A stretch of 64,000 nt of DNA, from positions 62,001 through 126,000 of IMG/VR virus record IMGVR_UViG_3300033153_015063; one strand, 5' to 3'. This document shows positions 1 to 64,000 of this stretch, piece by piece (positions within the stretch are counted from its first letter, which is position 1; every line of letters begins with the position of its first letter). The translations under genes were made by a program, and so were the position numbers. The notes below the pieces were generated by a model. It ran no database searches. It was given only the letters and a program-made list of their open reading frames with translations, and was not told the origin of the DNA.

Positions 1-241
1 ATAGTTCTAATCCATCAATACCGCTGATTATTTTACAGACCTCACCACACCAGTCATTGCTGTCGTAAACAATAACTTGTTCTGGATGCCTCTCGATGAA
101 GGACCTCACATCTGTTTCAACGTCGTTACCACCAAGGTAGTGTCCGACTGCAACAGGAATGGAGTCGAGGGACGCAACTTTGTTGAGACTCAATGAAGTT
201 TGTTTGACGGCAAATACATCGAGATAAGCGTCATAACCCAT
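1..241 (-). CDS. hypothetical protein, runs off the window start (MGYDAYLDVFAVKQ...)
   Basis: ATG at 241 overlaps the TGA of the upstream gene; frame open to position 1; not in the ORF track. Confidence 0.6.
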   Translation of the reverse strand, partial: MGYDAYLDVFAVKQTSLSLNKVASLDSIPVAVGHYLGGNDVETDVRSFIERHPEQVIVYDSNDWCGEVCKIISGIDGLEL

Positions 242-399
242 CAGTGCCACGCACCACAGGAACACGGGCCCTCTCGCACATCACAACCATTTCCCAATCT
301 GGTCAGGAACCCCCCTCCAAGTGCCAGACCGTCGATGGTGCCGGTTTTCCTGTCGGTTGCTTTCTTCACCAACTCTTGAAAGGTTGGTTTTTCACTCAT
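241..399 (-). CDS. small hypothetical protein ending in CSCGAWH
   Basis: start moved to ATG 399 (MSEKPTF), downstream of a TTTATAAA box near 422-429. Confidence 0.55.
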   Translation of the reverse strand: MSEKPTFQELVKKATDRKTGTIDGLALGGGFLTRLGNGCDVREGPCSCGAWH

Positions 400-515
400 A
401 TCACTGGATCGCCTGTCTGTCTTTATAAAGATATCACTCTTCACTATCCTACTTGGTTGACGCCATGAACCATGAACCAATCCATTTAAATACAACACCA
501 GGCATTGGAGTGTTG

Positions 516-728
516 ATGTTAAGCGGGTTTGTAATCAAACCACTCCTATCTCCACTGGTCGAAACGGTCTACGTCGGAGAGAATAGAATCTACAACATGG
601 GAGAGACCACACACATCGAGGACGGAGAGGTTGTTGAGATAGCCAGAATGATTGATAACATTCTTCGGCACTCAGGTGACTTTGTTGCCCGGGAGGGGAA
701 CCGATTGGTCCCTGTGCCAAAACGCTAA
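516..728 (+). CDS. hypothetical protein
   Basis: TTTAAATA at 485 and GGAGTG before ATG 516. Confidence 0.55.
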   Translation: MLSGFVIKPLLSPLVETVYVGENRIYNMGETTHIEDGEVVEIARMIDNILRHSGDFVAREGNRLVPVPKR

Positions 729-777
729 GTTTTTTAACACTCCATGCGTCTTTCCTGTTCAGGGACACCGGGCAGGT

Positions 778-1185
778 ATGGATTATAAAATCTTAACAGG
801 AAACACCTTTTTTCATTGTAATAGATGCCTGGTGCCACTCCAGGGAATAGAATATTGGGTTGCTTTTCTGTTTGTCTATGGTGCTGACCACAACTTGGAC
901 AAGGTCGACGAAAGATACTACTGCACAACCTGTCTCGATCTGTCGATGGACGCTGGGGATGGCTGTTCCTTTTGCCTCAAGTACGTGGATATGATGTTAG
1001 GTTGGTATTGGGAGTTACTTCTTTTCGAGAAGGAGAGTGATTGGTTGGATGAACCCAAAGAAAAGCGATACTCCTGCCATAGTTGTATGACCAACTTCGA
1101 CCAGAAGATAGAGGCTGGTCACGAACCGCAATCAGAAGAAAAAAATGGGTTTAGATTGAATGAGTTGTCTGGGTTCAGGCCCTGA
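778..1185 (+). CDS. Cys-rich putative zinc-binding protein
   Basis: four CxxC pairs; start placed at ATG 778 (MDYKIL). Confidence 0.6.
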   Translation: MDYKILTGNTFFHCNRCLVPLQGIEYWVAFLFVYGADHNLDKVDERYYCTTCLDLSMDAGDGCSFCLKYVDMMLGWYWELLLFEKESDWLDEPKEKRYSCHSCMTNFDQKIEAGHEPQSEEKNGFRLNELSGFRP

Positions 1186-1351
1186 ACTGGTGGATCTTCT
1201 TTGGGGGCATCATCAACACCTCATAAACCATATCAGTGGGTTGATGCCCGGCCCTTTGTCCCTCTTCATCCATCCAGTCATAGTACTCTTTCAGTTCACT
1301 CTTCAGCACAAGGCCTGCCAGGACTCCGTTGCCCATTACTGCCATAGACAT
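1175..1351 (-). CDS. 58-aa hypothetical protein (MSMAVMGNG...HQFRA)
   Basis: below the track cutoff; preceded by AGGTGA RBS, TTATATAA box (1385-1392) and the 17-bp upstream motif. Confidence 0.65.
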   Translation of the reverse strand: MSMAVMGNGVLAGLVLKSELKEYYDWMDEEGQRAGHQPTDMVYEVLMMPPKKIHQFRA

Positions 1352-1407
1352 ACTTACATCACCTACTACTCGCTTTGTAGCCGATTATATAATAGTTACT
1401 GCCCGTT

Positions 1408-1424
1408 AACAGTAAAAAGCGTAA
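1408..1424 (-). promoter_or_regulatory. 17-bp upstream motif TTACGCTTTTTACTGTT
   Basis: one of 10 copies; 15 nt upstream of a TATA box. Confidence 0.7.
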
Positions 1425-1425
1425 T

Positions 1426-2079
1426 TTACTCGAATGAGTTTGCGACGTAGCCTGCCAGGGCACCCAGCAATCCAGCTACGATGGCTGCATTGATAGTCAC
1501 CTCGTAGATTAAAGGTGGCCAGTAGATGATTATCAATATTGGAAATATAACCGTAAAGGCCATGAGTGGCCTACCGACATCGACACCAAGTCGAACCATG
1601 AAGAATAGTAGAAAAACTCCGAAAACCAACGAAAGGAAAGCGACCTCTGTTCTTTCGACCTCGATTGGGGCGAGGTAGACAAACAGGAGTGCCAATGCAA
1701 TTGTGAAGATGAATGGATATACTTTCAGGTCTTTTCCCGGGCCCCCATCTTTTATTTTCAGTTGCTCGTAGTGAAAAAGAAGGAAACCACCTATCCCGAA
1801 GTACATACCAACTGAACCGCAGAACAACACCAGATTGCCCTCCATCCCCTGTGATACCCAGTACCAGAAAGGCAGCACGATGAACGTCGTCATGGTCCCA
1901 AGTCTCCATGGCCCACCCCACGTCTCAAGTGTGCCATAGACAACTACCGCCGCCAACATACCTATGACCACACACAGCATGTTGATTTGCCTGGTGAAGG
2001 GGAACACCATGAGTGCTATTGCTACACCGATGACGACCACGAGATAGTGCATCTCCTCGTTTTTGTCCACTAAACTCAA
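1426..2079 (-). CDS. polytopic membrane protein
   Basis: about 8 hydrophobic segments; overlaps the upstream stop codon. Confidence 0.75.
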   Translation of the reverse strand: MSLVDKNEEMHYLVVVIGVAIALMVFPFTRQINMLCVVIGMLAAVVVYGTLETWGGPWRLGTMTTFIVLPFWYWVSQGMEGNLVLFCGSVGMYFGIGGFLLFHYEQLKIKDGGPGKDLKVYPFIFTIALALLFVYLAPIEVERTEVAFLSLVFGVFLLFFMVRLGVDVGRPLMAFTVIFPILIIIYWPPLIYEVTINAAIVAGLLGALAGYVANSFE

Positions 2080-2279
2080 CTCCTTTGGCGTCTATAGACA
2101 TACAGTCCATAAAAAAGTATCGCTAGCCCGACGCCAAGGGCTGCGTAGGGGTTGATGGTATCGAGGTAATCACGGATAGGGTCTGCGATGAGTTCAATGC
2201 CGAACGAGATAAGGATACCGACCAGGATGGCTGTAGTGACCCATTTCCTCGAAGAACTATCTCCGCCTAACTGTTCCAT
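2076..2279 (-). CDS. small 2-TM membrane protein
   Basis: two hydrophobic helices and a basic tail; part of an operon. Confidence 0.7.
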   Translation of the reverse strand: MEQLGGDSSSRKWVTTAILVGILISFGIELIADPIRDYLDTINPYAALGVGLAILFYGLYVYRRQRS

Positions 2280-2854
2280 ATCTTCCGCCTCATCCTGTTC
2301 TCATGGAAATCTCCGCCGATTCCCCTGCCGATTTCCATAAACTCCGGCCGGCCCTCATCGTCTATGTCACTTGGGGCACGTTCCACGATGATACCACGCT
2401 TCCCCTCGACAGAAGTTTCTTCCATAGGATGCATCGAATCGTATTGAGACACGCTTTGTTTCAGGTCGTCAAAATCCTCTTCGTCAGATGACATAATAAT
2501 CAAACAGTCCTCGTCGCCTTTCCTGACAACAGCGAGTTCATAGTCATCATCACGGTGAACTTCAATAACCTCTCCTTCATCTTCCAGGTCGCCGGTATCA
2601 TGGCCCATCGCCCTCATCATCTTTGCCATCATCAGGGCCTGAAATGCCTGTTCTGACTCTGGTGTAACCTGAGTGTCGGACTGGGGTTCTCCGGGACCTC
2701 TGGTCTCTTCCACTATGGCATCAGGAGGGCCCTTCCATCTATCCTTATTGTAGATAGTCCCATCTTCGTTGACCCGGCCGAGGTACTTGTCGGCTCCTTT
2801 CTCGGGGTCGTACATATAGGCGTACCAACTGTCTTTAACGGGTTGTTTCCACAT
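2267..2854 (-). CDS. acidic protein with a divergent leader-like N-terminus
   Basis: SWYAYMYDPEKGADKYLGRV resembles the Y-x-Y...Y-x-G hairpin of the leader family. Confidence 0.7.
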   Translation of the reverse strand: MWKQPVKDSWYAYMYDPEKGADKYLGRVNEDGTIYNKDRWKGPPDAIVEETRGPGEPQSDTQVTPESEQAFQALMMAKMMRAMGHDTGDLEDEGEVIEVHRDDDYELAVVRKGDEDCLIIMSSDEEDFDDLKQSVSQYDSMHPMEETSVEGKRGIIVERAPSDIDDEGRPEFMEIGRGIGGDFHENRMRRKIWNS

Positions 2855-3656
2855 TGGATGAGCCTCCTCTCATTATAACCGGGTCTACCAGGACATTCAG
2901 TGTCCTGGGCCTGATAGATGTATTATGGGTATTGGATTTAAGATTTACCCCTCTTTCTGCCATTTCATTTTCCACAACAAGTGCTTCATGCTCATCCTCT
3001 ACTACAATCTGAACGTCACCACTATGGTCGATAAGGACGGGACGGTCACAACGTACAAGGAAATGATAGATGGTAGCTTCGGTTCTGATAGAATCCTTCA
3101 ATGCACGACCTTCGGCTCCATACTTGGTCATCACGTTCTCGATATCCTCACTTGGGACGCTTCTTGCTGTTGCCAGGTTTATCGTTGCACGTTCAGGAAA
3201 ATCCAGGTTGAGAAGTGGTGCCTCCTGACCATCCCCATCATATTTCAATAAAGTGCCCAACTCGGTCTGGGACTCGGAGACCCCTGGCGGGTTTCTGAAA
3301 TTGACCTGCCCATCTGAGATGTAGATATCTTTGAACTCACGGATCATATCTGGATAGGAACCGAGGATCACCTTTGAAGAGAGATGAGTACTGTCATCGA
3401 GACCTGATGCAATCTGGCCGTCGCTCAGACCATCGGACTTGAATCTCCTGACCGTTGCATCTGTCACCAGAGCTTCGTTCACAATCGGAACCTGTTCTTT
3501 TTCAAAAATTGACATCATCCACTTCTCGAACTCGACTTCCTTTACGTAGTCATTCCATCTACCAAGATACTCTGTGTCCCCATCCCGCTTCCTGTAAGCA
3601 TAATAATTCCCTGAACCTTTTGGGATCTCATTTTTTGAAGCGGGATATTCAGACAT
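2835..3656 (-). CDS. protein with a divergent leader module
   Basis: N-terminal EIPKGSGNYYAYRKRDGDTEYLGRW. Confidence 0.8.
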   Translation of the reverse strand: MSEYPASKNEIPKGSGNYYAYRKRDGDTEYLGRWNDYVKEVEFEKWMMSIFEKEQVPIVNEALVTDATVRRFKSDGLSDGQIASGLDDSTHLSSKVILGSYPDMIREFKDIYISDGQVNFRNPPGVSESQTELGTLLKYDGDGQEAPLLNLDFPERATINLATARSVPSEDIENVMTKYGAEGRALKDSIRTEATIYHFLVRCDRPVLIDHSGDVQIVVEDEHEALVVENEMAERGVNLKSNTHNTSIRPRTLNVLVDPVIMRGGSSNVETTR

Positions 3657-3672
3657 CTATATCACTTACATC

Positions 3673-4704
3673 CTAGTTGTTTAAAAATGATTGGATAAAA
3701 TATAACCCTGCACCCCACATTACCGCAATGGAAACAAATTTGATTACGGGATGTTCTACATGTCGTGGGAAGAATATATACAGGAAACCAAAGAAGGTAA
3801 GATACATCGCCAGACCGACATAGATAAAATCTACATCCTCTTTGCTATTATCCTCATCAGCATCTGCCAGTTTAAGGTACCCTTCGGCACTCGGAATTAT
3901 ATCTGAACCAACTCCTATCTCAATCTCATCAAACATTATCTGGTCATTGAGTTCAAAGCCTATCGAGTTATCATTATCGAACTCAAACCTGGGGTCAGAC
4001 AGTAACTCGACAACCATAGCCAGTCCTGTTGCCACAGGTATTTGTTCTCCATCAACATCCCATCCCTCCAGTGGTTGGAGAACCAACGTGAAGGGTTCTG
4101 CGGGATTCATCGTATGGACAGTCCAGGCAAATCCCATCCAACGTTCTGTTCCATCACCCCTGACCCAGTCCTCTTCCTCACCATAACAGAAAAGGCCCAC
4201 ATTTTTTGCCTCTACAGACACACTCCTGATATGAAACAGGTCTATGGCTATCCCACGCCCACCATCGTTACAAGACCCCGAAAAAGCAAAGGAAAGTAAC
4301 ATAAAATCGTCGGGGCTGTCCAACCCACGTGAACCTACATCAATTTCATCGGGTGATAGATAGAGACCGAAGAACATGGTCTCTGGGACCTCGGTTGGTA
4401 GGTCGTTGGTGATAGCACCTGGCTCATCCCCATGCCACGTCAAGCGATACATGAAGTGGCCATGTTCCACCTGGTTGATGGTCAACCCTGTCCTGGCTAT
4501 CCCCCCGATTGTCACTACCTCTGAGCCAATTGCACCATCACCACCGAAACCATTTGTAGATGGTTCAGTGGTCTCGTTGACCTCGATGATACTACCATCA
4601 TTCACATCCCACTTCTCAACGTCGTCAAGGACCTCGGCACCAGCACCTGTGAGTATAGAAATGAAAAGTAATAATAACATTATGAAAGATATCTTATTGC
4701 ACAC
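3673..4704 (-). CDS. secreted, C-terminally anchored surface protein; paralog of 4959-6236
   Basis: GTG 4704 overlaps the upstream TAG; signal peptide; HGHFMYRLTW motif; two C-terminal TM helices. Confidence 0.75.
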   Translation of the reverse strand: MCNKISFIMLLLLFISILTGAGAEVLDDVEKWDVNDGSIIEVNETTEPSTNGFGGDGAIGSEVVTIGGIARTGLTINQVEHGHFMYRLTWHGDEPGAITNDLPTEVPETMFFGLYLSPDEIDVGSRGLDSPDDFMLLSFAFSGSCNDGGRGIAIDLFHIRSVSVEAKNVGLFCYGEEEDWVRGDGTERWMGFAWTVHTMNPAEPFTLVLQPLEGWDVDGEQIPVATGLAMVVELLSDPRFEFDNDNSIGFELNDQIMFDEIEIGVGSDIIPSAEGYLKLADADEDNSKEDVDFIYVGLAMYLTFFGFLYIFFPRHVEHPVIKFVSIAVMWGAGLYFIQSFLNN

Positions 4705-4949
4705 TATTTCCCACTTCCAAGTGTCCTCTCGATGAAAATAACTATGAACACGACAGAGATTGTCAATACGACCAGATAGGCAAATTGGCCGAGTGGGGAA
4801 TCCGAGAACACAGGGAGGTAGGTATGGAACCACTCAGAGATAACGGCCCTGTATTCGAGAGCAAGGAAAAAACCGAGAGCTACAATGACGAGTTGGACCA
4901 ATCTTTCTCTGATAGCAGATGCCAGATTGGAGAAGAACTCAAACACCAA
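4704..4949 (-). CDS. small 2-TM protein, possibly DUF5654-like
   Basis: two TM helices; family resemblance judged by eye only. Confidence 0.65.
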   Translation of the reverse strand: MVFEFFSNLASAIRERLVQLVIVALGFFLALEYRAVISEWFHTYLPVFSDSPLGQFAYLVVLTISVVFIVIFIERTLGSGK

Positions 4950-4958
4950 CTCAACACC

Positions 4959-6236
4959 TCACAACACGACGTAGACCAACACGAATATGGCTACAGCAGC
5001 TCCGGCCAACATGGCCCATTTCACAAATTTGTTCTCAAGCAGCGTAGGACTCACTACAGACAGAACTCCGATGGTCACCATAACGGCACTACTCAATACG
5101 ATTAAGAACGTGTCGAAAGTGCCAATTTCATCTACCACTTCTTTTTCATCTTTGTCAGATGCTTCGAGCTCCGCCAGAACCTCGTTGACTCGTTCTTCGG
5201 CATAGGCGGAGGTGTAGACGTCGTGGGCCCGGTCAAATGGTTCATCATCATCCCCATCTCCCAGGACTACGTTATCGAAGATGACCTCGGAAGTTGTTTC
5301 AAAGCCAACAGCATTGCCTTCATCGGGGAATATTATGTTAGCGTCGATGAGTAACGTCTTTGTGACAGTAGTCACCGGGACCATGACGTTGGATGCAAAG
5401 CTCAGGAATTTACCCTGGAGATACTGGATTTCAACAGCAGTTTGACTCTCTGAGCCTGTGGGTGGAGTTATGTTCCAGGCAAACCCAAGCCATTTCTCTT
5501 CGGTGGTCCCTGCATAAAACCAGTTGTCCTGGTAATGGTCGTCGGTCCCTACGCAGAGTATGTCAAGGCGGTTGAAAGTGACAAACGACCCATCTACCAC
5601 GTAGTAAAACTCCAGGTAAACCTGCCATCCACAGGCCTTTGAATACATCTCATTCGATGGATGCATGGTGTAATCCAGATTGTTGACGAAAGTCATCGTC
5701 ATAACCAGGAAAGTTGGGTCACCAGCCCCGGTCAAAACACCAAACTCTCCCACTTCGGCGTCACGGTCTGGCATCCAGTAGACGGCAAAGAAGGTTTTCT
5801 CCTTGAATGCAGTCGAGATAGTCCGAAGGTCGTTCTGCACCTCGTCAGGCTGACCACCTTCCATAATATCCCAGGTATGTCGGTACATGAACCGACCATG
5901 AAGAACCTCGTCCTTGTTCAGGTCGTTCTTGGCGACACCTGTCATCTCGATTGGCTCAGACGTTGGGGTGGTCCCAAATGCCGATCCATCATCGAGAAAA
6001 CCATCGGTTGCCAGATGGCTGGGTTCTGTTTCATCTGTCATCAGAAGCACGTCGTCGTTGATATCCCAGAAATCCAGATCCTGGCTGTAGATTGTCCCAC
6101 GACCAGGTGCAAGCTCCTGGTCCAACTTGGTCAGTTTCGACCAGTCCACGGCCATGGCTGGGGTGGAGAGAAGGAACAATCCCACCACCATGACAACCAG
6201 GACCATCGTTGATTTGTTTTTCATCTCTGTCACCAC
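4959..6236 (-). CDS. secreted, C-terminally anchored surface protein
   Basis: signal peptide ending PAMA; HGRFMYRHTW motif; two C-terminal TM helices. Confidence 0.8.
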   Translation of the reverse strand: MVTEMKNKSTMVLVVMVVGLFLLSTPAMAVDWSKLTKLDQELAPGRGTIYSQDLDFWDINDDVLLMTDETEPSHLATDGFLDDGSAFGTTPTSEPIEMTGVAKNDLNKDEVLHGRFMYRHTWDIMEGGQPDEVQNDLRTISTAFKEKTFFAVYWMPDRDAEVGEFGVLTGAGDPTFLVMTMTFVNNLDYTMHPSNEMYSKACGWQVYLEFYYVVDGSFVTFNRLDILCVGTDDHYQDNWFYAGTTEEKWLGFAWNITPPTGSESQTAVEIQYLQGKFLSFASNVMVPVTTVTKTLLIDANIIFPDEGNAVGFETTSEVIFDNVVLGDGDDDEPFDRAHDVYTSAYAEERVNEVLAELEASDKDEKEVVDEIGTFDTFLIVLSSAVMVTIGVLSVVSPTLLENKFVKWAMLAGAAVAIFVLVYVVL

Positions 6237-8602
6237 CCATAGGCAGTCTGTCCAAAGCTCACATCACTTACAGGGTCAAAGACGCCCAACGCAGCAAATA
6301 CGAATAGCACCACTCCAAGGATTATTGGTATGAGTGCGATGTCGGAACCCTGGGAGTCACTCTTTGATACGAAGTACTGGAGACCAACTCCAACGAGTAG
6401 GAACATCAGTGCTATTGAAGTCCAGATGTGTTGGAGTATGAGGCCGAGGAATACCCCAAGTGCTATGATAACCCCACCTATGACAATGACACCAATGGTG
6501 AACAAATTGCCGGTCTCAGAAGTTTCCTCGATGTCGGTTTTACTCCTTATCAGGAATCCACCGAACACCACCCCAGCACCAGCTACTATGAAGTAGGCCT
6601 GGGTTCTACCCAGGCCCTCTGGCACGAAAGCCCTGATGACACCAAGTACGATGACGGCGACGACGCCTACCAATGCGGCCAGGCGGGCCCACTCATCTGT
6701 AGCCTTTGGTAGTTGAACGGGTAATACAAAGTAGATTACAATACCAGCGATGATACCAGCAATGAGTAGCCAATAGGTGTCAAAGAACGTTGATATGGTG
6801 CTGCGGGCTGTGACCACCTCGCCACCTTTGAAGCCCTCGAATATCTGCATGGAGAGTGCCCGGCCCGTGATTGTGTAGTCGCCTTCGCCAGTCGCCTCGA
6901 TGGTGAATTTTTTCGAATATTTGTTGTGGGTCCCATCATCATAGACATCCTCGTACACATCGGTCTCGACACTATCTTTCAACTCTACAGCACCTTCTAC
7001 CTCGTAGCTGAGAGAGATGCTTTCGTGATGCCCGATAACGGTGTAAGTGACAGTGATTTCTTTGGTGACATCCTGGACCATCTCAGATGGTGCAGAGATA
7101 ACAACGAGAATATCAGGGGCCTCCCGCTTGATGAAATACGACTTTGAATTTTTACCACCACCATCGTCATACACACTTATGCCGATACGTACCTCTGGTT
7201 CTGATTGGCAGGTCAGGGTTGCGGTCGCCTCACTACCAGACACACTCTGGGTGATTGCGGCCTGTTCATCACATATCAACTCTATTCTGGTCAAACTCTT
7301 TCCAGTATCGGGTTTAGCGGTGATGTCAAACCCTGAGTTGGTCCCTTCATTCGTGATAAGTGTGCCAAGAGTACCAACCAATATCGGTCTGTCCTGAAAG
7401 TAAGGCGGATGGTCCCACTCTATTGCCGTGATTGTGGGTTCAGAACCACTGGCCGATAGAACGGCCAGAGTTAATGTCTCGGTGACGGTCTGTACACCTG
7501 GTTCCGATGCCGTGATAGTCAAAGTGAGACTACCAGCCGAGGTTGGTAACCAATTGAACGTGAGTTTGTATATCTGCGTTCCAAGTGTTGCAACAGCCTT
7601 CAGATTGCTGATGGAAGAACCAAGACTGTCAGATGCAGACCAGTACGCCGAACAAGTTCCGTCACAGCTCATGTCGGTACTCAGAGAGTTGTGGAAGTTG
7701 ACCTCGACAGACCTGGTATTACCAGAGAACACGTCATAGTCCGTCCCAGGTTTCTGGCCGCTTGCCCACGAGAAGGTACCAACGTCAGAGGTCCGATGAA
7801 TTATAAGGTCATCTACCCAGGAATTTCCGAATCTGTAGTTTGTGTAGTGTTCTAGACCATACTTACTCATCTCGATTCCAATCTGCTTGATAGTGAAGCT
7901 ATGTGAGATTGTAGCGAGTCTCCGTCCGTTCAAGTCTACGCTGAAGGTTCCACTTGAGACCAATACCTGGATATGGTTCCAGTCACCAGCCACATTACCG
8001 CTACCATCTACGTTACCATTACCCCATTTCAGGGTGGTTTGAATACCCTGTATAACTTTTGTCTCAACTACATTATTATTTGTGTGGCTTCTGACAAAAA
8101 GATTAGAAGTTCCAAGATGACGGTAGAATCTAATACTTATCCCATCTTCGGGACTAGTGATACCAAAATTTGAAGGGCCAAGACCTTGCCTCAATTGATG
8201 TTCTTCAAAATAAACCCCAAACGTGTTGTCATGTACCTGACTCTGCCAGAGAAAGTATCCATCGAAGATAAATTCATCAGTGGCAGAAGCGGTGTTATAG
8301 TCAAAAACAGCGTCCACAATACCACCACATTCGATTGCGTTTTTGCCACTAAGACCAACACAAGGACTTGTGACAATGGCAATGTTATCGGTTCCACGAG
8401 ATGCCAGAGACGTAGTTCTCTCGATATAAGGGCCATACCCCTGAGAATCCGATTTGAAATCACCGTCGGTAGATACCCAGACCGTTGCTATTTCAGGGTT
8501 GCTGACCTGTCCATAGATGTTACAAAAACCCACCATGATGATGAGTATAACAACCATTCCAGCAATGTAGACTGGTTTTGTCAATTTACTCATATTATTC
8601 AC
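6230..8602 (-). CDS. surface protein with lectin/LamG-like and Ig-like regions and about 6 C-terminal TM helices
   Basis: N-terminal anchor; GDWNHIQV...VDLNG pattern; Ser/Thr-rich beta segments. Confidence 0.75.
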   Translation of the reverse strand: MNNMSKLTKPVYIAGMVVILIIMVGFCNIYGQVSNPEIATVWVSTDGDFKSDSQGYGPYIERTTSLASRGTDNIAIVTSPCVGLSGKNAIECGGIVDAVFDYNTASATDEFIFDGYFLWQSQVHDNTFGVYFEEHQLRQGLGPSNFGITSPEDGISIRFYRHLGTSNLFVRSHTNNNVVETKVIQGIQTTLKWGNGNVDGSGNVAGDWNHIQVLVSSGTFSVDLNGRRLATISHSFTIKQIGIEMSKYGLEHYTNYRFGNSWVDDLIIHRTSDVGTFSWASGQKPGTDYDVFSGNTRSVEVNFHNSLSTDMSCDGTCSAYWSASDSLGSSISNLKAVATLGTQIYKLTFNWLPTSAGSLTLTITASEPGVQTVTETLTLAVLSASGSEPTITAIEWDHPPYFQDRPILVGTLGTLITNEGTNSGFDITAKPDTGKSLTRIELICDEQAAITQSVSGSEATATLTCQSEPEVRIGISVYDDGGGKNSKSYFIKREAPDILVVISAPSEMVQDVTKEITVTYTVIGHHESISLSYEVEGAVELKDSVETDVYEDVYDDGTHNKYSKKFTIEATGEGDYTITGRALSMQIFEGFKGGEVVTARSTISTFFDTYWLLIAGIIAGIVIYFVLPVQLPKATDEWARLAALVGVVAVIVLGVIRAFVPEGLGRTQAYFIVAGAGVVFGGFLIRSKTDIEETSETGNLFTIGVIVIGGVIIALGVFLGLILQHIWTSIALMFLLVGVGLQYFVSKSDSQGSDIALIPIILGVVLFVFAALGVFDPVSDVSFGQTAYGW

Positions 8603-10743
8603 ACCCCCAACCTGATAGGAACAAAATAAGTATCTATCAATATAAATCCGACGATGATACCAGCCACCACTACCACCGTATATATGGTGAATCCTGCAAA
8701 CTGTTCTGGATACAGTTTAAGCAACCCGAAGAGTGTAATAGCAGCGATGATAACTCCTATCAGAACAGGGCCAAGGAATATCTCTGAAAGTGTTGTGGCA
8801 GCCCGATCCTCCTTCTCGGTTTTGATGACGAGTGCCAGGGTCTCAGTATCAGTGTTGCCGCTTTCGTCCTCGACAGAGAGAGATACCACGTAGTCTCCAG
8901 TGCCAAATTGGTGAGTGACTACCTCTCCATAGGAAAGATTGGTCCCGTCTCCGAAATCCCACTCATAGAGCTCAATGTTGTCCTCGGCGTCTATGGAGAG
9001 TGACGAGAAGGTAATTGTGCTGCCCACGATAGCAGTATAGCTTCGTCTTGGTTCGTCGGACGGAGTTATACTGGTGGTAATACCTATTTTTGCACTCGGT
9101 TCAGTGTCGATGAACTCGATAAAGATAGGTTGTGTAGTGTCGGTGATGTCGAACTCATCTCGGACGAAGAGAGTCACTCTGTATTCCCCGTAATGGGGAG
9201 CTCGGAAATCAAATACTGCTTCGGATGACGTCACGATGTTGCTGTCCTCATCAGTAAGAATCCATGCATATTCGAGTATGTTGTTATCTGCTGGGTCGCT
9301 GTCGCCATCATTATCGGAAGTGGAAAGAGACCCGTCCAGCTCCACAGGACCCAGACCATTGATGGGCGTGGTAACCTGTTTTATAACCGCTGTAGGACCA
9401 CCATCAACCACGACAATAGGGCGACTTCCCAGGCCAACGGTTTGGGTGTTGCTAACCTGCCCAGAATCGTCAGTTACCTCAGCGGTAGGATTAAAGTTCC
9501 TAGTCGATGTATAGATGTGGTGATAGATGTGGGGGATACCTTGAGACTGAGCAACGAGCTCATAATCATCCCAGACACCATCTCCCTCCCAATCCCACTT
9601 GATCGACACTACGTCCTGTATAATAGTGGCACCACTGATACCAGATGTCTCTCCATCTATAAAGATTGCCGAGAACACTATAGTATCATCCTTCAGAACG
9701 TATGTGATACCGATGTTTGTCGAGGTCACTGACGATGTTATAGAGAAATACACCGCAGGAGGTTTATTGATGTTGGGAGTATGCATTGGGGCAATATCTA
9801 TGGCCTGGTCACCACAACCTCCAGTCGAGATAATATAAGTTGTGTCTATAAAACCATCACCATTGGTATCAGAACCCTCGATTTCAGTCAGTCCATTCTT
9901 ACTCCAGTAATTACCCATCGGGGCTTCAAGGATAGTTATTATCTCGCCATCATCCTCTACATCTATGTCATCGACGACGCTGAAGGTCACTGTTCCCCAG
10001 CCAACACCACCGGATACTTCCTGGACATTGTTAATGAATCTATTATAAAAGAAGTTGAGATTTGTAGTTCCAGATGGATGAAAATCTCCAAGAGAAACAG
10101 CCTTGTTGCATCCTTCAATAGTATTATCCACGAAGTTGATGTCATTGGTACTTTCATCGAGTGAAATACACGATGATGATGCAGACGAGGACCCCATGAT
10201 TTCATTACTCATCACTGTAATAATAGTGTCGTCACCATAATCAGTGTATCTTATTTCGATGTTCTTTTCGCATTCGTAGAGAACGCTGTCACCAATATAG
10301 ACTTCGGTCTCGGCACCACCTTCGATTTTGATGCAGGTGGTTTGCTGGCTGATATCTGCATCGGTAATGGAACCCTTCGCACCTGCATTGAAGAGGATTC
10401 CGTCACCCCAATCTGATTGGTCAACACCAGGCACACCGGTGTCCTCGGCCCCGAAGGTTGCCCCACTACGGACTATCAACTCTCCGTTGACCTCGATATG
10501 GGCACCCTGCGAGATTACGACATGTGAACCCACAATCTCAAGGGACCCATCTATCATAAGGTCTGAAGAGACCAGGTAGACGTTGCCCTCCTCCCAGGTC
10601 CTATCATCTGTGATACTTGCCGGGGCCACGATAGTGGTGGTCTTGTAGACGTCGGTGGGGTCAGTGAGGTAGAAGGCTGCACCTACAAGGATTAAAGCCA
10701 TGATGAACATCAGCATCTTATTATTATCTGCCATTAAAGACAC
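8599..10743 (-). CDS. surface protein with NosD-like beta-helix and PKD domains
   Basis: GNYWS...DTNGDGFID, WDWEGDG and YEWDFGDG motifs; N-terminal anchor and two C-terminal TM helices. Confidence 0.8.
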   Translation of the reverse strand: MSLMADNNKMLMFIMALILVGAAFYLTDPTDVYKTTTIVAPASITDDRTWEEGNVYLVSSDLMIDGSLEIVGSHVVISQGAHIEVNGELIVRSGATFGAEDTGVPGVDQSDWGDGILFNAGAKGSITDADISQQTTCIKIEGGAETEVYIGDSVLYECEKNIEIRYTDYGDDTIITVMSNEIMGSSSASSSCISLDESTNDINFVDNTIEGCNKAVSLGDFHPSGTTNLNFFYNRFINNVQEVSGGVGWGTVTFSVVDDIDVEDDGEIITILEAPMGNYWSKNGLTEIEGSDTNGDGFIDTTYIISTGGCGDQAIDIAPMHTPNINKPPAVYFSITSSVTSTNIGITYVLKDDTIVFSAIFIDGETSGISGATIIQDVVSIKWDWEGDGVWDDYELVAQSQGIPHIYHHIYTSTRNFNPTAEVTDDSGQVSNTQTVGLGSRPIVVVDGGPTAVIKQVTTPINGLGPVELDGSLSTSDNDGDSDPADNNILEYAWILTDEDSNIVTSSEAVFDFRAPHYGEYRVTLFVRDEFDITDTTQPIFIEFIDTEPSAKIGITTSITPSDEPRRSYTAIVGSTITFSSLSIDAEDNIELYEWDFGDGTNLSYGEVVTHQFGTGDYVVSLSVEDESGNTDTETLALVIKTEKEDRAATTLSEIFLGPVLIGVIIAAITLFGLLKLYPEQFAGFTIYTVVVVAGIIVGFILIDTYFVPIRLGV

Positions 10744-10772
10744 CTTTTTTGTTGGGGGTCCGTTCTACGAGA

Positions 10773-10872
10773 GGGCAAAAGAGGGTTTCGAACCCTCACC
10801 TTCATCGGACCATATCGCCCCGGTAAAGGGGCCATGACCCTGATGATGTGCTTCCACTTACACTACATTGCC
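10773..10872 (-). ncRNA. tRNA-like RNA (100 nt) with an extended anticodon arm
   Basis: acceptor GGCAATG/TTTTGCC; D arm GTGT/GCAC with GG loop; stem TCATC/GATGA enclosing a 35-nt hairpin; T arm GAGGG-TTCGAAA-CCCTC. Confidence 0.7.
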
Positions 10873-10924
10873 AGTACAAAAGAGGGTTGGAAAAGAGGGT
10901 TGGAAGGGGGTGGAGGATTCGATC

Positions 10925-13900
10925 TCAGAACTCCATGTACTGACCGATGTCCCACGTCAGGTCGAACCAGAAGCTATGGATGAGAATGAACATCACCACC
11001 CACAGAAGATACACACCGATCAGTTTGAAGGACAGATCATAGACACCACCGAAACCAAGGGTGTCACCAAGGAATAACAGAGTCAGGATGGTGGCGATGA
11101 AGGCCAACAGGAACCACATGAACCATCCCTCGAAGATGAGTTCGTTATGGTCCTTGTCAACCTTTTCATCACTGACGACTGCGGTCACGTTCTGCACCTG
11201 GACCACCGTTACATGGGTCTTCTGGACGAGTATCTCAACGCTATCGGTGACGTCGGGGTCTGTATCACTCAAGCTGTCGGTAACATCTACGATAAGCGTA
11301 CAGGTCAGGTTGTCGATCTCGTCGTCGAGTGTGGGTGCTGTGTAGGTCCCCCATGCATCTGTGTCGAGGGCCTGCGAGACGCCGCCACAGTCGATAGTGC
11401 TGTTTTCTCCCTCGACGCTGAAGTCGTAGTAGAGGGTGTCTCCGTTGGCGTCGGTGGCCTGCACCATGAACTTCCCGGTTTCCTCAGGGGCAATAACCTC
11501 GTCGAAGGCAATGAACCTGATGATAATAGGTTCATACTCGGTCGTCCCTCCATCAGGCTGCACAATGATACAGTCGTCACAGACTGTGGTAGCGTCCTCA
11601 ACGATGTCAGTGCCAGCCGCTGAATGGTCTGTGGTGGTATGGTCCACCACAGTATCATCTACTTGTCCATCAGCACCATCGCTGTATCCGACAAGGTTGT
11701 TGTTATCCTTCAGAGACCATGTAGCATCAGTGACACCAAGACCGAAGTTCTCGTTGTTCTGGTTCTTGATATCCTCCTCGACTGTGTTGGAAGGTGCCGC
11801 CAGAACCTGGGTCTGGACCCCGAACTTGTCGTTGTTCTCGGCGTGGTTGTTCCAGATAGAGATGTCGTAGTCATCCACTACCAGTCCGAGGCTGGAGTAG
11901 ATAACCATCATAAACGCAGACCCACAGGACGAGTCAGCCAACCCGATGAGCTTGGTTCCCACAGGGGCACATGCTGCGGGGAGTGGTTCGGTCATATCTA
12001 TGACCTCATAGTTACTCATCTTGATGACATACTCATCGTTCATGTCCTCGGTCAACCAGAGATTCACCGAGTTACCTTCACCGCCACTCTGGGAAACGTT
12101 CTCGGAAAGAAGTGGTGCATTGAAGTTGACGATTCCGCTATCTACCTCGTTGAGAACGTTGTTGCTGAACATCGTAACATCAAACCCACAGTCAACTGGA
12201 GTAGGAAGCAATGGGCTACATGTCGTACTCTCGATGTTGAACAGGGCATTGCTTCGATGTGAGAAGTCGGTGTTGTTCACAGAGTAAGAGACTGTGTTGG
12301 GTCTGGTGGAAGGATTCCCGGTCATCAGTGCAACTGTGGATAGGGTCCCCCCAATATCGTCATTACCAGGAACTCCTGCCATGTTCATCAGGAACGGCAT
12401 ACCGTTATCTCCGGTCAATGGACCGATGACGCTGCCACCGTTGATTTCGAGGCTACCGAAGTTCCAGATGCCCATACCACCACCCTGGAAGGTGACCTTA
12501 CCGTGTGTCTGGTCACCGATGGCCTTGATAGTCCCATAGTTCTGGATAGTAACCACATCATCCACGTTATCGTGTTGGACAGTGGCACCACTCTCGATGT
12601 AAAGAGTATGTCCAGCGGGCACATAAACCCCCTGTGGACTGGGCGTCAATGGGTTGGTGTCAACGTAGTTGTCGAGGTCTCCAGTGTTGTCAGAATCGAC
12701 CACAGCAACAGTATCACCGTCGTAAGGATTGACCCACACAGCTCCCTCGTCCCGTTCCCAGATGAACACCCCGTACCACGGATGGTCCTGTTCTGGATGA
12801 CAGAACCAGTTTGCACCACGATAGTGGTCATGGGCCCATGCATAGAACTCCACGTTGTCGGGGTCGATGACACCAGTATCGAATGATACTTCCCAGAGGT
12901 TCGGGGTGTCGACGTTCTCGGCCATGTCCTCAACGTGCCATCCCTCGTCATACCGCTTCATCACCATGTCGACATAGGTAGGTACATCCACAAGCCAGTC
13001 ATGGACGGCGAAAGATGGATAGACCATCTTGAATGGTGGCATGACAGAGAGAGATGCACCATACTCGAACTGGAACCAGAAGCTATCTTCGTCAACGTCA
13101 TACCAGGTCCGGTCGATCAACGAGAGGTCGGTTCCAGAGAAGGGGATGGCCGCTTCGAACGAGCGAACATCGTTATCATGGTTACAAAGGTCGATGGTGC
13201 TGGCTGGCCCATAGTCTGTGAAACCAACTGCGAACTCGATGGTAGTGATGTCCTGATAAGGAGAACCACCGAGACCGCTTCCGACTGTATAGGTCAGGTA
13301 TTCATCATACACCCCGTCCATGTCGTAGTCAGAGTAGAGAGAGATGGTCTCGGTTCCATCGTCGATGTCGTTGCACATCACTCCGCCGAGATAGAGAAAC
13401 TCTGTGGACATATCAGCATAGGCGTAGAGATAGGTGTTGTCCTCAGTGTAGTAAGATGTCGGGGCATAGACACTATCCCAACCACCTTCCCGCTGCTTGA
13501 AGGTCTGGAGGTTCATCCAGTCCTCGGTAGTATCGAGCTCGCCATCGACTGTTGGAATGTCGAAAGAGTATGCTGGATGGATGCCACTGGTGGTGGCTGG
13601 GCTATCGGTCCAGGGGACCTGCCAGATATACGGATTATCCTCGGAAAGCTCATCGTAGGGCACGGCAACCAGGCGATCCTCATAACGATCTCGCCGCATC
13701 GAGGTCTCTGCGTTACCAAAGAGGGAAGGGACATTGATGGCCCCGGTCTCCTCGACACTATCATCGGTTTGATCCCTCCAGAAGAGTTTTATCTCCTTAA
13801 TCTGTTCATCATCTTCATCGTAGACCACGAAACTGGTGTCTACGATGGTTGTCTCCTCGACATAGGTATAGGAGTATTCCAGCATCCGGGGTAGGCCCTG

Positions 13901-15397
13901 GATTCCCACATCATCCCATGCGGGACCCTCGATCTTCGGGTTGACACGGGGGTCAGCTCCACCAGCAACCTGTTCGGCGAGATAAGGACGCTCAGCGGTC
14001 TCAATCTTACCAGCAGTACCAGTGGTGGCATCAGACCCGAAGTAGGTCACCATGTTCCCCTTGACGAAGTTCTCCTCAGGCTGAAGATTGTAGATGCTAC
14101 ACCGGTAGAGTCCGCCACTCGGTTCCTGCAAGTAGAACTGAAGATTCCACCATGCCTCGAAACCGTTGTCCTGGAGGTTGTTATGGAAAAGTATCGTGGA
14201 CATCTGACCGGCGACCCAGTCGAAGGGCTGTGGGATGAAGATATACCCAAAGCCCCAGTAATTAGTCGCAAGGTCATAGACCAACTGCCCATCCAACTTG
14301 ATGTCAACAACCCCGAAATCTCCGTTGTCGGAAATCTCGTTGTAACGGATGTTCGGGGAAGAATCAAAGATGTAAATTCCTGTGCAGATTCTTGGTGGGA
14401 AAGGGAATGGAATCTGCACCACGACATCTTCGGAAATACCCTCGATACCGTCCAGCCACCCGTCACCATCAGTGTCTACGTCGATGTCCGGGTCTGGATC
14501 TCTGATGAGGTCAAACCATGGGCTGACCTCGTCCATATTCCCGGTTATCTCATTGAGTTCGATGAGAGGAGAAGCTGGTCCATAGTGGTAGTACTCAGGG
14601 ATCTCTGGTTCTGGTTGGTAGGATGCCTCAGGGAATACATCAGCAGGCACCTCGTAGACACCACACATGAGATGGAAAGCGGGTATCGACGGTGCATTCA
14701 TGGCCAGACCAACCAGGATACCCGCACCGTTACCATGAATCCGAGAGTTGGAGATAGTAACGGTAGGGTGGTCCCTATCCATCGAACGACCACAGACCGA
14801 GATGCCTATATATGCATCAGTGACGTCGGCATGGTCTATGTGAACGATACGGTCAGAAAAGCCACCCATCCAACCTGGGTAGTGTTGGGCTGGAAGGATA
14901 TGGATTCCACCCCACAGTTCCTCCCAGTAGGGCGGATCGTCCACAAGAGAGTTCTGGTTCGTGAATCTGACCATACCCTCGTCATAGGTCCCACGCACGA
15001 TGATGGACCCATAGACGTAGATACCCACGTTGTAGGTTGTCCATGGGCTGGGGTCATCATAGTCACCGGGGATGTCATTGGGGCCATCAGGGTCCAACCA
15101 GTAATTGGCGTGTCCGCCACCACCGAGGGCACGGACCTCTACACCGGCCTCTATGACCAATGTCTTTTCTGGCGGGATGATGAGGTCCCCGTTCAGGAAG
15201 TATTCCCCTCTCTCCCAGTGTTCGTCAGAAGAAAGGATGTATGGAACACCAGCAGTCGATACATAGGTGACTTCCGTCTCTCCATCTTCGACAGAGGTTG
15301 AAAATCCAAGCTTCGGAGCGTTTACCCAGAGAACGGCCACAAGCAGGAACACTCCCACTACGGCCAGCGGTCTCTTGAGGTCCTCAAACATTACCAT
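10925..15397 (-). CDS. large acidic surface protein with beta-helix repeats and two C-terminal TM helices
   Basis: 1490-aa ORF; LVIEAGVEV, WGGI and SSPNIRYNEISDN patterns. Confidence 0.85.
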   Translation of the reverse strand: MVMFEDLKRPLAVVGVFLLVAVLWVNAPKLGFSTSVEDGETEVTYVSTAGVPYILSSDEHWERGEYFLNGDLIIPPEKTLVIEAGVEVRALGGGGHANYWLDPDGPNDIPGDYDDPSPWTTYNVGIYVYGSIIVRGTYDEGMVRFTNQNSLVDDPPYWEELWGGIHILPAQHYPGWMGGFSDRIVHIDHADVTDAYIGISVCGRSMDRDHPTVTISNSRIHGNGAGILVGLAMNAPSIPAFHLMCGVYEVPADVFPEASYQPEPEIPEYYHYGPASPLIELNEITGNMDEVSPWFDLIRDPDPDIDVDTDGDGWLDGIEGISEDVVVQIPFPFPPRICTGIYIFDSSPNIRYNEISDNGDFGVVDIKLDGQLVYDLATNYWGFGYIFIPQPFDWVAGQMSTILFHNNLQDNGFEAWWNLQFYLQEPSGGLYRCSIYNLQPEENFVKGNMVTYFGSDATTGTAGKIETAERPYLAEQVAGGADPRVNPKIEGPAWDDVGIQGLPRMLEYSYTYVEETTIVDTSFVVYDEDDEQIKEIKLFWRDQTDDSVEETGAINVPSLFGNAETSMRRDRYEDRLVAVPYDELSEDNPYIWQVPWTDSPATTSGIHPAYSFDIPTVDGELDTTEDWMNLQTFKQREGGWDSVYAPTSYYTEDNTYLYAYADMSTEFLYLGGVMCNDIDDGTETISLYSDYDMDGVYDEYLTYTVGSGLGGSPYQDITTIEFAVGFTDYGPASTIDLCNHDNDVRSFEAAIPFSGTDLSLIDRTWYDVDEDSFWFQFEYGASLSVMPPFKMVYPSFAVHDWLVDVPTYVDMVMKRYDEGWHVEDMAENVDTPNLWEVSFDTGVIDPDNVEFYAWAHDHYRGANWFCHPEQDHPWYGVFIWERDEGAVWVNPYDGDTVAVVDSDNTGDLDNYVDTNPLTPSPQGVYVPAGHTLYIESGATVQHDNVDDVVTIQNYGTIKAIGDQTHGKVTFQGGGMGIWNFGSLEINGGSVIGPLTGDNGMPFLMNMAGVPGNDDIGGTLSTVALMTGNPSTRPNTVSYSVNNTDFSHRSNALFNIESTTCSPLLPTPVDCGFDVTMFSNNVLNEVDSGIVNFNAPLLSENVSQSGGEGNSVNLWLTEDMNDEYVIKMSNYEVIDMTEPLPAACAPVGTKLIGLADSSCGSAFMMVIYSSLGLVVDDYDISIWNNHAENNDKFGVQTQVLAAPSNTVEEDIKNQNNENFGLGVTDATWSLKDNNNLVGYSDGADGQVDDTVVDHTTTDHSAAGTDIVEDATTVCDDCIIVQPDGGTTEYEPIIIRFIAFDEVIAPEETGKFMVQATDANGDTLYYDFSVEGENSTIDCGGVSQALDTDAWGTYTAPTLDDEIDNLTCTLIVDVTDSLSDTDPDVTDSVEILVQKTHVTVVQVQNVTAVVSDEKVDKDHNELIFEGWFMWFLLAFIATILTLLFLGDTLGFGGVYDLSFKLIGVYLLWVVMFILIHSFWFDLTWDIGQYMEF

Positions 15398-15490
15398 CTC
15401 ATGTTCACCTCTTTCATATGCATTTTAGCGATTTAAGAACATCATCAGGATATTTAAAGCTACCTATCGCCAAACCCACTATCGAAAGTG

Positions 15491-15528
15491 TTACGCTTTT
15501 TGTGGTTTAAATCAGGCAAACTTTATAT
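15491..15528 (+). promoter_or_regulatory. upstream motif plus TATA box driving the tRNA-like RNA at 15551
   Basis: TTACGCTTTTTGTGGTT at 15491-15507; TTTATAT at 15522. Confidence 0.65.
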
Positions 15529-15550
15529 TTCAGAGCTCGAAGGGAAGTGT

Positions 15551-15688
15551 GCGGTGGAAGCTCAACTGGTTGGAGCCCCCCGGCCGTCATACCGGGGGAG
15601 GAGCAGAAGCCCGGAGCGAAGTGGCTGGTACCTAGGCTATACCAACCACAAGCAACACCGGGAGGCGGTTCAAATCCGGCCCACCGCA
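15551..15688 (+). ncRNA. tRNA-like RNA (138 nt) with a CAT-containing loop and a ~60-nt variable-arm insertion
   Basis: acceptor GCGGTGG/CCACCGC; D arm GCTC/GAGC; stem CCCCCGG/CCGGGGG with loop CCGTCATA; T loop TTCAAAT; own promoter. Confidence 0.7.
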
Positions 15689-15757
15689 TCGAAAGAGAGT
15701 AGATACACGAAGCATCCCGAGTGCCGGCGTAAATCGTCAGCCACAATTGGGGTTCCC

Positions 15758-15796
15758 TTACGGTTTTTACGGTTATACATGAGCAACCATTATATA
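15758..15796 (+). promoter_or_regulatory. upstream motif plus TATA box
   Basis: TTACGGTTTTTACGGTT at 15758-15774; TTATATA at 15790. Confidence 0.7.
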
Positions 15797-15819
15797 CCCA
15801 CCCTACTCGAAATAGTAGT

Positions 15820-16380
15820 ATGTCTCTTAAGAAGCTCTCTATTGGTGATGTTTTCTATCTGAAAAGCCCCACCAGGGAAAATAGCCCTGATGATTATCAG
15901 ATTTTGAAGGTCAAACAAATCACAAACTACGCTCACCCAAAAGGAGACCGTAATGTAACCGAGATGAACGGGGATGACATAGTTGACATCACCTTCGAAG
16001 TTCCACTCCACGAAAATACCTACGGCGACAAACCTTTCCGCCCTGAGCATGACTTCTATGATGTTTCGCTGTCTGATTTGGATTGGCTGGAAATCGACAA
16101 AGCACCCGTCCCAACATCCTGTACGCTTGGAATTATGGGTCGCTATGGAAAGGACGAGGAGTGGACTGAGTTGAAGGGCAAGAAGAACCGCACAGTCCAC
16201 AAGTCCGGCGAGAACGGGTCACCTGTCTGTGGGTCGAAGGCAACATCACACATCTTTAAACCCGATGGCCGATGGGACCCCTGGAACAAGCACTGGTGTA
16301 AGGAGGAAGAGAGTGTTACCTGCTGGGTGCCATCATTCCGGGAACCCACATGTAAAAAGTGCTTGAAGAAAGTTGAATAA
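15820..16380 (+). CDS. hypothetical protein with a C-terminal zinc-finger-like motif
   Basis: H...CG...TCKKCLK; motif-bearing promoter. Confidence 0.75.
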   Translation: MSLKKLSIGDVFYLKSPTRENSPDDYQILKVKQITNYAHPKGDRNVTEMNGDDIVDITFEVPLHENTYGDKPFRPEHDFYDVSLSDLDWLEIDKAPVPTSCTLGIMGRYGKDEEWTELKGKKNRTVHKSGENGSPVCGSKATSHIFKPDGRWDPWNKHWCKEEESVTCWVPSFREPTCKKCLKKVE

Positions 16381-16481
16381 CATCTCCTTCTTACTTTTTA
16401 CGGTTTTTATGGTTAATTAAACAGAAACTATACCCATGCCCCAAATGTGGTGGGAGTGGGTTAAAATATAACCACTATAAA

Positions 16482-16673
16482 CTATAAACCAAACCAACCC
16501 ACGATAGTGTGAAGGGTAATACCTAGAAGCATCATCACCAGCAGAACCAAAAGCCCCACGATGATAGCTTTTTTCAAAGCTCGGTCAAAAATGAGATACA
16601 CGACGATGCCTAGAAGGATAGGGATAGTCAACAAAGACAGCGTTCCCATCAGGTCATAACCACCAATTTCCAT
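16482..16673 (-). CDS. small 2-TM protein
   Basis: hydrophobic 63-aa ORF abutting the upstream stop. Confidence 0.7.
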   Translation of the reverse strand: MEIGGYDLMGTLSLLTIPILLGIVVYLIFDRALKKAIIVGLLVLLVMMLLGITLHTIVGWFGL

Positions 16674-17645
16674 CTACACCACACCGAAAAATGGAAAGGC
16701 AACGAACACCAGGACGAGCTGAGTAACCATCCCGATGCCGAATCCGTTGTACCATCGTCTCAACGCAGTTTCACCACGCTTGACGCCAGAACCAATAAAC
16801 CAGAACACCAGTATGACACTGATGATGGATGCGAATATCACGCCAGATGCCACAGAGATTGTGTCCCATTGTGTATCGAGAAATTGGCTAGCCTCAGATG
16901 GTTCAGTGCCGCCATCAGCAGCGTTGTCAATGCTATTGGATGGGCCAGTATCATCAATAAGTCTCTGGCCAGTAACCGATTCAGTAAGGCCGTTGATGCC
17001 ACTGGCGATTAAATTCCCACCGAATCCAGCGACACCCGTTATCGCCCCACCGACGAAGCCGAGGGCCTGTGATGCCGTTGCCAATACCAGTGATATTACG
17101 AGTAAAAGAATCGTGTATATAATGATAGGTGCAGCAAAACCAACACCTATCCAGAGTGCAATACGTAAAGGTGCATCCTCCTCACGTAAAATTGCCATAA
17201 GCACAAAGGTCCATATCAATGGCATGAACACTACGTGTGCTGCTAATATCCCTGTATCTCGTTTCAATGGTGATGTGACAATAGCAGTTGAAACATTTTT
17301 TCCACTTGGAACATCATCTGGGTCCTCTATCAGAGTATCCTTATCATACTCGTCTTCATCCTCGAAGTCCCCATCGTCATTAAGGTCCTTTCCTTCAGCA
17401 TCGTAACGGCCATTTTCGTTGTCATCAATATAAGATACATACTCGATTCGGTAGCGATCCGGTTCCTTTCCTGTTCGGAAACTCTCGATGATAAAGGGCT
17501 GGATGAAAAGTGTCTGGGTAGCAAGCAACAACAGACCGATGGCGATGAGTCCCCATGCCGAGAACCCTTCGTCGGTGTCCTTCAACCCAACGTCACTTAC
17601 CGCCCCCGATATACGCTGAGTGATGGTTTGTTGCTCCTCTGCCAT
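16674..17645 (-). CDS. membrane protein with an acidic EF-hand-like loop
   Basis: DDNENGRYD and DLNDDGDFED; several TM helices; start placed at MAEEQQ (uncertain). Confidence 0.7.
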   Translation of the reverse strand: MAEEQQTITQRISGAVSDVGLKDTDEGFSAWGLIAIGLLLLATQTLFIQPFIIESFRTGKEPDRYRIEYVSYIDDNENGRYDAEGKDLNDDGDFEDEDEYDKDTLIEDPDDVPSGKNVSTAIVTSPLKRDTGILAAHVVFMPLIWTFVLMAILREEDAPLRIALWIGVGFAAPIIIYTILLLVISLVLATASQALGFVGGAITGVAGFGGNLIASGINGLTESVTGQRLIDDTGPSNSIDNAADGGTEPSEASQFLDTQWDTISVASGVIFASIISVILVFWFIGSGVKRGETALRRWYNGFGIGMVTQLVLVFVAFPFFGVV

Positions 17646-17689
17646 TGTTGGTGTCATAAGCTCATGGGGATTTAACTCTTTCGACGGTC

Positions 17690-17728
17690 TTACGCTTTTT
17701 ACAGTTCTCAAGCAACAACCATTATATA
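17690..17728 (+). promoter_or_regulatory. upstream motif plus TATA box
   Basis: TTACGCTTTTTACAGTT at 17690-17706; TTATATA at 17722. Confidence 0.7.
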
Positions 17729-17749
17729 CTCACCATCAAAGGTAGTAGC

Positions 17750-17842
17750 ATGTCAATCTACGGGTTTCAGACAGACGACGCCTCCGCTGGTTACTACACT
17801 GGACAGACTGGGCCAAACTTCGTCCCAATCACAACCGGATAG
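17750..17842 (+). CDS. 30-aa micro-ORF MSIYGFQTDDASAGYYTGQTGPNFVPITTG
   Basis: promoter layout almost identical to that of gene 15820. Confidence 0.5.
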   Translation: MSIYGFQTDDASAGYYTGQTGPNFVPITTG

Positions 17843-17855
17843 GGGCCCACTAACC

Positions 17856-19580
17856 CTACCCCATCAACTTTGTGGGAAAGAAGTCGTCTGGTGGTTGGGC
17901 ATCCCCGTTGAGTATGACAGTCTCCTCGATATACTCATCAATCTCATCGAGAAGTGGGTCAATCTTTTCACGACGGAGAGAGAGACCAAGCATGACCATC
18001 GTACCCAACACACCAACCAGGATTACTACAGAAAGCACTGTTTTTGGGATGATAGAGTCTGTATCATCCCTTTCCCCATCCTCATCATCAATGGATTCCC
18101 CTGTGCCGTTGTTTGTGTTGTTATCGGACCCATTGTCAATTGGTGTATCGTTGGCGGTCTGGTTGTCCACGACCGGTGGAAAGTATGGTCTGATAGGATG
18201 CCAGGTAGGTTCAAGGAAGTTATTGGAAGTGTCTAAGACGGCTACTGAAACGTAGTATGTCTGGTTCAGGAAGGTGCCGTTGAAATCGGTAGATGTAGTG
18301 TTACGGTCTGTGAGATTGAACGTTGGTGTGGCATTGGAAACGTTTTTGGTCTCTATCTCCATGTATAGTTCATATCTACCAAAGTCATCTGCCGGACTGA
18401 TAGACCACTCTGCATGTATTGATGTAGATGAGTTCGAAGAAAGATTGGTGATATAGACTATCTCAGGAGGCGTCAGGTCTCGGTTGTCGATAGCCATCCC
18501 CTGTACGGTGTTGACGCTGATGAGTTTGAGACCTTTCAAGTTAACCGGCACTACCGAGAAGTAGTACGTCTGGTTATTGGTGAGATTGGATATAGTGGTC
18601 TCGTTGAAGGTCTTGGAGATGTTGACAGATTTGATCGAAGATGTGTTTGAGATGTTCGAGAAGATTTCAGTGTTGTAATACACCTCGTAGTAGTCCAGAA
18701 GGTCGGAAGGTATTGGGTCCCAATGAACATCCACACTACCTCCAGCGTCATCTGGAACATCAGATACGTTTGTGTATGGTTGTGAGATAGGAATATCATC
18801 TACGTTATACTCCACAATCTTTAAGTGATTGCTAACGAGTATATTGTTAGTATCTGGATTATAATCCACCCATCTTGGCCAATAAGACAATGGATATTCA
18901 TGGATAATACCAACCGTTCTGTTTAAAATAATAATCCTGTTATCATTGGAAGATAGAAGGATATTCCCATCTGGAAGCACGAAAGAACATAAAGATTGGA
19001 TTCCATAATATGACCAATTCATATCACTTTCGAATACAATATTATTTTGATAATCAGATATCAAGTACTTACCTTCTGGCGTTTTGGATGCATCCTGATA
19101 AGAACCGTTACCATCATATCTCCATATCAGGTCAGAATTGTTGTCTGGTAATATAGACCTCTCTTCTACAGCTCCTTCACCGCTTACCAACACATTTCCA
19201 TCATCTACTATCTCGATTGACTGTGGTGTGAAGTCCAACATATAATACCATACAATTTCTTTGGTATTGGTGTTTATCTCAGATATGTTTTGTGACGATG
19301 AGTCTACAACAAGTATATTACCATTATCTAGCACCAATGAATCTCTGGAATTATATAATTGACCATTGTATGACCACAGCTCAGTACCGTTTCGATCTAT
19401 TACTTTGATGTTATTACCCATAGTCACCAGTATATTATCCCCAAAATATCTGGATGCAATAATACCATTACGGTCCCAGCTCCATAACTCATCGTCGTCT
19501 CCAGCCGCTGGGCCAGAAAGAAATGACGCAAGCGGCATAGACACTACCAGCACAATTACCAACCATTGAAGATTTCTCAT
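17856..19580 (-). CDS. surface glycoprotein with beta-propeller and fibronectin type III-like domains
   Basis: GNILV/IVW repeats; LTNNQTYYFSVVPVN; many N-x-S/T sequons; C-terminal TM helix. Confidence 0.8.
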   Translation of the reverse strand: MRNLQWLVIVLVVSMPLASFLSGPAAGDDDELWSWDRNGIIASRYFGDNILVTMGNNIKVIDRNGTELWSYNGQLYNSRDSLVLDNGNILVVDSSSQNISEINTNTKEIVWYYMLDFTPQSIEIVDDGNVLVSGEGAVEERSILPDNNSDLIWRYDGNGSYQDASKTPEGKYLISDYQNNIVFESDMNWSYYGIQSLCSFVLPDGNILLSSNDNRIIILNRTVGIIHEYPLSYWPRWVDYNPDTNNILVSNHLKIVEYNVDDIPISQPYTNVSDVPDDAGGSVDVHWDPIPSDLLDYYEVYYNTEIFSNISNTSSIKSVNISKTFNETTISNLTNNQTYYFSVVPVNLKGLKLISVNTVQGMAIDNRDLTPPEIVYITNLSSNSSTSIHAEWSISPADDFGRYELYMEIETKNVSNATPTFNLTDRNTTSTDFNGTFLNQTYYVSVAVLDTSNNFLEPTWHPIRPYFPPVVDNQTANDTPIDNGSDNNTNNGTGESIDDEDGERDDTDSIIPKTVLSVVILVGVLGTMVMLGLSLRREKIDPLLDEIDEYIEETVILNGDAQPPDDFFPTKLMG

Positions 19581-19666
19581 TGTTGATGAATAGTCCTTCT
19601 TTAATATAAATCTTTATATCGACCTTATCGTCTAATTCACTTATCCTATCCCATCAACTTCGTGGA

Positions 19667-20032
19667 CTACATCCGTCTCCAGTCCCAGAAGATGATGAAG
19701 AGATAGAACATAACGAAGGCCCCTACAATGTCCCTTCCGACCTCTCCATTCGTGTACAGAGTGATTGATGCACCAAGCCCAAAAAAAGCAAGCCACGTAC
19801 CGACACTATCTAACAACGGATTCCTTTGTTCGTTACGGTGTAGGAACCAGGTCAATAGAAAAGATATGAACACGGTGATACCAAAGGCCCTACTATCGAG
19901 AAATCTTTGAGATGCATCGTTGTAGTAGTAGAAAAGTAGTAGGATGGGAAGGATGGCTATGACGAAGACGCCGAATGATGAACTCACAAATGAACGGCCT
20001 TTATCTTTAAAATTCTGGTCCAACACTGACAA
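19667..20032 (-). CDS. membrane protein
   Basis: 4 hydrophobic segments. Confidence 0.7.
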   Translation of the reverse strand: MSVLDQNFKDKGRSFVSSSFGVFVIAILPILLLFYYYNDASQRFLDSRAFGITVFISFLLTWFLHRNEQRNPLLDSVGTWLAFFGLGASITLYTNGEVGRDIVGAFVMFYLFIIFWDWRRM

Positions 20033-20036
20033 TACT

Positions 20037-20654
20037 CTACCTTCCTTTTTTGAACACGAAGTATATCATTATGATAAAAAGCAGCGATGAGATTATAACT
20101 ATATTGTTGTAGAATATTTCAAGTGGTAGATCCCCTATCTGGCTGTCGATGAAAGTGCCACCAAGCATAGTCACACCAAAACCAAGTGAACCCAACAATA
20201 TGGGGTCGGCCCTGGTAAAAAATTTCACTACCAAGAGTGACCCGATGGCGGCTACGAGTACAGCTATGAGTATAAGCCCATTGAACTCTGGAACTGTAGT
20301 TCCACCAAGTTCTGCTTCAGTATAAGCAGAAGAAAATGGTAGAAGTGAAGATGATAAGTAATCGCCCATGTATGTAATAGATATAATAAGAGATGTTATA
20401 GTAGTAAATATAAAAATCTTATTAACGTCTGTAGTAAAACTATCATCTTTGATGATGATATATGACATAAATACAAACACAACAATAGCCAGAATTGATA
20501 TTGTTGTATCTCTAAGGAAACCTGATATCAGTATAGATTCAGATAATGTTGTATTTATTACAACCAATATCCTACATATCAAGTTTCCTCTATCATAGAT
20601 GACAAACATTATAGAGAGCCATGTGAGTAGTACCAGAACCAACTCAGCTTCCAC
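20037..20654 (-). CDS. membrane protein
   Basis: highly hydrophobic; operon spacing. Confidence 0.7.
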   Translation of the reverse strand: MEAELVLVLLTWLSIMFVIYDRGNLICRILVVINTTLSESILISGFLRDTTISILAIVVFVFMSYIIIKDDSFTTDVNKIFIFTTITSLIISITYMGDYLSSSLLPFSSAYTEAELGGTTVPEFNGLILIAVLVAAIGSLLVVKFFTRADPILLGSLGFGVTMLGGTFIDSQIGDLPLEIFYNNIVIISSLLFIIMIYFVFKKGR

Positions 20655-20660
20655 TTTGGC

Positions 20661-20984
20661 TCATCCCCCAATAACGGCGAGGACAAACTCCCCTACCATC
20701 TCGCCCATAAAGATGAAGATGAAGGTTAAAACCAGTGCGAGTCCGATGGTGATGTTCCTGGTCTTTGGGGTGATCTCGGACCACTCAAATCCCTCGAATA
20801 CTGCAAACACCCCCAGGATAGCCACCAGGACGACGAAGAGGTTGTAGATTGTGTTCGATAGGAATCCCAACTGGAAAAACAGTGAACCGTCGGCTTTGTA
20901 GATGGTCATAAAGAGTAGGATGATACCTAGCGTACCGAAAAGCACTGTCATGGGTTTTTCTTGTATCAAAGCCATCAGGGACAA
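20661..20984 (-). CDS. membrane protein
   Basis: 3 hydrophobic segments. Confidence 0.7.
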   Translation of the reverse strand: MSLMALIQEKPMTVLFGTLGIILLFMTIYKADGSLFFQLGFLSNTIYNLFVVLVAILGVFAVFEGFEWSEITPKTRNITIGLALVLTFIFIFMGEMVGEFVLAVIGG

Positions 20985-21073
20985 TCAACGAACCCGGCGT
21001 ATTAATAGTTTTCGCCGGATTCCGGGTCCGTCTAGACCGAAAAGGAAAAAAAGGAGAGACTACATCTACCTCC

Positions 21074-22273
21074 GTGTCTATGAGAGAACACCTGAAAGCC
21101 CCAAGGACTATTATAGGCCTCATTGTAGTCACACTGTTATTGACACTTATTTCATTCTACTTCCCCAACGAATCCTTTATCTCTACATACATAGCACTCA
21201 GTTACATAATAATCTCTGTATCGACAATTTTGGTTATAATGGAGAGTAAAAGAGAACCAAAACCATCTATGATGATATTGTTGATGATAGCTCTATTTGT
21301 AACTATGACGTGTCATCTCATAGCAAACTCGTTTATAATTAAAGACCAGATAGAAGAGTATGTAAAAGTAGATTTCAGTATAACTATTCAATCAATAATT
21401 GCCTTCAATATAATCGTAGCCGTTATTTATTTACTGGCCCTCATCATTTTTGAATCGTTGTTAACAGATAAAAAGACGAGGGCCGCCGTCACCAGCATCA
21501 GTCTGGTAATTATATTGTGTATGACATTTTTCTCGTCTTTCCTGATAATGGGGTCGACCATCAAAGACGACCGGACCGCAACCGTATCAATCTCCTATGC
21601 AACCATGACCGAACTTGTCGTTTTCGAGTATGACCACGACATCAATCTTTCGTCCAATACCACCACTGAGACAGAGTATCAGAACTTCACCGATGATTAC
21701 TGGAACCATACTGATGAGACGATGGGTAGTGCCAATCATATCCTGAACAACTCTGGCATGAACATGATCTTCCAACAACTTGATGAACGTAAGTTGGGCA
21801 TCATCATCGTTTTCGATGAGTTGAGTTTCCGCCCAGTTCTCTCACTGACAGTTTATCTCAACCTGGTCAATGGCACAGTAGAAGACATCGAGGAAGGTTG
21901 TAATAATGTTACCATCCCTTTGGAGTTAACGCCTGCTGAGGGTGGAAGCGGCCTGGCTTCATCCTACATTACCTACGCTGTGGATAAGATTGCGATGGAG
22001 GACCTTGGTGGCTACGGGTTGGCGAAAGATGGGTTATATGATGTGGTCCTTTTTGCGAAGTATAGTAATTACAGAACGTTCATAGACCACGTAGAAAAAT
22101 ATCTATCTGATGGTGAGATAACCCCAGACGAAGCACGGAATATAGCCCTGGATGTACTGCAAGAACATCTAATAACAATTGCACCTGTATCCGAGCTCCA
22201 GGACATAGACAATACAATACTCTCTTCAGGAAAAACACAACAATCAATTCAAAAGGCACTTGAAATGAGGTAG
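21074..22273 (+). CDS. membrane protein with a soluble C-terminal domain
   Basis: 5 N-terminal TM helices followed by an acidic domain. Confidence 0.75.
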   Translation: MSMREHLKAPRTIIGLIVVTLLLTLISFYFPNESFISTYIALSYIIISVSTILVIMESKREPKPSMMILLMIALFVTMTCHLIANSFIIKDQIEEYVKVDFSITIQSIIAFNIIVAVIYLLALIIFESLLTDKKTRAAVTSISLVIILCMTFFSSFLIMGSTIKDDRTATVSISYATMTELVVFEYDHDINLSSNTTTETEYQNFTDDYWNHTDETMGSANHILNNSGMNMIFQQLDERKLGIIIVFDELSFRPVLSLTVYLNLVNGTVEDIEEGCNNVTIPLELTPAEGGSGLASSYITYAVDKIAMEDLGGYGLAKDGLYDVVLFAKYSNYRTFIDHVEKYLSDGEITPDEARNIALDVLQEHLITIAPVSELQDIDNTILSSGKTQQSIQKALEMR

Positions 22274-22275
22274 AC

Positions 22276-22833
22276 ATGGATTCCAATACAGTACTCACAA
22301 TTTATGCTATAGTGGTCGTAGCTGTAGTACCACTCTTGTTTGTATTACGAGAGAAATCGAGGAAATTTGCGGGTCCCTACTTCGGCGGATTCGCAGCTGT
22401 ACTCATCTCTTTAATCCTTGAAACTCATATCTCAAGAGGGGCTGCCTTTCCAGTCATAGTGGTGTTCTGGGCCCCATTTGTAGAGGAGTTTTCGAAAGCG
22501 ATAATTATCATTGCTTTCACGAACATCCTGAAAGACGAAGGGACAGAAAACGTGTTCTGGGTATGGTTGTTCATCGGACTGGGTTTTGGTCTCGGAGAAA
22601 ATGGTCTCTACACCACGTATCTCATCAACTCAGATGCAGCAATGACAACCATCATCTCCAGAACACTCTTTCCAGTGGCCCTACATATCGTCACTACTGT
22701 GGTCACTGGTTGGCTTATAGAGAGAACACTCTCCGGTAAAAAAATCTCTTTTGGTGTTGCTATACTCTATGCAATAATCCTCTCACTTCCTGCGGTGGTC
22801 ATCCACTACTGGTACAACCTCAGCGTAGCCTGA
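22276..22833 (+). CDS. PrsW-family intramembrane protease
   Basis: APFVEEFSK, GLGFGLGEN, and the His motifs ALH and IHY. Confidence 0.75.
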   Translation: MDSNTVLTIYAIVVVAVVPLLFVLREKSRKFAGPYFGGFAAVLISLILETHISRGAAFPVIVVFWAPFVEEFSKAIIIIAFTNILKDEGTENVFWVWLFIGLGFGLGENGLYTTYLINSDAAMTTIISRTLFPVALHIVTTVVTGWLIERTLSGKKISFGVAILYAIILSLPAVVIHYWYNLSVA

Positions 22834-22883
22834 CCACAAAAGTGCAGCAAACTTTATAAACTTATCTCGGGTTTTTAACCCGA

Positions 22884-23699
22884 ATGAGTGATGGTAAAGA
22901 GTTACTGGACGCCGCTATAACTATGTTGGATGACCTTATGGAAGAAAAGAAGGGTGGTAAAGACAAAGGTATGATAGAGAGGTGGTTCCAGTTACGAGAG
23001 GATAGAGAGAAAATAAGATTAGAAGATGATCTCAACAATCTGAGAAAAGAAAAAGAGTTATGGATGAAAAAAGTAACTGAAAAAAGTGAAGTTATTTCAC
23101 CTACACCAACAGTTATTTCACCTACACCAACAGTTATTTCACCTACACCAACAGTTATTTCACCTACACCAACACTCAAAAAAGATCCGAATATTTCTAT
23201 CTGTGATATATGTAGAAACCCACTGGCAATCAACAATGATGGTTCATCAAAATGTATGAATGAAGGATGCACAAAATACAGTAAAACGCATCGTAAAAAA
23301 GGGATTGCATCAAATAGAAAAGACATACCAAAATCAGAAACTCACACAAAATACAGTAAAAGAAATAGCAATATACTTAGAGTCGCTGTAGACAATGAGA
23401 TATGTAAACTATTAGTAGATAACATCGGAGATTTTTTCGGAGTCAAAGAAATTTCAAAAGGTATATTTAATAAAGATATTATAAATGATTATAAAGATAT
23501 TATTAATATCAATACTTATATAAGCAATGTTCTGAAATCAATTGATGAAAAAGAAGAATTTATCGGTTCAAAAGATGAATGGGCAGTTTTTACATTTTAC
23601 GATAATGAATATGTTTTCTGTAGAACGGGGGTTGCCAAAGGTAGAAAATATAAAATAGAGAGAAAAGTAGATGATTACTCCTGGATCGAGTTAACTTAG
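22884..23699 (+). CDS. AT-rich gene encoding a coiled coil, VISPTPT repeats and a zinc ribbon
   Basis: CDIC...CMNEGC; TTTATAAA about 25 nt upstream. Confidence 0.75.
   Translation: MSDGKELLDAAITMLDDLMEEKKGGKDKGMIERWFQLREDREKIRLEDDLNNLRKEKELWMKKVTEKSEVISPTPTVISPTPTVISPTPTVISPTPTLKKDPNISICDICRNPLAINNDGSSKCMNEGCTKYSKTHRKKGIASNRKDIPKSETHTKYSKRNSNILRVAVDNEICKLLVDNIGDFFGVKEISKGIFNKDIINDYKDIININTYISNVLKSIDEKEEFIGSKDEWAVFTFYDNEYVFCRTGVAKGRKYKIERKVDDYSWIELT
23090..23173 (+). repeat. 4 perfect copies of a 21-bp tandem repeat (AGTTATTTCACCTACACCAAC)
   Basis: read directly; encodes (VISPTPT)x4. Confidence 0.95.
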
Positions 23700-23762
23700 C
23701 CTTTAGCCAGAAAACAAACCCTCCCGAACTCTTTATATACTCAACACCCATTGTATTCCTTG

Positions 23763-24452
23763 ATGACCACCGTAGAGATACCTGAGGGTTCAGGGAATAG
23801 ATACCGCTATGATTATGAAGAGGGAGCTACGGTCTACAAGGGGCCGGTCGGCAATGCACCAGCCCTGGATGAGGAGGAATTTCTCTCTTTGATGGAAATG
23901 GGCATTCCCGAAGGGAGGATAGCCACCGAAAGAGATGGGATATACCGGAAAATCAAGGGTAACTACTACGACGACGACGGAAACCGCATCAAGGTATTCG
24001 TAAAGTACGGTTTCACCCAGTTGGGCAACCAGGAACCATACTTCTCCATCACAGCCGAGGCAGGGTCCAACAAAACCGGTTGGTCCAGTGGGATGCAGCA
24101 TGAAAAAATCGAGAACGCTTTCGAGGAGTTCCCAGAGCTCACCAGGTGGCATCTTACAAACATCAGTAATGGTCCGATGCACTATAATGCCAACGCCAAA
24201 CACCATTGGAAAAAAGATAAGCTTGACGCCTTCAAGAGTACCATCGTGTTCGGGGCCCTACCAGACGATGATATGGAAGACATCGAGTTTATGATGGACC
24301 AGTCTCCCGACGCCTTCCTTAACGATAGACTGCCAAAGTTGATGGAACAGTTTCGAAAGGACATGAAAAAGTTCAATGTTCCACCACCAAGAGGACAGAG
24401 AACACGAGAAGCTATCGACGTTGTGATGGCAGCAGCCTACGAAGACTGGTAA
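23763..24452 (+). CDS. leader-module protein with phage-type hypothetical cargo
   Basis: MTTVEIPEGSGNRYRYDYEEGATVYKGPVG; TTTATATA at 23732; leaderless start. Confidence 0.85.
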   Translation: MTTVEIPEGSGNRYRYDYEEGATVYKGPVGNAPALDEEEFLSLMEMGIPEGRIATERDGIYRKIKGNYYDDDGNRIKVFVKYGFTQLGNQEPYFSITAEAGSNKTGWSSGMQHEKIENAFEEFPELTRWHLTNISNGPMHYNANAKHHWKKDKLDAFKSTIVFGALPDDDMEDIEFMMDQSPDAFLNDRLPKLMEQFRKDMKKFNVPPPRGQRTREAIDVVMAAAYEDW

Positions 24453-24548
24453 CCACCTCCTCCATCATCCCTCCGTATCTTCCCACCTCCCACCTCCATC
24501 CTCCCCCGAACTCTTTAAATACTCCTCAGCCCATCCCACATTGATACC

Positions 24549-25646
24549 ATGACCGTCGTCGAAATCCCTCCAGGTTCAGGTAACCGCTACAAATACGTCT
24601 ACGAAGGCGGCAAGACTGTGTACAAGGGGCCGGTCGGCACGGCCCCGGAGCTTTCGGAGGGGGAGTTCCTGGAGATGTTCCAGGTTCAACTCACAGGACC
24701 CGAACCTACGAACCAGGATAAAGCAAATTCCTTCATCGCAGAGAATGAAGAAAAAATCAAGTCTGTCATCCGGGAAGGTCTCGGAGAAGAGTATGCCTGG
24801 GACCTTGACGACTGGGACGAAGATGAGCTCGTGGACCTCATCTACGAGATTCTCAACGACGCCAACAAGTTCGATGAACTGGGTGAAGAGGAACTTGAAC
24901 ACCGGGAACAGATTGCAGATATCGAGAAAGAACTCAAAGGTGCCCTTGAAGATGCTTCATCGACTGAAGAGAAAGAGAATCTGAAGTCCGAGGCAAAAAA
25001 GGAGATAGCCAAACTCAAATCGGCTTGGGATTGGGACGATGGAAAGGGGGCACTCATCGAGAGTCTGGTTTCCGACCTCGAACTCGAAGATGGACCATGG
25101 GCTGACTCCTTCAAATACGAACACCCCGACGAACCAGGCGAATGGGTGGCGATGAAAGAAGACGATGCCAAATCGGCCGCTATCGAGGATACCATCGGAC
25201 TCATTGAAGAAATGGGTGGCGATCTCGGTGATTTTGTCAAAGACCACGTCGACGAGAAGAAAGCGAAAAACTACTTCGAGATGGTTTATACCGAATGGGA
25301 TGAATCCTACATCGAAGATATCAGGGATGAAAAATCGAGCGATGAAGATGAATGGGCCAGTCGTCTTGAAGAGGAAATAGAAGAGTGGGGTGTTGATGAC
25401 GAAGACGAGCTCCGAGAGGTATTGACCAAGTCCAAACTCGATGAAGGACGTGGTGGATTTGACTACTACGCCAATAACTTCGGAGAAGATGAAGCTTTTA
25501 AGGTCGCCGATGGTAACGGGCTTATCGACATGCAGGCAGCGGCCGAGTTCGCTGTAAATACAGACGGTTGGGCCCACTCTCTTTCTGGCTACGACGGGAA
25601 CTATTCTGATATGAGTGGCGGTTACGTCACATTCAGGACAAATTAA
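24549..25646 (+). CDS. leader-module protein with very acidic cargo
   Basis: MTVVEIPPGSGNRYKYVYEGGKTVYKGPVG; own TTTAAATA box. Confidence 0.85.
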   Translation: MTVVEIPPGSGNRYKYVYEGGKTVYKGPVGTAPELSEGEFLEMFQVQLTGPEPTNQDKANSFIAENEEKIKSVIREGLGEEYAWDLDDWDEDELVDLIYEILNDANKFDELGEEELEHREQIADIEKELKGALEDASSTEEKENLKSEAKKEIAKLKSAWDWDDGKGALIESLVSDLELEDGPWADSFKYEHPDEPGEWVAMKEDDAKSAAIEDTIGLIEEMGGDLGDFVKDHVDEKKAKNYFEMVYTEWDESYIEDIRDEKSSDEDEWASRLEEEIEEWGVDDEDELREVLTKSKLDEGRGGFDYYANNFGEDEAFKVADGNGLIDMQAAAEFAVNTDGWAHSLSGYDGNYSDMSGGYVTFRTN

Positions 25647-25698
25647 CCAGGTCGTAGTCGCCGATCTCTTTTTAAACTTATCCAGACATCTTTTCTAC

Positions 25699-25971
25699 AT
25701 GGCCAACTATAGCACTGAAGACCTCGCCAAGATGCACCACTATCCCTACGTGAAAACCGTGACCCATCTCGTCGAGTTCTCCGAAGAGGTAAAAAAGAAG
25801 TTGCATAAGGAAATTATGAACATGACACCTGGCGACGAGGACCCCGTTGATGGTGTTGTGTTTCGGGACGTCGACATGAACACCATCCACATCTACTTCT
25901 ACGAAGAGCTCTCCGAACAGGCAGAGAACAAGCTCGATAAACTCGTTGAGAAGTGGGTCAACCCAACCTGA
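25699..25971 (+). CDS. hypothetical protein
   Basis: start at MANYSTEDL, downstream of a TTTTTAAA box. Confidence 0.65.
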   Translation: MANYSTEDLAKMHHYPYVKTVTHLVEFSEEVKKKLHKEIMNMTPGDEDPVDGVVFRDVDMNTIHIYFYEELSEQAENKLDKLVEKWVNPT

Positions 25972-26066
25972 CCATCCGATGAGGCAGTCCGAGTATCGTT
26001 CTTTCCCTTCTAGAGACCATCGACCATCCCGAAATACTTAAATATCACCCTATCATTCTATACCCA

Positions 26067-26369
26067 ATGACTGACAACAGGATGCTCATGGTCGTTGCTG
26101 CTGCCCTCGTCATCGTTGGACTCTTCCTTCACGGTGATGTAATCGGACTCGGTGTAACCCTTCCACTCTATGCAGGCTTCATCTTCTTCGGGTTACTGGT
26201 CTCCGTCGGACTGACCTGGCTCCTCGCCGAACTTGGCTGGCTTGACTTCGCTGAAGTGGATTCCATATTCAAGTTCAGGGGCTGGATAGTCATAATCACC
26301 CTCTTCGTCCTCTTCTATATACTACATCTCTACTGGCTCTCTCCAGATGTAGACCTCTTTTCCTACTGA
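26067..26369 (+). CDS. 3-TM membrane protein
   Basis: hydrophobic; TATA-like box upstream. Confidence 0.7.
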   Translation: MTDNRMLMVVAAALVIVGLFLHGDVIGLGVTLPLYAGFIFFGLLVSVGLTWLLAELGWLDFAEVDSIFKFRGWIVIITLFVLFYILHLYWLSPDVDLFSY

Positions 26370-26470
26370 CGACCCGACCCAACCCAACCTTTTATCCTCT
26401 CAATTTTCTTTTGCTGTTCTACTACCATCCACCAGGAAGGTATATAAGTGATACTTGAGATACATCTTCG

Positions 26471-27985
26471 ATGTTAGGTTTCAATATCGAGGACCGTGAG
26501 GGCCAGTTTAAACTAATGGCTATACTTGGCTCGATGGCACTCATCCTGGCGAGTGCCTTCTACTACCTTCCTGGTATCGTTTACGAACCCTATACCGTCA
26601 AGGGTAAAATCAAGAAACATGATGGTGGAGGTGACATCAAAACCCTGGATGTGAGGGTCACCAACCTCGACACAGGTGAGTATCTCGAATCTGATACTTC
26701 AGATAAGGGCAAGTGGCAGGTCAATCTCGGCAACCTACCATCTGGTTACGATTGGGGAGATGTCATCAGGGCGGAGATTGTAGGAAGTGAGTATCGGGCT
26801 GAAGAAAATCACACCCTACAATCTGGAGAAACACAGAAAGACTTTGGTGATATGACCCCGAACATGCAACCAGTCGCTGACATCGTTGGAACCGATAGGT
26901 CTGCTGATAAGAATGACCAGGTTGACCTCAGCGGGGGTGACTCCTTCGACAATGATACTAACCCGGTGGACACTCTTACCTACAAGTGGGACTACGATGA
27001 CAGCGACGGCCTCGATTGGGACAACCCAGATGACACTGGACTGACAACTTCGTTCGTGGCAACATCGACAGTCACAGTAACATTACAGGTAGATGATAAC
27101 ACAGGTCTGGACTATGACACCGATACCGATTCTATAGTTGTCACCATCAGCAACCAGGCACCTACTGTTGTAGGAATCACCCACGACCAGAGTGGCGACC
27201 CAGACCCGACAGACAATGTAGAGTACACCTGTGATGCTACTGACCCGGATGAGGATTCACTTCAGTATAGATGGGACTGGAACAACGACGCCTCATGGGA
27301 CACATCCTATACATCCTCGAACTCGTCTTCAACCACCTTCGCATCTGGAACCCATACACCAAAGTGTCAGGCATATGATGGATACTTGACGGACTCTGAG
27401 GTGGATACCTCTACCCTCTACGTCAATTATACCTACACATTCACTCTACACTCAGGGTGGACACCTTTCGCTATGTTGTTCAACGATGGTAGATACAACA
27501 ATGCATCTTCACTCATGGATGATGAATCGTTGAATCTCCATGACGACAGTGGTATCATCTACTGGGACTACGTAGGCCAGAACTATAGCGATGGATACTT
27601 CACCAACTGGTCTGAGGCAGGAGACGACGAAGACTTCAACTTTGTACGGGGAAATACCTACTTCATCAACAATCCGGGGCTCAACAAAACCATCGTCATC
27701 AAAGGTCGTCTATGGGCTGACAGGGCCCTATCCTTCACTTCTGGTTGGTACTATCTCCCCTATGCAGGTGTCGAAAAGACTGTAGCAAACCACTACGAGA
27801 CCCTACTTCCATCATCACTCACAGAGGCTATGCTTATCGACCACAATGACCAGTGGTTCTCGACATCTTATATCTCTGGATTCCATGACGCAGGGTCCGA
27901 TGAGAACTTCGCCCTGACCACTGGGGTGTTTGTTCTGATAAACTTCGATTCATCGGATAGTTACACTTGGAGGTATCAGACATGA
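26471..27985 (+). CDS. surface protein with an N-terminal beta-sandwich and PKD domains
   Basis: YKWDYDD and YRWDWNND motifs; [10 protein letters not shown] shared with the next gene. Confidence 0.8.
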   Translation: MLGFNIEDREGQFKLMAILGSMALILASAFYYLPGIVYEPYTVKGKIKKHDGGGDIKTLDVRVTNLDTGEYLESDTSDKGKWQVNLGNLPSGYDWGDVIRAEIVGSEYRAEENHTLQSGETQKDFGDMTPNMQPVADIVGTDRSADKNDQVDLSGGDSFDNDTNPVDTLTYKWDYDDSDGLDWDNPDDTGLTTSFVATSTVTVTLQVDDNTGLDYDTDTDSIVVTISNQAPTVVGITHDQSGDPDPTDNVEYTCDATDPDEDSLQYRWDWNNDASWDTSYTSSNSSSTTFASGTHTPKCQAYDGYLTDSEVDTSTLYVNYTYTFTLHSGWTPFAMLFNDGRYNNASSLMDDESLNLHDDSGIIYWDYVGQNYSDGYFTNWSEAGDDEDFNFVRGNTYFINNPGLNKTIVIKGRLWADRALSFTSGWYYLPYAGVEKTVANHYETLLPSSLTEAMLIDHNDQWFSTSYISGFHDAGSDENFALTTGVFVLINFDSSDSYTWRYQT

Positions 27986-29346
27986 AAAAAGTCTCTATCT
28001 TCCTCTTACTGAGTTCAGTAGTGTTACTCTCGATGCTGGGAACTGTTGCGTCTTTCAACCCATCTTACACAGTCTATGGGGTTATCGAGACGGTAGAAGG
28101 TAACCCTATCCAGGATGCAAGTGTCACGGTGACAAACACTGATACAAACGAGAGTCTGAATACTACCACAGGTAGTGAGGGGAAGTATCAGGTCAACCTC
28201 GGTAACCTTCCATCAGGATGGTCGATAGGCGATACCATCGACATCGAGGTATCTTTTGATGATGTCACTGTAAACGACAACTTCACCACATCTGGAAACA
28301 GAAAGATGGTGGACTTCGAGTTGACCTTCTCAGACCCGGTGGCAATCATCATCTTCACCCCCGAGACCGTCTTTGTGGGTGATGTTGTCGAGTTCGACGG
28401 GTCATCATCATGGTCTAACGGCACCATTACCAACTGGAACTGGATTTTCGGCGACGATGATGCCGATGGAGGTGTGGATGTAACACACGTCTATGATGAA
28501 GCGGGTGTATACGAGGTCAGCCTGGCGATTGTAGATAACTACACGATGGCCGATACTCACTCTATCAACATCACAGTTTTGGAACCGTTCTGGAGTGGTT
28601 CAGCGTCATACGAAGTCAGACAGGGTGTCGATAGATGGATTGACATCTCTGAAAACCTGGTCTCTGATGCTTCTGTCGAATGTGCCGATAGTAGAGTGTC
28701 CTTTGTAGTAGAAAACAGTACATTGTTGTTGTCTTTCAACGCCGGAGATACCAACACTACATTACAACTTTCCATCACCAAGGAATATATTGTATACCAA
28801 CACTACATTACAATCGTAGTAGTAGAGGTATTCAGTGCTACATTATCCGCCAGTAACATCAACTCGTCAGGATTGATAGAGATTGAACTCTCAATTAACG
28901 GTGGAAAAACGCCTTATAGTATCGTGTGGGATTGGGGCGACGGAAATTACACGAACCTCACTACAAACCTGATCGAACTATCTTCCACTCACAACTACTC
29001 ATCTGTTGGTAACTATTCTATAGTATCCACAGTCACGGATGATGATGAATATAGTGTTATCAACGAGTATACTATAACCTTTGCCGATGAGGATGAAGAC
29101 GATGATAGTGCAGGCAACACAGCTACAGTGCTTACTGAGAACCAGAAAAAACAGGTAAGTGCTGTAACTATTACTGCTCTTGAAGTAGTTTTAGTCCTCT
29201 TTATGACTGTTTTCCTTTTCATGGTAGTTTCTAAAGTTGTAGAAATGAATACAACTAAGCTTGTGTTTATTCTACTGATTATCAGTGGGGCTATCTCTCT
29301 TTTATATGGTTGGATTGACCTATTCAGATTATTGGCATGGTGGTAA
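27982..29346 (+). CDS. surface protein with PKD domains and two C-terminal TM helices
   Basis: GGAGGT RBS; signal peptide; WIFGDD and WDWGDG motifs. Confidence 0.8.
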
Positions 29347-32300
29347 AAATGGATTTAAAAGACAAACCTATGCTACTCAGTGTAATGCTGGTCATCGGCA
29401 TCTTCGCTGTCGGTGGAGTTCTATGGTATAGCGGTTACTTTACAGTAGTTGTAGAACCATATCCTGTAACTATCCACTCGGATAGTCTCGATGATCTCTC
29501 AGGTCATCTGAACCTTGAGGTCACTGACGAAGTAGACGACTACGACGACGATGGATGGTCATACGGTGACGAGGAAACCGATGAGTTGGGGAGTGGCTGG
29601 GCTGAGATACCAACGGCCCAACCAATCTCGGCATCCTTCTCGGTTTATGTCCGAGACTGGGGGGAGAAAGAACCCGATAACGATGGTGGGGTAGTTCATC
29701 ACAACCCATCGTTTGCCTTTTTTCTTTCAACAGCCGATACCCTGACCCTTGACGAAACCAATGGTGTCGAGGTAATCTCTCTCGGAGACTTCTACATCTT
29801 CGTCGGTCTGGTATGGGAGAACAAACACGACAGGTACAAAGTAGAGTTTGGTTGTATGGAGAACAAACTCCACCACAAACATCCTGGTCAGATGGATGCC
29901 CTCGATGACTGGCATGTCGTAGATATTATCTACGACGGAAATTATGCCTACCTCAATCTGGAAGAACGAGACCAGAAAGGTAAAGGGTGGAAACATGGCC
30001 TGTTCAGGTTGGACTGTAAGGTAGAAACTACTATCAGCTCAGTAGGGTTTGAGTTCAACAAGAACCACTTTCTCGATGGAATAACCCTGACTGACGATGG
30101 AGAAGGTTCAGAACCTTTCGTTGATGCTGGTGAGGATTTTGATGCCATAGAGGATGTCTCCTTTGATGTTTCGGGTGATTATGGACATATGCCTACCGAT
30201 GTTGATGGAGTCTGGTGGGACATGGATGACAGCGACGGTACCGACGACCGGGATATCGCCACCAGGGATGGTTCATGGGTCTACGGGGACCCAGGGATTT
30301 ACACCGCTACGTTCTGCGTCGAGCTTGACGATGCTTCTCTCTATTGTGATAGTATCGAAATAGAGGTCGAGGCGATCTATCCTGACACCGATGGAGATGG
30401 TATCACTGACCCAGACGACAACTGCCCATCAATCCCCAACCCTGGGCAAGAGGATAATGACCTGGACGGCCTGGGTGATGTCTGTGACCCCGACGATGAT
30501 AACGACGGCGTTCTTGACACTACAGACAACTGCCAGTTCATCTGGAACCCACTCCAGGCCGACAACGACCTGGATGGTCTGGGTGACGTCTGCGATGACG
30601 ACGACGACAACGATGGCATCCTTGATACTGTCGACAACTGTCAATACACCTACAATCCCTTGCAAACAGACATTGATAGCGATGGAGAGGGTGACGCTTG
30701 TGATGGAGACCTCGATGGTGATGGGGTTCCCAACACATCTGACAACTGCCCATCAATCCCCAACCCTGGGCAAGAGGATAATGACCTGGACGGCCTGGGT
30801 GATGTCTGTGACCCCGACGACGATGATGATGGAGTTCTGGATGGGCCAGACAACTGCCAATATGTAGCAAACCCCCTACAAACAGACACCGATGCAGATG
30901 GACTTGGAGATGCATGTGACCCTGACGACGATAACGACGGTGAACCCGACACTACGGATAACTGCCAACTCATCTACAACCCAGACCAGATTGATACCGA
31001 TAGTGATGGTCTGGGTGATGTCTGTGACCCTGATGATGATGATGATACAATCCTGGACCCCGTTGACAACTGCCCTTTGACAGCAAACTTGGGGCAGGAA
31101 GATAACGATGCCGATGGGATAGGGGACGTGTGTGACCCCGACGATGATAACGACGGTGTGTTGGATGGGCCAGACAACTGCCAATACACTCCAAACCCAT
31201 CTCAACTCGATACTGACAGCGATGGGGAGGGTGACGCCTGTGACACCGACGACGATGGAGACGGTGTGTTGGATGGTCCAGACAACTGCCCGTTGACGCC
31301 GAACCCAGGACAGGATGATACTGATGGAGACAGCCTTGGAGACCTGTGCGATCCTGACGACGACAACGACGGCGTTCTTGACTGGGCCGACAACTGCCAG
31401 TATGTCGTGAATCCATCCCAGGCCGACAACGACGGAGATTCACTCGGTGATGCCTGTGACCCTGATGATGATGATGATGGTGTTCTCGATGGGGCCGACA
31501 ACTGCCCCTTCACCCCCAACCCAGGACAGGAAGACCTGGACTCCGACGGCCATGGTGACGCCTGTGATGATGATTGGGACGGCGACGGTATTGATAACGG
31601 GGATGATAACTGCCCAATCGTCCCCAACCCGGGGCAGGAAGACGCTGACGAGGATGGGGTCGGCGATGCCTGTGAGGATGATACCGACGGTGATGGTATC
31701 CCTGACCCCCTGGATAACTGTGTGTTGACGCCTAACCCCGACCAGACTGACACGGACGGGGACGGTGACGGGGACGCTTGCGACACCGACGACGACGACG
31801 ATACAATCCTGGACCCAGACGACAACTGCCCCCTTATCCCCAATCCAGGGCAGGAGGACAACGACCTGGATGGTCTGGGTGATGTCTGTGACCCGGACGA
31901 CGACAACGACGAGATAGACGACCCAGAAGATAATTGCCCTCTGGTCACAAATCCAGGACAGGAGGACCTGGACGAGGACGGGGTCGGTGACGTCTGTGAT
32001 GACGACGATGATGGTGATGGTATCTCTGATGAAGATGATAACTGCCCGACCATCCAGAACCCTTCTCAGACTGACACTGACGTAGATGGAATCGGTGATG
32101 CCTGCGACAGCGATGATGATGGCGATGGTGTTCCTGATACTACAGATAACTGCCCCTTGACCCCGAACAGCGACCAGGCTGACACGGATGGGGATGGTAT
32201 AGGCGATGCCTGTGAGGAACCCATCACAATCATACTCTTTGACATCTCTGACAACGTCACCTACATCGTCAATACAAGGGTGAACTTCTCTGGAGTGATT

Positions 32301-32729
32301 ATCTCTCCAGAGGACTGTTCGTTCTTATGGGAGTTTGGTGACGACAGAACGGCAAATGTCAAGGGCCCGAGTCACATCTGGTTATGGCTTGGGGAGTTCC
32401 AGATGAACATCACCGTGACCTGCGACCTGGACGAGGAGAAGAAGGTTGTCAACGTGACTATCGTTGAATCTGCACCTGGTCCTGCTGGCAAGGCCGAGGT
32501 GGTGTCAAAGATGGAATATCCGTTGACATACTTCCTTGTGCCGTTCCTCGTGTTATTCGGTCTCGGACTGTTTGTGTTCCAGGCCCCGACGTTGGTAGAT
32601 AACCAGAAGTACGTCATGGCCGTTATGTTGGGCATCATAGCGATAATGATGTTCGAGTTCTTCGGCATCACCAGCTACTCTGTCAACTTTGGGGCGATCT
32701 ACTCTGGCATGGGAGTTACACCGAGGTGA
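29337..32729 (+). CDS. surface protein with PKD domains and 17 thrombospondin type 3 repeats
   Basis: 17 units of DNCP..PNP.Q.D.D.DG.GD.CD; N-terminal anchor; two C-terminal TM helices. Confidence 0.9.
30380..32216 (+). repeat. 17 x 108-bp coding repeat (thrombospondin type 3)
   Basis: counted DNC motifs; units 1 and 4 share about 80 identical bp. Confidence 0.85.
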
Positions 32730-33267
32730 TAGGATAGCAGTCATAGATGTTACCATAGTAGCAATCATTCTGTTTGTTCCCATCGCCTGGGTGGCCAGAC
32801 GAAAGAACGTACTTGGAGAGCTTCTTCTGGGTATGGCCTTCGGGTTCGTATGGGAGCTGATGACAAAGCGGCTATGGACCATCGAGCTGACTAACATCTA
32901 TTACACTCTGTCCCCAGTAGTCATAGTGGCGTGGGGAGTGGTATTCGTATCAACGACTTACTATGCAGAATACATCAAGGATAAATTTAATTTTACGACC
33001 TACTTCATCCCGGATCTGATATCTTCGGTTATTGGTCTGGGATTCGAGTACGTAGGTTTTAAAATTTATGATGCCTGGAGATACAAACCTGTGGTTATGG
33101 ATGAGGGTATCATCCCGATACTCGACATGCCCTGGGTAGTCCTTGCACTCTGGCCAGTAGTTGTGTTACTCTACAACAACTTCATCCGGGTCTATGACCC
33201 ATTCATAGAGAGTTGGTTCGAACAGCGTCAGATAACAATCGACTTACGAAAGAACAGTGGAAAATGA
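32689..33267 (+). CDS. membrane protein, start uncertain; similar to 39713-40321
   Basis: two internal repeats with E...W.Y....P pattern. Confidence 0.65.
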
Positions 33268-33277
33268 GAGGAATAGA

Positions 33278-34081
33278 TTACCTCTTCTGTTTGTAATCTG
33301 TGAAGTATTTACTCAAAGGCCACGGGACGCCACGGCCATGGCTGCTGTAAAGTATGTCCTGGGCAGCGTTGATACTCTTTGCCCCGGCGTTGTACTTCTT
33401 CACAGCCTTTCCAACGATGGGTTTGAGGCGTTTCAGCTCCTCGATGTCTCTGGCATCAAGCCAAAGACCATAGTTGTAAGAGTTTTCATCATGGTAGCTA
33501 CCAGGGTCCCTCCGTTCTTTGGCGAAAGCTCTGTGATGGTCATAAGCACCCCTGGTCAACCCTTCAGGCGTCATCACCTCTTGAGAGTCATAGGCGATGA
33601 AGAAACGAGCTGCCCTGTCGTCCCAGTCCCAATCGCTTGCATACCCATGCCCTTTTGGTCTCTGCCCATAAACATTGAGATAGGTCATCCCGGCGATACG
33701 TTCCTTTTGGACCTTGTACTTCCCAGGATATTTTTCATCGAGATGCTTCTGGAACGAGGTCTCCATACGCCTACTCGGAGCTTTTCCCTGATACTTGGGT
33801 AGGTGTGTGTCAGCCTCTTTCAAAAGTAGGATACCCTCTTCTTTTTCTTTGATGGATTGGTCGATGGACTTCTTTATCTCCCGGGTATCCAACTTCTCAA
33901 TGGCATCGTAGTTCTTGGAGTGTTCTGGTCTTGGTGTTATCTCTCCAACCATAGCCGCCATGAACTCTCCCTCCGTCAACTGAGGACTGTCTCCCACAGG
34001 TCCCTTGTAGACCGTAGATCCCTCTTCATATTCATAGCGGTATCTATTCCCTGAACCCTCAGGTATCTCTACGGTGGTCAT
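33278..34081 (-). CDS. leader-module protein
   Basis: MTTVEIPEGSGNRYRYEYEEGSTVYKGPVG; upstream 40 bp identical to that of gene 23763. Confidence 0.85.
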   Translation of the reverse strand: MTTVEIPEGSGNRYRYEYEEGSTVYKGPVGDSPQLTEGEFMAAMVGEITPRPEHSKNYDAIEKLDTREIKKSIDQSIKEKEEGILLLKEADTHLPKYQGKAPSRRMETSFQKHLDEKYPGKYKVQKERIAGMTYLNVYGQRPKGHGYASDWDWDDRAARFFIAYDSQEVMTPEGLTRGAYDHHRAFAKERRDPGSYHDENSYNYGLWLDARDIEELKRLKPIVGKAVKKYNAGAKSINAAQDILYSSHGRGVPWPLSKYFTDYKQKR

Positions 34082-34195
34082 CAAGGAATACAATGGGTGT
34101 TGAGTATATAAAGAGTTCGGGAAGATTCTGCATCTCAAATCGGCCGGTGCTGCTTCTCAAAAGAGTCCTACCCAACTTACCCAGCTACCTCCTTT

Positions 34196-34271
34196 TTACG
34201 CTTTTTACAGTTAACCCAGCCCAAACTATATAAAGACCAAGATGCGGGTAAGAGTTAGGTGATGTATGATG
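34196..34271 (+). promoter_or_regulatory. motif + TATA + UTR + RBS unit, copy 1 of 3
   Basis: 45-bp TATATAAAGACCAAGATGCGGGTAAGAGTTAGGTGATGTATGATG at 34227-34271. Confidence 0.9.
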
Positions 34272-35021
34272 GTTACAAAAGTAAAAATCGGAACGACCTT
34301 TCGCTCTGGACTTGCCGATGGAAACCCTCTCTGGAAGATTATCAAGAAAGTAGGATCTCGGCCGGCGACCTATCTCTGCGATGTCGTGAACGAACCCGTT
34401 GAGTTCAACGGAAAGATGTTTGATAGTGACTTCGCTGGCCACTCAGATACCTTCCTCAAGTCAGCAATCGAGCAGAAGCTCAGGTTCTCCGATGCTATCA
34501 ACCATCTGGTGGCCGAAAAAGAATCATTCTGGGACAGCCAGAAAGTTGGAACCACCTACCACTACCAGAGCTCCCGGGGCCAGTGGATTCGGGGAGTGGT
34601 TGATACCCGTGAGGACGACAAAGGTAGGACTGAGAAGTTCCTGAAGTGGACCAACCTTATCGGAGATTGGCGACATGAACTTCCTCAGGTCCGTGCTGAT
34701 GGTTCAGTCTACAAGGGTTACTATATTGAGAACATCGAGAAGGGAGATGGGAACTGTCCAAGTGAATCCCAACTCTATGAGTGTAACTCCGCCAAGTTCT
34801 CTGACAACCCTACCCAGATGGAACCTATCGACCTGACCATCCCCGAACCATCCGAGGATGAAAAGAAGGAACAAGAGCTCTGGCAGAAGGTCAACAAGGT
34901 CCGGGATCTCTTACAGTCCACCAACGAATCCATCAAGTCTGATGGAAAATCCCCCGAACATCTTCTCGATGAAATCAGGGGCGTCGTGGGTCAAGGTTAC
35001 AGACGCCTCTTCAATTTCTGA
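34266..35021 (+). CDS. phage-type hypothetical protein
   Basis: 251-aa ORF with strong promoter and RBS. Confidence 0.8.
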   Translation: MMVTKVKIGTTFRSGLADGNPLWKIIKKVGSRPATYLCDVVNEPVEFNGKMFDSDFAGHSDTFLKSAIEQKLRFSDAINHLVAEKESFWDSQKVGTTYHYQSSRGQWIRGVVDTREDDKGRTEKFLKWTNLIGDWRHELPQVRADGSVYKGYYIENIEKGDGNCPSESQLYECNSAKFSDNPTQMEPIDLTIPEPSEDEKKEQELWQKVNKVRDLLQSTNESIKSDGKSPEHLLDEIRGVVGQGYRRLFNF

Positions 35022-35269
35022 TGACAGTCCAATATATCATAGGTGATAAGGTGGACCCATCAAAAGAAGAAAAACTGGTCCAGGCGATGTTGGCCCAGAT
35101 GCGTCGGGATACCGTAAGGATATTCGGTAGGATTCTCGGTATCCCGACGCATCAAACCATAACACCACAACCAATCCAGGAGCCTCAACCGGCCCCGGTG
35201 GTTCCAACGTCCCAGGTTGTCACTAAAACCCCGAAAAAACGGGTGAATCGTAGGCTTTTCGATTTCTGA
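35021..35269 (+). CDS. small protein ending RRLFDF
   Basis: TGATG coupling; C-terminus echoes RRLFNF of the upstream gene. Confidence 0.7.
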   Translation: MTVQYIIGDKVDPSKEEKLVQAMLAQMRRDTVRIFGRILGIPTHQTITPQPIQEPQPAPVVPTSQVVTKTPKKRVNRRLFDF

Positions 35270-35343
35270 CCCATCCACCCAACCATTCTCTCCTGTTTTC
35301 TAGAAAACACTTCCGGGGTGATGGGTGATGTTACGAGGATGGT

Positions 35344-36255
35344 TTACGAATCTGATTGTCTGGCCCAGACGACCCAGCCCTGGGCCCTCTTCTGCATCCT
35401 GACAAAGTAACCGGCCTCCCTCCATGCATCCCGGATTGCATCTCCACCACTCCGTTCTTTCATAATGGCGATGACACGGTACTCCTTACCGTCGAACATC
35501 CTTTTGGAATTGATACCAGACTTCTTTGCCTTTGCCTTTGCCTTTTTGGCCTGACGGGCAGTCTTCAGGTTCCGCTTCGCCGCCCGTATCTGTTTCTTTG
35601 ACCTTGGAAGCTTGTGAGCCTCTTTGATGTTCTTCTTTGCCTGCTTCACCTGGGCCGATGTCGGGCGGTCAGAAATCTCGACGTCGATGGGGTCCCAACC
35701 CAGCTTCCCCCGGTACTTGTTGACCATACGGATGGCCTGCTGTTGCTTGGCCTTCGTGGCGAACTCACCCCTACCAGATTGTTTGATAGCGGCCCCGAGT
35801 GTCATGGTCCGTGATTGGAGGGTAGCCATGTTGATACCCTTCCGCCGGTCCTGGTCTATCTGTTCCAGAATCTTTTTCACTTCATCGGTGTGTGACAGAC
35901 CCTCTGGGTCGATGTCCTTTACCTGCCCCTTCGCACCGAGATAGATGGGTTTCCCTGACGCCATCTTTTTCCGTTCTGTGACCCGCTTTTTTGCTCTTCC
36001 CCCACCCTCTGTGGTCTCTCCCGTCCTCTCCCATGAATCTACGTAAGTGGCACGTTCGTCTCGCTTTCGGACCCTGGCGAGTTCCTCCTGGGCTGGCTTG
36101 ATGCGTTCCTCCAGTATGTCCTGGAGAGATTCCATGAACTCAGCCTCCTTCAGTGCCGGGGCCTCTCCCACAGGCCCCTTGTACACAGTTTTACCATTTT
36201 CGTACTCGTACCTGTATCTGTTACCGGACCCTGGTGGAATCTCAACGGTGGTCAT
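35344..36255 (-). CDS. leader-module protein with very basic, possibly nucleic-acid-binding cargo
   Basis: MTTVEIPPGSGNRYRYEYENGKTVYKGPVG; cargo paralogous to gene 43144. Confidence 0.85.
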   Translation of the reverse strand: MTTVEIPPGSGNRYRYEYENGKTVYKGPVGEAPALKEAEFMESLQDILEERIKPAQEELARVRKRDERATYVDSWERTGETTEGGGRAKKRVTERKKMASGKPIYLGAKGQVKDIDPEGLSHTDEVKKILEQIDQDRRKGINMATLQSRTMTLGAAIKQSGRGEFATKAKQQQAIRMVNKYRGKLGWDPIDVEISDRPTSAQVKQAKKNIKEAHKLPRSKKQIRAAKRNLKTARQAKKAKAKAKKSGINSKRMFDGKEYRVIAIMKERSGGDAIRDAWREAGYFVRMQKRAQGWVVWARQSDS

Positions 36256-36416
36256 CGGCTATGGATGAGCTGAGGAGTATTTAAAAGGTTCTCTTTTGAA
36301 GGGATTTACATCCTGTTCAATCTCAAACTATAGGGATGTACATCAAAACTATATAGATACTTACACTTATTTCACATAAAATAAGTTAAAAAGTGATTTA
36401 CTTTTATATCTTGCCT

Positions 36417-36529
36417 CCATAAAAGGGAGTATTTAACCATAGGGGGAAAAAAGATACCCCCCTGTACCATGCTGTAATGAAGCCATCTGCAGTATATAAA
36501 GACTATAGAGATTGAGGCTGGAAATATAT
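36417..36529 (+). repeat. 113-bp inverted repeat, left copy
   Basis: exact reverse complement of 51888-52000. Confidence 0.9.
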
Positions 36530-36953
36530 GTATGACTACAAAATCTCTATATAGATTCAAAAGAGATTTATACACGACTGATATAAAACTACATCGTCTG
36601 TCAACGTATTAGAAACAGATACGTTGAGAAGGTAAACTACTTATATTAGTTGTACAAATACACACAACTACCAATTTCGTCCTGGTGCGGAGTCCTCATC
36701 TCTCCGCACCCACTTTTTTCCCTCTACTCCCATCATCCCCATATACCCCCCTAACCAAAAAGGGGCCCTAATACCCTATATATAATATAGGACCAATAAT
36801 AATAATAATAATAAAAATAGACCCCAAGCTACCATTGAGCTGCTTTCGCTCAGTTTCTTTCAGGCTGCTTTCATATATAAACCCCACGACGCCACATCCA
36901 TCTTACGAACCAAAAACCTTTTAAAACCATAGGCCTTTAAACCCAACGATAGA

Positions 36954-38123
36954 GTGACACACCTGAAGGAGATTCCGAAGGGCAGCGGAAACCTTTACAT
37001 CTACGGTTATAACTCAGGAAAGAAGAGTGATGAATACATAGGGGTCTACTCCAGGGAAAAATGGGTTGAGTTAGCCCTGATGGAGAAGCTACAGAAGAGT
37101 GTCCAGGAACTCAGAGAAATCGAAGGTAGTCGTAGTGAAGATGAACGGGAGGAGGATGAAAGTGAGTTGAACAATGACCTCATCTACCCAGACGACCCAC
37201 GTATCAGAGAGTGGCTCATCGACCCATCCAAACTCGACGTAGTCGGTGTAGACCTCGATCTCAAATCGGTCCGAGATGAAATAATAAGACTCAAAAAGGA
37301 TAGTAAAAGTCTCGAAAGGGAAATAGGTGAGATGGAAAAAATTGGTGTTGAGAAAGAACGTTACGAAAATCTACTCTGGCGTAAAAAGGCAAAGGACCTG
37401 GAATTGAGACAAGCCATTTTCATCGAAAAATTCCCAAACACTACATCTTTCATAGTTTTCAATCCAGAACATATGAAGAACGTCATAAACGGAAAATACA
37501 ACTATGTCCTTCAAATAGGAAAAGAAGTTGATGGTTTTTCTGACCTTGGGATTCCACCACGACACATCTACGACATAGGTATCAACTACTTCAATGGTTC
37601 TCAGGAGAATTATGGGGCAGCTGGATCGTATCAGAGAAAAAATGAACATCACTTGCATGGTCAGTTGACCATACCTTACTATAAAAACAAACGAAAAAAG
37701 GGTCCAACTGAAGATGATAAACATACCATAATCCATGAAGTGGGTCATCACGTCCATACATCTACACTCCTTGGTCACAAAAAATTAAAAAAGTATTACA
37801 CCAAGTGGAACGAAGAGATGCATAAAATATCACTGACAATGCCACCAGCCGGAACCATGTCCAGGGTCCAGGCATATGGGAGTGACCCGCACGAAACGTT
37901 CGCCGAGAGATACGCAACCTATATCGACGGTAAGATGATAACAAATAAACAGATATTAAATAAACAAGTTACAACACTAAAAAGTAAAACTAAATTAACT
38001 AAAAAAGAGAAGAAAGAGATAGAGATATTGGAGGATGAGATAACCGCATCTAAAACGATACTAGATTTTTTCTCTGAAACGTTTAAAGCTATCGAACAAG
38101 TAGACCTCAACAGGAGAGAATGA
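36954..38123 (+). CDS. divergent leader fused to a zincin-like metallopeptidase
   Basis: EIPKGSGNLYIY; IIHEVGHHVH followed by ETFAE. Confidence 0.8.
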   Translation: MTHLKEIPKGSGNLYIYGYNSGKKSDEYIGVYSREKWVELALMEKLQKSVQELREIEGSRSEDEREEDESELNNDLIYPDDPRIREWLIDPSKLDVVGVDLDLKSVRDEIIRLKKDSKSLEREIGEMEKIGVEKERYENLLWRKKAKDLELRQAIFIEKFPNTTSFIVFNPEHMKNVINGKYNYVLQIGKEVDGFSDLGIPPRHIYDIGINYFNGSQENYGAAGSYQRKNEHHLHGQLTIPYYKNKRKKGPTEDDKHTIIHEVGHHVHTSTLLGHKKLKKYYTKWNEEMHKISLTMPPAGTMSRVQAYGSDPHETFAERYATYIDGKMITNKQILNKQVTTLKSKTKLTKKEKKEIEILEDEITASKTILDFFSETFKAIEQVDLNRRE

Positions 38124-39076
38124 CAGTGGCACCAAACGTCGCCAGCATACCACAGTGGGCCAATGGGAAAAAGGGTTGGCTTCTACTACTGGCCATCTTA
38201 ATTGTTGGACTATACATAGCAGCAGATGCCCTCACTGTAAATAATCAGAAAGCCATACTCCTTTTTGAGTGCGATGGAGACGAACCAGACGATTGGGATG
38301 ACAGATGGAACCTACTTGGGAAAAATTCAAGCCATGACCAGGATGAAAGTGGTGGGTACCTGACAGGTTACAACAGGTCATACAATACCACAACCATGGC
38401 CGAAAATGTCCCAGGGGAAGTTTCCAGGGTTTCAATGTGGGCCATAATCAGGGATATAACTGCCATTGACGACGATGCACCTATCTACCACCACCCGGTC
38501 GCTTATGCCCTGGTTTTTGGGGATTCCTGGTTGGCACTATCGGGTAGAATCGGTGTCAACTACTCATCACTCCCCATGTATTACGCATTCATGGTCATAG
38601 ATAGCAACAATGTGATTGTAGGTGTGGCAGAACGTGGGTATCTGATAAAAACTTCATCAGTCGAGATATCTACCGATGTAGAGGAGTGGTTTCACATCAC
38701 AATCAAACTAGAAGGGAACTGCATCCAGGGTTTCACTGGTCTGAACAGCACCGAGAAGGTATGTAACGATGAAGGATTCCCGAGAGAAAGGATAGCAATC
38801 GAGATGAACTCCTACAACAGATTGGACAACATGACAGTAGAGGGATACAAAGAAAGTGGTATTGTAAGGTCAGCATCTGTAATGGGATTCACTTCGATGA
38901 CCTTCCCTGGATGGTTATTGATGCTTGGCACAGGCCTGAGTATGTTGCTTGCTTTATTCCTTGCTGTCTCGCTAAAGGAGTACCCGATGTCCAAATTCAT
39001 GCGGGGATGGTGCATACTCGTGTTCATCTGGTCTGTGGTTCTGGTCCTGATATTTTTACGAATAATAGTGTTGTGA
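38120..39076 (+). CDS. surface protein with a lectin-like domain and two C-terminal TM helices
   Basis: N-terminal TM; WFHITI and IAIEMN...LDNMTV. Confidence 0.75.
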   Translation: MTVAPNVASIPQWANGKKGWLLLLAILIVGLYIAADALTVNNQKAILLFECDGDEPDDWDDRWNLLGKNSSHDQDESGGYLTGYNRSYNTTTMAENVPGEVSRVSMWAIIRDITAIDDDAPIYHHPVAYALVFGDSWLALSGRIGVNYSSLPMYYAFMVIDSNNVIVGVAERGYLIKTSSVEISTDVEEWFHITIKLEGNCIQGFTGLNSTEKVCNDEGFPRERIAIEMNSYNRLDNMTVEGYKESGIVRSASVMGFTSMTFPGWLLMLGTGLSMLLALFLAVSLKEYPMSKFMRGWCILVFIWSVVLVLIFLRIIVL

Positions 39077-39080
39077 GAAA

Positions 39081-39689
39081 ATGAGTAAAAAGTGGTTATC
39101 AAATATTCCACCTGGGTCACCGAACTGGTACATATATGGTTCTCCAGATGAAGATGAAATGTGTGGCACAGGTTACTATGGACGTGCCACACTCGATAAT
39201 CTACAGGAATATAAACTCCAATTATTCTGGGAAAGAAAAGTGCAAAACATGGAACATAATGCTAGAGTAATTTTATCTACAGAACAACTATTCAACATCA
39301 AGTCAAGAGCATTAGGAAAAGTTTTAAAGAAAAGGGTGTCTGTAGATTCATTAAAACTGAATACTATCAATCTCAAAGTAGGAAGAGATATCATCAACAT
39401 CCAGTTCGGAGGTAGCCCGGTTTTCGAGAAAAGTGATGGGGTATGGAGAGTTGGTGTGGATGCAACGACTCCGATGATGAGAGGAAAGCAAATCTACATC
39501 ACCTACGATGAGACCTTCTACACCCATCTTGATAGAAGGGAAAGGCATCACATCGCTGCATCCATGAACGATGCCATGAAAAAAAGGGGATTCAGAATCG
39601 GAAACGTTGTGGATGAGTTCGAACGTAGTATCGGATTCGAGGATAAACTTATCAATCAAGATGAGATAGACGACGTTGCAGTCGTGTAG
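39081..39689 (+). CDS. protein with a divergent leader-like N-terminus
   Basis: NIPPGSPNWYIYG...YYGR. Confidence 0.75.
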   Translation: MSKKWLSNIPPGSPNWYIYGSPDEDEMCGTGYYGRATLDNLQEYKLQLFWERKVQNMEHNARVILSTEQLFNIKSRALGKVLKKRVSVDSLKLNTINLKVGRDIINIQFGGSPVFEKSDGVWRVGVDATTPMMRGKQIYITYDETFYTHLDRRERHHIAASMNDAMKKRGFRIGNVVDEFERSIGFEDKLINQDEIDDVAVV

Positions 39690-39712
39690 TCACACACGTA
39701 CGATGCATACTC

Positions 39713-40321
39713 CTACTTGACCATCCGGCGGCCCTGAGCAGTCAGCCAACCGCCCAGAATCCATACCAAAAACATGTAAAAGAGGGCAATGCGGAAGTTC
39801 CACCCACCCGGGTAATGGATGACGCCTGAGTCCACAAAAATGATGCCCTCCAGCACCCAATCTCCAGCGGCTGCAGCGAGACCAATGAGCACCACCATCT
39901 CACGTCTCTCAGCGATAAGAAGGCCAGCTACTCCTATGAAGAGGATAGTCCATGTCACGTCACCTGAAAGTAGGAACACGACGAACCCAACACCAACCAG
40001 AAGTTCAGGGGCCCCAAACTGTGTGATGGTGTCGATTTGAGTGTTGTAAGTGGTCTGGAACAGCCACAGAAAGATAGGGGCCATGAAAGCGAGGGTCAGT
40101 GGTATCTCGATAGGGACTCCTCCTATCATCAACATACTATCGTGGTACTCCCACCGCCCAGCGATCACACCCCTGTATTCCAGTATCCAGTCACCGATAG
40201 CCACGAACACGCCAATGTAGAATGCCTGACGCTTAAGACGTGGCGTCAACCGAAAGAAGGCAACGACACCAAGTAGCACTGTGATGATGAAAGCACTCTG
40301 AATCGCTAGTAGACCATCCAT
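39713..40321 (-). CDS. polytopic membrane protein
   Basis: GDWILE and GDWVLE internal repeat; TATATAAA upstream. Confidence 0.75.
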   Translation of the reverse strand: MDGLLAIQSAFIITVLLGVVAFFRLTPRLKRQAFYIGVFVAIGDWILEYRGVIAGRWEYHDSMLMIGGVPIEIPLTLAFMAPIFLWLFQTTYNTQIDTITQFGAPELLVGVGFVVFLLSGDVTWTILFIGVAGLLIAERREMVVLIGLAAAAGDWVLEGIIFVDSGVIHYPGGWNFRIALFYMFLVWILGGWLTAQGRRMVK

Positions 40322-40374
40322 TGTATGGGGAAGGAATTAGACATATATAAAGGTTGAAGGTTGAGGTTCCGCTT

Positions 40375-40408
40375 CATCCAGCATCCAGCATCCAGCATCC
40401 AGCATCCA
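40375..40408. repeat. CATCCAG tandem repeat, about 5 copies
   Basis: read directly; intergenic between divergent genes. Confidence 0.85.
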
Positions 40409-40443
40409 AAACTTCTTAAAGTCACTCTGGTGTTGGTTGGATA

Positions 40444-41226
40444 GTGGAAGTTGAGTATTACCTTCATATAGCATGTTTCTGGAACATCAAGCGTACCAAG
40501 TATCATGCTAACAGAGATGAGAGGAGGGACATCTTCTCTGGAACTCTCTGCTTCGAAAGATTGAGGAGTCCCAACAAGACCACCTATCTGGTCCATCGTC
40601 GGGTCTATCCATTGGTATTGATGGTGTTCCAGGACCTACGCATCCTCAGTGTAGTTCCAGTGAAGGAAGAACAACATAAAATATTCTACGGACAGTGGAA
40701 AGAAGATTGCCGTGAATCCATCAGAATGATTGCCGATGCAATCGAAAATAAAAAGTTGAATGCCAATGTAGGTTATCGTAAATATATACTCCAGATAGTG
40801 ACTGCAACTATGTTTGAGGATGAAATTAAAGAGGAACTATCACATTATTTGAGTAGACTACCCAGAGGTCATATAAAAAATCACGTTAACAAATTCCGAA
40901 GCAGCTTGACAAGGATGTACATGTTTCATACCTGGTTCTTTAACTGTTATAGTAAAATTGTTCAGAGTCTACCAGTGCCAGTAACCACAGAAAGTTCCGA
41001 GTACAGAATAGTACAAGTTATGGGTCGTAATACAAAGAATAGTACCAGGGCAATCAGATATAAGCTGGAGGAAAGATTTATAGATGGTAACAAGAGATGT
41101 ATAAAACACTACGACACAATAGAAGAGGCCGAGAATAAAAAAATGATGTATGAACAACTTAGAGATGAAAAACACATCAGAGATTTAATAGATAATGACT
41201 TGAGGAAATCCTTTTCTGGTGAATAG
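40444..41226 (+). CDS. hypothetical protein
   Basis: 260-aa ORF. Confidence 0.7.
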   Translation: MEVEYYLHIACFWNIKRTKYHANRDERRDIFSGTLCFERLRSPNKTTYLVHRRVYPLVLMVFQDLRILSVVPVKEEQHKIFYGQWKEDCRESIRMIADAIENKKLNANVGYRKYILQIVTATMFEDEIKEELSHYLSRLPRGHIKNHVNKFRSSLTRMYMFHTWFFNCYSKIVQSLPVPVTTESSEYRIVQVMGRNTKNSTRAIRYKLEERFIDGNKRCIKHYDTIEEAENKKMMYEQLRDEKHIRDLIDNDLRKSFSGE

Positions 41227-41427
41227 ACTTACACCTTATTATACTATAAGTATATATAGAGGAAATGCGTTTAACTGTGGCAGTTAGTAAGGATAGTGCC
41301 ACAGTTAAACACTTTTTTTTACCTTTGGCCAAAGTGAAACTATAGATTCCACTTTATTAAAATCCACTTTATTAAAATGGGTTGTATGAAATTGGTTGTA
41401 TAGTGAATGTTGACCTGTTCGAGTAAC

Positions 41428-41880
41428 TCAGATCCAGTACTCTTCCTCCTCATCTGCCTTGCGTTCCTCTTCTTCCTTCTCCTTTATCCTTCTGTCCCAC
41501 TCTTCTTCTGTGAGTGGTGACGCTTTGTGACACTTCTGGATGAACTCTTCAGATACCATCCACATCTCTTCAGCATAGTGGATCTTACATTGTGGACAAA
41601 AAGATGTTGCCACACCACCAGAACATTGTGGGCAGAGTGGGATAAGATACTCCTCGATGCCGTTGAACCTGAAATCATTCCCATGTAACATCCGGTGCCT
41701 CTTGTCAAGCTCTGCGGTGGTAAATTTCTCCCACTCTTCTGGGTTTTTATCCTGTAGCAGTTTGACGATCCAACAGGCACTCACCTCTCTCTCCATGTTT
41801 CCAAAGGATGCAAAAAAGTGTTTTTTTGTGTCGATATCCATTGGTTTGATAGTCTCTTCGGGATCATCTATGTCATCCAT
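41428..41880 (-). CDS. hypothetical zinc-ribbon protein
   Basis: CPQC...CPQCKIH. Confidence 0.7.
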   Translation of the reverse strand: MDDIDDPEETIKPMDIDTKKHFFASFGNMEREVSACWIVKLLQDKNPEEWEKFTTAELDKRHRMLHGNDFRFNGIEEYLIPLCPQCSGGVATSFCPQCKIHYAEEMWMVSEEFIQKCHKASPLTEEEWDRRIKEKEEEERKADEEEEYWI

Positions 41881-41968
41881 ACATTCGAAAAGGTAGGTAC
41901 GAGTTTAAAAAGATAAATGAAAAAGATGGGCCGAGAAAAATCAAGGGGGGCCCAGACTTCTCGACCCA

Positions 41969-42044
41969 AGGCGGGTAGCGGATTCGAACCGCTGTGGTCT
42001 CTACAGGTGATGTATGATATGAGACACACCTCCATCGACCCACC
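41969..42044 (-). ncRNA. 76-nt tRNA-like RNA lacking a D-stem, with an anti-RBS loop
   Basis: acceptor GGTGGGT/ACCCGCC; stem GTCTC/GAGAC around loop ATATCATACATCACCTGTA; T arm AGCGG-TTCGAAT-CCGCT. Confidence 0.7.
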
Positions 42045-42340
42045 ATTTGACCAGAGGACCTTATAGATCCAATCCCCTGGTCCCCCGGAGGACAATCCAA
42101 AGATGACCATCCGGGTCCTTCGTAGTTCAGTATATCCTGCTTCGGTTCACCCCCATCTGATGGTGGGTATTTCACTCTCAGCAGTCCCCCGGTCCAGGGT
42201 GTATCAAACTTCCCAAGGGGGGCACCCAGCGGGCAATCCTGTGAAGGGTTCGCCAGGTGGATACTCTCAAACTCCGTGTGTGTTGTTGTTGTTGTTATTT
42301 CAGTTGCTGGCTACTTTTGTAACCACCTCCGTTGAAAGTG
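42045..42340 (-). ncRNA. putative structured RNA co-transcribed upstream of the tRNA-like element
   Basis: hairpins GACCAGGGGA/TCCTCTGGTC, CCCGGA/TCCGGG and CTGCT/AGCAG; motif at 42377-42393 and TTTAAGAA box at 42362; no convincing CDS. Confidence 0.45.
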
Positions 42341-42406
42341 AATATATGTGGGAGTTCTTAAAGATTTCTGGAGTTCAACCGTAAAAAGCGTAATGATACT
42401 CGGAAC

Positions 42407-42949
42407 CTATATCCTTCGCCCAATGGACTGAACATGCCTATCACGGGTTTTGCCGACTATCGGGGTTCCAACCACGTAAAAGCTATCAGGGTACTTTGCC
42501 AGGTCTCTGGTCACCCATTCGTTCCCACCCATCGAAAGGCCATACTTATAGATGGCCGATCTGACACGTTTTGATTGTTGACGAAAACCCTTACCAACCC
42601 TGAAACCAAGTTTGAGAAGTTCATCTCCATCGAGTGTGTAGTAGTTCTTATATGCTTCTGGGTCCTTCAACCGGAATTTTACTACATTTTCGGTGACCTC
42701 GGCCTTCAGGAAATACCCTTCAGGCAAAGGGACGTTTGATACGAGACCAGGGTTTTCCCTGACCACAGTCGGAGAGAGATTCTTCAGGTCAATCGTTTTG
42801 ATGTCCTTGGTCATAGCCGCCATGAACTCCACTTCTGTCAACTCTGGTTCATTCCCAACTGGACCTCGATAATCATTTTTCTGTGTAGATTGATTATAAG
42901 TGTATCTATAAAGGTTCCTATCTCCTATAACTACAATGAAATCTGACAC
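42407..42949 (-). CDS. leader-module protein, variant form
   Basis: NLYRYTYNQSTQKNDYRGPVGNEPELTEVEFMAAM. Confidence 0.8.
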   Translation of the reverse strand: MSDFIVVIGDRNLYRYTYNQSTQKNDYRGPVGNEPELTEVEFMAAMTKDIKTIDLKNLSPTVVRENPGLVSNVPLPEGYFLKAEVTENVVKFRLKDPEAYKNYYTLDGDELLKLGFRVGKGFRQQSKRVRSAIYKYGLSMGGNEWVTRDLAKYPDSFYVVGTPIVGKTRDRHVQSIGRRI

Positions 42950-43140
42950 TACCTACATCTCCGACGTATCCATTCACCGGCCCCAACGAGAGAAATGCCG
43001 ATGATGGTTCTGGCGGTCCTACCAATATCAGCGATAGGGAAATGGCCCACAGCGGGAGACAGAATACTGAGGATGCCATCTATGATAAGAAAGATACCCA
43101 ACACAATCAGGAATCCACCAAATTTCTCCATGTTGGTCAT
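42949..43140 (-). CDS. small 2-TM protein
   Basis: hydrophobic; in an operon between two leader genes. Confidence 0.7.
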   Translation of the reverse strand: MTNMEKFGGFLIVLGIFLIIDGILSILSPAVGHFPIADIGRTARTIIGISLVGAGEWIRRRCR

Positions 43141-43143
43141 TAC

Positions 43144-43641
43144 CTACTTCCCCTTCCTGATGGCTACAGAGAGTGGTTTCCAACCATGACCATCTCTCCA
43201 TTTATTGATTACCACAATGGCTTTTTTCTTCTGTTCATTCGTCATCTTCGAGGTCTGTTCCACAATACCCTTCAATCTCATCGAACGTGCATGTATGGTG
43301 CCCCTGTTAACACCTTCATCCATGTCCTCGTCGAGTTCGATGAGTATGTTTTTGACCTCACGAACATCCGAAAGACCCTTCGGGGCAAAATCTCTGACCT
43401 GCCCAGGTCTACCGAGATAGACATTCTCACCACCTGGTACTACAATCCTCTTCCCTTCGACGTATGTGACACGCCTATCCCTTTCTCTAACACCCACCAC
43501 CTTCATAATCTCCAGGAACTCCCCCTCGTCCAGGGCTGGTGCTTCTCCTACAGGCCCCTTGTACTGAGTTTGTTGTGTGGCCTGGTCATAGACATACCTG
43601 TATTTATTCCCTGAACCTGGAGGGATTTCAACTATGGACAT
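43144..43641 (-). CDS. leader-module protein
   Basis: MSIVEIPPGSGNKYRYVYDQATQQTQYKGPVG. Confidence 0.85.
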   Translation of the reverse strand: MSIVEIPPGSGNKYRYVYDQATQQTQYKGPVGEAPALDEGEFLEIMKVVGVRERDRRVTYVEGKRIVVPGGENVYLGRPGQVRDFAPKGLSDVREVKNILIELDEDMDEGVNRGTIHARSMRLKGIVEQTSKMTNEQKKKAIVVINKWRDGHGWKPLSVAIRKGK

Positions 43642-43702
43642 TACAGACACCTAGGATGATTATGGATGAGCTGAGGAGTATATAAATGTCCCGTTAACTT
43701 AT

Positions 43703-43783
43703 TCGTAACAAACTCCATTCTCAAATCGTAACAAACTCTCCATCTCAATCGTAACAAACTCCAAGTATGCTAGTTTGTTACGA
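43703..43783. repeat. TCGTAACAAACT, three direct copies and one inverted copy at 23-bp spacing
   Basis: copies start at 43703, 43726, 43749 and (inverted) 43772. Confidence 0.85.
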
Positions 43784-43802
43784 ATTTGTATTTGGAACGT
43801 AG

Positions 43803-44363
43803 TTATTTTCCGTCTACATCTTTGTGAATCTCTTTCATCCAGGCCAATCTCCCTCTGTCTTTTTTCTTTACCACCCATTTTCCATCTACACTCTCGTCCC
43901 AGAAAGAGAAACCTTCTGTCAGCCATTTCCGGTAAGCATCAGTGACCTCCTGGGCCGGTTTCCATCCCTTCGGTGGTTTGGTCTTCAGTGATATCTCGAC
44001 CAGGTCATTGTCGTTCAACTCCACCCCAAACGCCCCGATATCCAGCGTCAGGACAGCCGACAGGACCACTTCTGATACCGACCCACATCCCTGGCACGTA
44101 TGCTCGATTTCAGCAACCAAGACGCTCCAGGCTATCCCGGATGGGATGGAACCGTCTTGGCACTCAGGTTGAATGGTTTTCAACAACTCATCCAGCGTCG
44201 TCTCTACTCTGATAGGTATATCATCTTCGCTACCAGCAGGTGTCTCGACGTCGAATACATATGGGTCAAAGTTCCCCCAATGTGGCAATCCACTTAGGTA
44301 GCAATGTGGACACTGGAAGCACCATTTGTAGTCAAAAACCACGTCTCTCGGACCGATAACCAT
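43803..44363 (-). CDS. zinc-binding hypothetical protein
   Basis: CPHC and CQGC. Confidence 0.7.
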   Translation of the reverse strand: MVIGPRDVVFDYKWCFQCPHCYLSGLPHWGNFDPYVFDVETPAGSEDDIPIRVETTLDELLKTIQPECQDGSIPSGIAWSVLVAEIEHTCQGCGSVSEVVLSAVLTLDIGAFGVELNDNDLVEISLKTKPPKGWKPAQEVTDAYRKWLTEGFSFWDESVDGKWVVKKKDRGRLAWMKEIHKDVDGK

Positions 44364-44402
44364 ACTTCTACTTAGATGGGATGAGTTTAAAAAGAGTTCT
44401 TC

Positions 44403-44612
44403 TTATTTCTTATCTGGAGAATGAGATACATTCTCCCTGAACAACCATTCTCCATCCCAACCAAAATCGACCCAGTAATCATCACATCCTTCACAGTAGT
44501 AGATGTATTCACCTACGTTATCACCGATTGGTTTTCCCTCTTCGTTAACTGGATGCCAGTGACAACAAGTACACAGACCACAACCACCAGGGCACCCCTC
44601 ACTATCACTCAT
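44403..44612 (-). CDS. small Cys-rich protein
   Basis: ATGA coupling to the leader gene; 7 Cys. Confidence 0.6.
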   Translation of the reverse strand: MSDSEGCPGGCGLCTCCHWHPVNEEGKPIGDNVGEYIYYCEGCDDYWVDFGWDGEWLFRENVSHSPDKK

Positions 44613-45112
44613 CGTAACCAGGAAGATGGCTCAGGATTTTCCCACTTATCCTTAACCTTCTCTACCAATTCATCATCTCTTTTCTGGACCAACTCAGATA
44701 CCTTCATCCCTTTCTCGGTCAGTCCGCCCCAATATTCAGCGTAAGAATATTCTTTAAACATAGTTCTGATTTTCCCTCCAGTTAATCTCCACTCCATCAG
44801 ACCTTTTCGTTCCATTACCTTATAGGTGACCATTGGATAAAGGATGTGTTGTCCTCTACTTATATGGAAGTTAGTGTCTGAATCTACATCCCACCCTTTT
44901 CTCCCAAACAGTATAAGAACTTCCTTCTGTGTAGGGGAAAGTTCTTTGTAGATTTCTTCGATTTCTTTATTCTCAGTACCCATCCCCTTCAAGAACTCAG
45001 CCTCTCCCAGCTCAGGAGAATCCCCGACCGGCCCCTTGTACTGTGTCTTGCCGCCTTCATATTCGTAGCGGTATCTATTCCCTGAGCCTGGTGGAATCTC
45101 TACAGTGGTCAT
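44609..45112 (-). CDS. leader-module protein, possible winged-helix cargo
   Basis: MTTVEIPPGSGNRYRYEYEGGKTQYKGPVG; LSPTQKEVL...LTEKG. Confidence 0.85.
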   Translation of the reverse strand: MTTVEIPPGSGNRYRYEYEGGKTQYKGPVGDSPELGEAEFLKGMGTENKEIEEIYKELSPTQKEVLILFGRKGWDVDSDTNFHISRGQHILYPMVTYKVMERKGLMEWRLTGGKIRTMFKEYSYAEYWGGLTEKGMKVSELVQKRDDELVEKVKDKWENPEPSSWLR

Positions 45113-45267
45113 TGGTTGGAGATAACCGGGAGGCTATTTAAAGATTGGTAGAAAAGTATGACACCCGGCGTCGCTGTCATCACGGAGTCCGTTGACAGCA
45201 ACACCAGGGTCTGGCTGGGCAAACCCACCTGATAATAACTTGAGCTCTCTTTGTTCTTAAATGTTTT

Positions 45268-45651
45268 CTACTCATCAACCACTAGACCAAATAAGCCACC
45301 GAGTATTCCTGTCATAACCCCGTAATCTATAGGTCGTGAGAAGTAGTAATTTCCGTCCATATACCACTCCACCACAATAGTGGTGATGAGTATGATGAGT
45401 ATAAACAGTAAAACAACCACAATAAGTGCCGTAGGACCCTTCAGTTTATCTCTGATACCAACAACTTTCTCCCCTAGCTTAGGGAACGCCCATGCTGATA
45501 CAAATCCACAGATACCAGCAATACCTATCCACGTGAAAAAATCACCTATGGTGTATGAGAAGGAAGCACCTTCGACGAGTAGCATGTAGTTGAACGCTAT
45601 TGCTGCGATGATAGAAAACAACAGGCCGTACCAACATCTCTTTGTTGGCAT
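45268..45651 (-). CDS. 4-TM membrane protein
   Basis: abuts the upstream stop codon. Confidence 0.7.
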   Translation of the reverse strand: MPTKRCWYGLLFSIIAAIAFNYMLLVEGASFSYTIGDFFTWIGIAGICGFVSAWAFPKLGEKVVGIRDKLKGPTALIVVVLLFILIILITTIVVEWYMDGNYYFSRPIDYGVMTGILGGLFGLVVDE

Positions 45652-46224
45652 CTACTCCTCGGCCTCGAAATCCTCTTCCTCAAGGTCAGCAAGTCGATCC
45701 TCTATCTCCTCTAATCTATTGTCAATAGCATTATCCTCTTTTTTCAGTTGCAGGACCTTTCTTTTCAGGTCTGTGACATGCGTCCTATTCTCAGCAGCAT
45801 TGTCACTCACAGATTCTATTTCAAATTCTATGATGCTGAATGCTTTGTTCTGTTCGTTGTCGATGACTATAATAGCGTCGACAACGTTCTCTATCTTCTC
45901 CTGGTCGGTTTGGGTTTCCTCTATGTCGTCTTCTATCTCTTCGAGTTGATTGACGACCCGGCCGGCAGCATCTTTGAAACCCCCTACACCCTCCAATACT
46001 TTCGGCCTCGGTGGATCAAAATCTCTCCAGTCATCGACCCACTCCACAAAATCTCCGACCCCGACAACTACATCATCGTCAATTCCCATCATCTCCAGGA
46101 ACTCCTCCTCATCCAGGGCTGGTGCATTGCCGACCGGCCCCTTGTAGACCGTAGCCTTGGTCTCAGCATCATAGACGTATTTGTATCTGTTACCGCTTCC
46201 AGGAGGGATTTCGACTATGGACAT
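45652..46224 (-). CDS. leader-module protein with acidic coiled-coil cargo
   Basis: MSIVEIPPGSGNRYKYVYDAETKATVYKGPVG. Confidence 0.85.
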   Translation of the reverse strand: MSIVEIPPGSGNRYKYVYDAETKATVYKGPVGNAPALDEEEFLEMMGIDDDVVVGVGDFVEWVDDWRDFDPPRPKVLEGVGGFKDAAGRVVNQLEEIEDDIEETQTDQEKIENVVDAIIVIDNEQNKAFSIIEFEIESVSDNAAENRTHVTDLKRKVLQLKKEDNAIDNRLEEIEDRLADLEEEDFEAEE

Positions 46225-46280
46225 TAAAGGATGATAGGGGTGGGAGGATAAGAAGATTGTGGTAGGTCATAGGTCACTAC

Positions 46281-46688
46281 CTAAAACTCCACTTGAAGCT
46301 CGTTGTAATAGTCCCGAGGGCTTTTCGGGGAACGGCCGGCAATCAAATCACTGTTGAATAAATCGACCATATCACCGATAGTATCAGCAGCCCTATTTAA
46401 ATAATCTTCACAATCTGTATCACAATCTATAGGTAAATCTAACTGTTTTAACTGTTCAGATGTTATATAGTCATTGATATATGCATTATCGTCCTCTGCA
46501 AATTGTGAAAAGAAATATGTTAATCCAGACATCTGATAATGGTTCACCGTATTCCTGAACATCTCCAGGAACTCCCCCTCGCTCATCTCAGGAGAATCCC
46601 CGACCGGCCCCTTGTAGACCGTAGCTCCCTCTTCATATTCATAGCGGTATCTGTTACCTGAGCCAGGAGGGATCTCGACAATGGTCAT
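46281..46688 (-). CDS. leader-module protein with AT-rich cargo
   Basis: MTIVEIPPGSGNRYRYEYEEGATVYKGPVG. Confidence 0.85.
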   Translation of the reverse strand: MTIVEIPPGSGNRYRYEYEEGATVYKGPVGDSPEMSEGEFLEMFRNTVNHYQMSGLTYFFSQFAEDDNAYINDYITSEQLKQLDLPIDCDTDCEDYLNRAADTIGDMVDLFNSDLIAGRSPKSPRDYYNELQVEF

Positions 46689-46824
46689 CAAGGAATAGAA
46701 GGGGTGGTGGGTATAAAAATGTGATGGTGGGGTGTGGTGGGTGCCCCGGTTCCTTCATTTCTATCTTCCATTTTCCATCACTACTCAATTTTTTCATTTA
46801 ACTTACAACTAATTATATGAATGG

Positions 46825-47127
46825 TCAGTCAATGGCATCAAATATTACATTGTGCCCTTCTATCACATCTATAAATTTTGATATGAAGTCACTTGTGGTG
46901 TTCCAATCGTCTGGGTTTTTACTTACTTTACAGCACCACATCCTGATATGGTAGGCATCAGATTCAGCGGTGATAACCTTACGTTGGATGTTATCCTCAG
47001 CTCTCTTTGCCTTATCAACGATATCCTTCTGGAACATCTCTCTCTTATTGCTCGTGAGAGCTTCAAGTGCTATCAGGACCAATTTTTTATCCTTATTGAA
47101 TAGTGCTGAGCTCATTTTAATCATCAC
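46825..47127 (-). CDS. hypothetical protein
   Basis: coupled to the upstream ORF. Confidence 0.6.
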   Translation of the reverse strand: MMIKMSSALFNKDKKLVLIALEALTSNKREMFQKDIVDKAKRAEDNIQRKVITAESDAYHIRMWCCKVSKNPDDWNTTSDFISKFIDVIEGHNVIFDAID

Positions 47128-47750
47128 TCACATTTAGGACAGCGATATACCTTGTCTTCGTAGCGTAGCTCTGTTCCACAGAACAGGCAGCAGAGCCCAC
47201 CAATTTCAATCCGCTTTCGTCTGAGTTCGATAAATAAATCTTTTCGGATCTCATCTGATAACCCACTTGCCATAACAAGGAACTCATGTTTCCACTCTGA
47301 ATCCAGAACGTCCTGTTGACCAGAGTTATCTTTCGTGAATGTTTCACACAACTCGACTATCTGGTTCACCGCTGTCTTATGAAAGTACCGGTCTACTTGT
47401 GTTTTTTGACCTTTACCATCCGTTGGTGTGATAACGTTCAGAAAAGTGGAGAGAGATTTACTGATGCCTTCCTCCTCGACGTTTGGGGTGGTCATGTGTA
47501 ACACCACGTGGCCTTCTTCTTCGACCTTGATTACTTTCTCACCGATGACATGACTATCCCTGGTTGTATGGAAATCCGAGAGTCGATATTCTTCAAACCA
47601 TTCCTTCTTGATGTCCTCGATACTTCTGTTATCGAGATTGGTGGTCTTTTCATCGACCATCGTCACAACATACCTTTTCTCGATTGTGACTCTCAGAATC
47701 TTCTCCCTGGGAAATGGATACTCGATCATGGTATGTGAAGAACGTAGCAT
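47124..47750 (-). CDS. hypothetical protein with a C-terminal zinc ribbon
   Basis: CLFC...CPKC. Confidence 0.7.
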   Translation of the reverse strand: MLRSSHTMIEYPFPREKILRVTIEKRYVVTMVDEKTTNLDNRSIEDIKKEWFEEYRLSDFHTTRDSHVIGEKVIKVEEEGHVVLHMTTPNVEEEGISKSLSTFLNVITPTDGKGQKTQVDRYFHKTAVNQIVELCETFTKDNSGQQDVLDSEWKHEFLVMASGLSDEIRKDLFIELRRKRIEIGGLCCLFCGTELRYEDKVYRCPKCE

Positions 47751-47859
47751 GTTTTTAAAGATTTCGACGTAACTCGTAGTATTTCATACTACATCGACTG
47801 CATCAATATAGTGTAAAAGTAAGCTAACTATAAAGATGAGTAATAATAAAATAAATACT

Positions 47860-48678
47860 TCATTCATTAATTTTACTTCCATCACCTTCAATATACAGTG
47901 CTATTCTACTATAGTTCCTGTCAAGTACTGCACGAACACCACCAGCTCTCCATCCCTTCTTTCGTCTGGTAACTATTCCCATTTTCTCCAACTCAGAGGC
48001 TATCTCTGATGCGTTCAGACCCTTTTCATCCAGTTCCCTGATGATAACGATGACTGTCTGTTCATCTTCTCTCTCAATCAATCTGGTGTTTTCTTTTTTG
48101 AGAACACCGCCACCCTTGTCGACTACATCGGATTTGACTTTGTAGCCATATGGTGCCTGCCCCACCCACTCTCCTGAACGCTGTTTTTGTTTGACACCTC
48201 GACGGGTATGCTGAGAAATCTTCATCCTCTCGTACTCTGCCATGTTGACCAGTTGCACGAACACAGAACGCCCCTCGGCTGTCCAAAGATCCAGGAATCT
48301 TACGGACTTGATAACCAACCTGACGCCGTATTTCCTGAGCTCATCCAGCATCCATAGGGCTTCCTTCACATCCCTCCCGAAACGATCCTCTTTTGCCACC
48401 GCAACGATGTCAAAAGCACGTTCCCTGGCGTCCGCAAGGAGTTGCTGGATCGCTTCTCTCTTCTCGATAGATGAACCCGTTTCCTCATCAGAGTAGGTCC
48501 TGGTCCATCTCCACCCACTTTCCTCATCGCACCATTCCTTGATTTCCTTCTCCTGGGCAGGTAGTGAGAAACGCCCTGAGATGAGTTTGTCGGACTTGCG
48601 AATGTATGCGACCACGATGAAACTCGGGCCGTCTTGTTCAAGCTTTGCGGTTGACAACTGAAATTTTGTACTGGGCAA
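47860..48678 (-). CDS. serine recombinase (resolvase domain plus recombinase-type C-terminus)
   Basis: AYIRKS catalytic motif; YSDEETGS...R; DRFGR; GQAPYGY. Confidence 0.9.
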   Translation of the reverse strand: MPSTKFQLSTAKLEQDGPSFIVVAYIRKSDKLISGRFSLPAQEKEIKEWCDEESGWRWTRTYSDEETGSSIEKREAIQQLLADARERAFDIVAVAKEDRFGRDVKEALWMLDELRKYGVRLVIKSVRFLDLWTAEGRSVFVQLVNMAEYERMKISQHTRRGVKQKQRSGEWVGQAPYGYKVKSDVVDKGGGVLKKENTRLIEREDEQTVIVIIRELDEKGLNASEIASELEKMGIVTRRKKGWRAGGVRAVLDRNYSRIALYIEGDGSKINE

Positions 48679-48866
48679 CTTAGAGACCCCCTAAACCAAA
48701 TCAAACGGGTAACGGGCAGTAACATGTTAAAGGTATTAAGTCATTCCTTAACCCTGGGTTGTTAACTATTCACTTTTATCAACCAGGTTGTAGTTTCGGG
48801 GGGCAAGATATATTAACCCATGTAATGTATTACCCAATCAGAAACATCGTTTCGAGGTGGTAGGAG

Positions 48867-49265
48867 ATGGACGAAGTTAAGGTGGACCAAACCAAGCTAC
48901 TCAAACTCTCAAGGGAAGAGCTCGTATCGGCCCTGTTTGATGCATGGGACGAGATCAAGGAAGAAAGAAAGGTGAGTAGTCGTGAGATAGAGATATTGGA
49001 GAAGAAGGTTGAATCCCTGGAGAAAAAAACCGAAGGGACCGGGGAACTCATGCCAAAAGAGTCGGTTAGTGGTAAGGTGACCGAGTATGATGAAGAAAAG
49101 AATATTTTTTACTTTGAGAGTACCGATGGTGAAGTGATAATAGCCCCAGCATCTGTATTTCCGATTGACGCTGTAGGTAGGTGGTATGAACTTCATATTC
49201 GCCGTATCCATTCATCAGGTAAGGTCGGAAAGTGGATAAAAATTATTCCGACCTATGGTATGTGA
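48867..49265 (+). CDS. coiled-coil protein between the two recombinases
   Basis: GAGGTGG RBS; N-terminal heptads. Confidence 0.75.
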   Translation: MDEVKVDQTKLLKLSREELVSALFDAWDEIKEERKVSSREIEILEKKVESLEKKTEGTGELMPKESVSGKVTEYDEEKNIFYFESTDGEVIIAPASVFPIDAVGRWYELHIRRIHSSGKVGKWIKIIPTYGM

Positions 49266-49282
49266 TGGGATGGATGTAAATA

Positions 49283-50233
49283 ATGTCAGAAACACGTAAA
49301 CGAGTGGCGATGTATATCAGGGTCTCAATCGACGAACAATCCAGGGATGGATACGATGTCAAGTCCCAGGTCAGAAATCTTCGCAATTATATTGCTATGA
49401 AAGAAGGGTGGATTGAAGGTTGGGAATATAGTGATGATGGTTACGATTGTGATGAGAAAAGGCCGGCTTATGAACGGTTGTGGGATGAAATAGATGAATG
49501 GGATGTTCTTCTCATCTGGAAGTTGGACCGTATCCACAATGACATGCCAGGTTTACTGAACATGGGCATCAAACTGGCAGACAACGACAAGGACCTGGCG
49601 TCAGTCAGTGAACTTATCGACACCACTTCTGACATGGGCCGTCATCTCTATCACATCTTCGGAGCTCTGATCCAATTCGAGAACAAAAACCCACGTTCTG
49701 TCTCTCTACCCCATCCTACTTTCATTGATGATGGAGTAGTGGCCGATAGTCAAGAAGTGGAAGTTCCTACCCCTGAAACAGGAACGCCGGTAGCTACGCT
49801 TACAGGTAAGTGGATAACATCTCCACCATTTGGTTATGATATTGACAAAGAACCAGAGTCAAAGGGCCACCTGGTCGTGAACGAGGAAGAAAGTAATGTT
49901 GTTAGATACATCTTCTATCTACGGTTCAAGTTAGAGAACCCCGACTTATTCAAACCATATCAGTGGGATAGTAAGAGAGCCGGCCTCAATGTCCCATACT
50001 ACCGCACCTACCAGGACATCGCAGACCTACTCCACGACAAAGGTATCAGAACAAAGAAGGGAAAGCGATGGACTCCTTGTGCCATCAGAAGGGTCTGTGT
50101 TAACCCCATCTACTGGGGTATATTCAGGTACGGGAGTGAAGAAATGTTGGGTGGACATGAACAATTAACCCCCGAACCAGGTACTGCGGCGATGGGTGAG
50201 TGGGATTGGAAACCGCCCGATGGAGAAGAGTAA
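49283..50233 (+). CDS. serine recombinase
   Basis: MYIRVSIDEQ; RPAY; WKLDRI; PPFGY; IA..L...GI.T..G..W; NPIYWG. Confidence 0.9.
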   Translation: MSETRKRVAMYIRVSIDEQSRDGYDVKSQVRNLRNYIAMKEGWIEGWEYSDDGYDCDEKRPAYERLWDEIDEWDVLLIWKLDRIHNDMPGLLNMGIKLADNDKDLASVSELIDTTSDMGRHLYHIFGALIQFENKNPRSVSLPHPTFIDDGVVADSQEVEVPTPETGTPVATLTGKWITSPPFGYDIDKEPESKGHLVVNEEESNVVRYIFYLRFKLENPDLFKPYQWDSKRAGLNVPYYRTYQDIADLLHDKGIRTKKGKRWTPCAIRRVCVNPIYWGIFRYGSEEMLGGHEQLTPEPGTAAMGEWDWKPPDGEE

Positions 50234-50530
50234 ATGTCTTTCATTACATCTGAAGGACTCGAACTTGCTACTGAAAGCAGAAGGATAGTAAGTAGCAAGC
50301 GAGGGTCCTACTACGAGTTTGATGACGAACACATACTGAAGGTGAATATCTACGTTCCTGAAGAAGAAGAGTGGCGTCTTACCACTGACTATGTTTACTA
50401 CCATGAGTATCGTTCATGTGACGATGCATATGTGAAGCTCTACTATCAACGTCGCTTTGTCTCTTATGCTGACTACTGGGTTGGGAGATGGTATATCTCC
50501 GTTGATGATGTTACTGAGGTCGATAACTGA
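50234..50530 (+). CDS. Tyr-rich hypothetical protein
   Basis: abuts the recombinase stop codon. Confidence 0.65.
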   Translation: MSFITSEGLELATESRRIVSSKRGSYYEFDDEHILKVNIYVPEEEEWRLTTDYVYYHEYRSCDDAYVKLYYQRRFVSYADYWVGRWYISVDDVTEVDN

Positions 50531-50883
50531 TTTACGCTTTTTACAGTTGAACAATCGTAAGACCGTTGTTGTCACAATCGGTCCTATTTCAATAGTTTAA
50601 TATTCTCTGAAGTAGTTGACGCTATCAAGAACGTTGGTGGGAGTATCAGACTGTAACCCTATGATATGTCCAGGGTTTCCAAAACCACACCCGCTACTTT
50701 TCCACCATGGCCGTCAAGCTACCCCAGGCCATCCTTTCCTGGTGGGTTTACCCGGATACGATTGTTAGATATAAACTGTCTCTTATAAAAATGTATCTTG
50801 TTTGCATCAAACGTATTGGTGAGATGTTTATAAAGGAACTGTAAAATATCAGGCATCTTATAAAAGTCCTGTACCATCACGTG

Positions 50884-51042
50884 AGAGCTTTATATACTCA
50901 CAAGTAGGCCAGAGCTTTATATACTCACAAGTAGGCCAGAGCTTTATATACTCACAAGTAGGCCAGAGCTTTATATACTCACAAGTAGGCCAGAGCTTAT
51001 ATACTCACAAGTAGGCCAGAGCTTTATATACTCACAAGTAGG
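50884..51042 (+). repeat. 6 x 27-bp tandem repeat AGAGCTTTATATACTCACAAGTAGGCC
   Basis: units start at 50884, 50911, 50938, 50965, 50992 (one T missing) and 51018 (partial). Confidence 0.95.
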
Positions 51043-51083
51043 TTACGTTCTTTACGGTATTGGCCTAAGATACGTTTCTAATG

Positions 51084-51800
51084 TGTAGTAGTAGTGTAGT
51101 AGTAGTAGGTAGTAGTGTAGTAGTAGTAGGTAGTAGTGTAGTAGTAGTAGGTAGTAGTGTAGTAGTAGTGTAGTAGTGTAGTAGTAGTAGGGTAGGTAGT
51201 AGTGGAATTAAATGTGAAGCACTGTGGATGGGGTAGGTAAGATAGGTAGGTAACGGAATTAAATGTGAGACAGTAGATGCCGTAATAATAGTAATAGTAG
51301 TAATAACTGTAACAGGAAAATTAAATGTTATCAGTCAGTACACAGTTGTTTGGCACTATGGTAACCAAATTAAATGAAATCAGTTCACTCTCAAAAGCGT
51401 AATTTTTGAAATTCTACCATCCCGTACACACGTGTATGGCAAGGAGATAGTTAGTAAGTAGTAGTAGTGGTAGTAGATAGGGTAGATAGGGTAGTAGAAT
51501 TAAATGAAATATGGTAGGTAGTAGTAGGTAGTAGTAGGTAGTAGTAGGTAGTAGTAGTAGGTAGTAGTAGGTAGGTAGGTGGTAGGGTCAGAATTAAATG
51601 AAATAGGGTAGTAGGGGGTAGTAGTAGGGTAGTAGGGGGTAGTAGTAGGTCAGAATTAAATGAAATAGGGTAGTAGGGGGTAGTAGTAGGGTAGTAGGGG
51701 GTAGTAGTAGGGTAGTAGGGGGTAGTAGTAGATAAGGTAGGTAGGGTAGGTGGGTCAGAATTAAATGAAAGTAGGTATGATGTATCAGTAGTGGTAGTAG
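51084..51800 (+). repeat. GTA/GGTA low-complexity tract with 8 AATTAAATG boxes; candidate origin or terminal region
   Basis: + strand is G-rich and C-poor; no ORFs. Confidence 0.8.
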
Positions 51801-51887
51801 CTAATGGTTGTAATTTCTGTTAGTTATACTGGGCTTATGTCCAAGGAATTATATAAGAGTAAGACCTATAAAACCCCTATAGGCCCT

Positions 51888-52000
51888 ATATATTTCCAGC
51901 CTCAATCTCTATAGTCTTTATATACTGCAGATGGCTTCATTACAGCATGGTACAGGGGGGTATCTTTTTTCCCCCTATGGTTAAATACTCCCTTTTATGG
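51888..52000 (-). repeat. 113-bp inverted repeat, right copy
   Basis: exact reverse complement of 36417-36529. Confidence 0.9.
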
Positions 52001-52134
52001 GGTTGGTTCTATGGAAGTATATTTCTGAAATCGAGGCTGAGTTATACTGACTATAGAGACAGCGGCATCGTAATCCATAGGAATTTACCATGACCCAGAA
52101 GTTATGTATAGGTAAGGTTTGGTACTGTAGTTAG

Positions 52135-52389
52135 TTATTCTACGATCTTTCTGGGGTTACCATCATCCCCAAGTGTATATCTGTTACCAGATCCATAAGG
52201 AAATTCAATCACCCCGGTGTTTTTCTTGCGATGGATCTTACATTTTGGGCACCACGAGAGTTTTCCTGCATCCCTCAACTTGGTGTCACACTCGGGGCAC
52301 CAACCCTGGATTAGTTCCAATGCACCTTTCAAAGCAGTCATACTGACTTCTCTGCCCACTCTTTTTGTCCTCCTATACTTTGGACCCAT
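52135..52389 (-). CDS. zinc-ribbon protein with a leader-like motif at the C-terminus
   Basis: CPEC...CPKCKIH followed by VIEFPYGSGNRY. Confidence 0.7.
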   Translation of the reverse strand: MGPKYRRTKRVGREVSMTALKGALELIQGWCPECDTKLRDAGKLSWCPKCKIHRKKNTGVIEFPYGSGNRYTLGDDGNPRKIVE

Positions 52390-52434
52390 CCTTGTTCAGT
52401 TATCGCTTGTTTTTGCCTGTTTCCTGGTGGTTAT

Positions 52435-52695
52435 TCAATCCGTTCCGTTCTCCCCCAGAACCTGGATGGTATCTTCGATGGTTACACTGGCACTTCCGAT
52501 GAAGGAGTGGTCACTGCTCCGGGCCATCTGGAGTTGTGCATACCAGTAACAATACGCAGCCTCAAGGTCCCGGCCGTTCCCATTCTCTCGCAGTTCACTG
52601 TCGTTGATGACTACTTGGGCCAGATCAATGGCTTGTTCGATGAGCTCAGAGACCTCCTGTAGATTTTCGATTGCTTCGTTCTTGTCCATGTTCAT
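52435..52695 (-). CDS. hypothetical protein
   Basis: GGAGA RBS; operon context. Confidence 0.65.
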   Translation of the reverse strand: MNMDKNEAIENLQEVSELIEQAIDLAQVVINDSELRENGNGRDLEAAYCYWYAQLQMARSSDHSFIGSASVTIEDTIQVLGENGTD

Positions 52696-52712
52696 CTCTC
52701 CATAAGGTAATG

Positions 52713-53168
52713 TCAGTCATCTGGGCGTGGGCCTGGGCCTTCCCACCACCAATAGTACATCACACCATCATCTCCCTCTCGTTCATCTCGAAACCACTTC
52801 GTTCCACAAACAGGGCAATAGATCACACTCCTTATCTCGTGGGCTGATGCTACCGCACCAAGGCAACAAAGGTTATCGCCTCCAAATTGGGATTCTTCGA
52901 AGGTCTCACTATTGAGACAATGTTTACAGGTAACCTTTTTTACATCAATGGTGCAAAGAATGTCCTTTGGAGATACACCACAAGAGACAGTATTCTCACT
53001 TGTCCAATAGTGGACCATTGGTCCCTTCTGATTAACAGGTTTTGATGGGTCGTCACTTTCTTGTATTGCACTACCTTTGACATGGATCTTACATCTCCGG
53101 CACCAATACGCTTTACCTACCTCTTTTAGATTATCCCCACAATCGGGACAGACGTTAGTCATCCTCAT
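52713..53168 (-). CDS. multi-zinc-finger protein
   Basis: CPDC...CRRCKIH, TCKHC and CPVC. Confidence 0.7.
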   Translation of the reverse strand: MRMTNVCPDCGDNLKEVGKAYWCRRCKIHVKGSAIQESDDPSKPVNQKGPMVHYWTSENTVSCGVSPKDILCTIDVKKVTCKHCLNSETFEESQFGGDNLCCLGAVASAHEIRSVIYCPVCGTKWFRDEREGDDGVMYYWWWEGPGPRPDD

Positions 53169-53184
53169 CCTACCTTCTTACCTT

Positions 53185-54498
53185 TCAGATTGGGATGGTC
53201 CACGTCTTGGTCTTGGGTTTGTACTTCCCACCAACGGACTTGACAGCGGCCACAGCGTCAGAAAACACAGAACGTTCGAGGAAAGATCCATCGCCTATGG
53301 TAACTGATACGGACTTGGCGTTAACCCTCTTCAGCACAAGTTCTTCATGGACACCCTTTATTTTATCCTCGATGTCGGCCCTATCGGACACCCGATCTTT
53401 TTTCGCTTTGCGGGATACGGCAGCTTTGGCCTTTCGTTCCTCGGCCTTCCGGGCTGCCTCTTCTTTCATCTCTTTCTCCCGCTCAGCATCCCGGATCTCA
53501 CGTTTTGCCTTCCGTTCGGTCTCTTTCTCGGTCTTGATGACAACGGCCTTTTTCTGACGAACCTCGAAAGCGGCCTGGACCTCGGCCTCGACACCAAGGA
53601 GCTCGATGGAGTTCTTCAAACCAGAGCTTGATGGACTGTGGATTGGGCCCCACTCGGCCTGACGCATCTCATCCTCAGAGAGTTCTTTCGAAGTGAGCTT
53701 CACCTTCATGTTCTCGATGACCCGGTCGGCCAGGTCCTTGTCAGCCATGATGTCTTTGTACAGGGCGGAACCGTAGCAGTCGGAGTAGTCACATCCCTGG
53801 GCCCCATCGGACCGGTGATGAAAGATGGTCTCGATGAGATAACCCGATGGATCTTCTACCATCAAGTCGATGTCCTTCTGATTGATGCCAACCGCCCGGC
53901 CTGGTGTGGTGTAATAGTACACCCGCCAATCGTCGTAGGCATCGACGTTCATCTTCAGCGTATCAGAATCGGGGAACCACGTGGCTCTCTTCGTGGAGAT
54001 ACCACCATCCACGAAACCAATCTGTGTGCTCTCACCGTCCGTCGGGGCCCCGTTGACCTCCACCAGTCCCTTCTCGCTGATAAAGTCCTCGATGACCTTG
54101 TTGATCTTCTCCCGTTCGGCCTCGGCATCAGCTTCTTTCTGCTTTTTTTCCTCGACCTTCCGTATCCCTTCCGCCTTGGCTTTGACCCTGGCTTTGGCAT
54201 CATCATCCAATCGCCCTCGGGCCTCGTCGATGTCGGTCTGGAAGTTATCGAGAAGATACTGAACACTTTCATTGGTCGGGGCGAAGTAAGTATAGTTTTT
54301 ACCGTAGCTGGATCTCACGACGAAGGTGTTGGAGAGATTTTTTACCTTTGGGAGGGCGGCTGCCGGGACTGTATGAACGTCCCAGTGACTGTGCCAGAAA
54401 CAATCGTCGCAGTAGTCAGGGCAGTCCGAGAAGGAACCATCCTCGTCAACATGCACGGCCTCCACCCATGATTTCCGAACCACTTCTTCGTCGTTCAT
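53185..54498 (-). CDS. hypothetical protein with coiled coils
   Basis: GAGGTGA RBS; C-terminal GGKYKPKTKTWTIP motif. Confidence 0.8.
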   Translation of the reverse strand: MNDEEVVRKSWVEAVHVDEDGSFSDCPDYCDDCFWHSHWDVHTVPAAALPKVKNLSNTFVVRSSYGKNYTYFAPTNESVQYLLDNFQTDIDEARGRLDDDAKARVKAKAEGIRKVEEKKQKEADAEAEREKINKVIEDFISEKGLVEVNGAPTDGESTQIGFVDGGISTKRATWFPDSDTLKMNVDAYDDWRVYYYTTPGRAVGINQKDIDLMVEDPSGYLIETIFHHRSDGAQGCDYSDCYGSALYKDIMADKDLADRVIENMKVKLTSKELSEDEMRQAEWGPIHSPSSSGLKNSIELLGVEAEVQAAFEVRQKKAVVIKTEKETERKAKREIRDAEREKEMKEEAARKAEERKAKAAVSRKAKKDRVSDRADIEDKIKGVHEELVLKRVNAKSVSVTIGDGSFLERSVFSDAVAAVKSVGGKYKPKTKTWTIPI

Positions 54499-54509
54499 CG
54501 CTTCTCACC

Positions 54510-54650
54510 TCAGCTACTGAGAAAGTTCACGTCCCTTTCATGTTCTTCCCAGCAGGCAGTATGGATGCCGAATGTCACTTTCATACCCTTGGTAATGGGC
54601 AGGTCACAGTACTGGCAGGTAGCATCTTCACCTTTGTATATCACTTCCAT
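54510..54650 (-). CDS. 46-aa zinc-finger protein (MEVIYKGEDATCQYC...HTAC)
   Basis: fills an operon gap; CxxC...HxxC; below the track cutoff. Confidence 0.65.
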   Translation of the reverse strand: MEVIYKGEDATCQYCDLPITKGMKVTFGIHTACWEEHERDVNFLSS

Positions 54651-54662
54651 TGTTCTCACTTC

Positions 54663-55712
54663 CTAGATGATCGCCTGAGCGGTTGAATCGTTGCTGTCAG
54701 TGGTTTCGTGGGGCAAAGGATGGGCTTTCTGGACTTCGACGGTCTTTGCCTCATCCAGGACGAGTTCGAGAGCTCTCTGGACCCGGCCCATGACCTTGTA
54801 GATGGCTTTTCCCACCGAGAAGCCACCCTCCTTTGCGTAGTGCTGGATGTACTCGTAGGTGTTGCCGGTCGTGTCATCCTCCCCATCACCGAATACCTGG
54901 TAAAGCACCTGGGCACCGAGTTCAGCGGTCGCCTCCTGGTCCCAATGCTGCCCCGTCTTCAGGCTGCCCCGATTCTTCTCGTCGGCCTTGTGGACCAGTT
55001 CATGGAGGAAGGTCTTGGGATGGCCGGTCATAAGTTCGATGGTCTGTTTTGATGGACTGTAGGAACCGAGGGACTTCCCGTTGAACCCGTTGGCTTTGAC
55101 CCGCAGGCCCCATTTCTGGGCCACTTTGATGAGTGGAAGATCCTTTAGTTCGTTCCACTTCTCCTTTCTCCAGACATCCTCAGGGATGTCGTCCCCTTCG
55201 GTGTCTTCATAGCGGAAGGCCTTGAAGGTGCGGAACCTCATGTAGAAGATTTCTGCCTTGTACTCACCGTACTTGGCACCTGGGTCCCCATCAGACGCAG
55301 GATGGGTCTTTCCATCGGCGTCGGTGGTGTGCCACCCATTCTTCTTCGAGATGAACGAGTTGTTATCAGGACGGAGGAGGTAGATGGCTTTGGACCCCTT
55401 TTTCGGGTAGCGGTTGTAGTTGTCCCGCCACTGTGCGAAGGTCATGGACAGGTTGGTTCCCATGACCCACTCGATGACCTTGTTGCCCATCGACCTCTGG
55501 GGATGGAATCCGACGTCGGGTTGGTCGGCAAAGACCTCCATTGCTATGGACTCTGGGATGGTCTTCACCTTCTCGGGATCGGAGAAGAAATCAGTCAGGG
55601 TGTCGAGGACCTGGTTGACCTCCTCCTCCTTCTTGGCCTTCCACTCGGCCCGTTCTTCTGGACTCGGGTTCCACTTCTTTCTGCCGCCTTTGGATGGTTT
55701 CCGTCGTGCCAT
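54663..55712 (-). CDS. ArdC-like anti-restriction protein (ssDNA-binding N-domain plus HExxH domain)
   Basis: TFAQW...KKGSKAIYL; FLHELVH; EATAELGA; YIQHY. Confidence 0.75.
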   Translation of the reverse strand: MARRKPSKGGRKKWNPSPEERAEWKAKKEEEVNQVLDTLTDFFSDPEKVKTIPESIAMEVFADQPDVGFHPQRSMGNKVIEWVMGTNLSMTFAQWRDNYNRYPKKGSKAIYLLRPDNNSFISKKNGWHTTDADGKTHPASDGDPGAKYGEYKAEIFYMRFRTFKAFRYEDTEGDDIPEDVWRKEKWNELKDLPLIKVAQKWGLRVKANGFNGKSLGSYSPSKQTIELMTGHPKTFLHELVHKADEKNRGSLKTGQHWDQEATAELGAQVLYQVFGDGEDDTTGNTYEYIQHYAKEGGFSVGKAIYKVMGRVQRALELVLDEAKTVEVQKAHPLPHETTDSNDSTAQAII

Positions 55713-55713
55713 C

Positions 55714-55899
55714 TTACTCACTCTCCATGAAGACATCAGGGATAGCCTCGATCATGTCCGTACCATCCTCATTCTGCAACCAGTCGATGGCATACCAAAG
55801 GATTTTCAGCTTCCTCCAGGTGTTCTTGTCATCCTTGTGGACGGTCTGTAGCCGGGCCCTGATTTCACGCTTCGTTTGTGTAAGATTTTTGGACATCAT
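55714..55899 (-). CDS. small protein, first gene of the ArdC-like operon
   Basis: directly after copy 2 of the 45-bp promoter/RBS unit. Confidence 0.75.
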   Translation of the reverse strand: MMSKNLTQTKREIRARLQTVHKDDKNTWRKLKILWYAIDWLQNEDGTDMIEAIPDVFMESE

Positions 55900-55969
55900 A
55901 CATCACCTAACTCTTACCCGCATCTTGGTCTTTATATACTTTCAGGCCAAACAACCGTAAAAAGCGTAA
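55894..55969 (-). promoter_or_regulatory. motif + TATA + UTR + RBS unit, copy 2 of 3
   Basis: 55894-55938 is identical to 34227-34271; motif at 55953-55969. Confidence 0.9.
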
Positions 55970-56260
55970 AAGAACATTTCGTACTCTCAAGGTGTGATGG
56001 GATTTGAAGAAATTTATGGTGGTAGGATTGAAAAAACGCAGGGCCCCGTATGCCATGACACCCAACCGTCGTTGGGTACTGGGACGACTCCCAGGAGATG
56101 CACGTGCGATTACCTCGACGGGACCCCGCCCACCCTCACACTTCGGTTCTCGTCAGTGGCTTTTGGCCACTTTATTCGATACACCTCCGAGGGTGGACCA
56201 CACAATCTATGATTGGTGGCAACGTAAGGTATTACAGGATGTGTTGATTAAGATTTCGGT

Positions 56261-56602
56261 CTATCTTTCATCCCCTGAACCGTGTAGCTTCTGGTCCGCT
56301 TTTCTCTTCGAGAGCTTCTGGACGTTCTTCTCCAATACATTGTTGAAGCTCAGGCCGAGGGTGTCACATATCCTGGCCAGATACCAACAGACGTCCCCGA
56401 TTTCTTTCTCTATAAGTGGCACATCGAGTTTTTCATCACGATACCACTTCTTGACCTTCTCGGCTATCTCTCCAGTCTCACCAGTGAGACCGAGTGTCAG
56501 ATACATGACCTCGACTATCTTCTCGTGTTTGGCCTGGTCGAGAGATGGGTAGACTACTGTGGTTTTCGTGAAAGCCTGGTATTCATCGGGGTCCATACCC
56601 AA
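56261..56602 (-). CDS. MazG-like nucleotide pyrophosphohydrolase
   Basis: LGLTGETGEIAEKVKK, KEIGDVCWY, N..KL..R...GSGDER. Confidence 0.85.
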   Translation of the reverse strand: MGMDPDEYQAFTKTTVVYPSLDQAKHEKIVEVMYLTLGLTGETGEIAEKVKKWYRDEKLDVPLIEKEIGDVCWYLARICDTLGLSFNNVLEKNVQKLSKRKADQKLHGSGDER

Positions 56603-56648
56603 CGACTACTGGAGAATGTTTTTAAACTATTCGTTCGTTGTCCGTCCG

Positions 56649-57644
56649 TCATCGACTCAGGAACCCTACTACATCGTTCCATCTGTCTCTCAGTTCTTCA
56701 AGGTTCTCAACGTGTTCATTCTCCTTTTTTACCTTCTCCTGCCACTTTTTTTCATCTCTGATAGCCTCGACCTCATCTCTGATAAGACCAACTATAATGC
56801 CAGGCCCCAGGGCATCAACCTCCCAACTCTCAGCACCATACTTGGAGATATAATCGACGGACCTGCTATCGGAAATCTTGGCTGGGTTGGGAGGTGGGCT
56901 GTGTTGTTGGACCTGGTCCCAGTTCAGTGCTATCCTCCTGACCTCAAGGAGATTGTTGGTATGAGTATCACTTGCACCTTCATAATCATCGAACCTCTCC
57001 ACCCAGTGATCCCAGGTTTCACGTTCCCATTTTCTATTGACATCACCTTCCAAAAAGATGGTCAACCTCTCAAAGATGTCTCTGGTCATGTCGATGCCCG
57101 ACGGATCGTGGTCCCCGAGATGGAGAAGGATAGGATACTTCCCACTATTAAGATAACCAAGAAAGCGTTGAGATGCCTCCCACATCGCACTCTGGCTTGA
57201 GTATCCTCTACATGAGAAGTACGGAACATCAAGGCTGGGGCAGATTGCCTCAAGGATGCCCACGAGGGCGTCTTTTTCAATCCACACCTCAACCATATAC
57301 TCCTGACCATCCCACTTGTTGATTTGGAAGGACTTGACTGCTGACCTGATGATGTCCACCGGGCTGTCCCAATGGTTGTTTTCCCGCACATAACGGGTCC
57401 TGTCAGTGATATGGTCCCAATCAATCAGCCCGGCTAGCCTGGCGTTGTTGATGACGGTCTTTATGCGGTTGTAGGATTTGTCATTGTTTTCTATCAGACC
57501 TTTGCTGACAAACTGGTAGTAGAGCTGTCTGATAGTCAGGTCAAAACCCTGTTGGACATGCTCGTCGATGATTGCTGTAGCCATCTCTATAAGAGATGTG
57601 CTATCCTTCTGAAATCTCTTCTTTACATACTCGATATTGGGCAT
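56649..57644 (-). CDS. winged-helix plus Toprim protein (Topo VI-A/Spo11/JetD-like architecture)
   Basis: TIRQLYY; VWIEKDAL; GYSS; LHLGDHDPSG; WEVDAL. Confidence 0.75.
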   Translation of the reverse strand: MPNIEYVKKRFQKDSTSLIEMATAIIDEHVQQGFDLTIRQLYYQFVSKGLIENNDKSYNRIKTVINNARLAGLIDWDHITDRTRYVRENNHWDSPVDIIRSAVKSFQINKWDGQEYMVEVWIEKDALVGILEAICPSLDVPYFSCRGYSSQSAMWEASQRFLGYLNSGKYPILLHLGDHDPSGIDMTRDIFERLTIFLEGDVNRKWERETWDHWVERFDDYEGASDTHTNNLLEVRRIALNWDQVQQHSPPPNPAKISDSRSVDYISKYGAESWEVDALGPGIIVGLIRDEVEAIRDEKKWQEKVKKENEHVENLEELRDRWNDVVGFLSR

Positions 57645-57727
57645 CTCAAGTCCTCAGTATGAAAGAAAATGAAAAAGAGAGTTAATAAAGAGAGTCCCTG
57701 GGAAAGGAGTAAAAACCAGTCGGAGAT

Positions 57728-58045
57728 TCATAGTCTGGTTTTTCTGATACTTCGTAGGAAATCCAGACTTTTCCGTGTCAATCGAAAAACTTCCATCTCC
57801 ATCTCTATCAGATACCCATCTACGATAAGTTTTTCGAGGGTAGTAGAGTGGAAGGTTTGACCTTCGGGACGCCAACATTTTTCCCCAAACTCCCACATAA
57901 GTTGTTGGCGGTCAACATCCAACATATAATCTCCAGATAATATATTGTCGATGTGTATTAGATTGATACGATAGATAACGTCGTATAGGATTTTTTCATC
58001 TATATTATCGGATTCAAAAGAATCCAGACTTTCACTTCCTTCCAT
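57728..58045 (-). CDS. small protein, possible winged helix
   Basis: TLEKLIVDGYL...FRLTRKS. Confidence 0.6.
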   Translation of the reverse strand: MEGSESLDSFESDNIDEKILYDVIYRINLIHIDNILSGDYMLDVDRQQLMWEFGEKCWRPEGQTFHSTTLEKLIVDGYLIEMEMEVFRLTRKSLDFLRSIRKTRL

Positions 58046-59345
58046 TTTTCAGGACCTTCACGTAGTTGACAATGGTCTCCTTATTTCCGTTGTAGCTGTT
58101 CTGCTTCTTGACCTTGGCAGAGATGGTAACGATTGTTCCTTCCTGGATGTTGTCCCGATTCTCATTGGCGAACCACTTGACGGATCGACCAGTGGGGTTA
58201 TCATCGTCATCGACCTCGTCCATGATATGAAGCGTCCAGGCACCATACCCACTCTGGCCCGACCTGTGTGCCTTGACATGGACCCGCACACTGACCTTAT
58301 CACCTTCTTTTCCGAGGAATCCATTGGCTGTGTTGGTGGGTGTCTTCGAGGCAAGGCTCTGGGCGTTCTCACGGGTGTAGGCGGAAACGATGCTGGCCAC
58401 GATACCGAGAGACCTCCGGGTGAGGGCGATGGATTTTGAAGCCGCATTCATGTTCCTTTCGTAGTCCGACATGGGTTTCAGGGCCCGGCGGGCCCAGTCA
58501 AGGGCATCGGCAGCGAGTTTCTGGTCGGCGTCGGTGGGATTCCACCGTTTCCATTCACTCTTGGTCATGGTCTCGGGGGGGTCGAAAAGGCGGAGTGCGA
58601 TATTGGCCGTTGAGTGGACACCATCCTCCTCTGCCTTCCATTTCGGCATCCAGCCGCCGATACGGATGCAGACAGCGACAGCGGTCAGATAGTCTTTGGT
58701 GTCAATCTCCCAGTAATCGTGGCTATACTCACCCATGTCATCAATGGACCGCATGACCACGTTGATGGTCTTCTGATAGTTGGCGAGGGTCTTGGGGTCG
58801 ATGCCACCGAGATAATCTCGGACGCACTTCGATCCAACCTGCTTGTAGACGCCGGTGTCCTCTTCGAGAACCACGTAGGTGATCTTCCGGGCGGATCTAC
58901 CTGCCTTCTTGGTCCCACAGTGGTCACACATAAACCGACCCCGGAACGTCTCGGGGATGACCTCGCCAGGCACAGAGTAGAACACCTCGGTACCCTTTTT
59001 ATCCTCGGTCTTGAGTTTCTCGATGGACCCGATGAGCTGGAACCCCTCGATATGGGGTGCCTCACCGGTTATTCGAACAATGGCCCACTGGCAGAGTTCT
59101 GCGTAATAATTGCTGGGCTTTCCGTTCACCCTGATGGGACACACCTGGTCCTTGGCCTTTCCCCTGAAGTCCTTTTCCGTCCACTTTTCGATGAGTGTCA
59201 TGGTGGGCTCAGGGAATCCGTACTTCAGGGCCTTCTTTGCCTGCTGCCCGATTTTCTTCTCCAGGGTCTCCAGATTATACTGGGGGATGAGGAAGAGTTC
59301 AGGGTCCTTCCCAACAAGTGTTTCGGCGGTTTCATAATCCATCAT
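58032..59345 (-). CDS. phage-type protein with a zinc motif and a C-terminal OB-fold-like region
   Basis: CDHC...QVGSKCVRDYLG; ISAKVKKQNSYNGNKETIV. Confidence 0.8.
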   Translation of the reverse strand: MMDYETAETLVGKDPELFLIPQYNLETLEKKIGQQAKKALKYGFPEPTMTLIEKWTEKDFRGKAKDQVCPIRVNGKPSNYYAELCQWAIVRITGEAPHIEGFQLIGSIEKLKTEDKKGTEVFYSVPGEVIPETFRGRFMCDHCGTKKAGRSARKITYVVLEEDTGVYKQVGSKCVRDYLGGIDPKTLANYQKTINVVMRSIDDMGEYSHDYWEIDTKDYLTAVAVCIRIGGWMPKWKAEEDGVHSTANIALRLFDPPETMTKSEWKRWNPTDADQKLAADALDWARRALKPMSDYERNMNAASKSIALTRRSLGIVASIVSAYTRENAQSLASKTPTNTANGFLGKEGDKVSVRVHVKAHRSGQSGYGAWTLHIMDEVDDDDNPTGRSVKWFANENRDNIQEGTIVTISAKVKKQNSYNGNKETIVNYVKVLKNGRK

Positions 59346-59415
59346 ACATCACCTAACTCTTACCCGCATCTTGGTCTTTATATAGTTTTGGCTGGGTTAA
59401 CTGTAAAAAGCGTAA
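59340..59415 (-). promoter_or_regulatory. motif + TATA + UTR + RBS unit, copy 3 of 3
   Basis: one mismatch to 34196-34271. Confidence 0.9.
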
Positions 59416-59466
59416 AATGGTTAAGGAACAACAACCTTAAAAACACATCTTTTCTATCTGGGCCAT

Positions 59467-59865
59467 ATGGATCGTAAATCGTGGTTGTGGGGTTTTGCTA
59501 AGGAGATGAAATGCCCTGGTTGTGGTAAGGCATCAACTATGACCCCAGGTGAAGATGGGTGGGAGTGTGATAGTGGCTGTCACTTTACCCCTGAAGGTAA
59601 ACTTGATAAAGTAGCTACGATGATGAAGGGTACCACAAACGTAATCAAATCTTCGTATCACAACCAATTGGAGGTTGATGTACTCGAAGCATTTACCATG
59701 ATGGAGGTAAAAAAAGAACACCTACGAGATATATCCGTAGAACGTTCTGGTCGATACGTAGTGGTGAAAAGCCCGAACCCAGGTATCCTTATCGGTTCTG
59801 GTGGATGCACAGTCAAAGGTGCAGGTGAACATATTGGCTGTCGTATCAAAGTTTTGAAGAGTTAG
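59467..59865 (+). CDS. zinc ribbon plus KH-like domain protein
   Basis: CPGC...CDSGC; PGILIGSGG (GxxG loop). Confidence 0.65.
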   Translation: MDRKSWLWGFAKEMKCPGCGKASTMTPGEDGWECDSGCHFTPEGKLDKVATMMKGTTNVIKSSYHNQLEVDVLEAFTMMEVKKEHLRDISVERSGRYVVVKSPNPGILIGSGGCTVKGAGEHIGCRIKVLKS

Positions 59866-60674
59866 TTGAGGTCACCCTTCAGTCTTCCCATGACATCTGT
59901 CATATATTCTTTTCCTTCCTTGGACCAGAGTGGGTCGGTAGATGGGTGGACTTCGAGTTGGTAACCAAGTATTCCCGACGCCGTCCTGAGAATGTCGTGT
60001 TCTACGGAGTTCTTTCGCACGATGAACATGGATTTTCTCTTCAGTTTATGTTCATGGATGAACCGGGCAAGATTCTTGCCAGAGTGATTTATACTGTCGC
60101 GGTACGCCCTCCAGTCCCATTTCATGTCGTGCTTCTCGTTGAACTGACGTTGCCAACCTGGTGTTGCAATGTGAGGACGTATTGGGAAGTAATCTTCTGG
60201 AATTGGCCCAAGTGTTTTTGAAAGTGCAAAGGTATTGACATCATCTGGTCTGAACCCTACTTTATCCATAGCCTGATAGTAATTTTTGAAGGAAGGAACA
60301 GTATCTTTTGCTCTAACCCATCTTGGTTCAGGCGACTCCGGGATGAACACTACAAAGTCTTCTGCTTTTATAGGATAATCCATAACAATTTTCTGCCATT
60401 CTTTGACATGCCTGCTAGTGGCTAGGTCGGCGACCTCACTGATATTGAAAGCGGTTAACTCCGGTTCGATGTCTGGATTCTGTGATAATGTTTCTGATAA
60501 TAATCTATCCCGGAGTTTTTGTTCTTTCTGGCCAACAACCTGGAACATCTCCAGGAACTCCCCCTCCGAAAGCTCCGGGGCCGTGCCGACCGGCCCCTTG
60601 TACACAGTCTTGCCGTCTTCGTACTCGTACTTATAGCGGTTGCCGCTTCCAGGAGGGATTTCAACTATGGACAT
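59862..60674 (-). CDS. leader-module protein
   Basis: MSIVEIPPGSGNRYKYEYEDGKTVYKGPVG. Confidence 0.85.
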   Translation of the reverse strand: MSIVEIPPGSGNRYKYEYEDGKTVYKGPVGTAPELSEGEFLEMFQVVGQKEQKLRDRLLSETLSQNPDIEPELTAFNISEVADLATSRHVKEWQKIVMDYPIKAEDFVVFIPESPEPRWVRAKDTVPSFKNYYQAMDKVGFRPDDVNTFALSKTLGPIPEDYFPIRPHIATPGWQRQFNEKHDMKWDWRAYRDSINHSGKNLARFIHEHKLKRKSMFIVRKNSVEHDILRTASGILGYQLEVHPSTDPLWSKEGKEYMTDVMGRLKGDLN

Positions 60675-61009
60675 TACAGACACCTAGGATGATTATGGAT
60701 GAGCTGAGGAGTATATAAAATGTTTGATGGGGAGTGAGGAGGTGGGAGGTGGTGGGAGGATGGGTCGATTTGGGAGAGTAGTGTGAAAAATACCTGGGTT
60801 TGTCTACCGACAGTCACCTATCTCGTATCACTACGAGGTTTGTTACGCCCTCCGCATCAGCTTCGGCCCCAACCGGGTGTCTCTTTTGGTATCCTTCACG
60901 ATACGTTTCATCATCAGGTGTCCTTTTAAAGATTGTGTGATAGGTGATAGGTAATAGACACCAATAACCAACAGAACTCTTTATATCCTCCCTCCCCTAT
61001 CACTCTTCA

Positions 61010-61759
61010 ATGACCACTGTAGAAATCCCACCAGGTAGTGGTAATCATTACCGCTATGTCTACGAAGAGGGAGCTACGGTCTACAAGGGGCCGGTCGGCA
61101 ATGCACCTGAGCTGAGTGAGGATGAGTTCATGGCTATTCTGGGGCGTAGTAATCTAAAGGAACATCCCCGCTACGATACCTACAAATGGACACTTAATAC
61201 AACTAAGCAACAAAATCCTGGATACTCCAACGAGTATTATATCTGGCAGACACTTTCAATCCTATCTGGTAGACTTTCTCATCAGGAGATGGTATCTCTC
61301 GATACTGCATTGGTTGAAGATGGTGTATGGAAGCAGAAAGCCTATATCGTCGAAGTAGACGGAAAGGAGATGGATAAGTTTTGGTGGGATAAGGATACTA
61401 CGAAGGTAGTCAGAAAAAGTGTACTGCGTTCTGGTGAAGGTTTCATGGGTGAGATAGTCACTGTAGACCCGAGAGACGAAGGTATCTCAACAGCATATCA
61501 TCCTGACCAGAACCTAACCACAGGTCTTCCACTTTTTCGATGGAAAGAGTTTATCCCTGGTGGTCTTGGGGCCGGTAAACACCCCGCCAACTTCGACCCT
61601 GACCAGATACGGAAGGGCATCAATGTTGAGATGGAGCACGTGGTTGGTTCCACTTCACTTACAGAACAGGAAAAGATTCGAGTAGCGGCCGAGATAGCCA
61701 CTGACCATCTTATGGAAGACCCGAAATACTACGATAAACTGGAAACCCTGGGTTTGTAA
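61010..61759 (+). CDS. leader-module protein with a C-terminal DUF5661-like domain
   Basis: QIRKGINVEMEH...IATDHLMEDPKYYDKL. Confidence 0.8.
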   Translation: MTTVEIPPGSGNHYRYVYEEGATVYKGPVGNAPELSEDEFMAILGRSNLKEHPRYDTYKWTLNTTKQQNPGYSNEYYIWQTLSILSGRLSHQEMVSLDTALVEDGVWKQKAYIVEVDGKEMDKFWWDKDTTKVVRKSVLRSGEGFMGEIVTVDPRDEGISTAYHPDQNLTTGLPLFRWKEFIPGGLGAGKHPANFDPDQIRKGINVEMEHVVGSTSLTEQEKIRVAAEIATDHLMEDPKYYDKLETLGL

Positions 61760-61807
61760 TAGACACCAACAGAACAGTTTATAACCAACCTTTTCTATTC
61801 CCTATCC

Positions 61808-62476
61808 ATGACCACCGTTGAGATTCCTGAGGGCTCAGGCAACCGCTACAGGTACGATTACGACGCCAGTACCAAAGGCACTGTGTATAAGGGGCCTGTA
61901 GGGAATAGTCCTGGGCTTTCGGAGGAGGAGTTTCTGAGGGTTATTCAACAAACCATTGGTGGGCATGAAGCGTCGGCTAGCTCTGTGATGGGAACTCCGG
62001 CGAAGCGTGGTACCTACGTCGAACCAGACGATGATGAGCTCGGATGGGATTTCAATGATGAATGGGATTTTGTCCATGACCTGTCAGATGACAGTGAACG
62101 GCAGACGGGGACCGGCCTTCTCATAGAGAAGAGTGGTGACACTGTTACAATCATCGAGTGGACCGAGGCATCAGGTCTCATCGAGGAGTTCGAGGACCCC
62201 GAAGCCACCGTTATCAAACAAGAGGCGAGGGTGGACTTGAGTGATCTACTCGACCCAGAACAACCACATCTCAGTCCTGCGTCCTACGGCGAGGGTAGAG
62301 ACTATGATGACGCCTTCAACACCTACAAGAGGATACAGAAGGCAAAATACTACGAGCAGACCGATGATGTCTACAGACTCGAAAAAGAGTTGAAAGACAT
62401 CATCGTAGAAGCTGCTATCTCCTGGATGGGTCATTGGGGTGGGGATGAAGAGTTCGTGACCGATGTCGGTGACTGA
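61808..62476 (+). CDS. leader-module protein with acidic cargo
   Basis: MTTVEIPEGSGNRYRYDYDASTKGTVYKGPVG. Confidence 0.85.
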   Translation: MTTVEIPEGSGNRYRYDYDASTKGTVYKGPVGNSPGLSEEEFLRVIQQTIGGHEASASSVMGTPAKRGTYVEPDDDELGWDFNDEWDFVHDLSDDSERQTGTGLLIEKSGDTVTIIEWTEASGLIEEFEDPEATVIKQEARVDLSDLLDPEQPHLSPASYGEGRDYDDAFNTYKRIQKAKYYEQTDDVYRLEKELKDIIVEAAISWMGHWGGDEEFVTDVGD

Positions 62477-62541
62477 CCACCAACATAAACCGCTTGATTT
62501 ACCTTCCGTTTTGTATTTTCAAAAAAAGCAGGAAAGAACCA

Positions 62542-63109
62542 ATGACCATAGTCGAAATCCCCCCAGGTTCAGGGAATAAATACAGGTACGTTTACGAACA
62601 ATCAAGTCAGGACACTGTCTACAAGGGGCCAGTAGGCCAGGCCCCGGAACTGGGACGACGACCATCAACACGCCCCAGATATTTCTATTGATGGAACGAT
62701 CTATGCTGTAGAGGAGAGAATCCCTGAGTCCGTTTGGCTCTCGGCACGTCGGTGGGTGTTCAGTTCCGATCCCAGGGACAAGGAGAGCTTGATAGACGCC
62801 TATAACGGCTTGTCAGACCGCCAGAAAACGGTCATAGCGACGGATGTGAGGGAAACCTTTCGTCGGGTCTATAACGCTGATAAAACCACCATTTTTCGGT
62901 CCTTTCGGGGGCATGAGGTTGATATGGGTGGGTTGTCGGTCACTGATGAAAGATCAACCAGAGTTGGAACTGATGTTAGGGCTTTCGAGGTCTCCCATAG
63001 CGACGTAATGCTTCACTATGCCCAGGATGAGTCACCTCTGGAATCCAGGGCCTTTGGACATGAACGGGAGATTATACTCAGACCTGATGCTAACCCAATA
63101 CCAATCTGA
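62542..63109 (+). pseudogene. frameshifted leader-module gene with ADP-ribosyltransferase-like cargo
   Basis: leader frame stops at 62691; removing one G at 62652-62654 joins it to the open frame ending at 63109; IFRS, LSVT and EREIIL motifs. Confidence 0.65.
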
Positions 63110-63195
63110 TTGTTGGGTTTGGGCGGGCTCTGGCTGCTGGCTGCTGGCTGCCGGCTGCCAATCCCTTTAAATATTCAATCGTCTTTATAGACACG

Positions 63196-63519
63196 ATGGC
63201 ACGAGAAATGTGGAACCTGTTTGCATGGCTCTTTATCACTATAACGCTCGCCTCGGTATCTCAGTGGTGGGCCTATGGTTCTTTTGATGTCGACGTAGCA
63301 TTCAGACTATGGCTCATTGGAATGATCTTCTCTACCATCAGCGTGTTTGCGTCAACAAAGAACCATGTTTTCATAGCTCTTTTGTTCTCTGTCGCCCTTG
63401 GTATTGTCTGGTGGGCCTTTCTCAATGAGCCCACGGAGTTTATGAACGGTCTTTTCGCCTACGCTATTTCGAGTATGTTGCTGGTGGCGACGGTAGATAG
63501 GCTTACTCTTCTCCGATGA
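63196..63519 (+). CDS. 4-TM membrane protein
   Basis: TTTAAATA about 25 nt upstream; hydrophobic. Confidence 0.7.
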   Translation: MAREMWNLFAWLFITITLASVSQWWAYGSFDVDVAFRLWLIGMIFSTISVFASTKNHVFIALLFSVALGIVWWAFLNEPTEFMNGLFAYAISSMLLVATVDRLTLLR

Positions 63520-64000
63520 AACCTCTGACCTGAACGTCAGATGGGACCTGGAAACCTTTGTTGGTGTAGATAGCCTCGTTCTTTTTCTTCGTGATGAAGG
63601 ATCGCATCCTGTTCTGGATGTTTTCCTGTACGAATTTGGATACTTTTTCACCGTCACCGATAACTACATCCTCGTAGTCGTTTCCCCACAACTGGGCGTG
63701 GGTCACGCCAGGCATCGAGTGGAAGAGAGATGAGACGGTCTTTCTGTTGTCTGATGAAAGTTCGAACCAGGGCGTCAGTTGACCAGGGGAGACACCTGTC
63801 ACACCCTTGTCGATGTACCATCGTGGTGTCCCTTCGTTGACCTTGTACTCTGTTGCTTTCAGGTCGCTGTCGGGTCGGTGGCGTCTCAGATCCCTCTCCA
63901 CAGCCCGCCGCACGAACCTCTCACGGTCATCAACCCATCGTTCTATCTCTTCTCTCGAAGCTGCACCAAACACGTTGATTTCCCTGGACCCGATACTGTC
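63503..64000 (-). CDS. hypothetical protein, 5' end outside the window
   Basis: frame open to position 64000. Confidence 0.7.
   Translation of the reverse strand, partial: DSIGSREINVFGAASREEIERWVDDRERFVRRAVERDLRRHRPDSDLKATEYKVNEGTPRWYIDKGVTGVSPGQLTPWFELSSDNRKTVSSLFHSMPGVTHAQLWGNDYEDVVIGDGEKVSKFVQENIQNRMRSFITKKKNEAIYTNKGFQVPSDVQVRGFIGEE

What the first reader, a model, noticed from the sequence alone, without database searches (positions are those of the whole stretch)
23722..61122. Leader cassettes are DNA mosaics that include the promoter, suggesting a recombination hub for cargo exchange
Seen: genes 23763 and 34081 share an identical 40-bp promoter and their first codons. The second half of the 23763 module instead matches 61010 (GAAGAGGGAGCTACGGTCTACAAGGGGCCGGTCGGCAATGCACC) and 46224. 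Gene 60674 has the promoter and 5' end of 43641 (about 65 identical bp) but the 3' 79 bp of the 24549 module. Genes 45112 and 46688 share a 30-bp block. Identity covers synonymous and non-coding sites. Some cargos (for example 46281-46550) are visibly more AT-rich than the module. Inference: promoter plus module acts as a portable expression cassette that captures and swaps ORFs by homologous recombination, like promoter-repeat shuffling in T4-type phages but creating protein fusions.
Basis: partly seen in the sequence, partly recalled or inferred. Interest (0 to 1): 0.85.

Follow-up and report, generated by a model that had tools for sequence, protein, structure and literature searches.

The report
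Mosaic promoter-plus-domain gene family in virus
About forty genes of a 242-kb uncultivated, probably archaeal, virus start with the same 45-residue domain and promoter, and repeated copy-pasting between the copies has turned this shared DNA into a patchwork.

Summary
In detail: all five named identities are exact. The window is positions 62001-126000 of a 242,596-bp viral contig. At least 38 genes, 12 of them in the window, start with a 44-46-codon module. Its predicted fold is three strands plus a helix, and no Pfam, NCBIfam or PHROG family matches it. The downstream parts ("cargos") are almost all unrelated to each other.

Most copies have a TATA box 30-31 nt before the ATG. That spacing fits archaeal leaderless transcripts, so the promoter abuts the coding repeat. 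The mosaic is statistically solid:
- PHI test: 0 of 2000 permutations reached the observed value.
- At least 14 recombination events in 117 nt.
- 141 of 528 pairs carry conversion-like tracts.
- Neighbouring segments give uncorrelated trees.

The family is old (synonymous difference 0.60) and the peptide is under purifying selection. Module-cargo fusions are shared with related viruses, yet the module DNA has been overwritten within the genome.

Best explanation: short-tract ectopic gene conversion among paralogues (concerted evolution). Active cargo swapping is only partly supported. What the domain does is unknown; my guess is a shared docking or targeting tag. I class this as a new variant of a known kind.

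The parts
23722..24452 (+). Module gene, 229 aa. TATA box 23732-23739, module 23763-23894, cargo to 24452.
   Evidence: Promoter and first 50 nt identical to gene 34081; 3' half identical to 61010 and 46224. Cargo orthologue P0106 at 55%.
24504..25646 (+). Module gene, 365 aa, very acidic cargo. TATA box 24514-24521, module 24549-24680.
   Evidence: 79 nt (+59..+138) identical to gene 60674. Promoter class shared with contig copies c57057, c211566 and c15121.
33278..34122 (-). Module gene, 267 aa. TATA box 34105-34112, module 33950-34081.
   Evidence: Cargo orthologue P0062/L037 at 68-71% identity. Third-codon-position identity 7/27 in the module versus 80/146 in the cargo.
35344..36295 (-). 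Module gene, 303 aa, basic cargo. TATA box 36278-36285, module 36124-36255.
   Evidence: Cargo is paralogous to that of gene 43641 (35%) and related to P0140 in the relative L055.
43144..43696 (-). Module gene, 165 aa. TATA box 43679-43686 (45 nt from the ATG), module 43504-43641 (46 codons).
   Evidence: (D18). 68 nt (-45..+23) identical to gene 60674.
44609..45152 (-). Module gene, 167 aa. TATA box 45135-45142, module 44981-45112.
   Evidence: 30-nt block shared with gene 46688.
45652..46264 (-). Module gene, 190 aa, coiled-coil-like acidic cargo. Weak TATA box 46247-46254, module 46087-46224 (46 codons).
   Evidence: 74 nt at 89% identity with 23826-23899 (I16).
46281..46729 (-). Module gene, 135 aa. 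TATA box 46712-46719, module 46557-46688. Cargo GC 0.37.
59862..60729 (-). Module gene, 270 aa. TATA box 60712-60719, module 60543-60674. A chimera of the 43641-type 5' end and the 24549-type 3' end.
   Evidence: (D18, I4).
60970..61759 (+). Module gene, 249 aa, with a DUF5661 cargo. TATA-like box 60980-60987, module 61010-61141.
   Evidence: (PF18905, E 4.6e-11).
61768..62476 (+). Module gene, 222 aa. TATA-like box 61778-61785, module 61808-61945 (46 codons).
62542..63106 (+). Truncated module (62542-62655, 38 codons, no helix), followed by a 157-codon open frame (62636-63106) in the +1 frame.
   Evidence: The 114 nt are 100% identical to contig 51824-51937, which sits in the same way in front of a CCA-adding-enzyme homologue.
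2835..3656 (-). Gene, 273 aa, with a degenerate module (EIPKGSGNYYAY..EYLG).
   Evidence: (D17).
36954..38123 (+). Gene, 389 aa, with a degenerate module (EIPKGSGNLYIYGY..EYIG).
42407..42949 (-). Gene, 180 aa, with a partial module. The first strand and loop are lost; YRGPVGNEPELTEVEFMAAM is kept.
   Evidence: (D14).
34191..34272 (+). Non-coding promoter and leader cassette (ACGCTTTTTACAGTT, then TATATAAAG, then AGGTGAT, then ATG). Further copies at 59339-59420(-) and 55894-55942(-), in front of unrelated genes.
   Evidence: (I15, I22, D20).

Best explanation
The window lies in the genome of an uncultivated large dsDNA virus. The promoters look archaeal, and the DNA polymerase is nearest to those of archaeal tailed viruses.

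The virus carries a lineage-specific family of about 40 genes. Each gene has three parts: a TATA promoter that abuts the ATG (leaderless or near-leaderless mRNA), an N-terminal domain of 44-46 residues predicted as three strands plus a helix, and a C-terminal part unrelated to those of the other members.

The peptide is held by purifying selection, so the module is the only stretch of homology among dispersed genes. The virus's own recombination and replication machinery repeatedly copies short tracts (about 30-114 nt) from one copy into another. This is ectopic gene conversion or template switching. The tracts often run past the ATG into the adjacent promoter.

The result is a combinatorial patchwork and concerted evolution of the module within the genome, while the cargos evolve vertically.

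Shown:
- the mosaic;
- the selection on the peptide;
- the promoter geometry;
- the conserved fusions in relatives;
- the overwriting of module DNA.

Inferred:
- the enzymology of conversion;
- leaderless transcription;
- an archaeal host.

Speculative: the domain is a common docking or targeting tag that brings diverse effectors to one partner or place. One option is virion packaging, as with the T4 capsid-targeting sequence.
For: Family size and spread:
- 38 canonical copies, plus one at the contig junction, in the 228.8 kb fetched of the 242.6-kb contig.
- 288 proteins match the module profile in 1.84 billion representatives. The module is N-terminal in nearly all of those listed.

Mosaic:
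- Class table.
- PHI test 0 of 2000; minimum of 14 recombination events.
- 141 of 528 pairs with tracts at p<=0.01.
- Mantel r between adjacent segments -0.02 to 0.19.

Old family under protein-level selection:
- Synonymous difference 0.60, non-synonymous 0.18.
- Invariant residues are written with 2-4 different codons.
- AlphaFold2 mean pLDDT 88.8: strands at 2-5, 13-19 and 22-29, helix at 37-48.

Promoter geometry:
- TTTWWATA starts 30-31 nt before the ATG.
- 24 of the 43 such TATA-ATG pairs in the fetched genome are module genes.
- In relatives, genes inside operons instead have GGTGA ribosome-binding sites.

Concerted evolution:
- Cargo orthologues in relatives keep the module.
- Third-position identity at conserved residues is 7/27 in the module versus 80/146 in the cargo for 34081/L037 (Fisher p=0.0065). 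Pooled over three pairs it is 20/73 versus 123/255 (p=0.002).
- Within the genome, modules attached to unrelated cargos reach 87-96% identity.
- None of the orthologue-paired focal modules has the 2-4-residue N-terminal extension that most of their counterparts in relatives carry.

Recombination genes on the contig: a Sak4-like annealing protein, a PD-(D/E)XK nuclease and a 5'-3' exonuclease.
Against: - No reads were available, so tract boundaries and long-range order rest on one consensus assembly.
- The host domain is inferred, not shown. Structural genes and any prohead protease could not be identified.
- The function of the domain has no direct support. Foldseek found nothing at E<0.5.
- The only sequence lead is a 17-19-residue resemblance to inorganic pyrophosphatase.
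- Some features point to rearrangement as well as conversion: truncated, internal and out-of-frame module copies, and an indel that carries two module genes.
Confidence: 0.75

Rival explanations
1. Promoter plus module is a portable fusion cassette that captures and swaps ORFs by homologous recombination. Crossovers, excision and reinsertion at the module move the cargos.
For: - Cargos are of independent origin: Ham1p_like, RelA_SpoT and DUF5661, and of 36 cargos of 30 residues or more compared, all but two pairs are unrelated.
- An identical 114-nt truncated module sits exactly at the start of two unrelated ORFs, window 62542 and contig 51824. The Pfam head domain of the CCA-adding enzyme begins 2 residues after the junction.
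- Modules occur inside or at the end of other ORFs (c39509, c24162, c215234).
- Module genes 23763 and 24549 lie in a 3.6-kb indel relative to a syntenic relative.
- Tandem direct arrays (23763/24549; 45112/46224/46688; 61010/61808/62542) have the geometry needed for excision.
- Non-coding cassettes of the PeSL type exist in the same genome.
Against: - At least seven module-cargo pairings are conserved in diverged relatives.
- Tracts are short and linkage decays within about 50 nt, as expected for conversion without exchange of flanks.
- No cargo was found at two sites or with signs of recent transfer.
- Both 'capture' junctions are out of frame.
Confidence: 0.3
2. On function: the module is a virion-targeting or delivery tag like the T4 capsid-targeting sequence. 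The cargos would be packaged and ejected into the host as early effectors.
For: - It is the same logic as the T4 internal proteins: diverse proteins that share only a conserved N-terminal targeting sequence (PMC3012670).
- An invariant [L/I/M]-x-E at residues 35-37 resembles the L/I-x-E site of the T4 prohead protease (my own knowledge).
- Enzyme cargos such as a RelA/SpoT-like protein would make sense as injected effectors.
Against: - The module is a 45-residue folded domain, not a 10-20-residue leader.
- E37 starts the predicted helix, so its conservation may be structural.
- No prohead protease, scaffold or capsid gene could be recognised (and the Pfam lists).
- Nucleotide-pool and tRNA enzymes (Ham1, CCA-adding) normally act in the cytoplasm.
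Confidence: 0.2
3. The mosaics are assembly chimeras of paralogous repeats or of co-assembled strains.
For: - The contig ends inside a module, in a 64-mer that occurs three times.
- Short contigs of relatives often end in modules. So the repeats do trouble assemblers.
Against: - The longest identical tracts (30-114 nt) are shorter than a typical short read of about 150 nt, so single reads would span each block junction. The read length of this sample was not checked.
- Misjoins would swap flanks; they would not create several breakpoints inside 135 nt.
- Module-cargo junctions are confirmed independently by orthologues in other samples.
- Local order is confirmed by synteny.
- Every copy is a different combination in a unique context.
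Confidence: 0.03
4. The nucleotide identity reflects selection on the DNA or RNA itself (promoter, initiation region of leaderless mRNA, codon choice), not recombination.
For: - The BRE/TATA core is under functional constraint.
- Similar TATA boxes precede non-module genes.
Against: - Invariant residues use 2-4 codons and synonymous difference averages 0.60, so no single nucleotide sequence is required.
- Identity comes in discrete alternative blocks shared by changing partners.
- The unconstrained 20 nt between the TATA box and the ATG are identical within classes.
Confidence: 0.04
5. The module DNA is the target of a site-specific recombinase (integron-like), for example the two serine recombinases at 47860-48678 and 49283-50233.
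For: Two serine recombinase genes lie in the region. A perfect 113-nt inverted repeat brackets them.
Against: - Breakpoints are spread all along the module rather than at one crossover site.
- The 113-nt repeat is not module sequence.
- There is no conserved hairpin or core site in the module alignment.
Confidence: 0.04

Closest known systems
PeSL mobile regulatory cassettes of T4-type phages (PMC2839356, PMC4122927), and the TATA-plus-inverted-repeat motifs of haloarchaeal virus HGTV-1 (as described in PMC3950731)
   Same: - Conserved repeats of about 100 bp that contain a promoter sit in front of many ORFans in variable regions of a large viral genome.
- They offer homology for the virus's own recombination system.
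- The non-coding cassette at 34191-34272, 59339-59420 and 55894-55942 is of this kind.
   Different: - Here the main repeat runs 132-138 nt into the coding region and encodes a folded domain under purifying selection.
- The promoter is of the archaeal TATA type.
- There is no conserved stem-loop or terminator next to it.
- Mini-circles could not be tested.
T4 internal proteins sharing a capsid-targeting sequence (PMC3012670)
   Same: Many otherwise unrelated small proteins of one large virus share only a conserved N-terminal element. Their loci are variable.
   Different: - The T4 element is a short leader that the prohead protease removes; this one is a 45-residue domain.
- Neither packaging nor cleavage is shown.
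- There is no sequence similarity.
Lineage-specific expansions of genes with a conserved N-terminal domain and variable C-termini in large DNA viruses (baculovirus bro genes, Bro-N and KilA-N families; my own knowledge)
   Same: - Multi-copy, dispersed genes.
- A conserved N-terminal domain fused to diverse C-terminal parts.
- An association with recombination and genome rearrangement.
   Different: - No homology to Bro-N or KilA-N (no Pfam hit).
- The domain is acidic and much smaller.
- The copy number, about 40 in 242 kb, is unusually high.
Concerted evolution of multigene families by ectopic gene conversion (general; my own knowledge)
   Same: - Short non-reciprocal tracts.
- Paralogues within a genome are more alike than orthologues between genomes.
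- Phylogenetic incongruence along the repeat.
   Different: Conversion is confined to a 45-codon 5' module plus the promoter of genes that are otherwise unrelated. It occurs in a viral genome.
Family I inorganic pyrophosphatase, strands 1-2 (PDB 2prd, 1qez, 1twl, 1ude)
   Same: Residues 3-19 of the module (VEIPxGSGN[RK]Y.Y.Y) match the pyrophosphatase motif V(I/E)(I/V)PxGSxNKYEYD. Four of the five best PDB hits are pyrophosphatases, the best at E=0.0054.
   Different: - Only 17-19 residues match.
- The rest of the 170-residue fold and the Asp-rich active site are absent.
- Pfam PF00719 is not hit.
- This is a lead on origin, not membership.

Membership tests
PeSL-type mobile regulatory cassette | A conserved repeat containing a promoter directly upstream of many ORFs in variable regions | tested here: met
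   TATA box 30-31 nt before the ATG in 24 module genes. Promoter and leader classes are shared at 100% identity between copies.
PeSL-type mobile regulatory cassette | An adjacent conserved stem-loop acting as terminator or attenuator | tested here: not met
   Nothing is conserved upstream of the BRE/TATA in the alignment of 26 copies. T-runs after the genes belong to the next TATA box.
PeSL-type mobile regulatory cassette | The repeat is intergenic and ends at the start codon | tested here: not met
   Homology continues 132-138 nt into the ORF and encodes a conserved domain. The separate cassette at 34191-34272 does meet this feature.
PeSL-type mobile regulatory cassette | Recombination between repeats yields excised mini-circles, insertions and deletions | not testable with these tools
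   No reads or infected cultures. The only indirect sign is a 3.6-kb indel carrying two module genes relative to L055.
T4-like capsid-targeting sequence proteins | A conserved N-terminal element on otherwise unrelated proteins | tested here: met
   38 copies. Of 36 cargos of 30 residues or more compared, only two pairs are related.
T4-like capsid-targeting sequence proteins | A short leader removed by the prohead protease at L/I-x-E | tested here: inconclusive
   [L/I/M]-x-E is invariant at residues 35-37. But the element is a folded 45-residue domain, and cleavage cannot be tested.
T4-like capsid-targeting sequence proteins | Prohead protease and scaffold encoded; proteins present in virions | tested here: inconclusive
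   No protease, scaffold or capsid family was recognised in the Pfam lists or PHROG scans. However, no structural gene at all was recognised.
Family I inorganic pyrophosphatase | A full barrel of about 170 residues with the Asp-rich metal site (Pfam PF00719) | tested here: not met
   Only residues 3-19 match. There is no PF00719 hit at E<=0.1.
AP2 / integrase-N-like three-strand-plus-helix DNA-binding domains | Significant structural or sequence similarity | tested here: not met
   Foldseek E values of 1.8 or more (PDB) and 0.54 or more (BFVD), probability below 0.5.
Bro-N / KilA-N expansions | Homology of the N-terminal domain to Bro-N or KilA-N | tested here: not met
   No Pfam, NCBIfam or PHROG hit to the module.
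Archaeal leaderless transcription unit | TATA box centred about 26-27 nt upstream of a start site that coincides with the ATG, with no ribosome-binding site | tested here: met
   The motif starts 29-31 nt before the ATG in 26 of the 43 genes that have it, and the leaders are pyrimidine-rich with no SD. The start site itself was not mapped.

The most novel reading that the evidence does not exclude
Promoter plus module is a true mobile fusion cassette of a giant archaeal virus. It would be the coding counterpart of an integron or PeSL. It would attach a shared delivery or docking domain, perhaps derived from a pyrophosphatase fragment, to captured ORFs, and so build a fast-changing arsenal of about 40 co-regulated effectors. 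The two identical truncated copies in the +1 frame, in front of a CCA-adding enzyme and of ORF 62636-63106, would then be either fresh capture events or frameshift-dependent fusions.
Probability: 0.15. Interest if true: 0.85.

Novelty: new variant of a known kind. Interest (0 to 1): 0.6.

Why it matters
- It defines an undescribed domain family. There are 288 protein clusters, all from uncultivated viruses, with no Pfam, NCBIfam or PHROG model.
- The family makes up roughly a tenth of the genes of a 242-kb virus.
- It is a very clean natural example of concerted evolution confined to a 45-codon module plus its promoter.
- It suggests that the promoter-cassette shuffling known from T4-type phages extends into coding sequence when transcripts are leaderless.
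- If the host is archaeal, the genome is well above the 144 kb that a 2014 review gave as the largest archaeal virus genome (HGTV-1; PMC3950731).
- The shared domain is a handle for finding what these about 40 unknown proteins have in common: a partner, a compartment or the virion.

Tried and rejected
Searches that found nothing for the module:
- Pfam, NCBIfam and PHROGs.
- The phage database, by DNA and by protein.
- IMG/VR, which holds the module only on this contig.
- GTDB genomes, which gave only a chance 11-residue match.
- Literature searches on the sample identifiers.
- Foldseek against PDB and BFVD had nothing below E 0.5. AP2- and HNH-associated hits recur but are not significant.
- The ESM Atlas gave scores of about 0.5, far below a usable level.

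Attempts to find the capsid, portal or terminase genes:
- One weak PHROG terminase hit (E 0.003) and nothing else.

Ideas rejected:
- AT-rich foreign cargo: cargo GC equals genome GC.
- A single tree for all segments.
- Selection at the nucleotide level.
- Assembly chimera: the tracts are shorter than a typical short read, and orthologues confirm the junctions.
- A site-specific recombinase site: the breakpoints are dispersed.
- An internal indel in the truncated module: it is colinear with canonical modules, so the frame change is at the junction itself.
- A halophilic 'salt-in' host: the cargos are only mildly acidic.

Full report
**What the sequence is.** The window is positions 62001-126000 of JGI contig Ga0366824_1000500, which is also IMGVR_UViG_3300033153_015063 and is 242,596 bp long. 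I fetched 228.8 kb of it.

Its first and last 64 nt are identical, and joining them would complete one module gene. However, that 64-mer occurs three times in the contig. Circular closure is therefore plausible but not proven.

Genes elsewhere on the contig include:
- a family B DNA polymerase, RFC-like clamp loaders, gyrase subunits and topoisomerase IA;
- class II ribonucleotide reductase, a ThyA-like protein and dCMP deaminase;
- HMUDK_hel and many N6/N4 methyltransferases;
- a Sak4-like annealing protein, a PD-(D/E)XK nuclease and a 5'-3' exonuclease.

The polymerase's best matches in the phage collection are haloarchaeal tailed viruses (HF1, HF2, HRTV) at about 30% identity. No tRNA or Rfam family is present in the window. 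Structural genes could not be recognised.

**The observation.**
- 23763 and 34081 are identical for 91 nt (-41..+50).
- The quoted 44-mer is at 23817-23860 and 61064-61107. Its last 35 nt are also at 46121-46155 on the minus strand.
- 60674 equals 43641 for 68 nt (-45..+23) and equals 24549 for 79 nt (+59..+138).
- 45112 and 46688 share 30 nt.
- 46281-46550 has GC 0.37.

The window holds 11 complete module genes, with ATG at 23763+, 24549+, 34081-, 36255-, 43641-, 45112-, 46224-, 46688-, 60674-, 61010+ and 61808+. It also holds one truncated copy (62542+) and three degenerate ones (genes 2835-3656-, 36954-38123+ and 42407-42949-). Genome-wide there are at least 38 canonical copies plus the one at the contig junction.

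**The mosaic is real and pervasive.** I sorted each copy into classes for five segments: the promoter and leader, the first 54 nt, the variable linker, the YKGPVGxxP block, and the helix block. This gives a combinatorial table in which partners change from block to block.

| Test (33-35 copies, 117 coding nt) | Result |
|---|---|
| PHI test | 0 of 2000 permutations reached the observed value, at three window sizes |
| Four-gamete test | at least 14 recombination events |
| GENECONV-like permutation of site order | 141 of 528 pairs at p<=0.01 (about 5 expected); 56 at the floor of the test |
| Mantel correlation between adjacent segments | -0.02 to 0.19; only promoter versus first 50 nt is weakly significant (r=0.19, p=0.0035) |

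The refuting condition 'a single tree explains all segments' is therefore not met. Linkage is lost within about 50 nt.

**An old family with a selected peptide.**
- Pairwise synonymous difference averages 0.60 and non-synonymous difference 0.18.
- The invariant residues are V4, E5, I6, P7, G9, S10, G11, N12, Y14, Y16, Y18, T23, Y25, G27, P28, V29, G30, P33 and E37. Those checked codon by codon are written with 2-4 different codons.
- The protein is therefore what is conserved. The long identical tracts are recent overlays on anciently diverged copies.
- With a 51-sequence alignment, AlphaFold2 gives mean pLDDT 88.8 and pTM 0.63. It predicts strands at 2-5, 13-19 and 22-29, and a helix at 37-48.
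- The module has no Pfam, NCBIfam or PHROG match and no significant Foldseek match.
- A profile search of 1.84 billion representative proteins finds 288 members at E<=1e-3. In nearly all of the 150 listed the protein is small and the module sits at the N-terminus. Those I traced came from metagenome contigs.
- The only sequence lead is that residues 3-19 resemble strands 1-2 of family I inorganic pyrophosphatases. The best match is 2prd at E 0.0054, and four of the top five PDB hits are pyrophosphatases. I treat this as a possible origin, not as membership.

**Why the promoter is part of the repeat.**
- The motif TTTWWATA starts 30-31 nt before the ATG in most module genes. The exceptions are 35 nt (gene 24549) and 45 nt (genes 43641 and 60674).
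- 24 of the 43 TATA-ATG pairs of this kind in the fetched genome belong to module genes.
- The stretch between the box and the ATG is pyrimidine-rich and has no ribosome-binding site.
- In relatives, module genes that lie inside operons instead have GGTGA sites.
- A TATA box centred about 27 nt upstream of the ATG is the geometry of archaeal leaderless transcripts (established knowledge). The start sites themselves were not mapped.
- With no leader, promoter and coding homology are contiguous, so a conversion tract that starts in the module easily runs into the promoter.
- Promoter class and coding class are nevertheless only weakly linked. Copies with the same promoter class can differ right from the ATG.

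**The cargos.**
- Of the 36 cargos of 30 residues or more, only two pairs are related by BLASTP: 36255/43641, and c26464/45112.
- Three cargos carry known domains. Contig gene 166656 has Ham1p_like starting at residue 48, straight after the module. Contig gene 53300 has RelA_SpoT. Window gene 61010 has DUF5661.
- The module has therefore been joined to proteins of independent origin.
- Mean cargo GC is 0.463, the same as the genome at 0.464. The module is the outlier at 0.535.

**Relatives.** The module is found on 26 short contigs from three other JGI samples, often several per contig, and on a 116.7-kb contig, Ga0452204_000775.

That contig shares a 57%-identical polymerase with this one. 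It is syntenic with window 22276-33267: the PrsW-like gene, two PKD genes, the TSP3-repeat gene and the next gene are all in order. The 3.6 kb at 22834-26470, which include module genes 23763 and 24549, are absent from it.

At least seven focal cargos have orthologues in relatives that also carry the module. Examples are 34081 and P0062 at 68%, 23763 and P0106 at 55%, c57057 and P0009 at 43%, and c19828 and P0107 at 42%. The fusions therefore predate the divergence of these viruses.

The module DNA, however, does not share that history. For 34081 versus its orthologue in L037, third-codon-position identity at conserved residues is 7/27 in the module and 80/146 in the cargo (Fisher p=0.0065). 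Pooled over three pairs it is 20/73 versus 123/255 (p=0.002). Meanwhile the same module is 87% identical to paralogues with unrelated cargos, and 100% identical to 23763 over its first 50 nt plus the promoter.

None of the orthologue-paired focal modules has the 2-4-residue N-terminal extension (such as M-G-K-E-S) that most of their counterparts in relatives carry.

| Source | Mean pairwise identity | Maximum identity | Longest shared run (nt) |
|---|---|---|---|
| Focal genome | 0.72 | 0.96 | 95 |
| Relatives' samples | 0.64-0.65 | 0.77-0.78 | 27-46 |

This is concerted evolution. Modules are homogenised within a genome while cargos descend vertically.

**Mechanism.** The best-supported reading is frequent, short, non-reciprocal copying between the about 40 dispersed modules. 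This is ectopic gene conversion or template switching during recombination-dependent replication. The only homology available is the selected domain and its abutting promoter. The contig encodes plausible enzymes for this.

This accounts for the tract lengths, the many breakpoints, the loss of linkage, the overwriting of orthologous modules, and the stable cargos.

The evidence for it consists of footprints rather than exchanges:
- modules inside or at the end of other ORFs (c39509 = P0010, c24162, c215234);
- copies without a start codon (c163255, c220289);
- the indel described above;
- the pair described next.

**An unexplained pair.** Window 62542-62655 and contig 51824-51937 are 100% identical for 114 nt, from the ATG to GAACTGGGA. 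That is 38 codons, and the helix is missing. The flanks are unrelated on both sides.

In both places the downstream ORF is in the +1 frame and stays open back to a TAG inside the module. At the contig copy that ORF is a CCA-adding-enzyme homologue. Its Pfam head domain begins 2 residues after the junction and 13 residues before the annotated ATG. So the complete domain has no start codon of its own.

The truncated module is colinear with canonical modules, so the frame change lies at the junction itself. This could be any of the following:
- a dead fusion spread by conversion;
- donation of a promoter only;
- a frameshift-dependent fusion;
- a consensus error in a repeat.

I cannot decide among these without reads or proteomics.

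**Function of the domain.** This part is inference. The domain is a folded, conserved unit with an invariant glycine-rich loop (PxGSGN) and a tyrosine ladder, followed by variable stretches that look like linkers. It sits on many unrelated proteins that are mostly driven by one promoter type. That pattern fits a common docking or targeting tag.

The nearest functional analogy is the T4 capsid-targeting sequence on diverse internal proteins (PMC3012670). An invariant [L/I/M]-x-E is present. But the element is a domain rather than a leader, and no protease or capsid gene could be identified. I give that specific version about 0.2.

**Comparison with what is known.**
- The DNA-level behaviour is closest to the PeSL promoter cassettes of T4-type phages (PMC2839356, PMC4122927) and to the TATA-containing motifs noted in haloarchaeal virus HGTV-1 (PMC3950731).
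- A true non-coding cassette of that kind exists here too. It is 82 nt long, 98% identical, and precedes three unrelated genes at 34191-34272, 59339-59420 and 55894-55942.
- The module differs in that it extends into coding sequence, encodes a selected domain, and lacks a stem-loop.
- The gene-family pattern resembles bro-like expansions in large DNA viruses, but without homology to them.

I therefore class it as a new variant of a known kind.

Noticed in passing
window 36417-36529 and 51888-52000: A perfect 113-nt inverted repeat, containing a TATA box and a G6/C5 hairpin, brackets a 15.3-kb segment. The segment holds two serine recombinase genes (47860-48678 -, 49283-50233 +) and the module genes 43641, 45112, 46224 and 46688. 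It may be an invertible or mobile segment.
   Followed up: partly
window 50857-51800: An ORF-free stretch of about 1.2 kb. It starts with six tandem 27-nt units, each carrying a TATA box (AGAGCTTTATATACTCACAAGTAGGCC). About 700 nt of GTAG- and G-rich repeats follow, punctuated by GAATTAAATG. There is no Rfam hit. It could be an origin of replication or a source of non-coding RNA.
   Followed up: partly
window 34191-34272(+), 59339-59420(-), 55894-55942(-): A non-coding promoter and leader cassette (ACGCTTTTTACAGTT, then TATATAAAG, then AGGTGAT, then ATG), 98% identical. It precedes three genes whose products are unrelated. Similar cassettes lie downstream of contig genes c17657 and c220289.
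   Followed up: yes
window 62542-63106 and L003 7639-9109: Two 100%-identical truncated modules (114 nt) lie in the +1 frame in front of unrelated ORFs. One ORF is a CCA-adding-enzyme homologue with no start codon for its full head domain. The next gene in that operon is a module-RelA_SpoT fusion.
   Followed up: partly
window 22834-26470 versus L055 603-653: A 3.6-kb indel relative to a syntenic related virus (Ga0452204_000775). It contains gene 22884-23699, module genes 23763 and 24549, and two small ORFs.
   Followed up: yes
window 29337-32729: A 1130-aa protein with 17 thrombospondin type 3 repeats plus a PKD domain. Two PKD/CarboxypepD_reg proteins precede it (26471-27985, 27967-29346). 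The trio is conserved in the relative and is probably surface or adhesion proteins.
   Followed up: partly
window 23090-23173: Four perfect 21-nt tandem repeats inside ORF 22884-23699, encoding a repeated heptapeptide.
   Followed up: no
contig ends (L022, L053) and contig 215158: The contig begins and ends inside a module. The 64-nt terminal overlap is a three-copy repeat, so the apparent circular closure is not proof of completeness.
   Followed up: yes
module residues 3-19, for example window 24555-24605: The motif VEIPxGSGN[RK]YxYxY matches strands 1-2 of family I inorganic pyrophosphatases (2prd, E 0.0054). Several cargos or neighbours handle nucleotides or pyrophosphate (Ham1, RelA/SpoT, CCA-adding enzyme).
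   Followed up: partly
whole contig (L001-L005, L049-L054): The genome carries many N6/N4 methyltransferases, HMUDK_hel, a 619-aa ThyA-like protein, dCMP deaminase and GmrSD_N. This suggests heavily modified DNA. If the host is archaeal, the genome is far larger than the 144 kb that a 2014 review gave as the largest archaeal virus genome (PMC3950731).
   Followed up: no
window 53185-54498 and 58032-59345: Two 437-aa ORFs of equal length on the minus strand are not detectably similar by BLASTP. Only 58032-59345 carries the shared non-coding cassette.
   Followed up: yes

Follow-up and report, generated by a model that had tools for sequence, protein, structure and literature searches.

An element of an uncultivated archaeon carries one small, undescribed domain, here called the module, on about 40 otherwise unrelated proteins. 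On balance, we favor the view that the module is an autonomous protein–protein docking domain that serves as a shared address for accessory proteins; that there is one receptor, and where it would lie, we infer. The window analyzed here (64,000 nucleotides) is a portion of a single 242.6-kb IMG/VR contig, which is probably circular and is a virus-like element. The contig encodes 40 strong module copies, or ~12% of its genes.

A family of genes shares one module

All 13 gene starts listed in the preliminary description begin a translation that encodes the module. A hidden Markov model (HMM) built from these 13 modules and used to scan all six reading frames of the window recovered exactly the same copies (78–99 bits, E 1e-23 to 1e-30), so the 13-gene family is confirmed. 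The model also found two weak, divergent copies at ~17–18 bits that were absent from the first list, and nothing else in the six-frame translation scored above noise. In the alignment of the 13 copies, M1, G9, N12, Y14, Y16, Y18, Y25, G27, P28, V29, G30, P33 and F40 are invariant. The copies are 61–70% identical to the first one, except for a variant with 37% identity.

The first copy (23763..24452, plus strand; 229 aa; 95.9 bits) has a cargo of pI 5.6 without a family match, and the TATA motif CTTTATATACTC at 23731–23742 belongs to this gene. The second (24549..25646, plus; 365 aa; 94.5 bits) is preceded by CTTTAAATACTC at 24513; its acidic cargo (pI 4.1) matched nothing in Pfam, NCBIfam or PHROG. 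Two genes with basic cargos follow. One of them (33278..34081, minus; 267 aa; pI 9.2; 94.5 bits) is identical to the first copy over the last ~43 nt ahead of the ATG and still 98% identical in the initial 60 nt of the module. For the other (35344..36255, minus; 303 aa; pI 10.4; 95.9 bits), other metagenomes contain orthologous fusions of module and cargo (P0070, P0131). The variant (42407..42949, minus; 180 aa; 78.4 bits) has a GTG start and retains YRYxY...YRGPVG...ExEF despite the loss of the PxGSGN loop; it resembles a loop-less subtype, VEI-G/N/K-G-H-x-YRY, that is common among relatives.

The gene at 43144..43641 (minus; 165 aa; 92.5 bits) encodes a basic cargo (pI 10.2) whose C-terminal part is predicted by AF2 to form three helices. 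This model was built from a 4-sequence alignment, reaches pLDDT 80–93 for residues 90–155 only, and gave no match in a fold search. The cargo of 44609..45112 (minus; 167 aa; 93.4 bits) has a module-bearing paralogue at contig position 26464 and a relative in L047. Next come 45652..46224 (minus; 190 aa; 93.5 bits), with an acidic, coiled-coil-like cargo, and 46281..46688 (minus; 135 aa; acidic cargo; 98.3 bits), whose module sequence was used for the AF2 model of the module. Upstream of 59862..60674 (minus; 270 aa; 96.2 bits), 45 nt that include a TATA box at about −45 and AGGTG differ little from the corresponding stretch of the gene starting at 43641. The gene at 61010..61759 (plus; 249 aa; 96.9 bits) ends in a DUF5661 domain (PF18905, E 4.6e-11) and is followed by 61808..62476 (plus; 222 aa; acidic cargo; 91.6 bits). 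The last copy (62542..62691, plus; 78.7 bits) is truncated to 49 codons and ends just ahead of the helix. A second truncated copy, which lies 72 kb away in the parent contig, matches its first 113 nt at 100% identity; a search downstream of the window copy found no cargo homologue.

Both divergent copies are module-like N-termini. The first, EIPKGSGNLYIYGY...YIG (36954..38123, plus; 17.9 bits), belongs to a protein of 389 aa that has an HExxH motif and a weak, sub-threshold match to PF07737 (E 0.005). The second, EIPKGSGNYYAY...YLG (2835..3656, minus; 17.3 bits), belongs to a 273-aa protein whose gene is embedded in a long operon on the minus strand that encodes very large PKD/fn3 proteins.

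The module is a conserved, acidic domain with a predicted fold

For 11 of the window copies, pS is 0.64 and pN 0.18, and in the first 60 nt the mean nucleotide identity of all 13 is just 67%. Judged from these sequences, the module is conserved at the protein and not the DNA level, under strong purifying selection. Across 178 unique modules Y14, Y16, Y25, G27 and G30 are invariant; conservation is ≥97% for Y18, E37, P28, P33 and F40 and 91% for R15. Conservation extends through codon 44 and peaks at codons 25–40. AF2 models a compact three-strand sheet (residues 2–5, 13–19 and 22–29) with an amphipathic helix (37–54) beside it at pLDDT 86.9; the module is thus a real domain that is predicted to fold. 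The module is acidic (pI 4.1–4.8, mean net charge −3.2), compared with a median pI of 5.7 for the non-halophilic proteome of the element.

Fold searches of the PDB and BFVD with the module gave nothing significant, and this simple fold therefore offers no functional pointer. The best PDB sequence match, also non-significant, was the Thermus inorganic pyrophosphatase 2prd, over V-I/V-E-I/V-P-x-G-S-G-N-K-Y-E-Y-D; four further pyrophosphatases align at the same position (E 0.03–1.7). Against a relation to the N-terminal strands of family I pyrophosphatases, just 15–20 residues align, the remaining domain is absent, and an entire module subtype does without the PxGSGN loop. The best 50 matches that the PDB fold search listed include no pyrophosphatase.

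Cargos are diverse and mostly unrelated

Similarity among the 12 full-length window genes is lost abruptly past the EF helix, as first described. A single pair of cargos is related (35344–36255 and 43144–43641; 35% identity, E 1e-23), and all remaining pairs have E > 0.01. The labels first given to individual cargos fared unevenly. Acidic and basic cargos do occur (pI 4.1–10.4), and the DUF5661-like assignment for 61010–61759 holds. The coiled-coil label has weak SMC-like matches in 45652–46224 and nothing else behind it. Searches of Pfam, NCBIfam, PHROGs and PDB sequences supported neither an ADP-ribosyltransferase-like nor a winged-helix-like cargo; the nearest was a non-significant forkhead match (E 0.09) in 59862–60674.

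Beyond the window, 199 non-redundant cargos fell into 159 BLAST clusters, 132 of them singletons. A few cargos are enzymes, among them Ham1-like, RelA_SpoT, AAA_5 (four members) and YopX-like, the last with paralogues in the same genome that are without the module; DUF5661 is another cargo. The enzyme cargos share no need for a common substrate. The module is missing from core replication proteins (PolB, gyrase, topoisomerases, RFC, RNR) and from the giant PKD proteins. The proposed layout, a constant module joined to exchangeable and mostly unrelated cargo, is supported. The module is almost always N-terminal, with internal or C-terminal positions in P0026, P0070, P0106 and at contig position 39506.

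Promoters and recombination

The TATA boxes and leaderless geometry noted earlier are present in 9–10 of the 13 window genes, with a TATA-like box 25–35 nt ahead of the ATG, and extend to relatives. In two window genes the box lies at about −45, with a Shine-Dalgarno-like AGGTG site after it; one more gene is overlapped by the gene ahead of it. Of 34 module genes, 24 have a TATA box at −42 to −24, compared with 33 of the 287 other genes. Upstream of module genes, stretches of ~40 nt recur in four or five stereotyped types, so most of these genes have a TATA promoter of archaeal type and a leaderless start, and some modules stand behind Shine-Dalgarno sites inside operons. These promoters look strong, canonical and host-type, which suggests early or constitutive rather than late expression. 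The motif CTTTATATACTC occurs 16 times in the window (0.33 expected). Five of the six tandem 27-bp units at 50884..51042 (strand not assigned) contain it exactly, and this array may be tied to module-gene regulation or replication. Several gene pairs have promoter and module in common and differ in cargo, and the 113-bp perfect copy of the module 5′ part lies between unrelated flanks at its two loci. New fusions probably arise through recombination inside a conserved promoter-plus-module cassette.

The module is confined to one clade of elements

Searches of Pfam, NCBIfam, PHROGs, PDB sequences, PDB folds and BFVD folds gave no significant match to the module, and no description was found in these resources, in annotated phages and plasmids or in the literature searched, in line with the initial impression. 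It had no match in 50,697 phage records, 72,556 plasmids or 185,579 species genomes (GTDB). The module is present in 293 metagenomic protein clusters, as dense arrays on short contigs (112 modules in 114 kb) that share GyrA, methyltransferase and PKD genes with the 242.6-kb element. Together with the 40 copies of the parent contig, these arrays bear out the multi-copy layout. The module is confined to a clade of elements related to this contig.

A shared address as the favored function

The address tag proposed initially is the most economical reading. The same undescribed domain on ~40 otherwise unrelated proteins most likely means one common binding partner or destination, and the fusion to >150 unrelated cargos counts as support. 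If the module acts by protein–protein contact, each carrier would show the same conserved surface; all would therefore bind the same partner, and the module would be a shared docking tag. The coexistence of two subtypes, with and without the PxGSGN loop, on the same contigs speaks against any single-partner model.

Three destinations can be ranked. As a tentative first candidate, the module could lead to the interior of an assembling particle or to a DNA-transfer apparatus, with cargo entering the next cell along with the DNA. It resembles the T4 capsid targeting sequence (CTS; IPI–III, Alt) and the long N-terminal propeptides on ejection proteins of the giant phage SPN3US in being the only element common to diverse accessory proteins, and, as in those systems, the tag is missing from core replication and structural proteins. 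Near its end the module has a conserved L35-x-E37, which fits the L/I-x-E cleavage consensus of T4 gp21. In T4 and SPN3US, diverse, fast-evolving accessory or anti-defence proteins are addressed by a shared N-terminal element (PMC3012670, PMC7411985), and the SPN3US propeptides are cleaved after a motif reminiscent of that of T4 gp21 (PMC7411985). However, the T4 CTS is a cleaved peptide of 10–20 residues on ~4 carriers, whereas the module is a folded, acidic domain of 45 residues, sometimes internal or C-terminal, on ~40 carriers, and forty packaged species are many. Across ~98% of this archaeal-hosted contig, Pfam or PHROGs revealed no major capsid protein, portal, terminase or prohead protease, nor was a scaffold recognized; the sole packaging-like ATPase is HerA/VirB4-like. 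With its ParA-like ATPase, iterons and serine recombinases, the element could be a plasmid; these features also weigh against this destination, as do the host-type promoters. MuF-fused toxins of temperate phages, a second parallel for this destination, bear RelA/SpoT-type C-terminal domains (PMC5576092, PMC12226406), as does the module family. Unlike such polymorphic toxins, module genes contain no MuF or other known trafficking domain and are without an obvious cognate immunity gene after each, most cargos are not recognizable toxins, and there are many copies per genome and not one.

The second destination, only slightly less likely than the first, is a hub within the infected cell, viral or host, in an adaptor- or dockerin-like manner. 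In dockerin–cohesin systems, a small module docks many unrelated proteins to a single receptor, with large lineage-specific expansion. The PE/PPE proteins of ESX secretion likewise use a small conserved module to dock unrelated proteins to one export route, again with lineage-specific expansion (PMC5442627). The module differs from both in sequence and fold, its cargos look cytoplasmic, and no receptor with repeated cohesin-like units was recognized. The third, that carriers oligomerize with one another, is improbable and is weighed below.

Alternative explanations

The alternative that survives best, although unlikely, is an adaptor family in which the constant module recruits one host machine (protease/unfoldase, chaperone or clamp) and the variable part picks targets, like the F-box/PRANC-ankyrin or BTB multigene families of large eukaryotic viruses. 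The large lineage-specific expansion, the small, mostly orphan cargos with fast turnover, the strong host-type promoters that fit early expression, and an acidic module suited to protein contacts all agree with it. However, several cargos (Ham1, RelA_SpoT, AAA_5) are complete enzymes and not binding modules, and no host-derived origin is visible because the module is absent from all species genomes.

With little probability, modules could bind one another and so build homo-oligomers, hetero-oligomers or a mixed scaffold, as may the N-terminal extremity of SSV-type integrases, which is reported to control dimerization or tetramerization (PMC8371274). The sheet with its amphipathic helix suits this role. 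The likeness to the SSV1 integrase N-terminus seen by eye is visible as a pattern (Y-x-x-E-Y-E-N-G...Y-V-G-P in the integrase, Y-R-Y-E-Y-E-x-G...Y-K-G-P in the module) and extends across fusellovirus integrases (G-x-Y-Y-V-Y...N-G...Y-V-G-P, then a helix), with the same strand and helix order and archaeal-virus encoding. Statistical support for homology is lacking, with hhalign probabilities of 3.6% (single sequence) and 1.1% (7-virus profile), and no carrier has a recombinase domain behind the module. Nor is the benefit of indiscriminate hetero-oligomers of 40 unrelated proteins obvious.

Still less probable is a DNA-binding domain of AP2 or integrase-arm type that tethers cargo to the element genome or to repeats such as the 27-bp iterons. 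AP2 and arm-binding domains share the modeled topology, weak fold matches include AP2 domains and an integrase (PDB rank 7, E 2.8, TM 0.42; BFVD ranks 19 and 25), R15 is well conserved, and the genome has repeated motifs. No fold or sequence match is significant, however, and the invariant Tyr, Gly and Pro are typical of a core and turns, not of a basic surface. The genome tethering first suggested is unlikely because the module is acidic in a non-halophilic proteome. BRO-N and KilA-N families also combine a conserved N-terminal domain with variable C-termini in many paralogues per large DNA virus genome. Those are basic DNA-binding domains of ~100 residues, whereas the module is acidic, half the size and unrelated in sequence.

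Least credible is a module without a protein function of its own, in which promoter, leaderless start and first codons form an expression cassette that recombination spreads and that is retained because it makes transcription or translation efficient: upstream segments are sometimes more conserved than module nucleotides (78% vs 68% for 43641 and 60674) and the 113-bp copy is perfect, but synonymous sites are near saturation while amino acids are held, conservation is strongest well past the first codons, modules are retained at internal or C-terminal positions and behind Shine-Dalgarno sites in operons, and the fold is predicted with high confidence.

The module is a new domain family on a known architectural principle. 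As a docking tag, it would mark its carriers as a large, rapidly turning-over accessory protein set of a jumbo archaeal virus-like element.

A conserved N-terminal module in unrelated proteins

All 13 genes that the preliminary description had grouped by their starts translate into the same N-terminal sequence, a module of about 45 residues followed by a variable cargo. In an alignment of the first 50 residues of these copies, 13 columns are invariant (M1, G9, N12, Y14, Y16, Y18, Y25, G27, P28, V29, G30, P33 and F40) and a further 11 are at least 90% conserved. A profile HMM of the 13 modules recovered the same 13 from the six-frame translation of the window (78-99 bits, E <1e-23), and the rest of the window stayed at noise apart from two weak divergent copies, which rules out a chance motif. 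Neither of the two had been listed before: one lies in a 273-aa ORF (2835-3656, minus strand) and the other in a 389-aa ORF with an HExxH motif (36954-38123, plus strand). Two of the 13 are atypical. The copy at 42949 has a GTG start and lacks the PxGSGN loop, and the copy at 62542 ends after 49 codons. The abrupt end of similarity after the EF helix holds for the cargos generally and fails for one pair of carriers, 35344-36255 and 43144-43641, which remain alike (35% identity, E 1e-23).

The zinc-protease motif of 36954-38123 reads HEVGHH, and the sole family signal of this protein is a sub-threshold one to the lethal-factor-type metalloprotease domain (PF07737, E 0.005). This protein may act as a processing protease or may simply be a further cargo.

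Across 178 unique modules, Y14, Y16, Y25, G27 and G30 never change, and Y18, E37, P28, P33, F40, T23, G11, V29 and R15 are 91-99% conserved. Position 35 is L, I or M in 100% of them, E37 is found in 99%, and conservation is highest along Y-x-G-P-V-G-x-A-P-x-(L/I)-x-E-x-E-F. Past the module the amino-acid composition is ordinary, unlike that of a low-complexity linker. Among 11 window copies, synonymous differences approach saturation (proportion 0.64) and non-synonymous ones reach 0.18, and the 13 window copies have a mean nucleotide identity of 67% over the first 60 nt; the protein is thus the conserved level and the copies are old. A repeat at the level of DNA, or the end of a transposon, is ruled out because synonymous sites are nearly saturated and a single 113-bp pair is the only long perfect repeat. 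The module is acidic (pI 4.1-4.8, mean net charge -3.2). Halophily is ruled out as the cause by the median pI of 5.7 of the proteome encoded by the parent contig, which is not of the salt-in halophile type.

Predicted fold and comparison with known domains

An AlphaFold2 model of the module, built on a 65-sequence alignment, has a mean pLDDT of 86.9, with strands at residues 2-5, 13-19 and 22-29 and a helix from residue 37. The predicted three-strand sheet plus helix agrees in topology with the AP2 or integrase arm-type DNA-binding domain. Foldseek returned nothing with E <0.1 (best PDB match E 1.1, best BFVD match E 0.18). The AP2 domain of TEM1 (E 2.8, TM 0.42), and other AP2, HNH-associated AP2 and integrase entries (E 1.5-4, TM ~0.4; the AP2 and integrase entries of BFVD at E 1.5-1.8) all appear without significance. 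Judged by its pI and net charge, the module lacks a basic DNA-contacting surface. For the whole carrier 43144-43641, for which four sequences only were available, the AlphaFold2 model is poor (pLDDT 63) and found no fold match.

Sequence searches with the module gave no match in 14 window proteins against Pfam-A 2025, NCBIfam r20 and PHROGs v4, and none among 111 remote members against curated family models. The preliminary description had known of no account of such a system, and none turned up in any library searched. In the PDB, sequence similarity is greatest to family I pyrophosphatases, whose N-terminal strands align over 15-20 residues (E 0.03-0.17); a WW domain and Rhs YD repeats come next (E ~1-2). 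All are sub-significant, PF00719 (PPase) was not matched in Pfam, and we treat these similarities as leads only. The suggested likeness to the N-terminus of SSV1 integrase is visible by eye as a pattern, and homology to SSV-type integrases is unsupported by profile comparison (hhalign probability 3.6% for the single SSV1 Int sequence and 1.1% for a profile of seven fuselloviruses).

Where the module occurs

Searched with the profile, 1.84 billion representative proteins yielded 293 with E <=1e-3, 145 of them with E <=1e-10. These metagenomic proteins are 68-365 aa long, and in almost all of them the module begins within the first seven residues. True exceptions, in which it lies mid-protein or at the C-terminus, are three metagenomic proteins (P0026, P0070 and P0106) and the copy at contig position 39506. 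The module was matched neither in 185,579 bacterial and archaeal species (one genome each, with narrow and broad patterns alike) nor in IMG/VR beyond the parent contig, in 50,697 phage and archaeal-virus records or in 72,556 plasmids. A metagenome scan located it on 53 short contigs (1-5 kb) from three JGI data sets and on one more contig from an ENA sample.

The short metagenomic contigs hold 112 modules in 114 kb, often three to six consecutive ones on the same strand, together with relatives of the GyrA, methyltransferases and PKD proteins encoded by the parent contig. These dense arrays and shared genes mark the module as a hallmark of an uncultivated clade of related elements, in which it is multi-copy too; the multi-copy elements for which an HMM search had been proposed are represented by arrays on related contigs. 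A loop-less subtype (VEI-G/N/K-G-H-x-YRY), with two or three residues in place of the PxGSGN loop, occurs on the same contigs as the main type.

Diversity of the cargos

BLAST clustering sorts the 199 non-redundant cargos into 159 groups, 132 of them with a single member. Because several fusions of the parent contig have orthologues in other metagenomes that are likewise fused, we regard the module-cargo fusions as stable genes. Cargos in the window range in pI from 4.1 to 10.4, which bears out the earlier division into acidic and basic ones, and the DUF5661-like cargo of 61010-61759 proved a clear family member (43.3 bits against a Pfam gathering cutoff of 27, E 4.6e-11). Other cargos include a Ham1-like NTP pyrophosphatase and a YopX-like domain that is also found in four genes of the element without a module; among remote members there are AAA_5 ATPases (four), DUF6876 and DUF4240. 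The module never occurs on the core replication proteins or the giant surface-type proteins of the element.

One carrier is a fusion of the module to a RelA_SpoT nucleotidyltransferase (L083:2695-3510, on a piece of the parent contig), directly downstream of a PolyA_pol/HD (CCA-adding) gene (L083:3507-4829); both are on the minus strand (contig 51975-54109), and a PPDK_N protein is encoded nearby. The layout is reminiscent of alarmone-synthetase-like toxins that target tRNA and are paired with tRNA repair. After some carriers there are small ORFs, one of 63 aa at 42949-43140 and one of 69 aa at 44403-44612. No recurrent immunity family was seen downstream of carriers, most of whose cargos are unrecognisable.

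A promoter-module cassette and associated repeats

Over the whole contig, a TATA box lies 24-42 nt upstream of 24 of 34 module genes, compared with 33 of 287 other genes, and the claim that module genes typically have their own TATA box and a leaderless start is borne out. The 40 nt upstream of module genes fall into four or five stereotyped types, each common to several genes. The window contains 16 occurrences of the core promoter motif CTTTATATACTC, where 0.33 would be expected. Stand-alone genes have a TATA/BRE box whose centre lies ~27 nt ahead of the ATG, a position that predicts leaderless transcripts, and GGTGA-type ribosome sites precede operon-internal genes. The relatives follow suit: in over half of 53, a TATA-like box, in some cases recognised by eye, precedes the ATG by ~27-30 nt, and others have GGTGA. 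As read from sequence, the expression signals are archaeal and not bacterial, and the RFC-type clamp loader and the affinity of the family B DNA polymerase agree.

In some pairs, for instance 23763 and 34081, promoter and module are near-identical and the cargos unrelated. The 113-bp perfect repeat corresponds to the first 38 codons of the module and is present, at 100% identity, at 62542-62654 and at L001:7639-7751, on another piece of the contig (contig 51824-51936). Its copies are 72 kb apart, are both truncated and have unrelated flanks on both sides. The second copy abuts the N-terminal GGAVRD motif of the CCA-adding enzyme, one base out of frame, and the repeat may represent debris left by recombination, a fusion with a frameshift or a site of recoding. 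Recombination inside the conserved promoter-module cassette would, we infer, create new fusions and leave occasional debris.

A 1.5-kb region at 50600-52135 contains no ORF of >=50 aa and has a strong positive GC skew (+0.27). It comprises six tandem units of 27 bp with the module promoter motif (50884-51042, with five of the 16 CTTTATATACTC occurrences), and then GTA/GGTAGTAG-rich runs interrupted about nine times by GAATTAAATG(A/T). Rfam gave no match in this region, which is flanked by serine recombinase genes at 47860-48678 (minus strand) and 49283-50233 (plus strand). The region may serve as an origin or a partition site, or be a small-transcript array. Elsewhere, a perfect 21-bp tandem repeat in four copies (23090-23174) lies within the ORF 22884-23699 (plus strand), just upstream of the first module gene.

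Gene content and nature of the parent element

The window spans positions 62001-126000 of the 242,596-bp contig IMGVR_UViG_3300033153_015063 (JGI Ga0366824_1000500). Both contig ends overlap inside a module gene, from which we infer that the element is probably circular. Within ~98% of the contig there are 40 strong and two weak module copies, on both strands, singly or in small clusters. Module genes make up ~12% of a crude set of 322 genes, and no other paralogous family of the element comes near them in size; the second largest consists of 10 N6/N4 DNA methyltransferases. Methyltransferase paralogues of this type, at least 10, are scattered round the element, and their abundance suggests heavy self-modification against restriction.

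The replication genes encode a family B DNA polymerase, GyrA, GyrB, a type IA topoisomerase and an RFC-type clamp loader, and those for nucleotide metabolism a class II ribonucleotide reductase, a thymidylate-synthase-like protein and a dCMP deaminase. The polymerase is closest to those of haloarchaeal tailed viruses (HF1, HF2 and the HRTV group), at ~30% identity. Also encoded are NUDIX, HD, MazG (~56261-56596, minus strand) and Ham1 proteins, the CCA-adding enzyme, Ro60/TROVE, MoxR AAA+ and vWA proteins, a TnpB-like protein, helicases, the two serine recombinases and a ParA-like ATPase. Near the MazG gene, two proteins without a Pfam match belong to PHROGs: 56649-57644 (minus strand) to phrog_6247, annotated as DNA topoisomerase (E 3e-108), and 58032-59345 (minus strand) to phrog_2319, of unknown function (E 1e-49).

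Several very large proteins contain PKD, fn3 or thrombospondin repeats. An operon of large orphans at 2267-19580 (minus strand; proteins of 1490, 790, 714, 574, 425 and 386 aa) shows PKD, fn3 and beta-propeller signals, includes the divergent module protein 2835-3656 and has no PHROG match; it is a possible tail, baseplate or surface module. Three consecutive PKD/CarboxypepD_reg proteins are encoded at 26471-32729 (plus strand), the third of which (1130 aa) has 17 thrombospondin type 3 repeats (E 2.7e-163), present as 108-bp tandem DNA arrays at 30417-32008.

No HK97-type capsid, portal, terminase or prohead protease was recognised with Pfam and PHROGs in ~98% of the contig, most large ORFs being orphans. 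The sole packaging-like ATPase recognised is a 559-aa HerA/VirB4-like P-loop protein (L008:7000-8679, contig 233918-235597, minus strand) with the motifs GGTGSAKT and IDPKGEW and with zinc ribbons inserted. Among 5.8 billion proteins no more than three are homologous to it, including one on a 45-kb contig; a role as packaging or transfer ATPase is possible. The ParA/MinD-type ATPase (L090:7078-8196, contig ~142.5-143.6 kb, plus strand; AAA_31, E 5e-13), iterons and recombinases are plasmid-like maintenance features. We read the element as a jumbo archaeal virus; it could instead be a megaplasmid or a plasmid-prophage. The Methanoperedens jumbo circular elements do not look related, as they are described with host-like replication machinery and metabolic genes that are absent from the present element (PMC13444090).

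The module as a proposed docking unit

Because a small, autonomously folding, strongly constrained and acidic domain sits on more than 150 unrelated proteins, we lean towards reading the module as a protein-protein docking unit with the same partner for all carriers, that is, as an address. As to its destination, we tentatively propose that it would load the carriers into the particle. This destination has the best precedent, in the T-even internal proteins, a diverse anti-defence set whose sole common part is the capsid targeting sequence (PMC3012670; PMC7411985), and in the MuF-fused phage toxins, which include RelA/SpoT-type domains (PMC5576092; PMC12226406). The precedent is inexact: the T4 targeting sequence is an unstructured N-terminal propeptide of 10-20 aa, whereas the module is 45 aa long, is predicted to be folded (pLDDT 87) and is internal or C-terminal in a few proteins. 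Its conserved L35-x-E37 would fit a T4-like protease site, which we take to be L/I-x-E for prohead proteases of this type. A folded tag, the lack of recognised head genes and promoters that look host-type and strong all speak against particle loading. Polymorphic toxin systems (MuF, Rhs, LXG) have a known N-terminal trafficking domain, and none was found in the carriers (the similarity to Rhs YD repeats reaches E ~2 only). In those systems a cognate immunity gene follows the C-terminal toxin; here, one RelA_SpoT cargo adjoins the gene of the CCA-adding enzyme.

That the carriers dock instead on a hub within the infected cell is only a little less likely than particle loading. Self-association of the carriers through the module seems improbable; it would echo the N-terminus of SSV-type integrases, which is reported to drive multimerisation (PMC8371274). 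We give little credence to DNA tethering by the module, whose predicted topology is shared with DNA-binding domains and whose charge disfavours this role. A pure expression cassette, despite the near-identical promoters of some pairs, is hardly credible given the substitution pattern.

A constant tag with variable cargo is a principle known from T4 capsid-targeted proteins, polymorphic toxins, PE/PPE proteins and dockerins. What is new here is the domain family, undescribed in every library searched. For the docking reading as a whole, we offer as speculation a protein-sorting system specific to one clade of archaeal jumbo viruses or extrachromosomal elements, in which the 45-residue tag would load ~40 different effectors per genome on one receptor, for instance inside the particle or a transfer apparatus. 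The exchangeable arsenal as a whole would then be delivered with the DNA, by a route without homologue in bacteria, eukaryotes or known archaeal viruses, and a dedicated receptor, if found, would make this a new protein-sorting route.

The means by which archaeal viruses subvert their hosts are very poorly known, and orphans make up most of their genes. With the module on about one in eight genes of the element, a whole accessory repertoire becomes accessible through one domain, and the HMM of the module specifically marks this clade of large archaeal elements. Its one partner, once found, would reveal where dozens of unknown proteins act. With the particle as destination, archaeal viruses would have their first protein-delivery tag, which might also serve as a tool to load foreign proteins; with a host hub as destination, the module would lead to a central weak point of the host.

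What the first reader, a model, noticed from the sequence alone, without database searches (positions are those of the whole stretch)
34196..59415. Identical 45-bp promoter/UTR/RBS unit in front of three unrelated genes
Seen: TATA through two ATG codons is identical at 34227-34271(+), 55894-55938(-) and 59340-59384(-), while the downstream ORFs are unrelated. Inference: a second portable expression cassette. The two direct copies could excise the 3.4-kb MazG/Toprim/OB block. Shared targeting by the antisense loop could maintain the identity.
Basis: partly seen in the sequence, partly recalled or inferred. Interest (0 to 1): 0.65.

Follow-up and report, generated by a model that had tools for sequence, protein, structure and literature searches.

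The report
Repeated promoter-leader cassettes in jumbo virus
The identical 45-base unit is real and is one sub-family of about 26 to 33 promoter-plus-leader cassettes spread through a 242.6-kb virus genome that reads like an archaeal virus, so it is a virus-wide regulatory module that is copied and recombined, not a special three-copy device.

Summary
The 45-mer is exact at 34227-34271(+), 55894-55938(-) and 59340-59384(-), with 0 of 100 shuffles matching. There is a fourth exact copy and two near copies outside the window.

The window lies in a 242,596-bp IMG/VR virus record. The unit is the 3' part of an ~80-nt cassette: tandem TTTACG box, 18 nt, GAAAS + TATATAAAG, leader, AGGTGAT, ATGATG. 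Twenty-six cassettes share exactly this register (0 in a reversed control). Each has an ORF start downstream in its orientation.

Genome-wide geometry fits archaeal BRE/TATA promoters:
- Genes without a Shine-Dalgarno (SD) site start about 30-33 nt after a TATA-like box.
- Internal operon genes carry SD sites.
- Two tRNA genes have short anticodon-arm introns.

The predicted mRNA therefore starts at the A of AGGTGAT. This is inferred; no RNA data exist.

Spacer types and leader types occur in mixed combinations, which points to exchange at the conserved cores. The closest analogues are PeSL cassettes of T4-type phages and the HGTV-1 motif, but these units have no stem-loop.

Excision of the 3.4-kb block is plausible but untestable here: no runs were listed and no relatives were found. 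Nothing supports an antisense loop.

The parts
34196..34212 (+). Upstream box of cassette A (TTACGCTTTTTACAGTT; two TTTACG-like half-sites 9 nt apart)
   Evidence: The box is near-invariant in 26 cassettes and always lies 18 nt before TATATA (26 real, 0 in the reversed control).
34222..34235 (+). BRE-like purine run plus TATA box (CAAAC + TATATAAAG) of cassette A
   Evidence: information content is maximal over GAAAnTATATAAAG.
34257..34271 (+). Predicted transcript start (A at 34257), SD AGGTGAT (34257-34263) and ATGATG start (34266-34271) of cassette A
   Evidence: The transcription start site (TSS) is inferred from the TATA-to-start geometry. The string AGGTGATGTATGATG occurs in 6 genes of the genome.
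34266..35021 (+). Gene driven by cassette A, 251 aa, no family match
55953..55969 (-). Upstream box of cassette B
55894..55943 (-). BRE/TATA (TATA 55931-55938), leader, SD (55902-55908) and ATGATG (55894-55899) of cassette B. Its spacer type differs from A and C and is shared with the copy at genome 240356.
   Evidence: 72 nt 100% identical to genome 240322-240393.
52135..55899 (-). Genes downstream of cassette B: 61 aa, 357 aa, 46 aa, 437 aa, 151 aa (zinc-ribbon-like) and 84 aa; all of unknown function
59399..59415 (-). Upstream box of cassette C
59340..59389 (-). BRE/TATA (TATA 59377-59384), leader, SD (59348-59354) and ATGATG (59340-59345) of cassette C
   Evidence: (I15).
56261..59345 (-). 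The 3.4-kb block between direct copies B and C: 437 aa (phrog_2319, weak OB match, distant match to a gene annotated RecT-like), 105 aa, 331 aa (phrog_6247, annotated 'DNA topoisomerase') and 113 aa MazG
15758..15802 (+). Related unit: the same upstream box with a TTATATAC-type TATA and a leaderless start about 30 nt later. A second such unit lies at 17690-17734.
   Evidence: (D16).
1353..1424 (-). Another box + TATA + AGGTGATG cassette in the window (variant TATATAAT)

Best explanation
The 45-mer is the downstream two-thirds of an ~80-nt transcription/translation-initiation cassette. A 242.6-kb virus uses this cassette at least 26 times.

Anatomy (shown):
- A near-invariant upstream box, TTTTACGC-TTTTTACRG, made of two TTTACG half-sites 9 nt apart.
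- Exactly 18 nt from the 13-nt box core TTACGCTTTTTAC to the TATA; its last five bases are the conserved GAAAS.
- GAAAS followed by TATATAAAG.
- A leader of about 22 nt.
- AGGTGAT.
- ATG(ATG).

Mechanism (inferred):
- GAAAS + TATATAAA is an archaeal-type BRE/TATA element read by the host's TBP/TFB and RNA polymerase.
- Transcription starts about 23 nt after the TATA box, at the T|A step in front of AGGTGAT (window 34257, 55908, 59354).
- This gives a 9-nt leader that is essentially just the Shine-Dalgarno site, followed by AUGAUG.
- The upstream box is most likely the site of a viral or host transcription factor that defines this promoter class as a temporal or regulatory group. With its two T-runs it may also stop transcripts arriving from the gene upstream.

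Why the copies are identical (inferred from mosaicism):
- Cassettes are duplicated and recombine with each other at their conserved cores, the box and the TATA.
- One leader therefore ends up in front of unrelated genes, and spacer and leader types are reshuffled.
- This is the same process proposed for PeSL cassettes of T4-type phages.
- The two direct copies 3,446 bp apart could by the same route delete or circularise the 437-aa/Toprim-like/MazG block. That is not shown.
For: Repeat and family:
- Exact copies.
- 26 units with the box, an 18-nt spacer and TATAWA, against 0 in the reversed control.
- An ORF start follows each unit, in its orientation, within about 65 nt of the TATA.
- Downstream proteins are unrelated.

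Mosaic structure:
- The 'ACCAAGATGCGGG' leader occurs with two different spacers.
- The 'GCTGATTGTTAG' leader occurs with three spacers.
- Spacer 'GGTTGATTTCCC' occurs with two unrelated leaders.
- Spacer 'GGTTCAAAACCA' occurs with two unrelated leaders.
- The copies at genome 15032 and 240356 share their upstream flank but differ in spacer. Window copies A and C share that spacer with other flanks, so all four flank-by-spacer combinations exist.

Archaeal-type reading:
- Starts 28-35 nt after TATATA[AC] have SD energies like random sequence (median -2.7 vs -3.2 kcal/mol). Starts at 38-48 nt have strong SD (median -9.8).
- Among 118 SD-less genes, TATA-like hexamers peak sharply at -31 to -28 from the start codon.
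- 46 sequence-distinct upstream regions carry a CTTTTTAAAC-like box about 22 nt before ATG.
- That motif has 97 hits vs 22 in the control, and 38 of 60 ORF-linked hits start 30-33 nt downstream.
- Internal operon genes have SD tetramers peaked at -12 to -9, and 24 gene pairs overlap by 4 nt.
- tRNA-Met has a 92-nt intron at the canonical anticodon-loop position with a bulge/4-bp helix/bulge fold. A second tRNA has about 25 extra nt in the anticodon arm.
- The virus encodes no splicing endonuclease or RtcB.
- PolB and an RFC-like clamp loader match haloarchaeal tailed viruses and archaeal structures best.
- No sigma-70 region 2, T7-type RNA polymerase or Rpb2 domain was found.
Against: - No transcript data exist, so the TSS, promoter activity and factor binding are all inferred.
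- TTTACR, 17 nt, TATATA also fits a bacterial sigma-70 spacing. The rigid box-to-TATA distance is what a sigma factor would impose.
- A few units have an SD too close to the TATA for a start at position ~31: genome 162219 (AGGTGATG at positions 22-29), genome 9635, and genome 128301 (GGAGGT at 17-22).
- Several genes look bacterial or phage-like: a class II CCA-adding enzyme, Ro60/TROVE, 5-hmdU DNA kinase, a Toprim-like protein 47% identical to Brevundimonas phage genes, and GyrB 43% identical to a Parcubacteria MAG.
- No PCNA, PriS, Rad51/RadA or Hjc domain was detected.
- Many cassettes are homologous, so the geometry counts are not all independent, although the 46 distinct leaderless regions are.
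- Mosaicism shows past exchange, not ongoing mobility.
Confidence: 0.65

Rival explanations
1. The cassettes are bacterial sigma-70-type early promoters: -35 TTTACR, 17-nt spacer, -10 TATATA, and a start about 7 nt downstream giving a ~27-nt leader. This would be a true PeSL-like system of a jumbo bacteriophage.
For: - The 17-nt spacing is exact in 26 of 26 units.
- T4 early promoters also use GTTTAC-type -35 boxes (own knowledge).
- SD-like stretches (TAAGAG, GGAGGT) lie between the TATA and the ATG in some units.
- Several genes have bacterial or phage affinities.
Against: - The -10 candidate lacks the near-invariant T at -7, and the simple sigma-70 scan does not call these sites.
- No sigma factor or phage RNA polymerase was detected.
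- The fixed 30-33-nt TATA-to-ATG distance in dozens of unrelated SD-less genes would require uniform ~17-nt SD-less leaders.
- Short tRNA introns need an archaeal or eukaryal splicing endonuclease.
- No murein hydrolase of the SLT or T4-lysozyme type was found.
Confidence: 0.15
2. The leader identity is kept by selection on a shared regulatory target, not by recent copying. Candidates are a translational operator, a nuclease site or a small-RNA target in the 5' UTR. This includes the reader's antisense idea.
For: - The translation-initiation string AGGTGATGTATGATG is shared across two different leader families (6 genes). GGTGATGTATG occurs in 10 genes, including two without a class-1 promoter.
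- GTAAGAG is conserved at a fixed place in several leader types.
Against: - Other cassettes of the same class work with wholly different leaders, or with none, so the leader sequence is not required.
- Identity also covers the stretch that would not be transcribed between the TATA and the predicted start.
- No complementary element was found elsewhere and there is no stable structure.
- Sharp homology breakpoints at the start codon and at the conserved cores look like recombination junctions.
Confidence: 0.15
3. The repeats, or the order of the blocks between them, are assembly artefacts of a short-read metagenome assembly.
For: - The repeats of 45-88 nt are in the range of assembler k-mers.
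- The contig's own ends lie in a repeated paralogue module, which shows that repeats did affect this assembly.
Against: - Each copy has unique flanks on both sides that continue open reading frames in the right orientation.
- The family has graded divergence (80-100%), which chimeric joins do not produce.
- 26 units keep an exact register.
Confidence: 0.03

Closest known systems
PeSL (promoter-early stem-loop) cassettes of T4-type phages (Arbiol et al. 2010, PMC2839356; Comeau et al. 2014, PMC4122927)
   Same: - Short repeated intergenic cassettes, about 50 per genome, running from the promoter through the SD to the start codon of the downstream gene.
- Placed before genes that are mostly of unknown function.
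- Proposed to mediate modular shuffling by recombination between copies.
   Different: - PeSLs have sigma-70 -35/-10 promoters and a stable stem-loop terminator. Here no stable hairpin exists.
- The promoter geometry here fits archaeal BRE/TATA.
- An extra tandem TTTACG box sits at a rigid distance.
- No experimental or comparative evidence of exchange is available for this virus.
Conserved upstream motif of haloarchaeal myovirus HGTV-1 (Sencilo et al. 2013, as summarised in PMC3950731)
   Same: An archaeal tailed virus with a large genome in which many ORFs are preceded by a conserved motif containing a TATA-box-like region. It has been compared explicitly with PeSLs and proposed to act in transcription and genome shuffling.
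   Different: - The HGTV-1 motif includes an inverted repeat and is concentrated in one genome arm.
- Here there is no inverted repeat, the units are dispersed, sub-families are identical through the SD and start codon, and the proteome is not halophilic (median pI 5.9).
- The primary paper could not be read.
Archaeal basal promoters with leaderless first genes and SD on internal genes (Sulfolobus-type organisation; own knowledge)
   Same: - BRE + 8-bp TATA about 23 nt before the start.
- Leaderless first cistrons.
- GGTGA-type SD on internal cistrons.
- All three features are seen genome-wide here.
   Different: The cassette in question is the minority type, with a short SD-bearing leader and an additional conserved upstream box.

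Membership tests
PeSL cassettes (T4-type phages) | Strong sigma-70-like -35/-10 early promoter | tested here: inconclusive
   TTTACR, 17 nt, TATATA is present in all units. However, -7 is A rather than T, the consensus scan does not call the sites, and the genome-wide TATA-to-start geometry favours archaeal promoters.
PeSL cassettes (T4-type phages) | Stable stem-loop acting as terminator within the motif | tested here: not met
   Folds of six units with flanks gave z-scores from -0.09 to +1.76 against shuffles. No conserved hairpin was seen.
PeSL cassettes (T4-type phages) | The motif ends with the SD and start codon of the downstream gene | tested here: met
   Identity runs through AGGTGAT and ATGATG and stops there.
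PeSL cassettes (T4-type phages) | Tens of intergenic copies, mostly before genes of unknown function | tested here: met
   There are 26 strict copies, and the box alone occurs 44 times against 11 in the reversed control. Most first genes downstream have no Pfam or PHROG match.
PeSL cassettes (T4-type phages) | Recombination between copies producing indels between relatives and mini-circles | not testable with these tools
   No sequencing run was listed and no close relative was found. Only indirect support exists, from the intragenomic mosaic of flanks, spacers and leaders.
Archaeal BRE/TATA promoter | 8-bp A/T-rich TATA box with a purine-rich BRE directly upstream | tested here: met
   GAAAS + TATATAAA is invariant or nearly so in 26 units.
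Archaeal BRE/TATA promoter | Transcription starts about 22-27 nt after the TATA box at a pyrimidine-purine step | not testable with these tools
   No RNA data exist. Indirect support: SD-less genes start 30-33 nt after the first base of the box, and SD-bearing ones have T|AGGTG at that place.
Archaeal BRE/TATA promoter | The host is an archaeon | tested here: inconclusive
   For: short tRNA introns, leaderless/SD organisation, and PolB/RFC affinities. Against: class II CCA-adding enzyme, Ro60, and phage-like accessory genes. No host link is available.
HGTV-1-type conserved upstream motif | TATA-like region combined with an inverted repeat | tested here: not met
   The TATA-like region is present, but there is no inverted repeat or stable fold.

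The most novel reading that the evidence does not exclude
This would be one of the largest archaeal virus genomes yet seen (242.6 kb). Its early or regulated genes are organised by a dedicated class of BRE/TATA cassettes with a tandem TTTACG operator. The cassettes move and recombine within the genome, acting as an archaeal counterpart of PeSL-driven modular shuffling. That would include excision of cassette-bounded modules such as the 3.4-kb recombinase-like/Toprim-like/MazG block.
Probability: 0.4. Interest if true: 0.7.

Novelty: new variant of a known kind. Interest (0 to 1): 0.5.

Why it matters
Repeated regulatory cassettes are one of the few proposed mechanisms for how very large viral genomes gain, lose and rewire accessory genes. 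So far they have been shown experimentally only in T4-type phages.

If this virus infects an archaeon, it offers a clean, sequence-defined example with archaeal promoter logic:
- Three promoter flavours.
- Leaderless and 9-nt-leader designs side by side.
- A candidate operator at a rigid distance from the TATA box.

It also sits in a genome size class that is barely documented for archaeal viruses; a 228-kb candidate was reported only in a 2025 preprint.

The cassette gives ready-made, testable promoter and translation-initiation parts, and concrete junctions to look for in reads.

Tried and rejected
Searches that found nothing useful:
- Reads for a 55894/59340 junction or circles: the look-up of sequencing runs listed none.
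- Relatives in IMG/VR via the box 17-mer gave only single chance hits. The 437-aa protein gave none.
- The full box + 18N + TATATAAA pattern in metagenome contigs gave three identical AT-rich chance hits, one from a human-gut metagenome assembly. I read only ~120 nt around each match and did not pursue them.
- A word search with the RFC-like protein found only itself.
- A paralogue query found three large IMG/VR contigs. They share only a 66-aa domain, have at best a 28%-identical PolB, and carry no cassettes.
- The genome search 'relatives' is not available for a virus record.
- Sencilo et al. 2013 is not held.

Ideas rejected:
- A phage-encoded RNA polymerase or sigma factor as reader of the motif. 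None was found.
- A halophilic host, despite halovirus-like PolB and RFC. The proteome is not acidic.
- A stem-loop terminator inside the units.
- A separate antisense partner of the leader.
- A eukaryotic giant-virus reading. SD sites on internal genes, 4-nt gene overlaps and the lack of an Rpb2 domain argue against it.

Domain searches that were blank and left host assignment unhelped: PCNA, PriS, Rad51, Hjc, SLT and T4 lysozyme.

Rfam found nothing in the window.
Full report
**1. The observation**

No dinucleotide shuffle of the window produced a single match.

Identity ends right after ATGATG. The proteins that follow (251, 61 and 437 aa) are unrelated by blastp. None shares a family with another: only the 437-aa one matches a PHROG (phrog_2319), and the other two match nothing.

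The window is bases 62,001-126,000 of a 242,596-bp IMG/VR virus record (JGI contig Ga0366824_1000500). The whole record holds three more copies:
- a fourth exact copy at genome 14988-15032(-);
- a copy at genome 240322-240393(+), identical to the 55.9-kb copy over 72 nt but with a different last 7 nt before its ATG;
- a more diverged copy at genome 18732-18810(-), 82-85% identical to the other copies over ~80 nt.

**2. The unit belongs to a genome-wide family**

Upstream of each 45-mer lies TTACGCTTTTTACRGTT. Scanning the genome for this box shows a family:
- 26 units have the box core TTACGCTTTTTAC, exactly 18 nt, then TATATAAAG, against 0 in a reversed-sequence control.
- Several more have variant spacing or a TTATATAC-type TATA.
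- An ORF start follows each unit, in its orientation, within about 65 nt of the TATA.

The consensus is CTTTTACGCTTTTTACGGTT, a variable stretch ending in CTGAAA, one variable base, then TATATAAAG, then nCnGA. The box contains two TTTACG half-sites 9 nt apart.

Others are also repeated exactly, for example GCTGATTGTTAGTAAGAGG in five units.

**3. The pieces are shuffled**

Spacer types and leader types occur in mixed combinations:
- The leader of the finding sits behind spacer AGTTAACCCAGCC in copies A, C and genome 15032, and behind GGTTGTTTGGCC in copy B and genome 240356.
- Spacer GGTTGATTTCCC precedes two unrelated leaders, and so does GGTTCAAAACCA.
- Leader GCTGATTGTTAG follows three different spacers.
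- The copies at genome 15032 and 240356 share their upstream flank, including a divergent paralogue gene, but differ in spacer. Window copies A and C share the first spacer with other flanks.

Because the alternative segments are unrelated sequences, these patterns imply breakpoints inside the conserved box and the conserved TATA core. Cassettes have exchanged parts. This is inference from one genome, not an observed event.

**4. Which machinery reads it**

Two readings fit the local sequence. One is a bacterial sigma-70 promoter (-35 TTTACR, 17 nt, -10 TATATA). The other is an archaeal BRE/TATA element (GAAAS + TATATAAA). The genome as a whole decides for the second, on five lines of evidence.

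(a) Start distance and SD strength are linked.
- Genes whose start lies 28-35 nt after TATATA[AC] have anti-SD pairing energies like random sequence (median -2.7 vs -3.2 kcal/mol).
- Genes whose start lies 38-48 nt away have strong SD (median -9.8).

(b) TATA-like boxes sit at a fixed distance from SD-less starts.
- Among 118 SD-less genes with an upstream gap, TATA-like hexamers peak sharply at -31 to -28 from the start codon.
- 46 sequence-distinct upstream regions carry a box of the type CTCTTTTTAAACTC, CTTTATAAAC or CTTTAAATAC about 22 nt before an ATG.
- A simple regex for that box gives 97 hits against 22 in the control. Of 60 ORF-linked hits, 38 start 30-33 nt downstream.

(c) Internal genes of operons carry SD tetramers peaked at -12 to -9, and 24 gene pairs overlap by 4 nt. 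Leaderless first genes behind a TATA box at about -27, with GGTGA-type SD on internal genes, is the classical archaeal pattern (own knowledge).

(d) Two tRNA genes carry short insertions.
- tRNA-Met at genome 165517-165683 has a 92-nt insertion directly after the anticodon. Its fold places a 3-nt bulge, a 4-bp helix and a bulge at the exon borders.
- A second tRNA (genome 176182-176278) has about 25 extra nt in the anticodon arm.
- Such short introns are not group I introns. The virus encodes no splicing endonuclease or RtcB.

(e) Replication proteins point the same way.
- PolB and an RFC-like clamp loader match haloarchaeal tailed viruses best in the phage collection.
- They match archaeal proteins best among solved structures, although RB69 polymerase is close behind.
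- No sigma-70 region 2, T7-type polymerase or Rpb2 domain was found.

Evidence against an archaeal host:
- The virus has a class II CCA-adding enzyme, a Ro60/TROVE protein, a 5-hmdU DNA kinase, a Toprim-like protein 47% identical to Brevundimonas phage genes, and a GyrB 43% identical to a Parcubacteria MAG.
- A few TATATAC units have an SD too close to the TATA.
- PCNA, PriS, Rad51 and Hjc domains were not detected.

I put the archaeal reading at about 0.8 for the genome and somewhat lower for the detailed TSS prediction.

**5. Predicted working of the cassette**

Numbering the first T of TATATAAA as 1:
- The TATA box spans positions 1-8.
- A start about 23 nt after the box falls on the T30|A31 step, that is, the A of AGGTGAT (window 34257, 55908, 59354).
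- The mRNA would begin with the SD itself and reach AUGAUG after 9 nt.

In cassettes of the same class without an SD, the ATG sits at positions 29-33, so those transcripts are leaderless. Two different leader families place T|AGGTG at the same position. tRNA-Leu starts 3 nt after the equivalent point.

The upstream box then lies at about -61 to -45. Its invariance, tandem half-sites and rigid distance suggest a transcription-factor site that sets this promoter class apart from the more numerous CTTTTTAAAC-type promoters. It is retained in divergent intergenic regions, where it cannot terminate anything. A terminator role for its T-runs is therefore at most secondary. All of this paragraph is inference.

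**6. Comparison with known systems**

PeSLs of T4-type phages:
- They are repeated cassettes running from an early promoter through the SD to the start codon, about 50 per genome, mostly before ORFans.
- They mediate modular shuffling and form mini-circles between nearby copies (PMC2839356; PMC4122927).
- The present units share the layout, copy number, placement and signs of exchange.
- They lack the defining stem-loop, and their promoter is probably not sigma-70-type.

HGTV-1: the haloarchaeal virus HGTV-1 has a conserved TATA-like motif with an inverted repeat before many ORFs, already likened to PeSLs (PMC3950731). Here no inverted repeat exists.

I therefore file this as a new variant of a known kind, not as a PeSL member.

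**7. The excision idea**

Copies B and C are direct repeats 3,446 bp apart that share 45-49 nt of perfect identity plus the box. Between them lies one transcription unit:
- a 437-aa protein (phrog_2319), with a distant match to a gene annotated as a RecT-like annealing protein in a Tunturiibacter phage;
- a 105-aa protein;
- a 331-aa Toprim-like protein (phrog_6247);
- MazG.

Recombination would delete or circularise this unit and leave one hybrid cassette. This is plausible by analogy. It could not be tested: no runs were listed and no close relative exists in the collections searched.

**8. Verdict**

The 'portable expression cassette' reading is broadly right but too narrow. Excision is open. 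The antisense idea has no support.

The main added value is twofold: the cassette is one of three promoter flavours of what is most likely a jumbo archaeal virus, and its parts have been reshuffled at conserved cores.

Noticed in passing
window 23763-23881, 24549-24686, 33958-34081(-), 36120-36255(-), 43530-43642(-), 44987-45112(-), 46090-46224(-), 46557-46688(-), 60537-60674(-), 61010-61133, 61808-61936, 62541-62653; about 40 copies genome-wide: A large paralogue family shares a conserved ~125-nt 5' module (proteins begin MTTVEIPPGSGNRYRY ... TVYKGPVG) in front of divergent C-terminal parts. One member hits PF18905 (DUF5661). Most members sit behind leaderless TATATAC- or TTTAAAT-type promoters.
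   Followed up: partly
window 36417-36529 and 51888-52000: A perfect 113-nt inverted repeat flanks 15.4 kb. Each arm carries a TATATAAAG box pointing inward. This could allow inversion of the segment.
   Followed up: no
window 50857-51044 and 51075-51800: About six tandem copies of a 27-nt unit, each containing TTTATATAC, followed by long GTAGTAG-rich arrays with strong G over C skew. Their function is unknown; they could be an origin or a non-coding RNA region.
   Followed up: no
whole genome; examples in window at gene starts 36255(-), 40321(-), 41880(-), 44363(-): The commonest promoter type is CTCTTTTTAAACTC-like, about 22 nt before an ATG without an SD. There are 46 distinct cases, implying leaderless transcripts.
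   Followed up: yes
genome 165517-165683(-), 176182-176278(-), 175560-176420(-) (outside the window; L028, L029): tRNA genes with short anticodon-arm introns lie in a cluster with repeated GGAGTGCTGTAGA motifs and extra T-arm-like pieces, just upstream of a Ro60/TROVE gene (L029:7573-9225). These may be Y-RNA-like or split tRNA elements.
   Followed up: partly
window 41969-42044(-): A tRNA-like T-arm sequence (GCGGTTCGAATCCGC on the minus strand). It was flagged only by low-threshold ARAGORN as an intron-bearing tRNA and was not called by Rfam.
   Followed up: no
genome 1-64, 215158-215221, 242533-242596: The 64-nt 'direct terminal repeat' of the record lies inside the repeated paralogue 5' module, and 114 nt at the right end equal genome 215108-215221. 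The ends may reflect assembly at a repeat rather than true termini.
   Followed up: partly
L030:7177-8241(-), L031:14190-16049(-), window 56261-56602(-): A 5-hmdU DNA kinase, a long thymidylate-synthase-like protein and MazG suggest hypermodified thymidine in the virion DNA.
   Followed up: no
window 29337-32729(+): A 1,130-aa protein with about 15 thrombospondin type-3-like 36-aa repeats (108-nt DNA period). Neighbouring genes carry PKD and fibronectin type III domains and are probably virion surface or adhesion proteins.
   Followed up: no
L023:13445-15223(-): A 592-aa protein with a Cas12f1/TnpB-like TNB domain.
   Followed up: no
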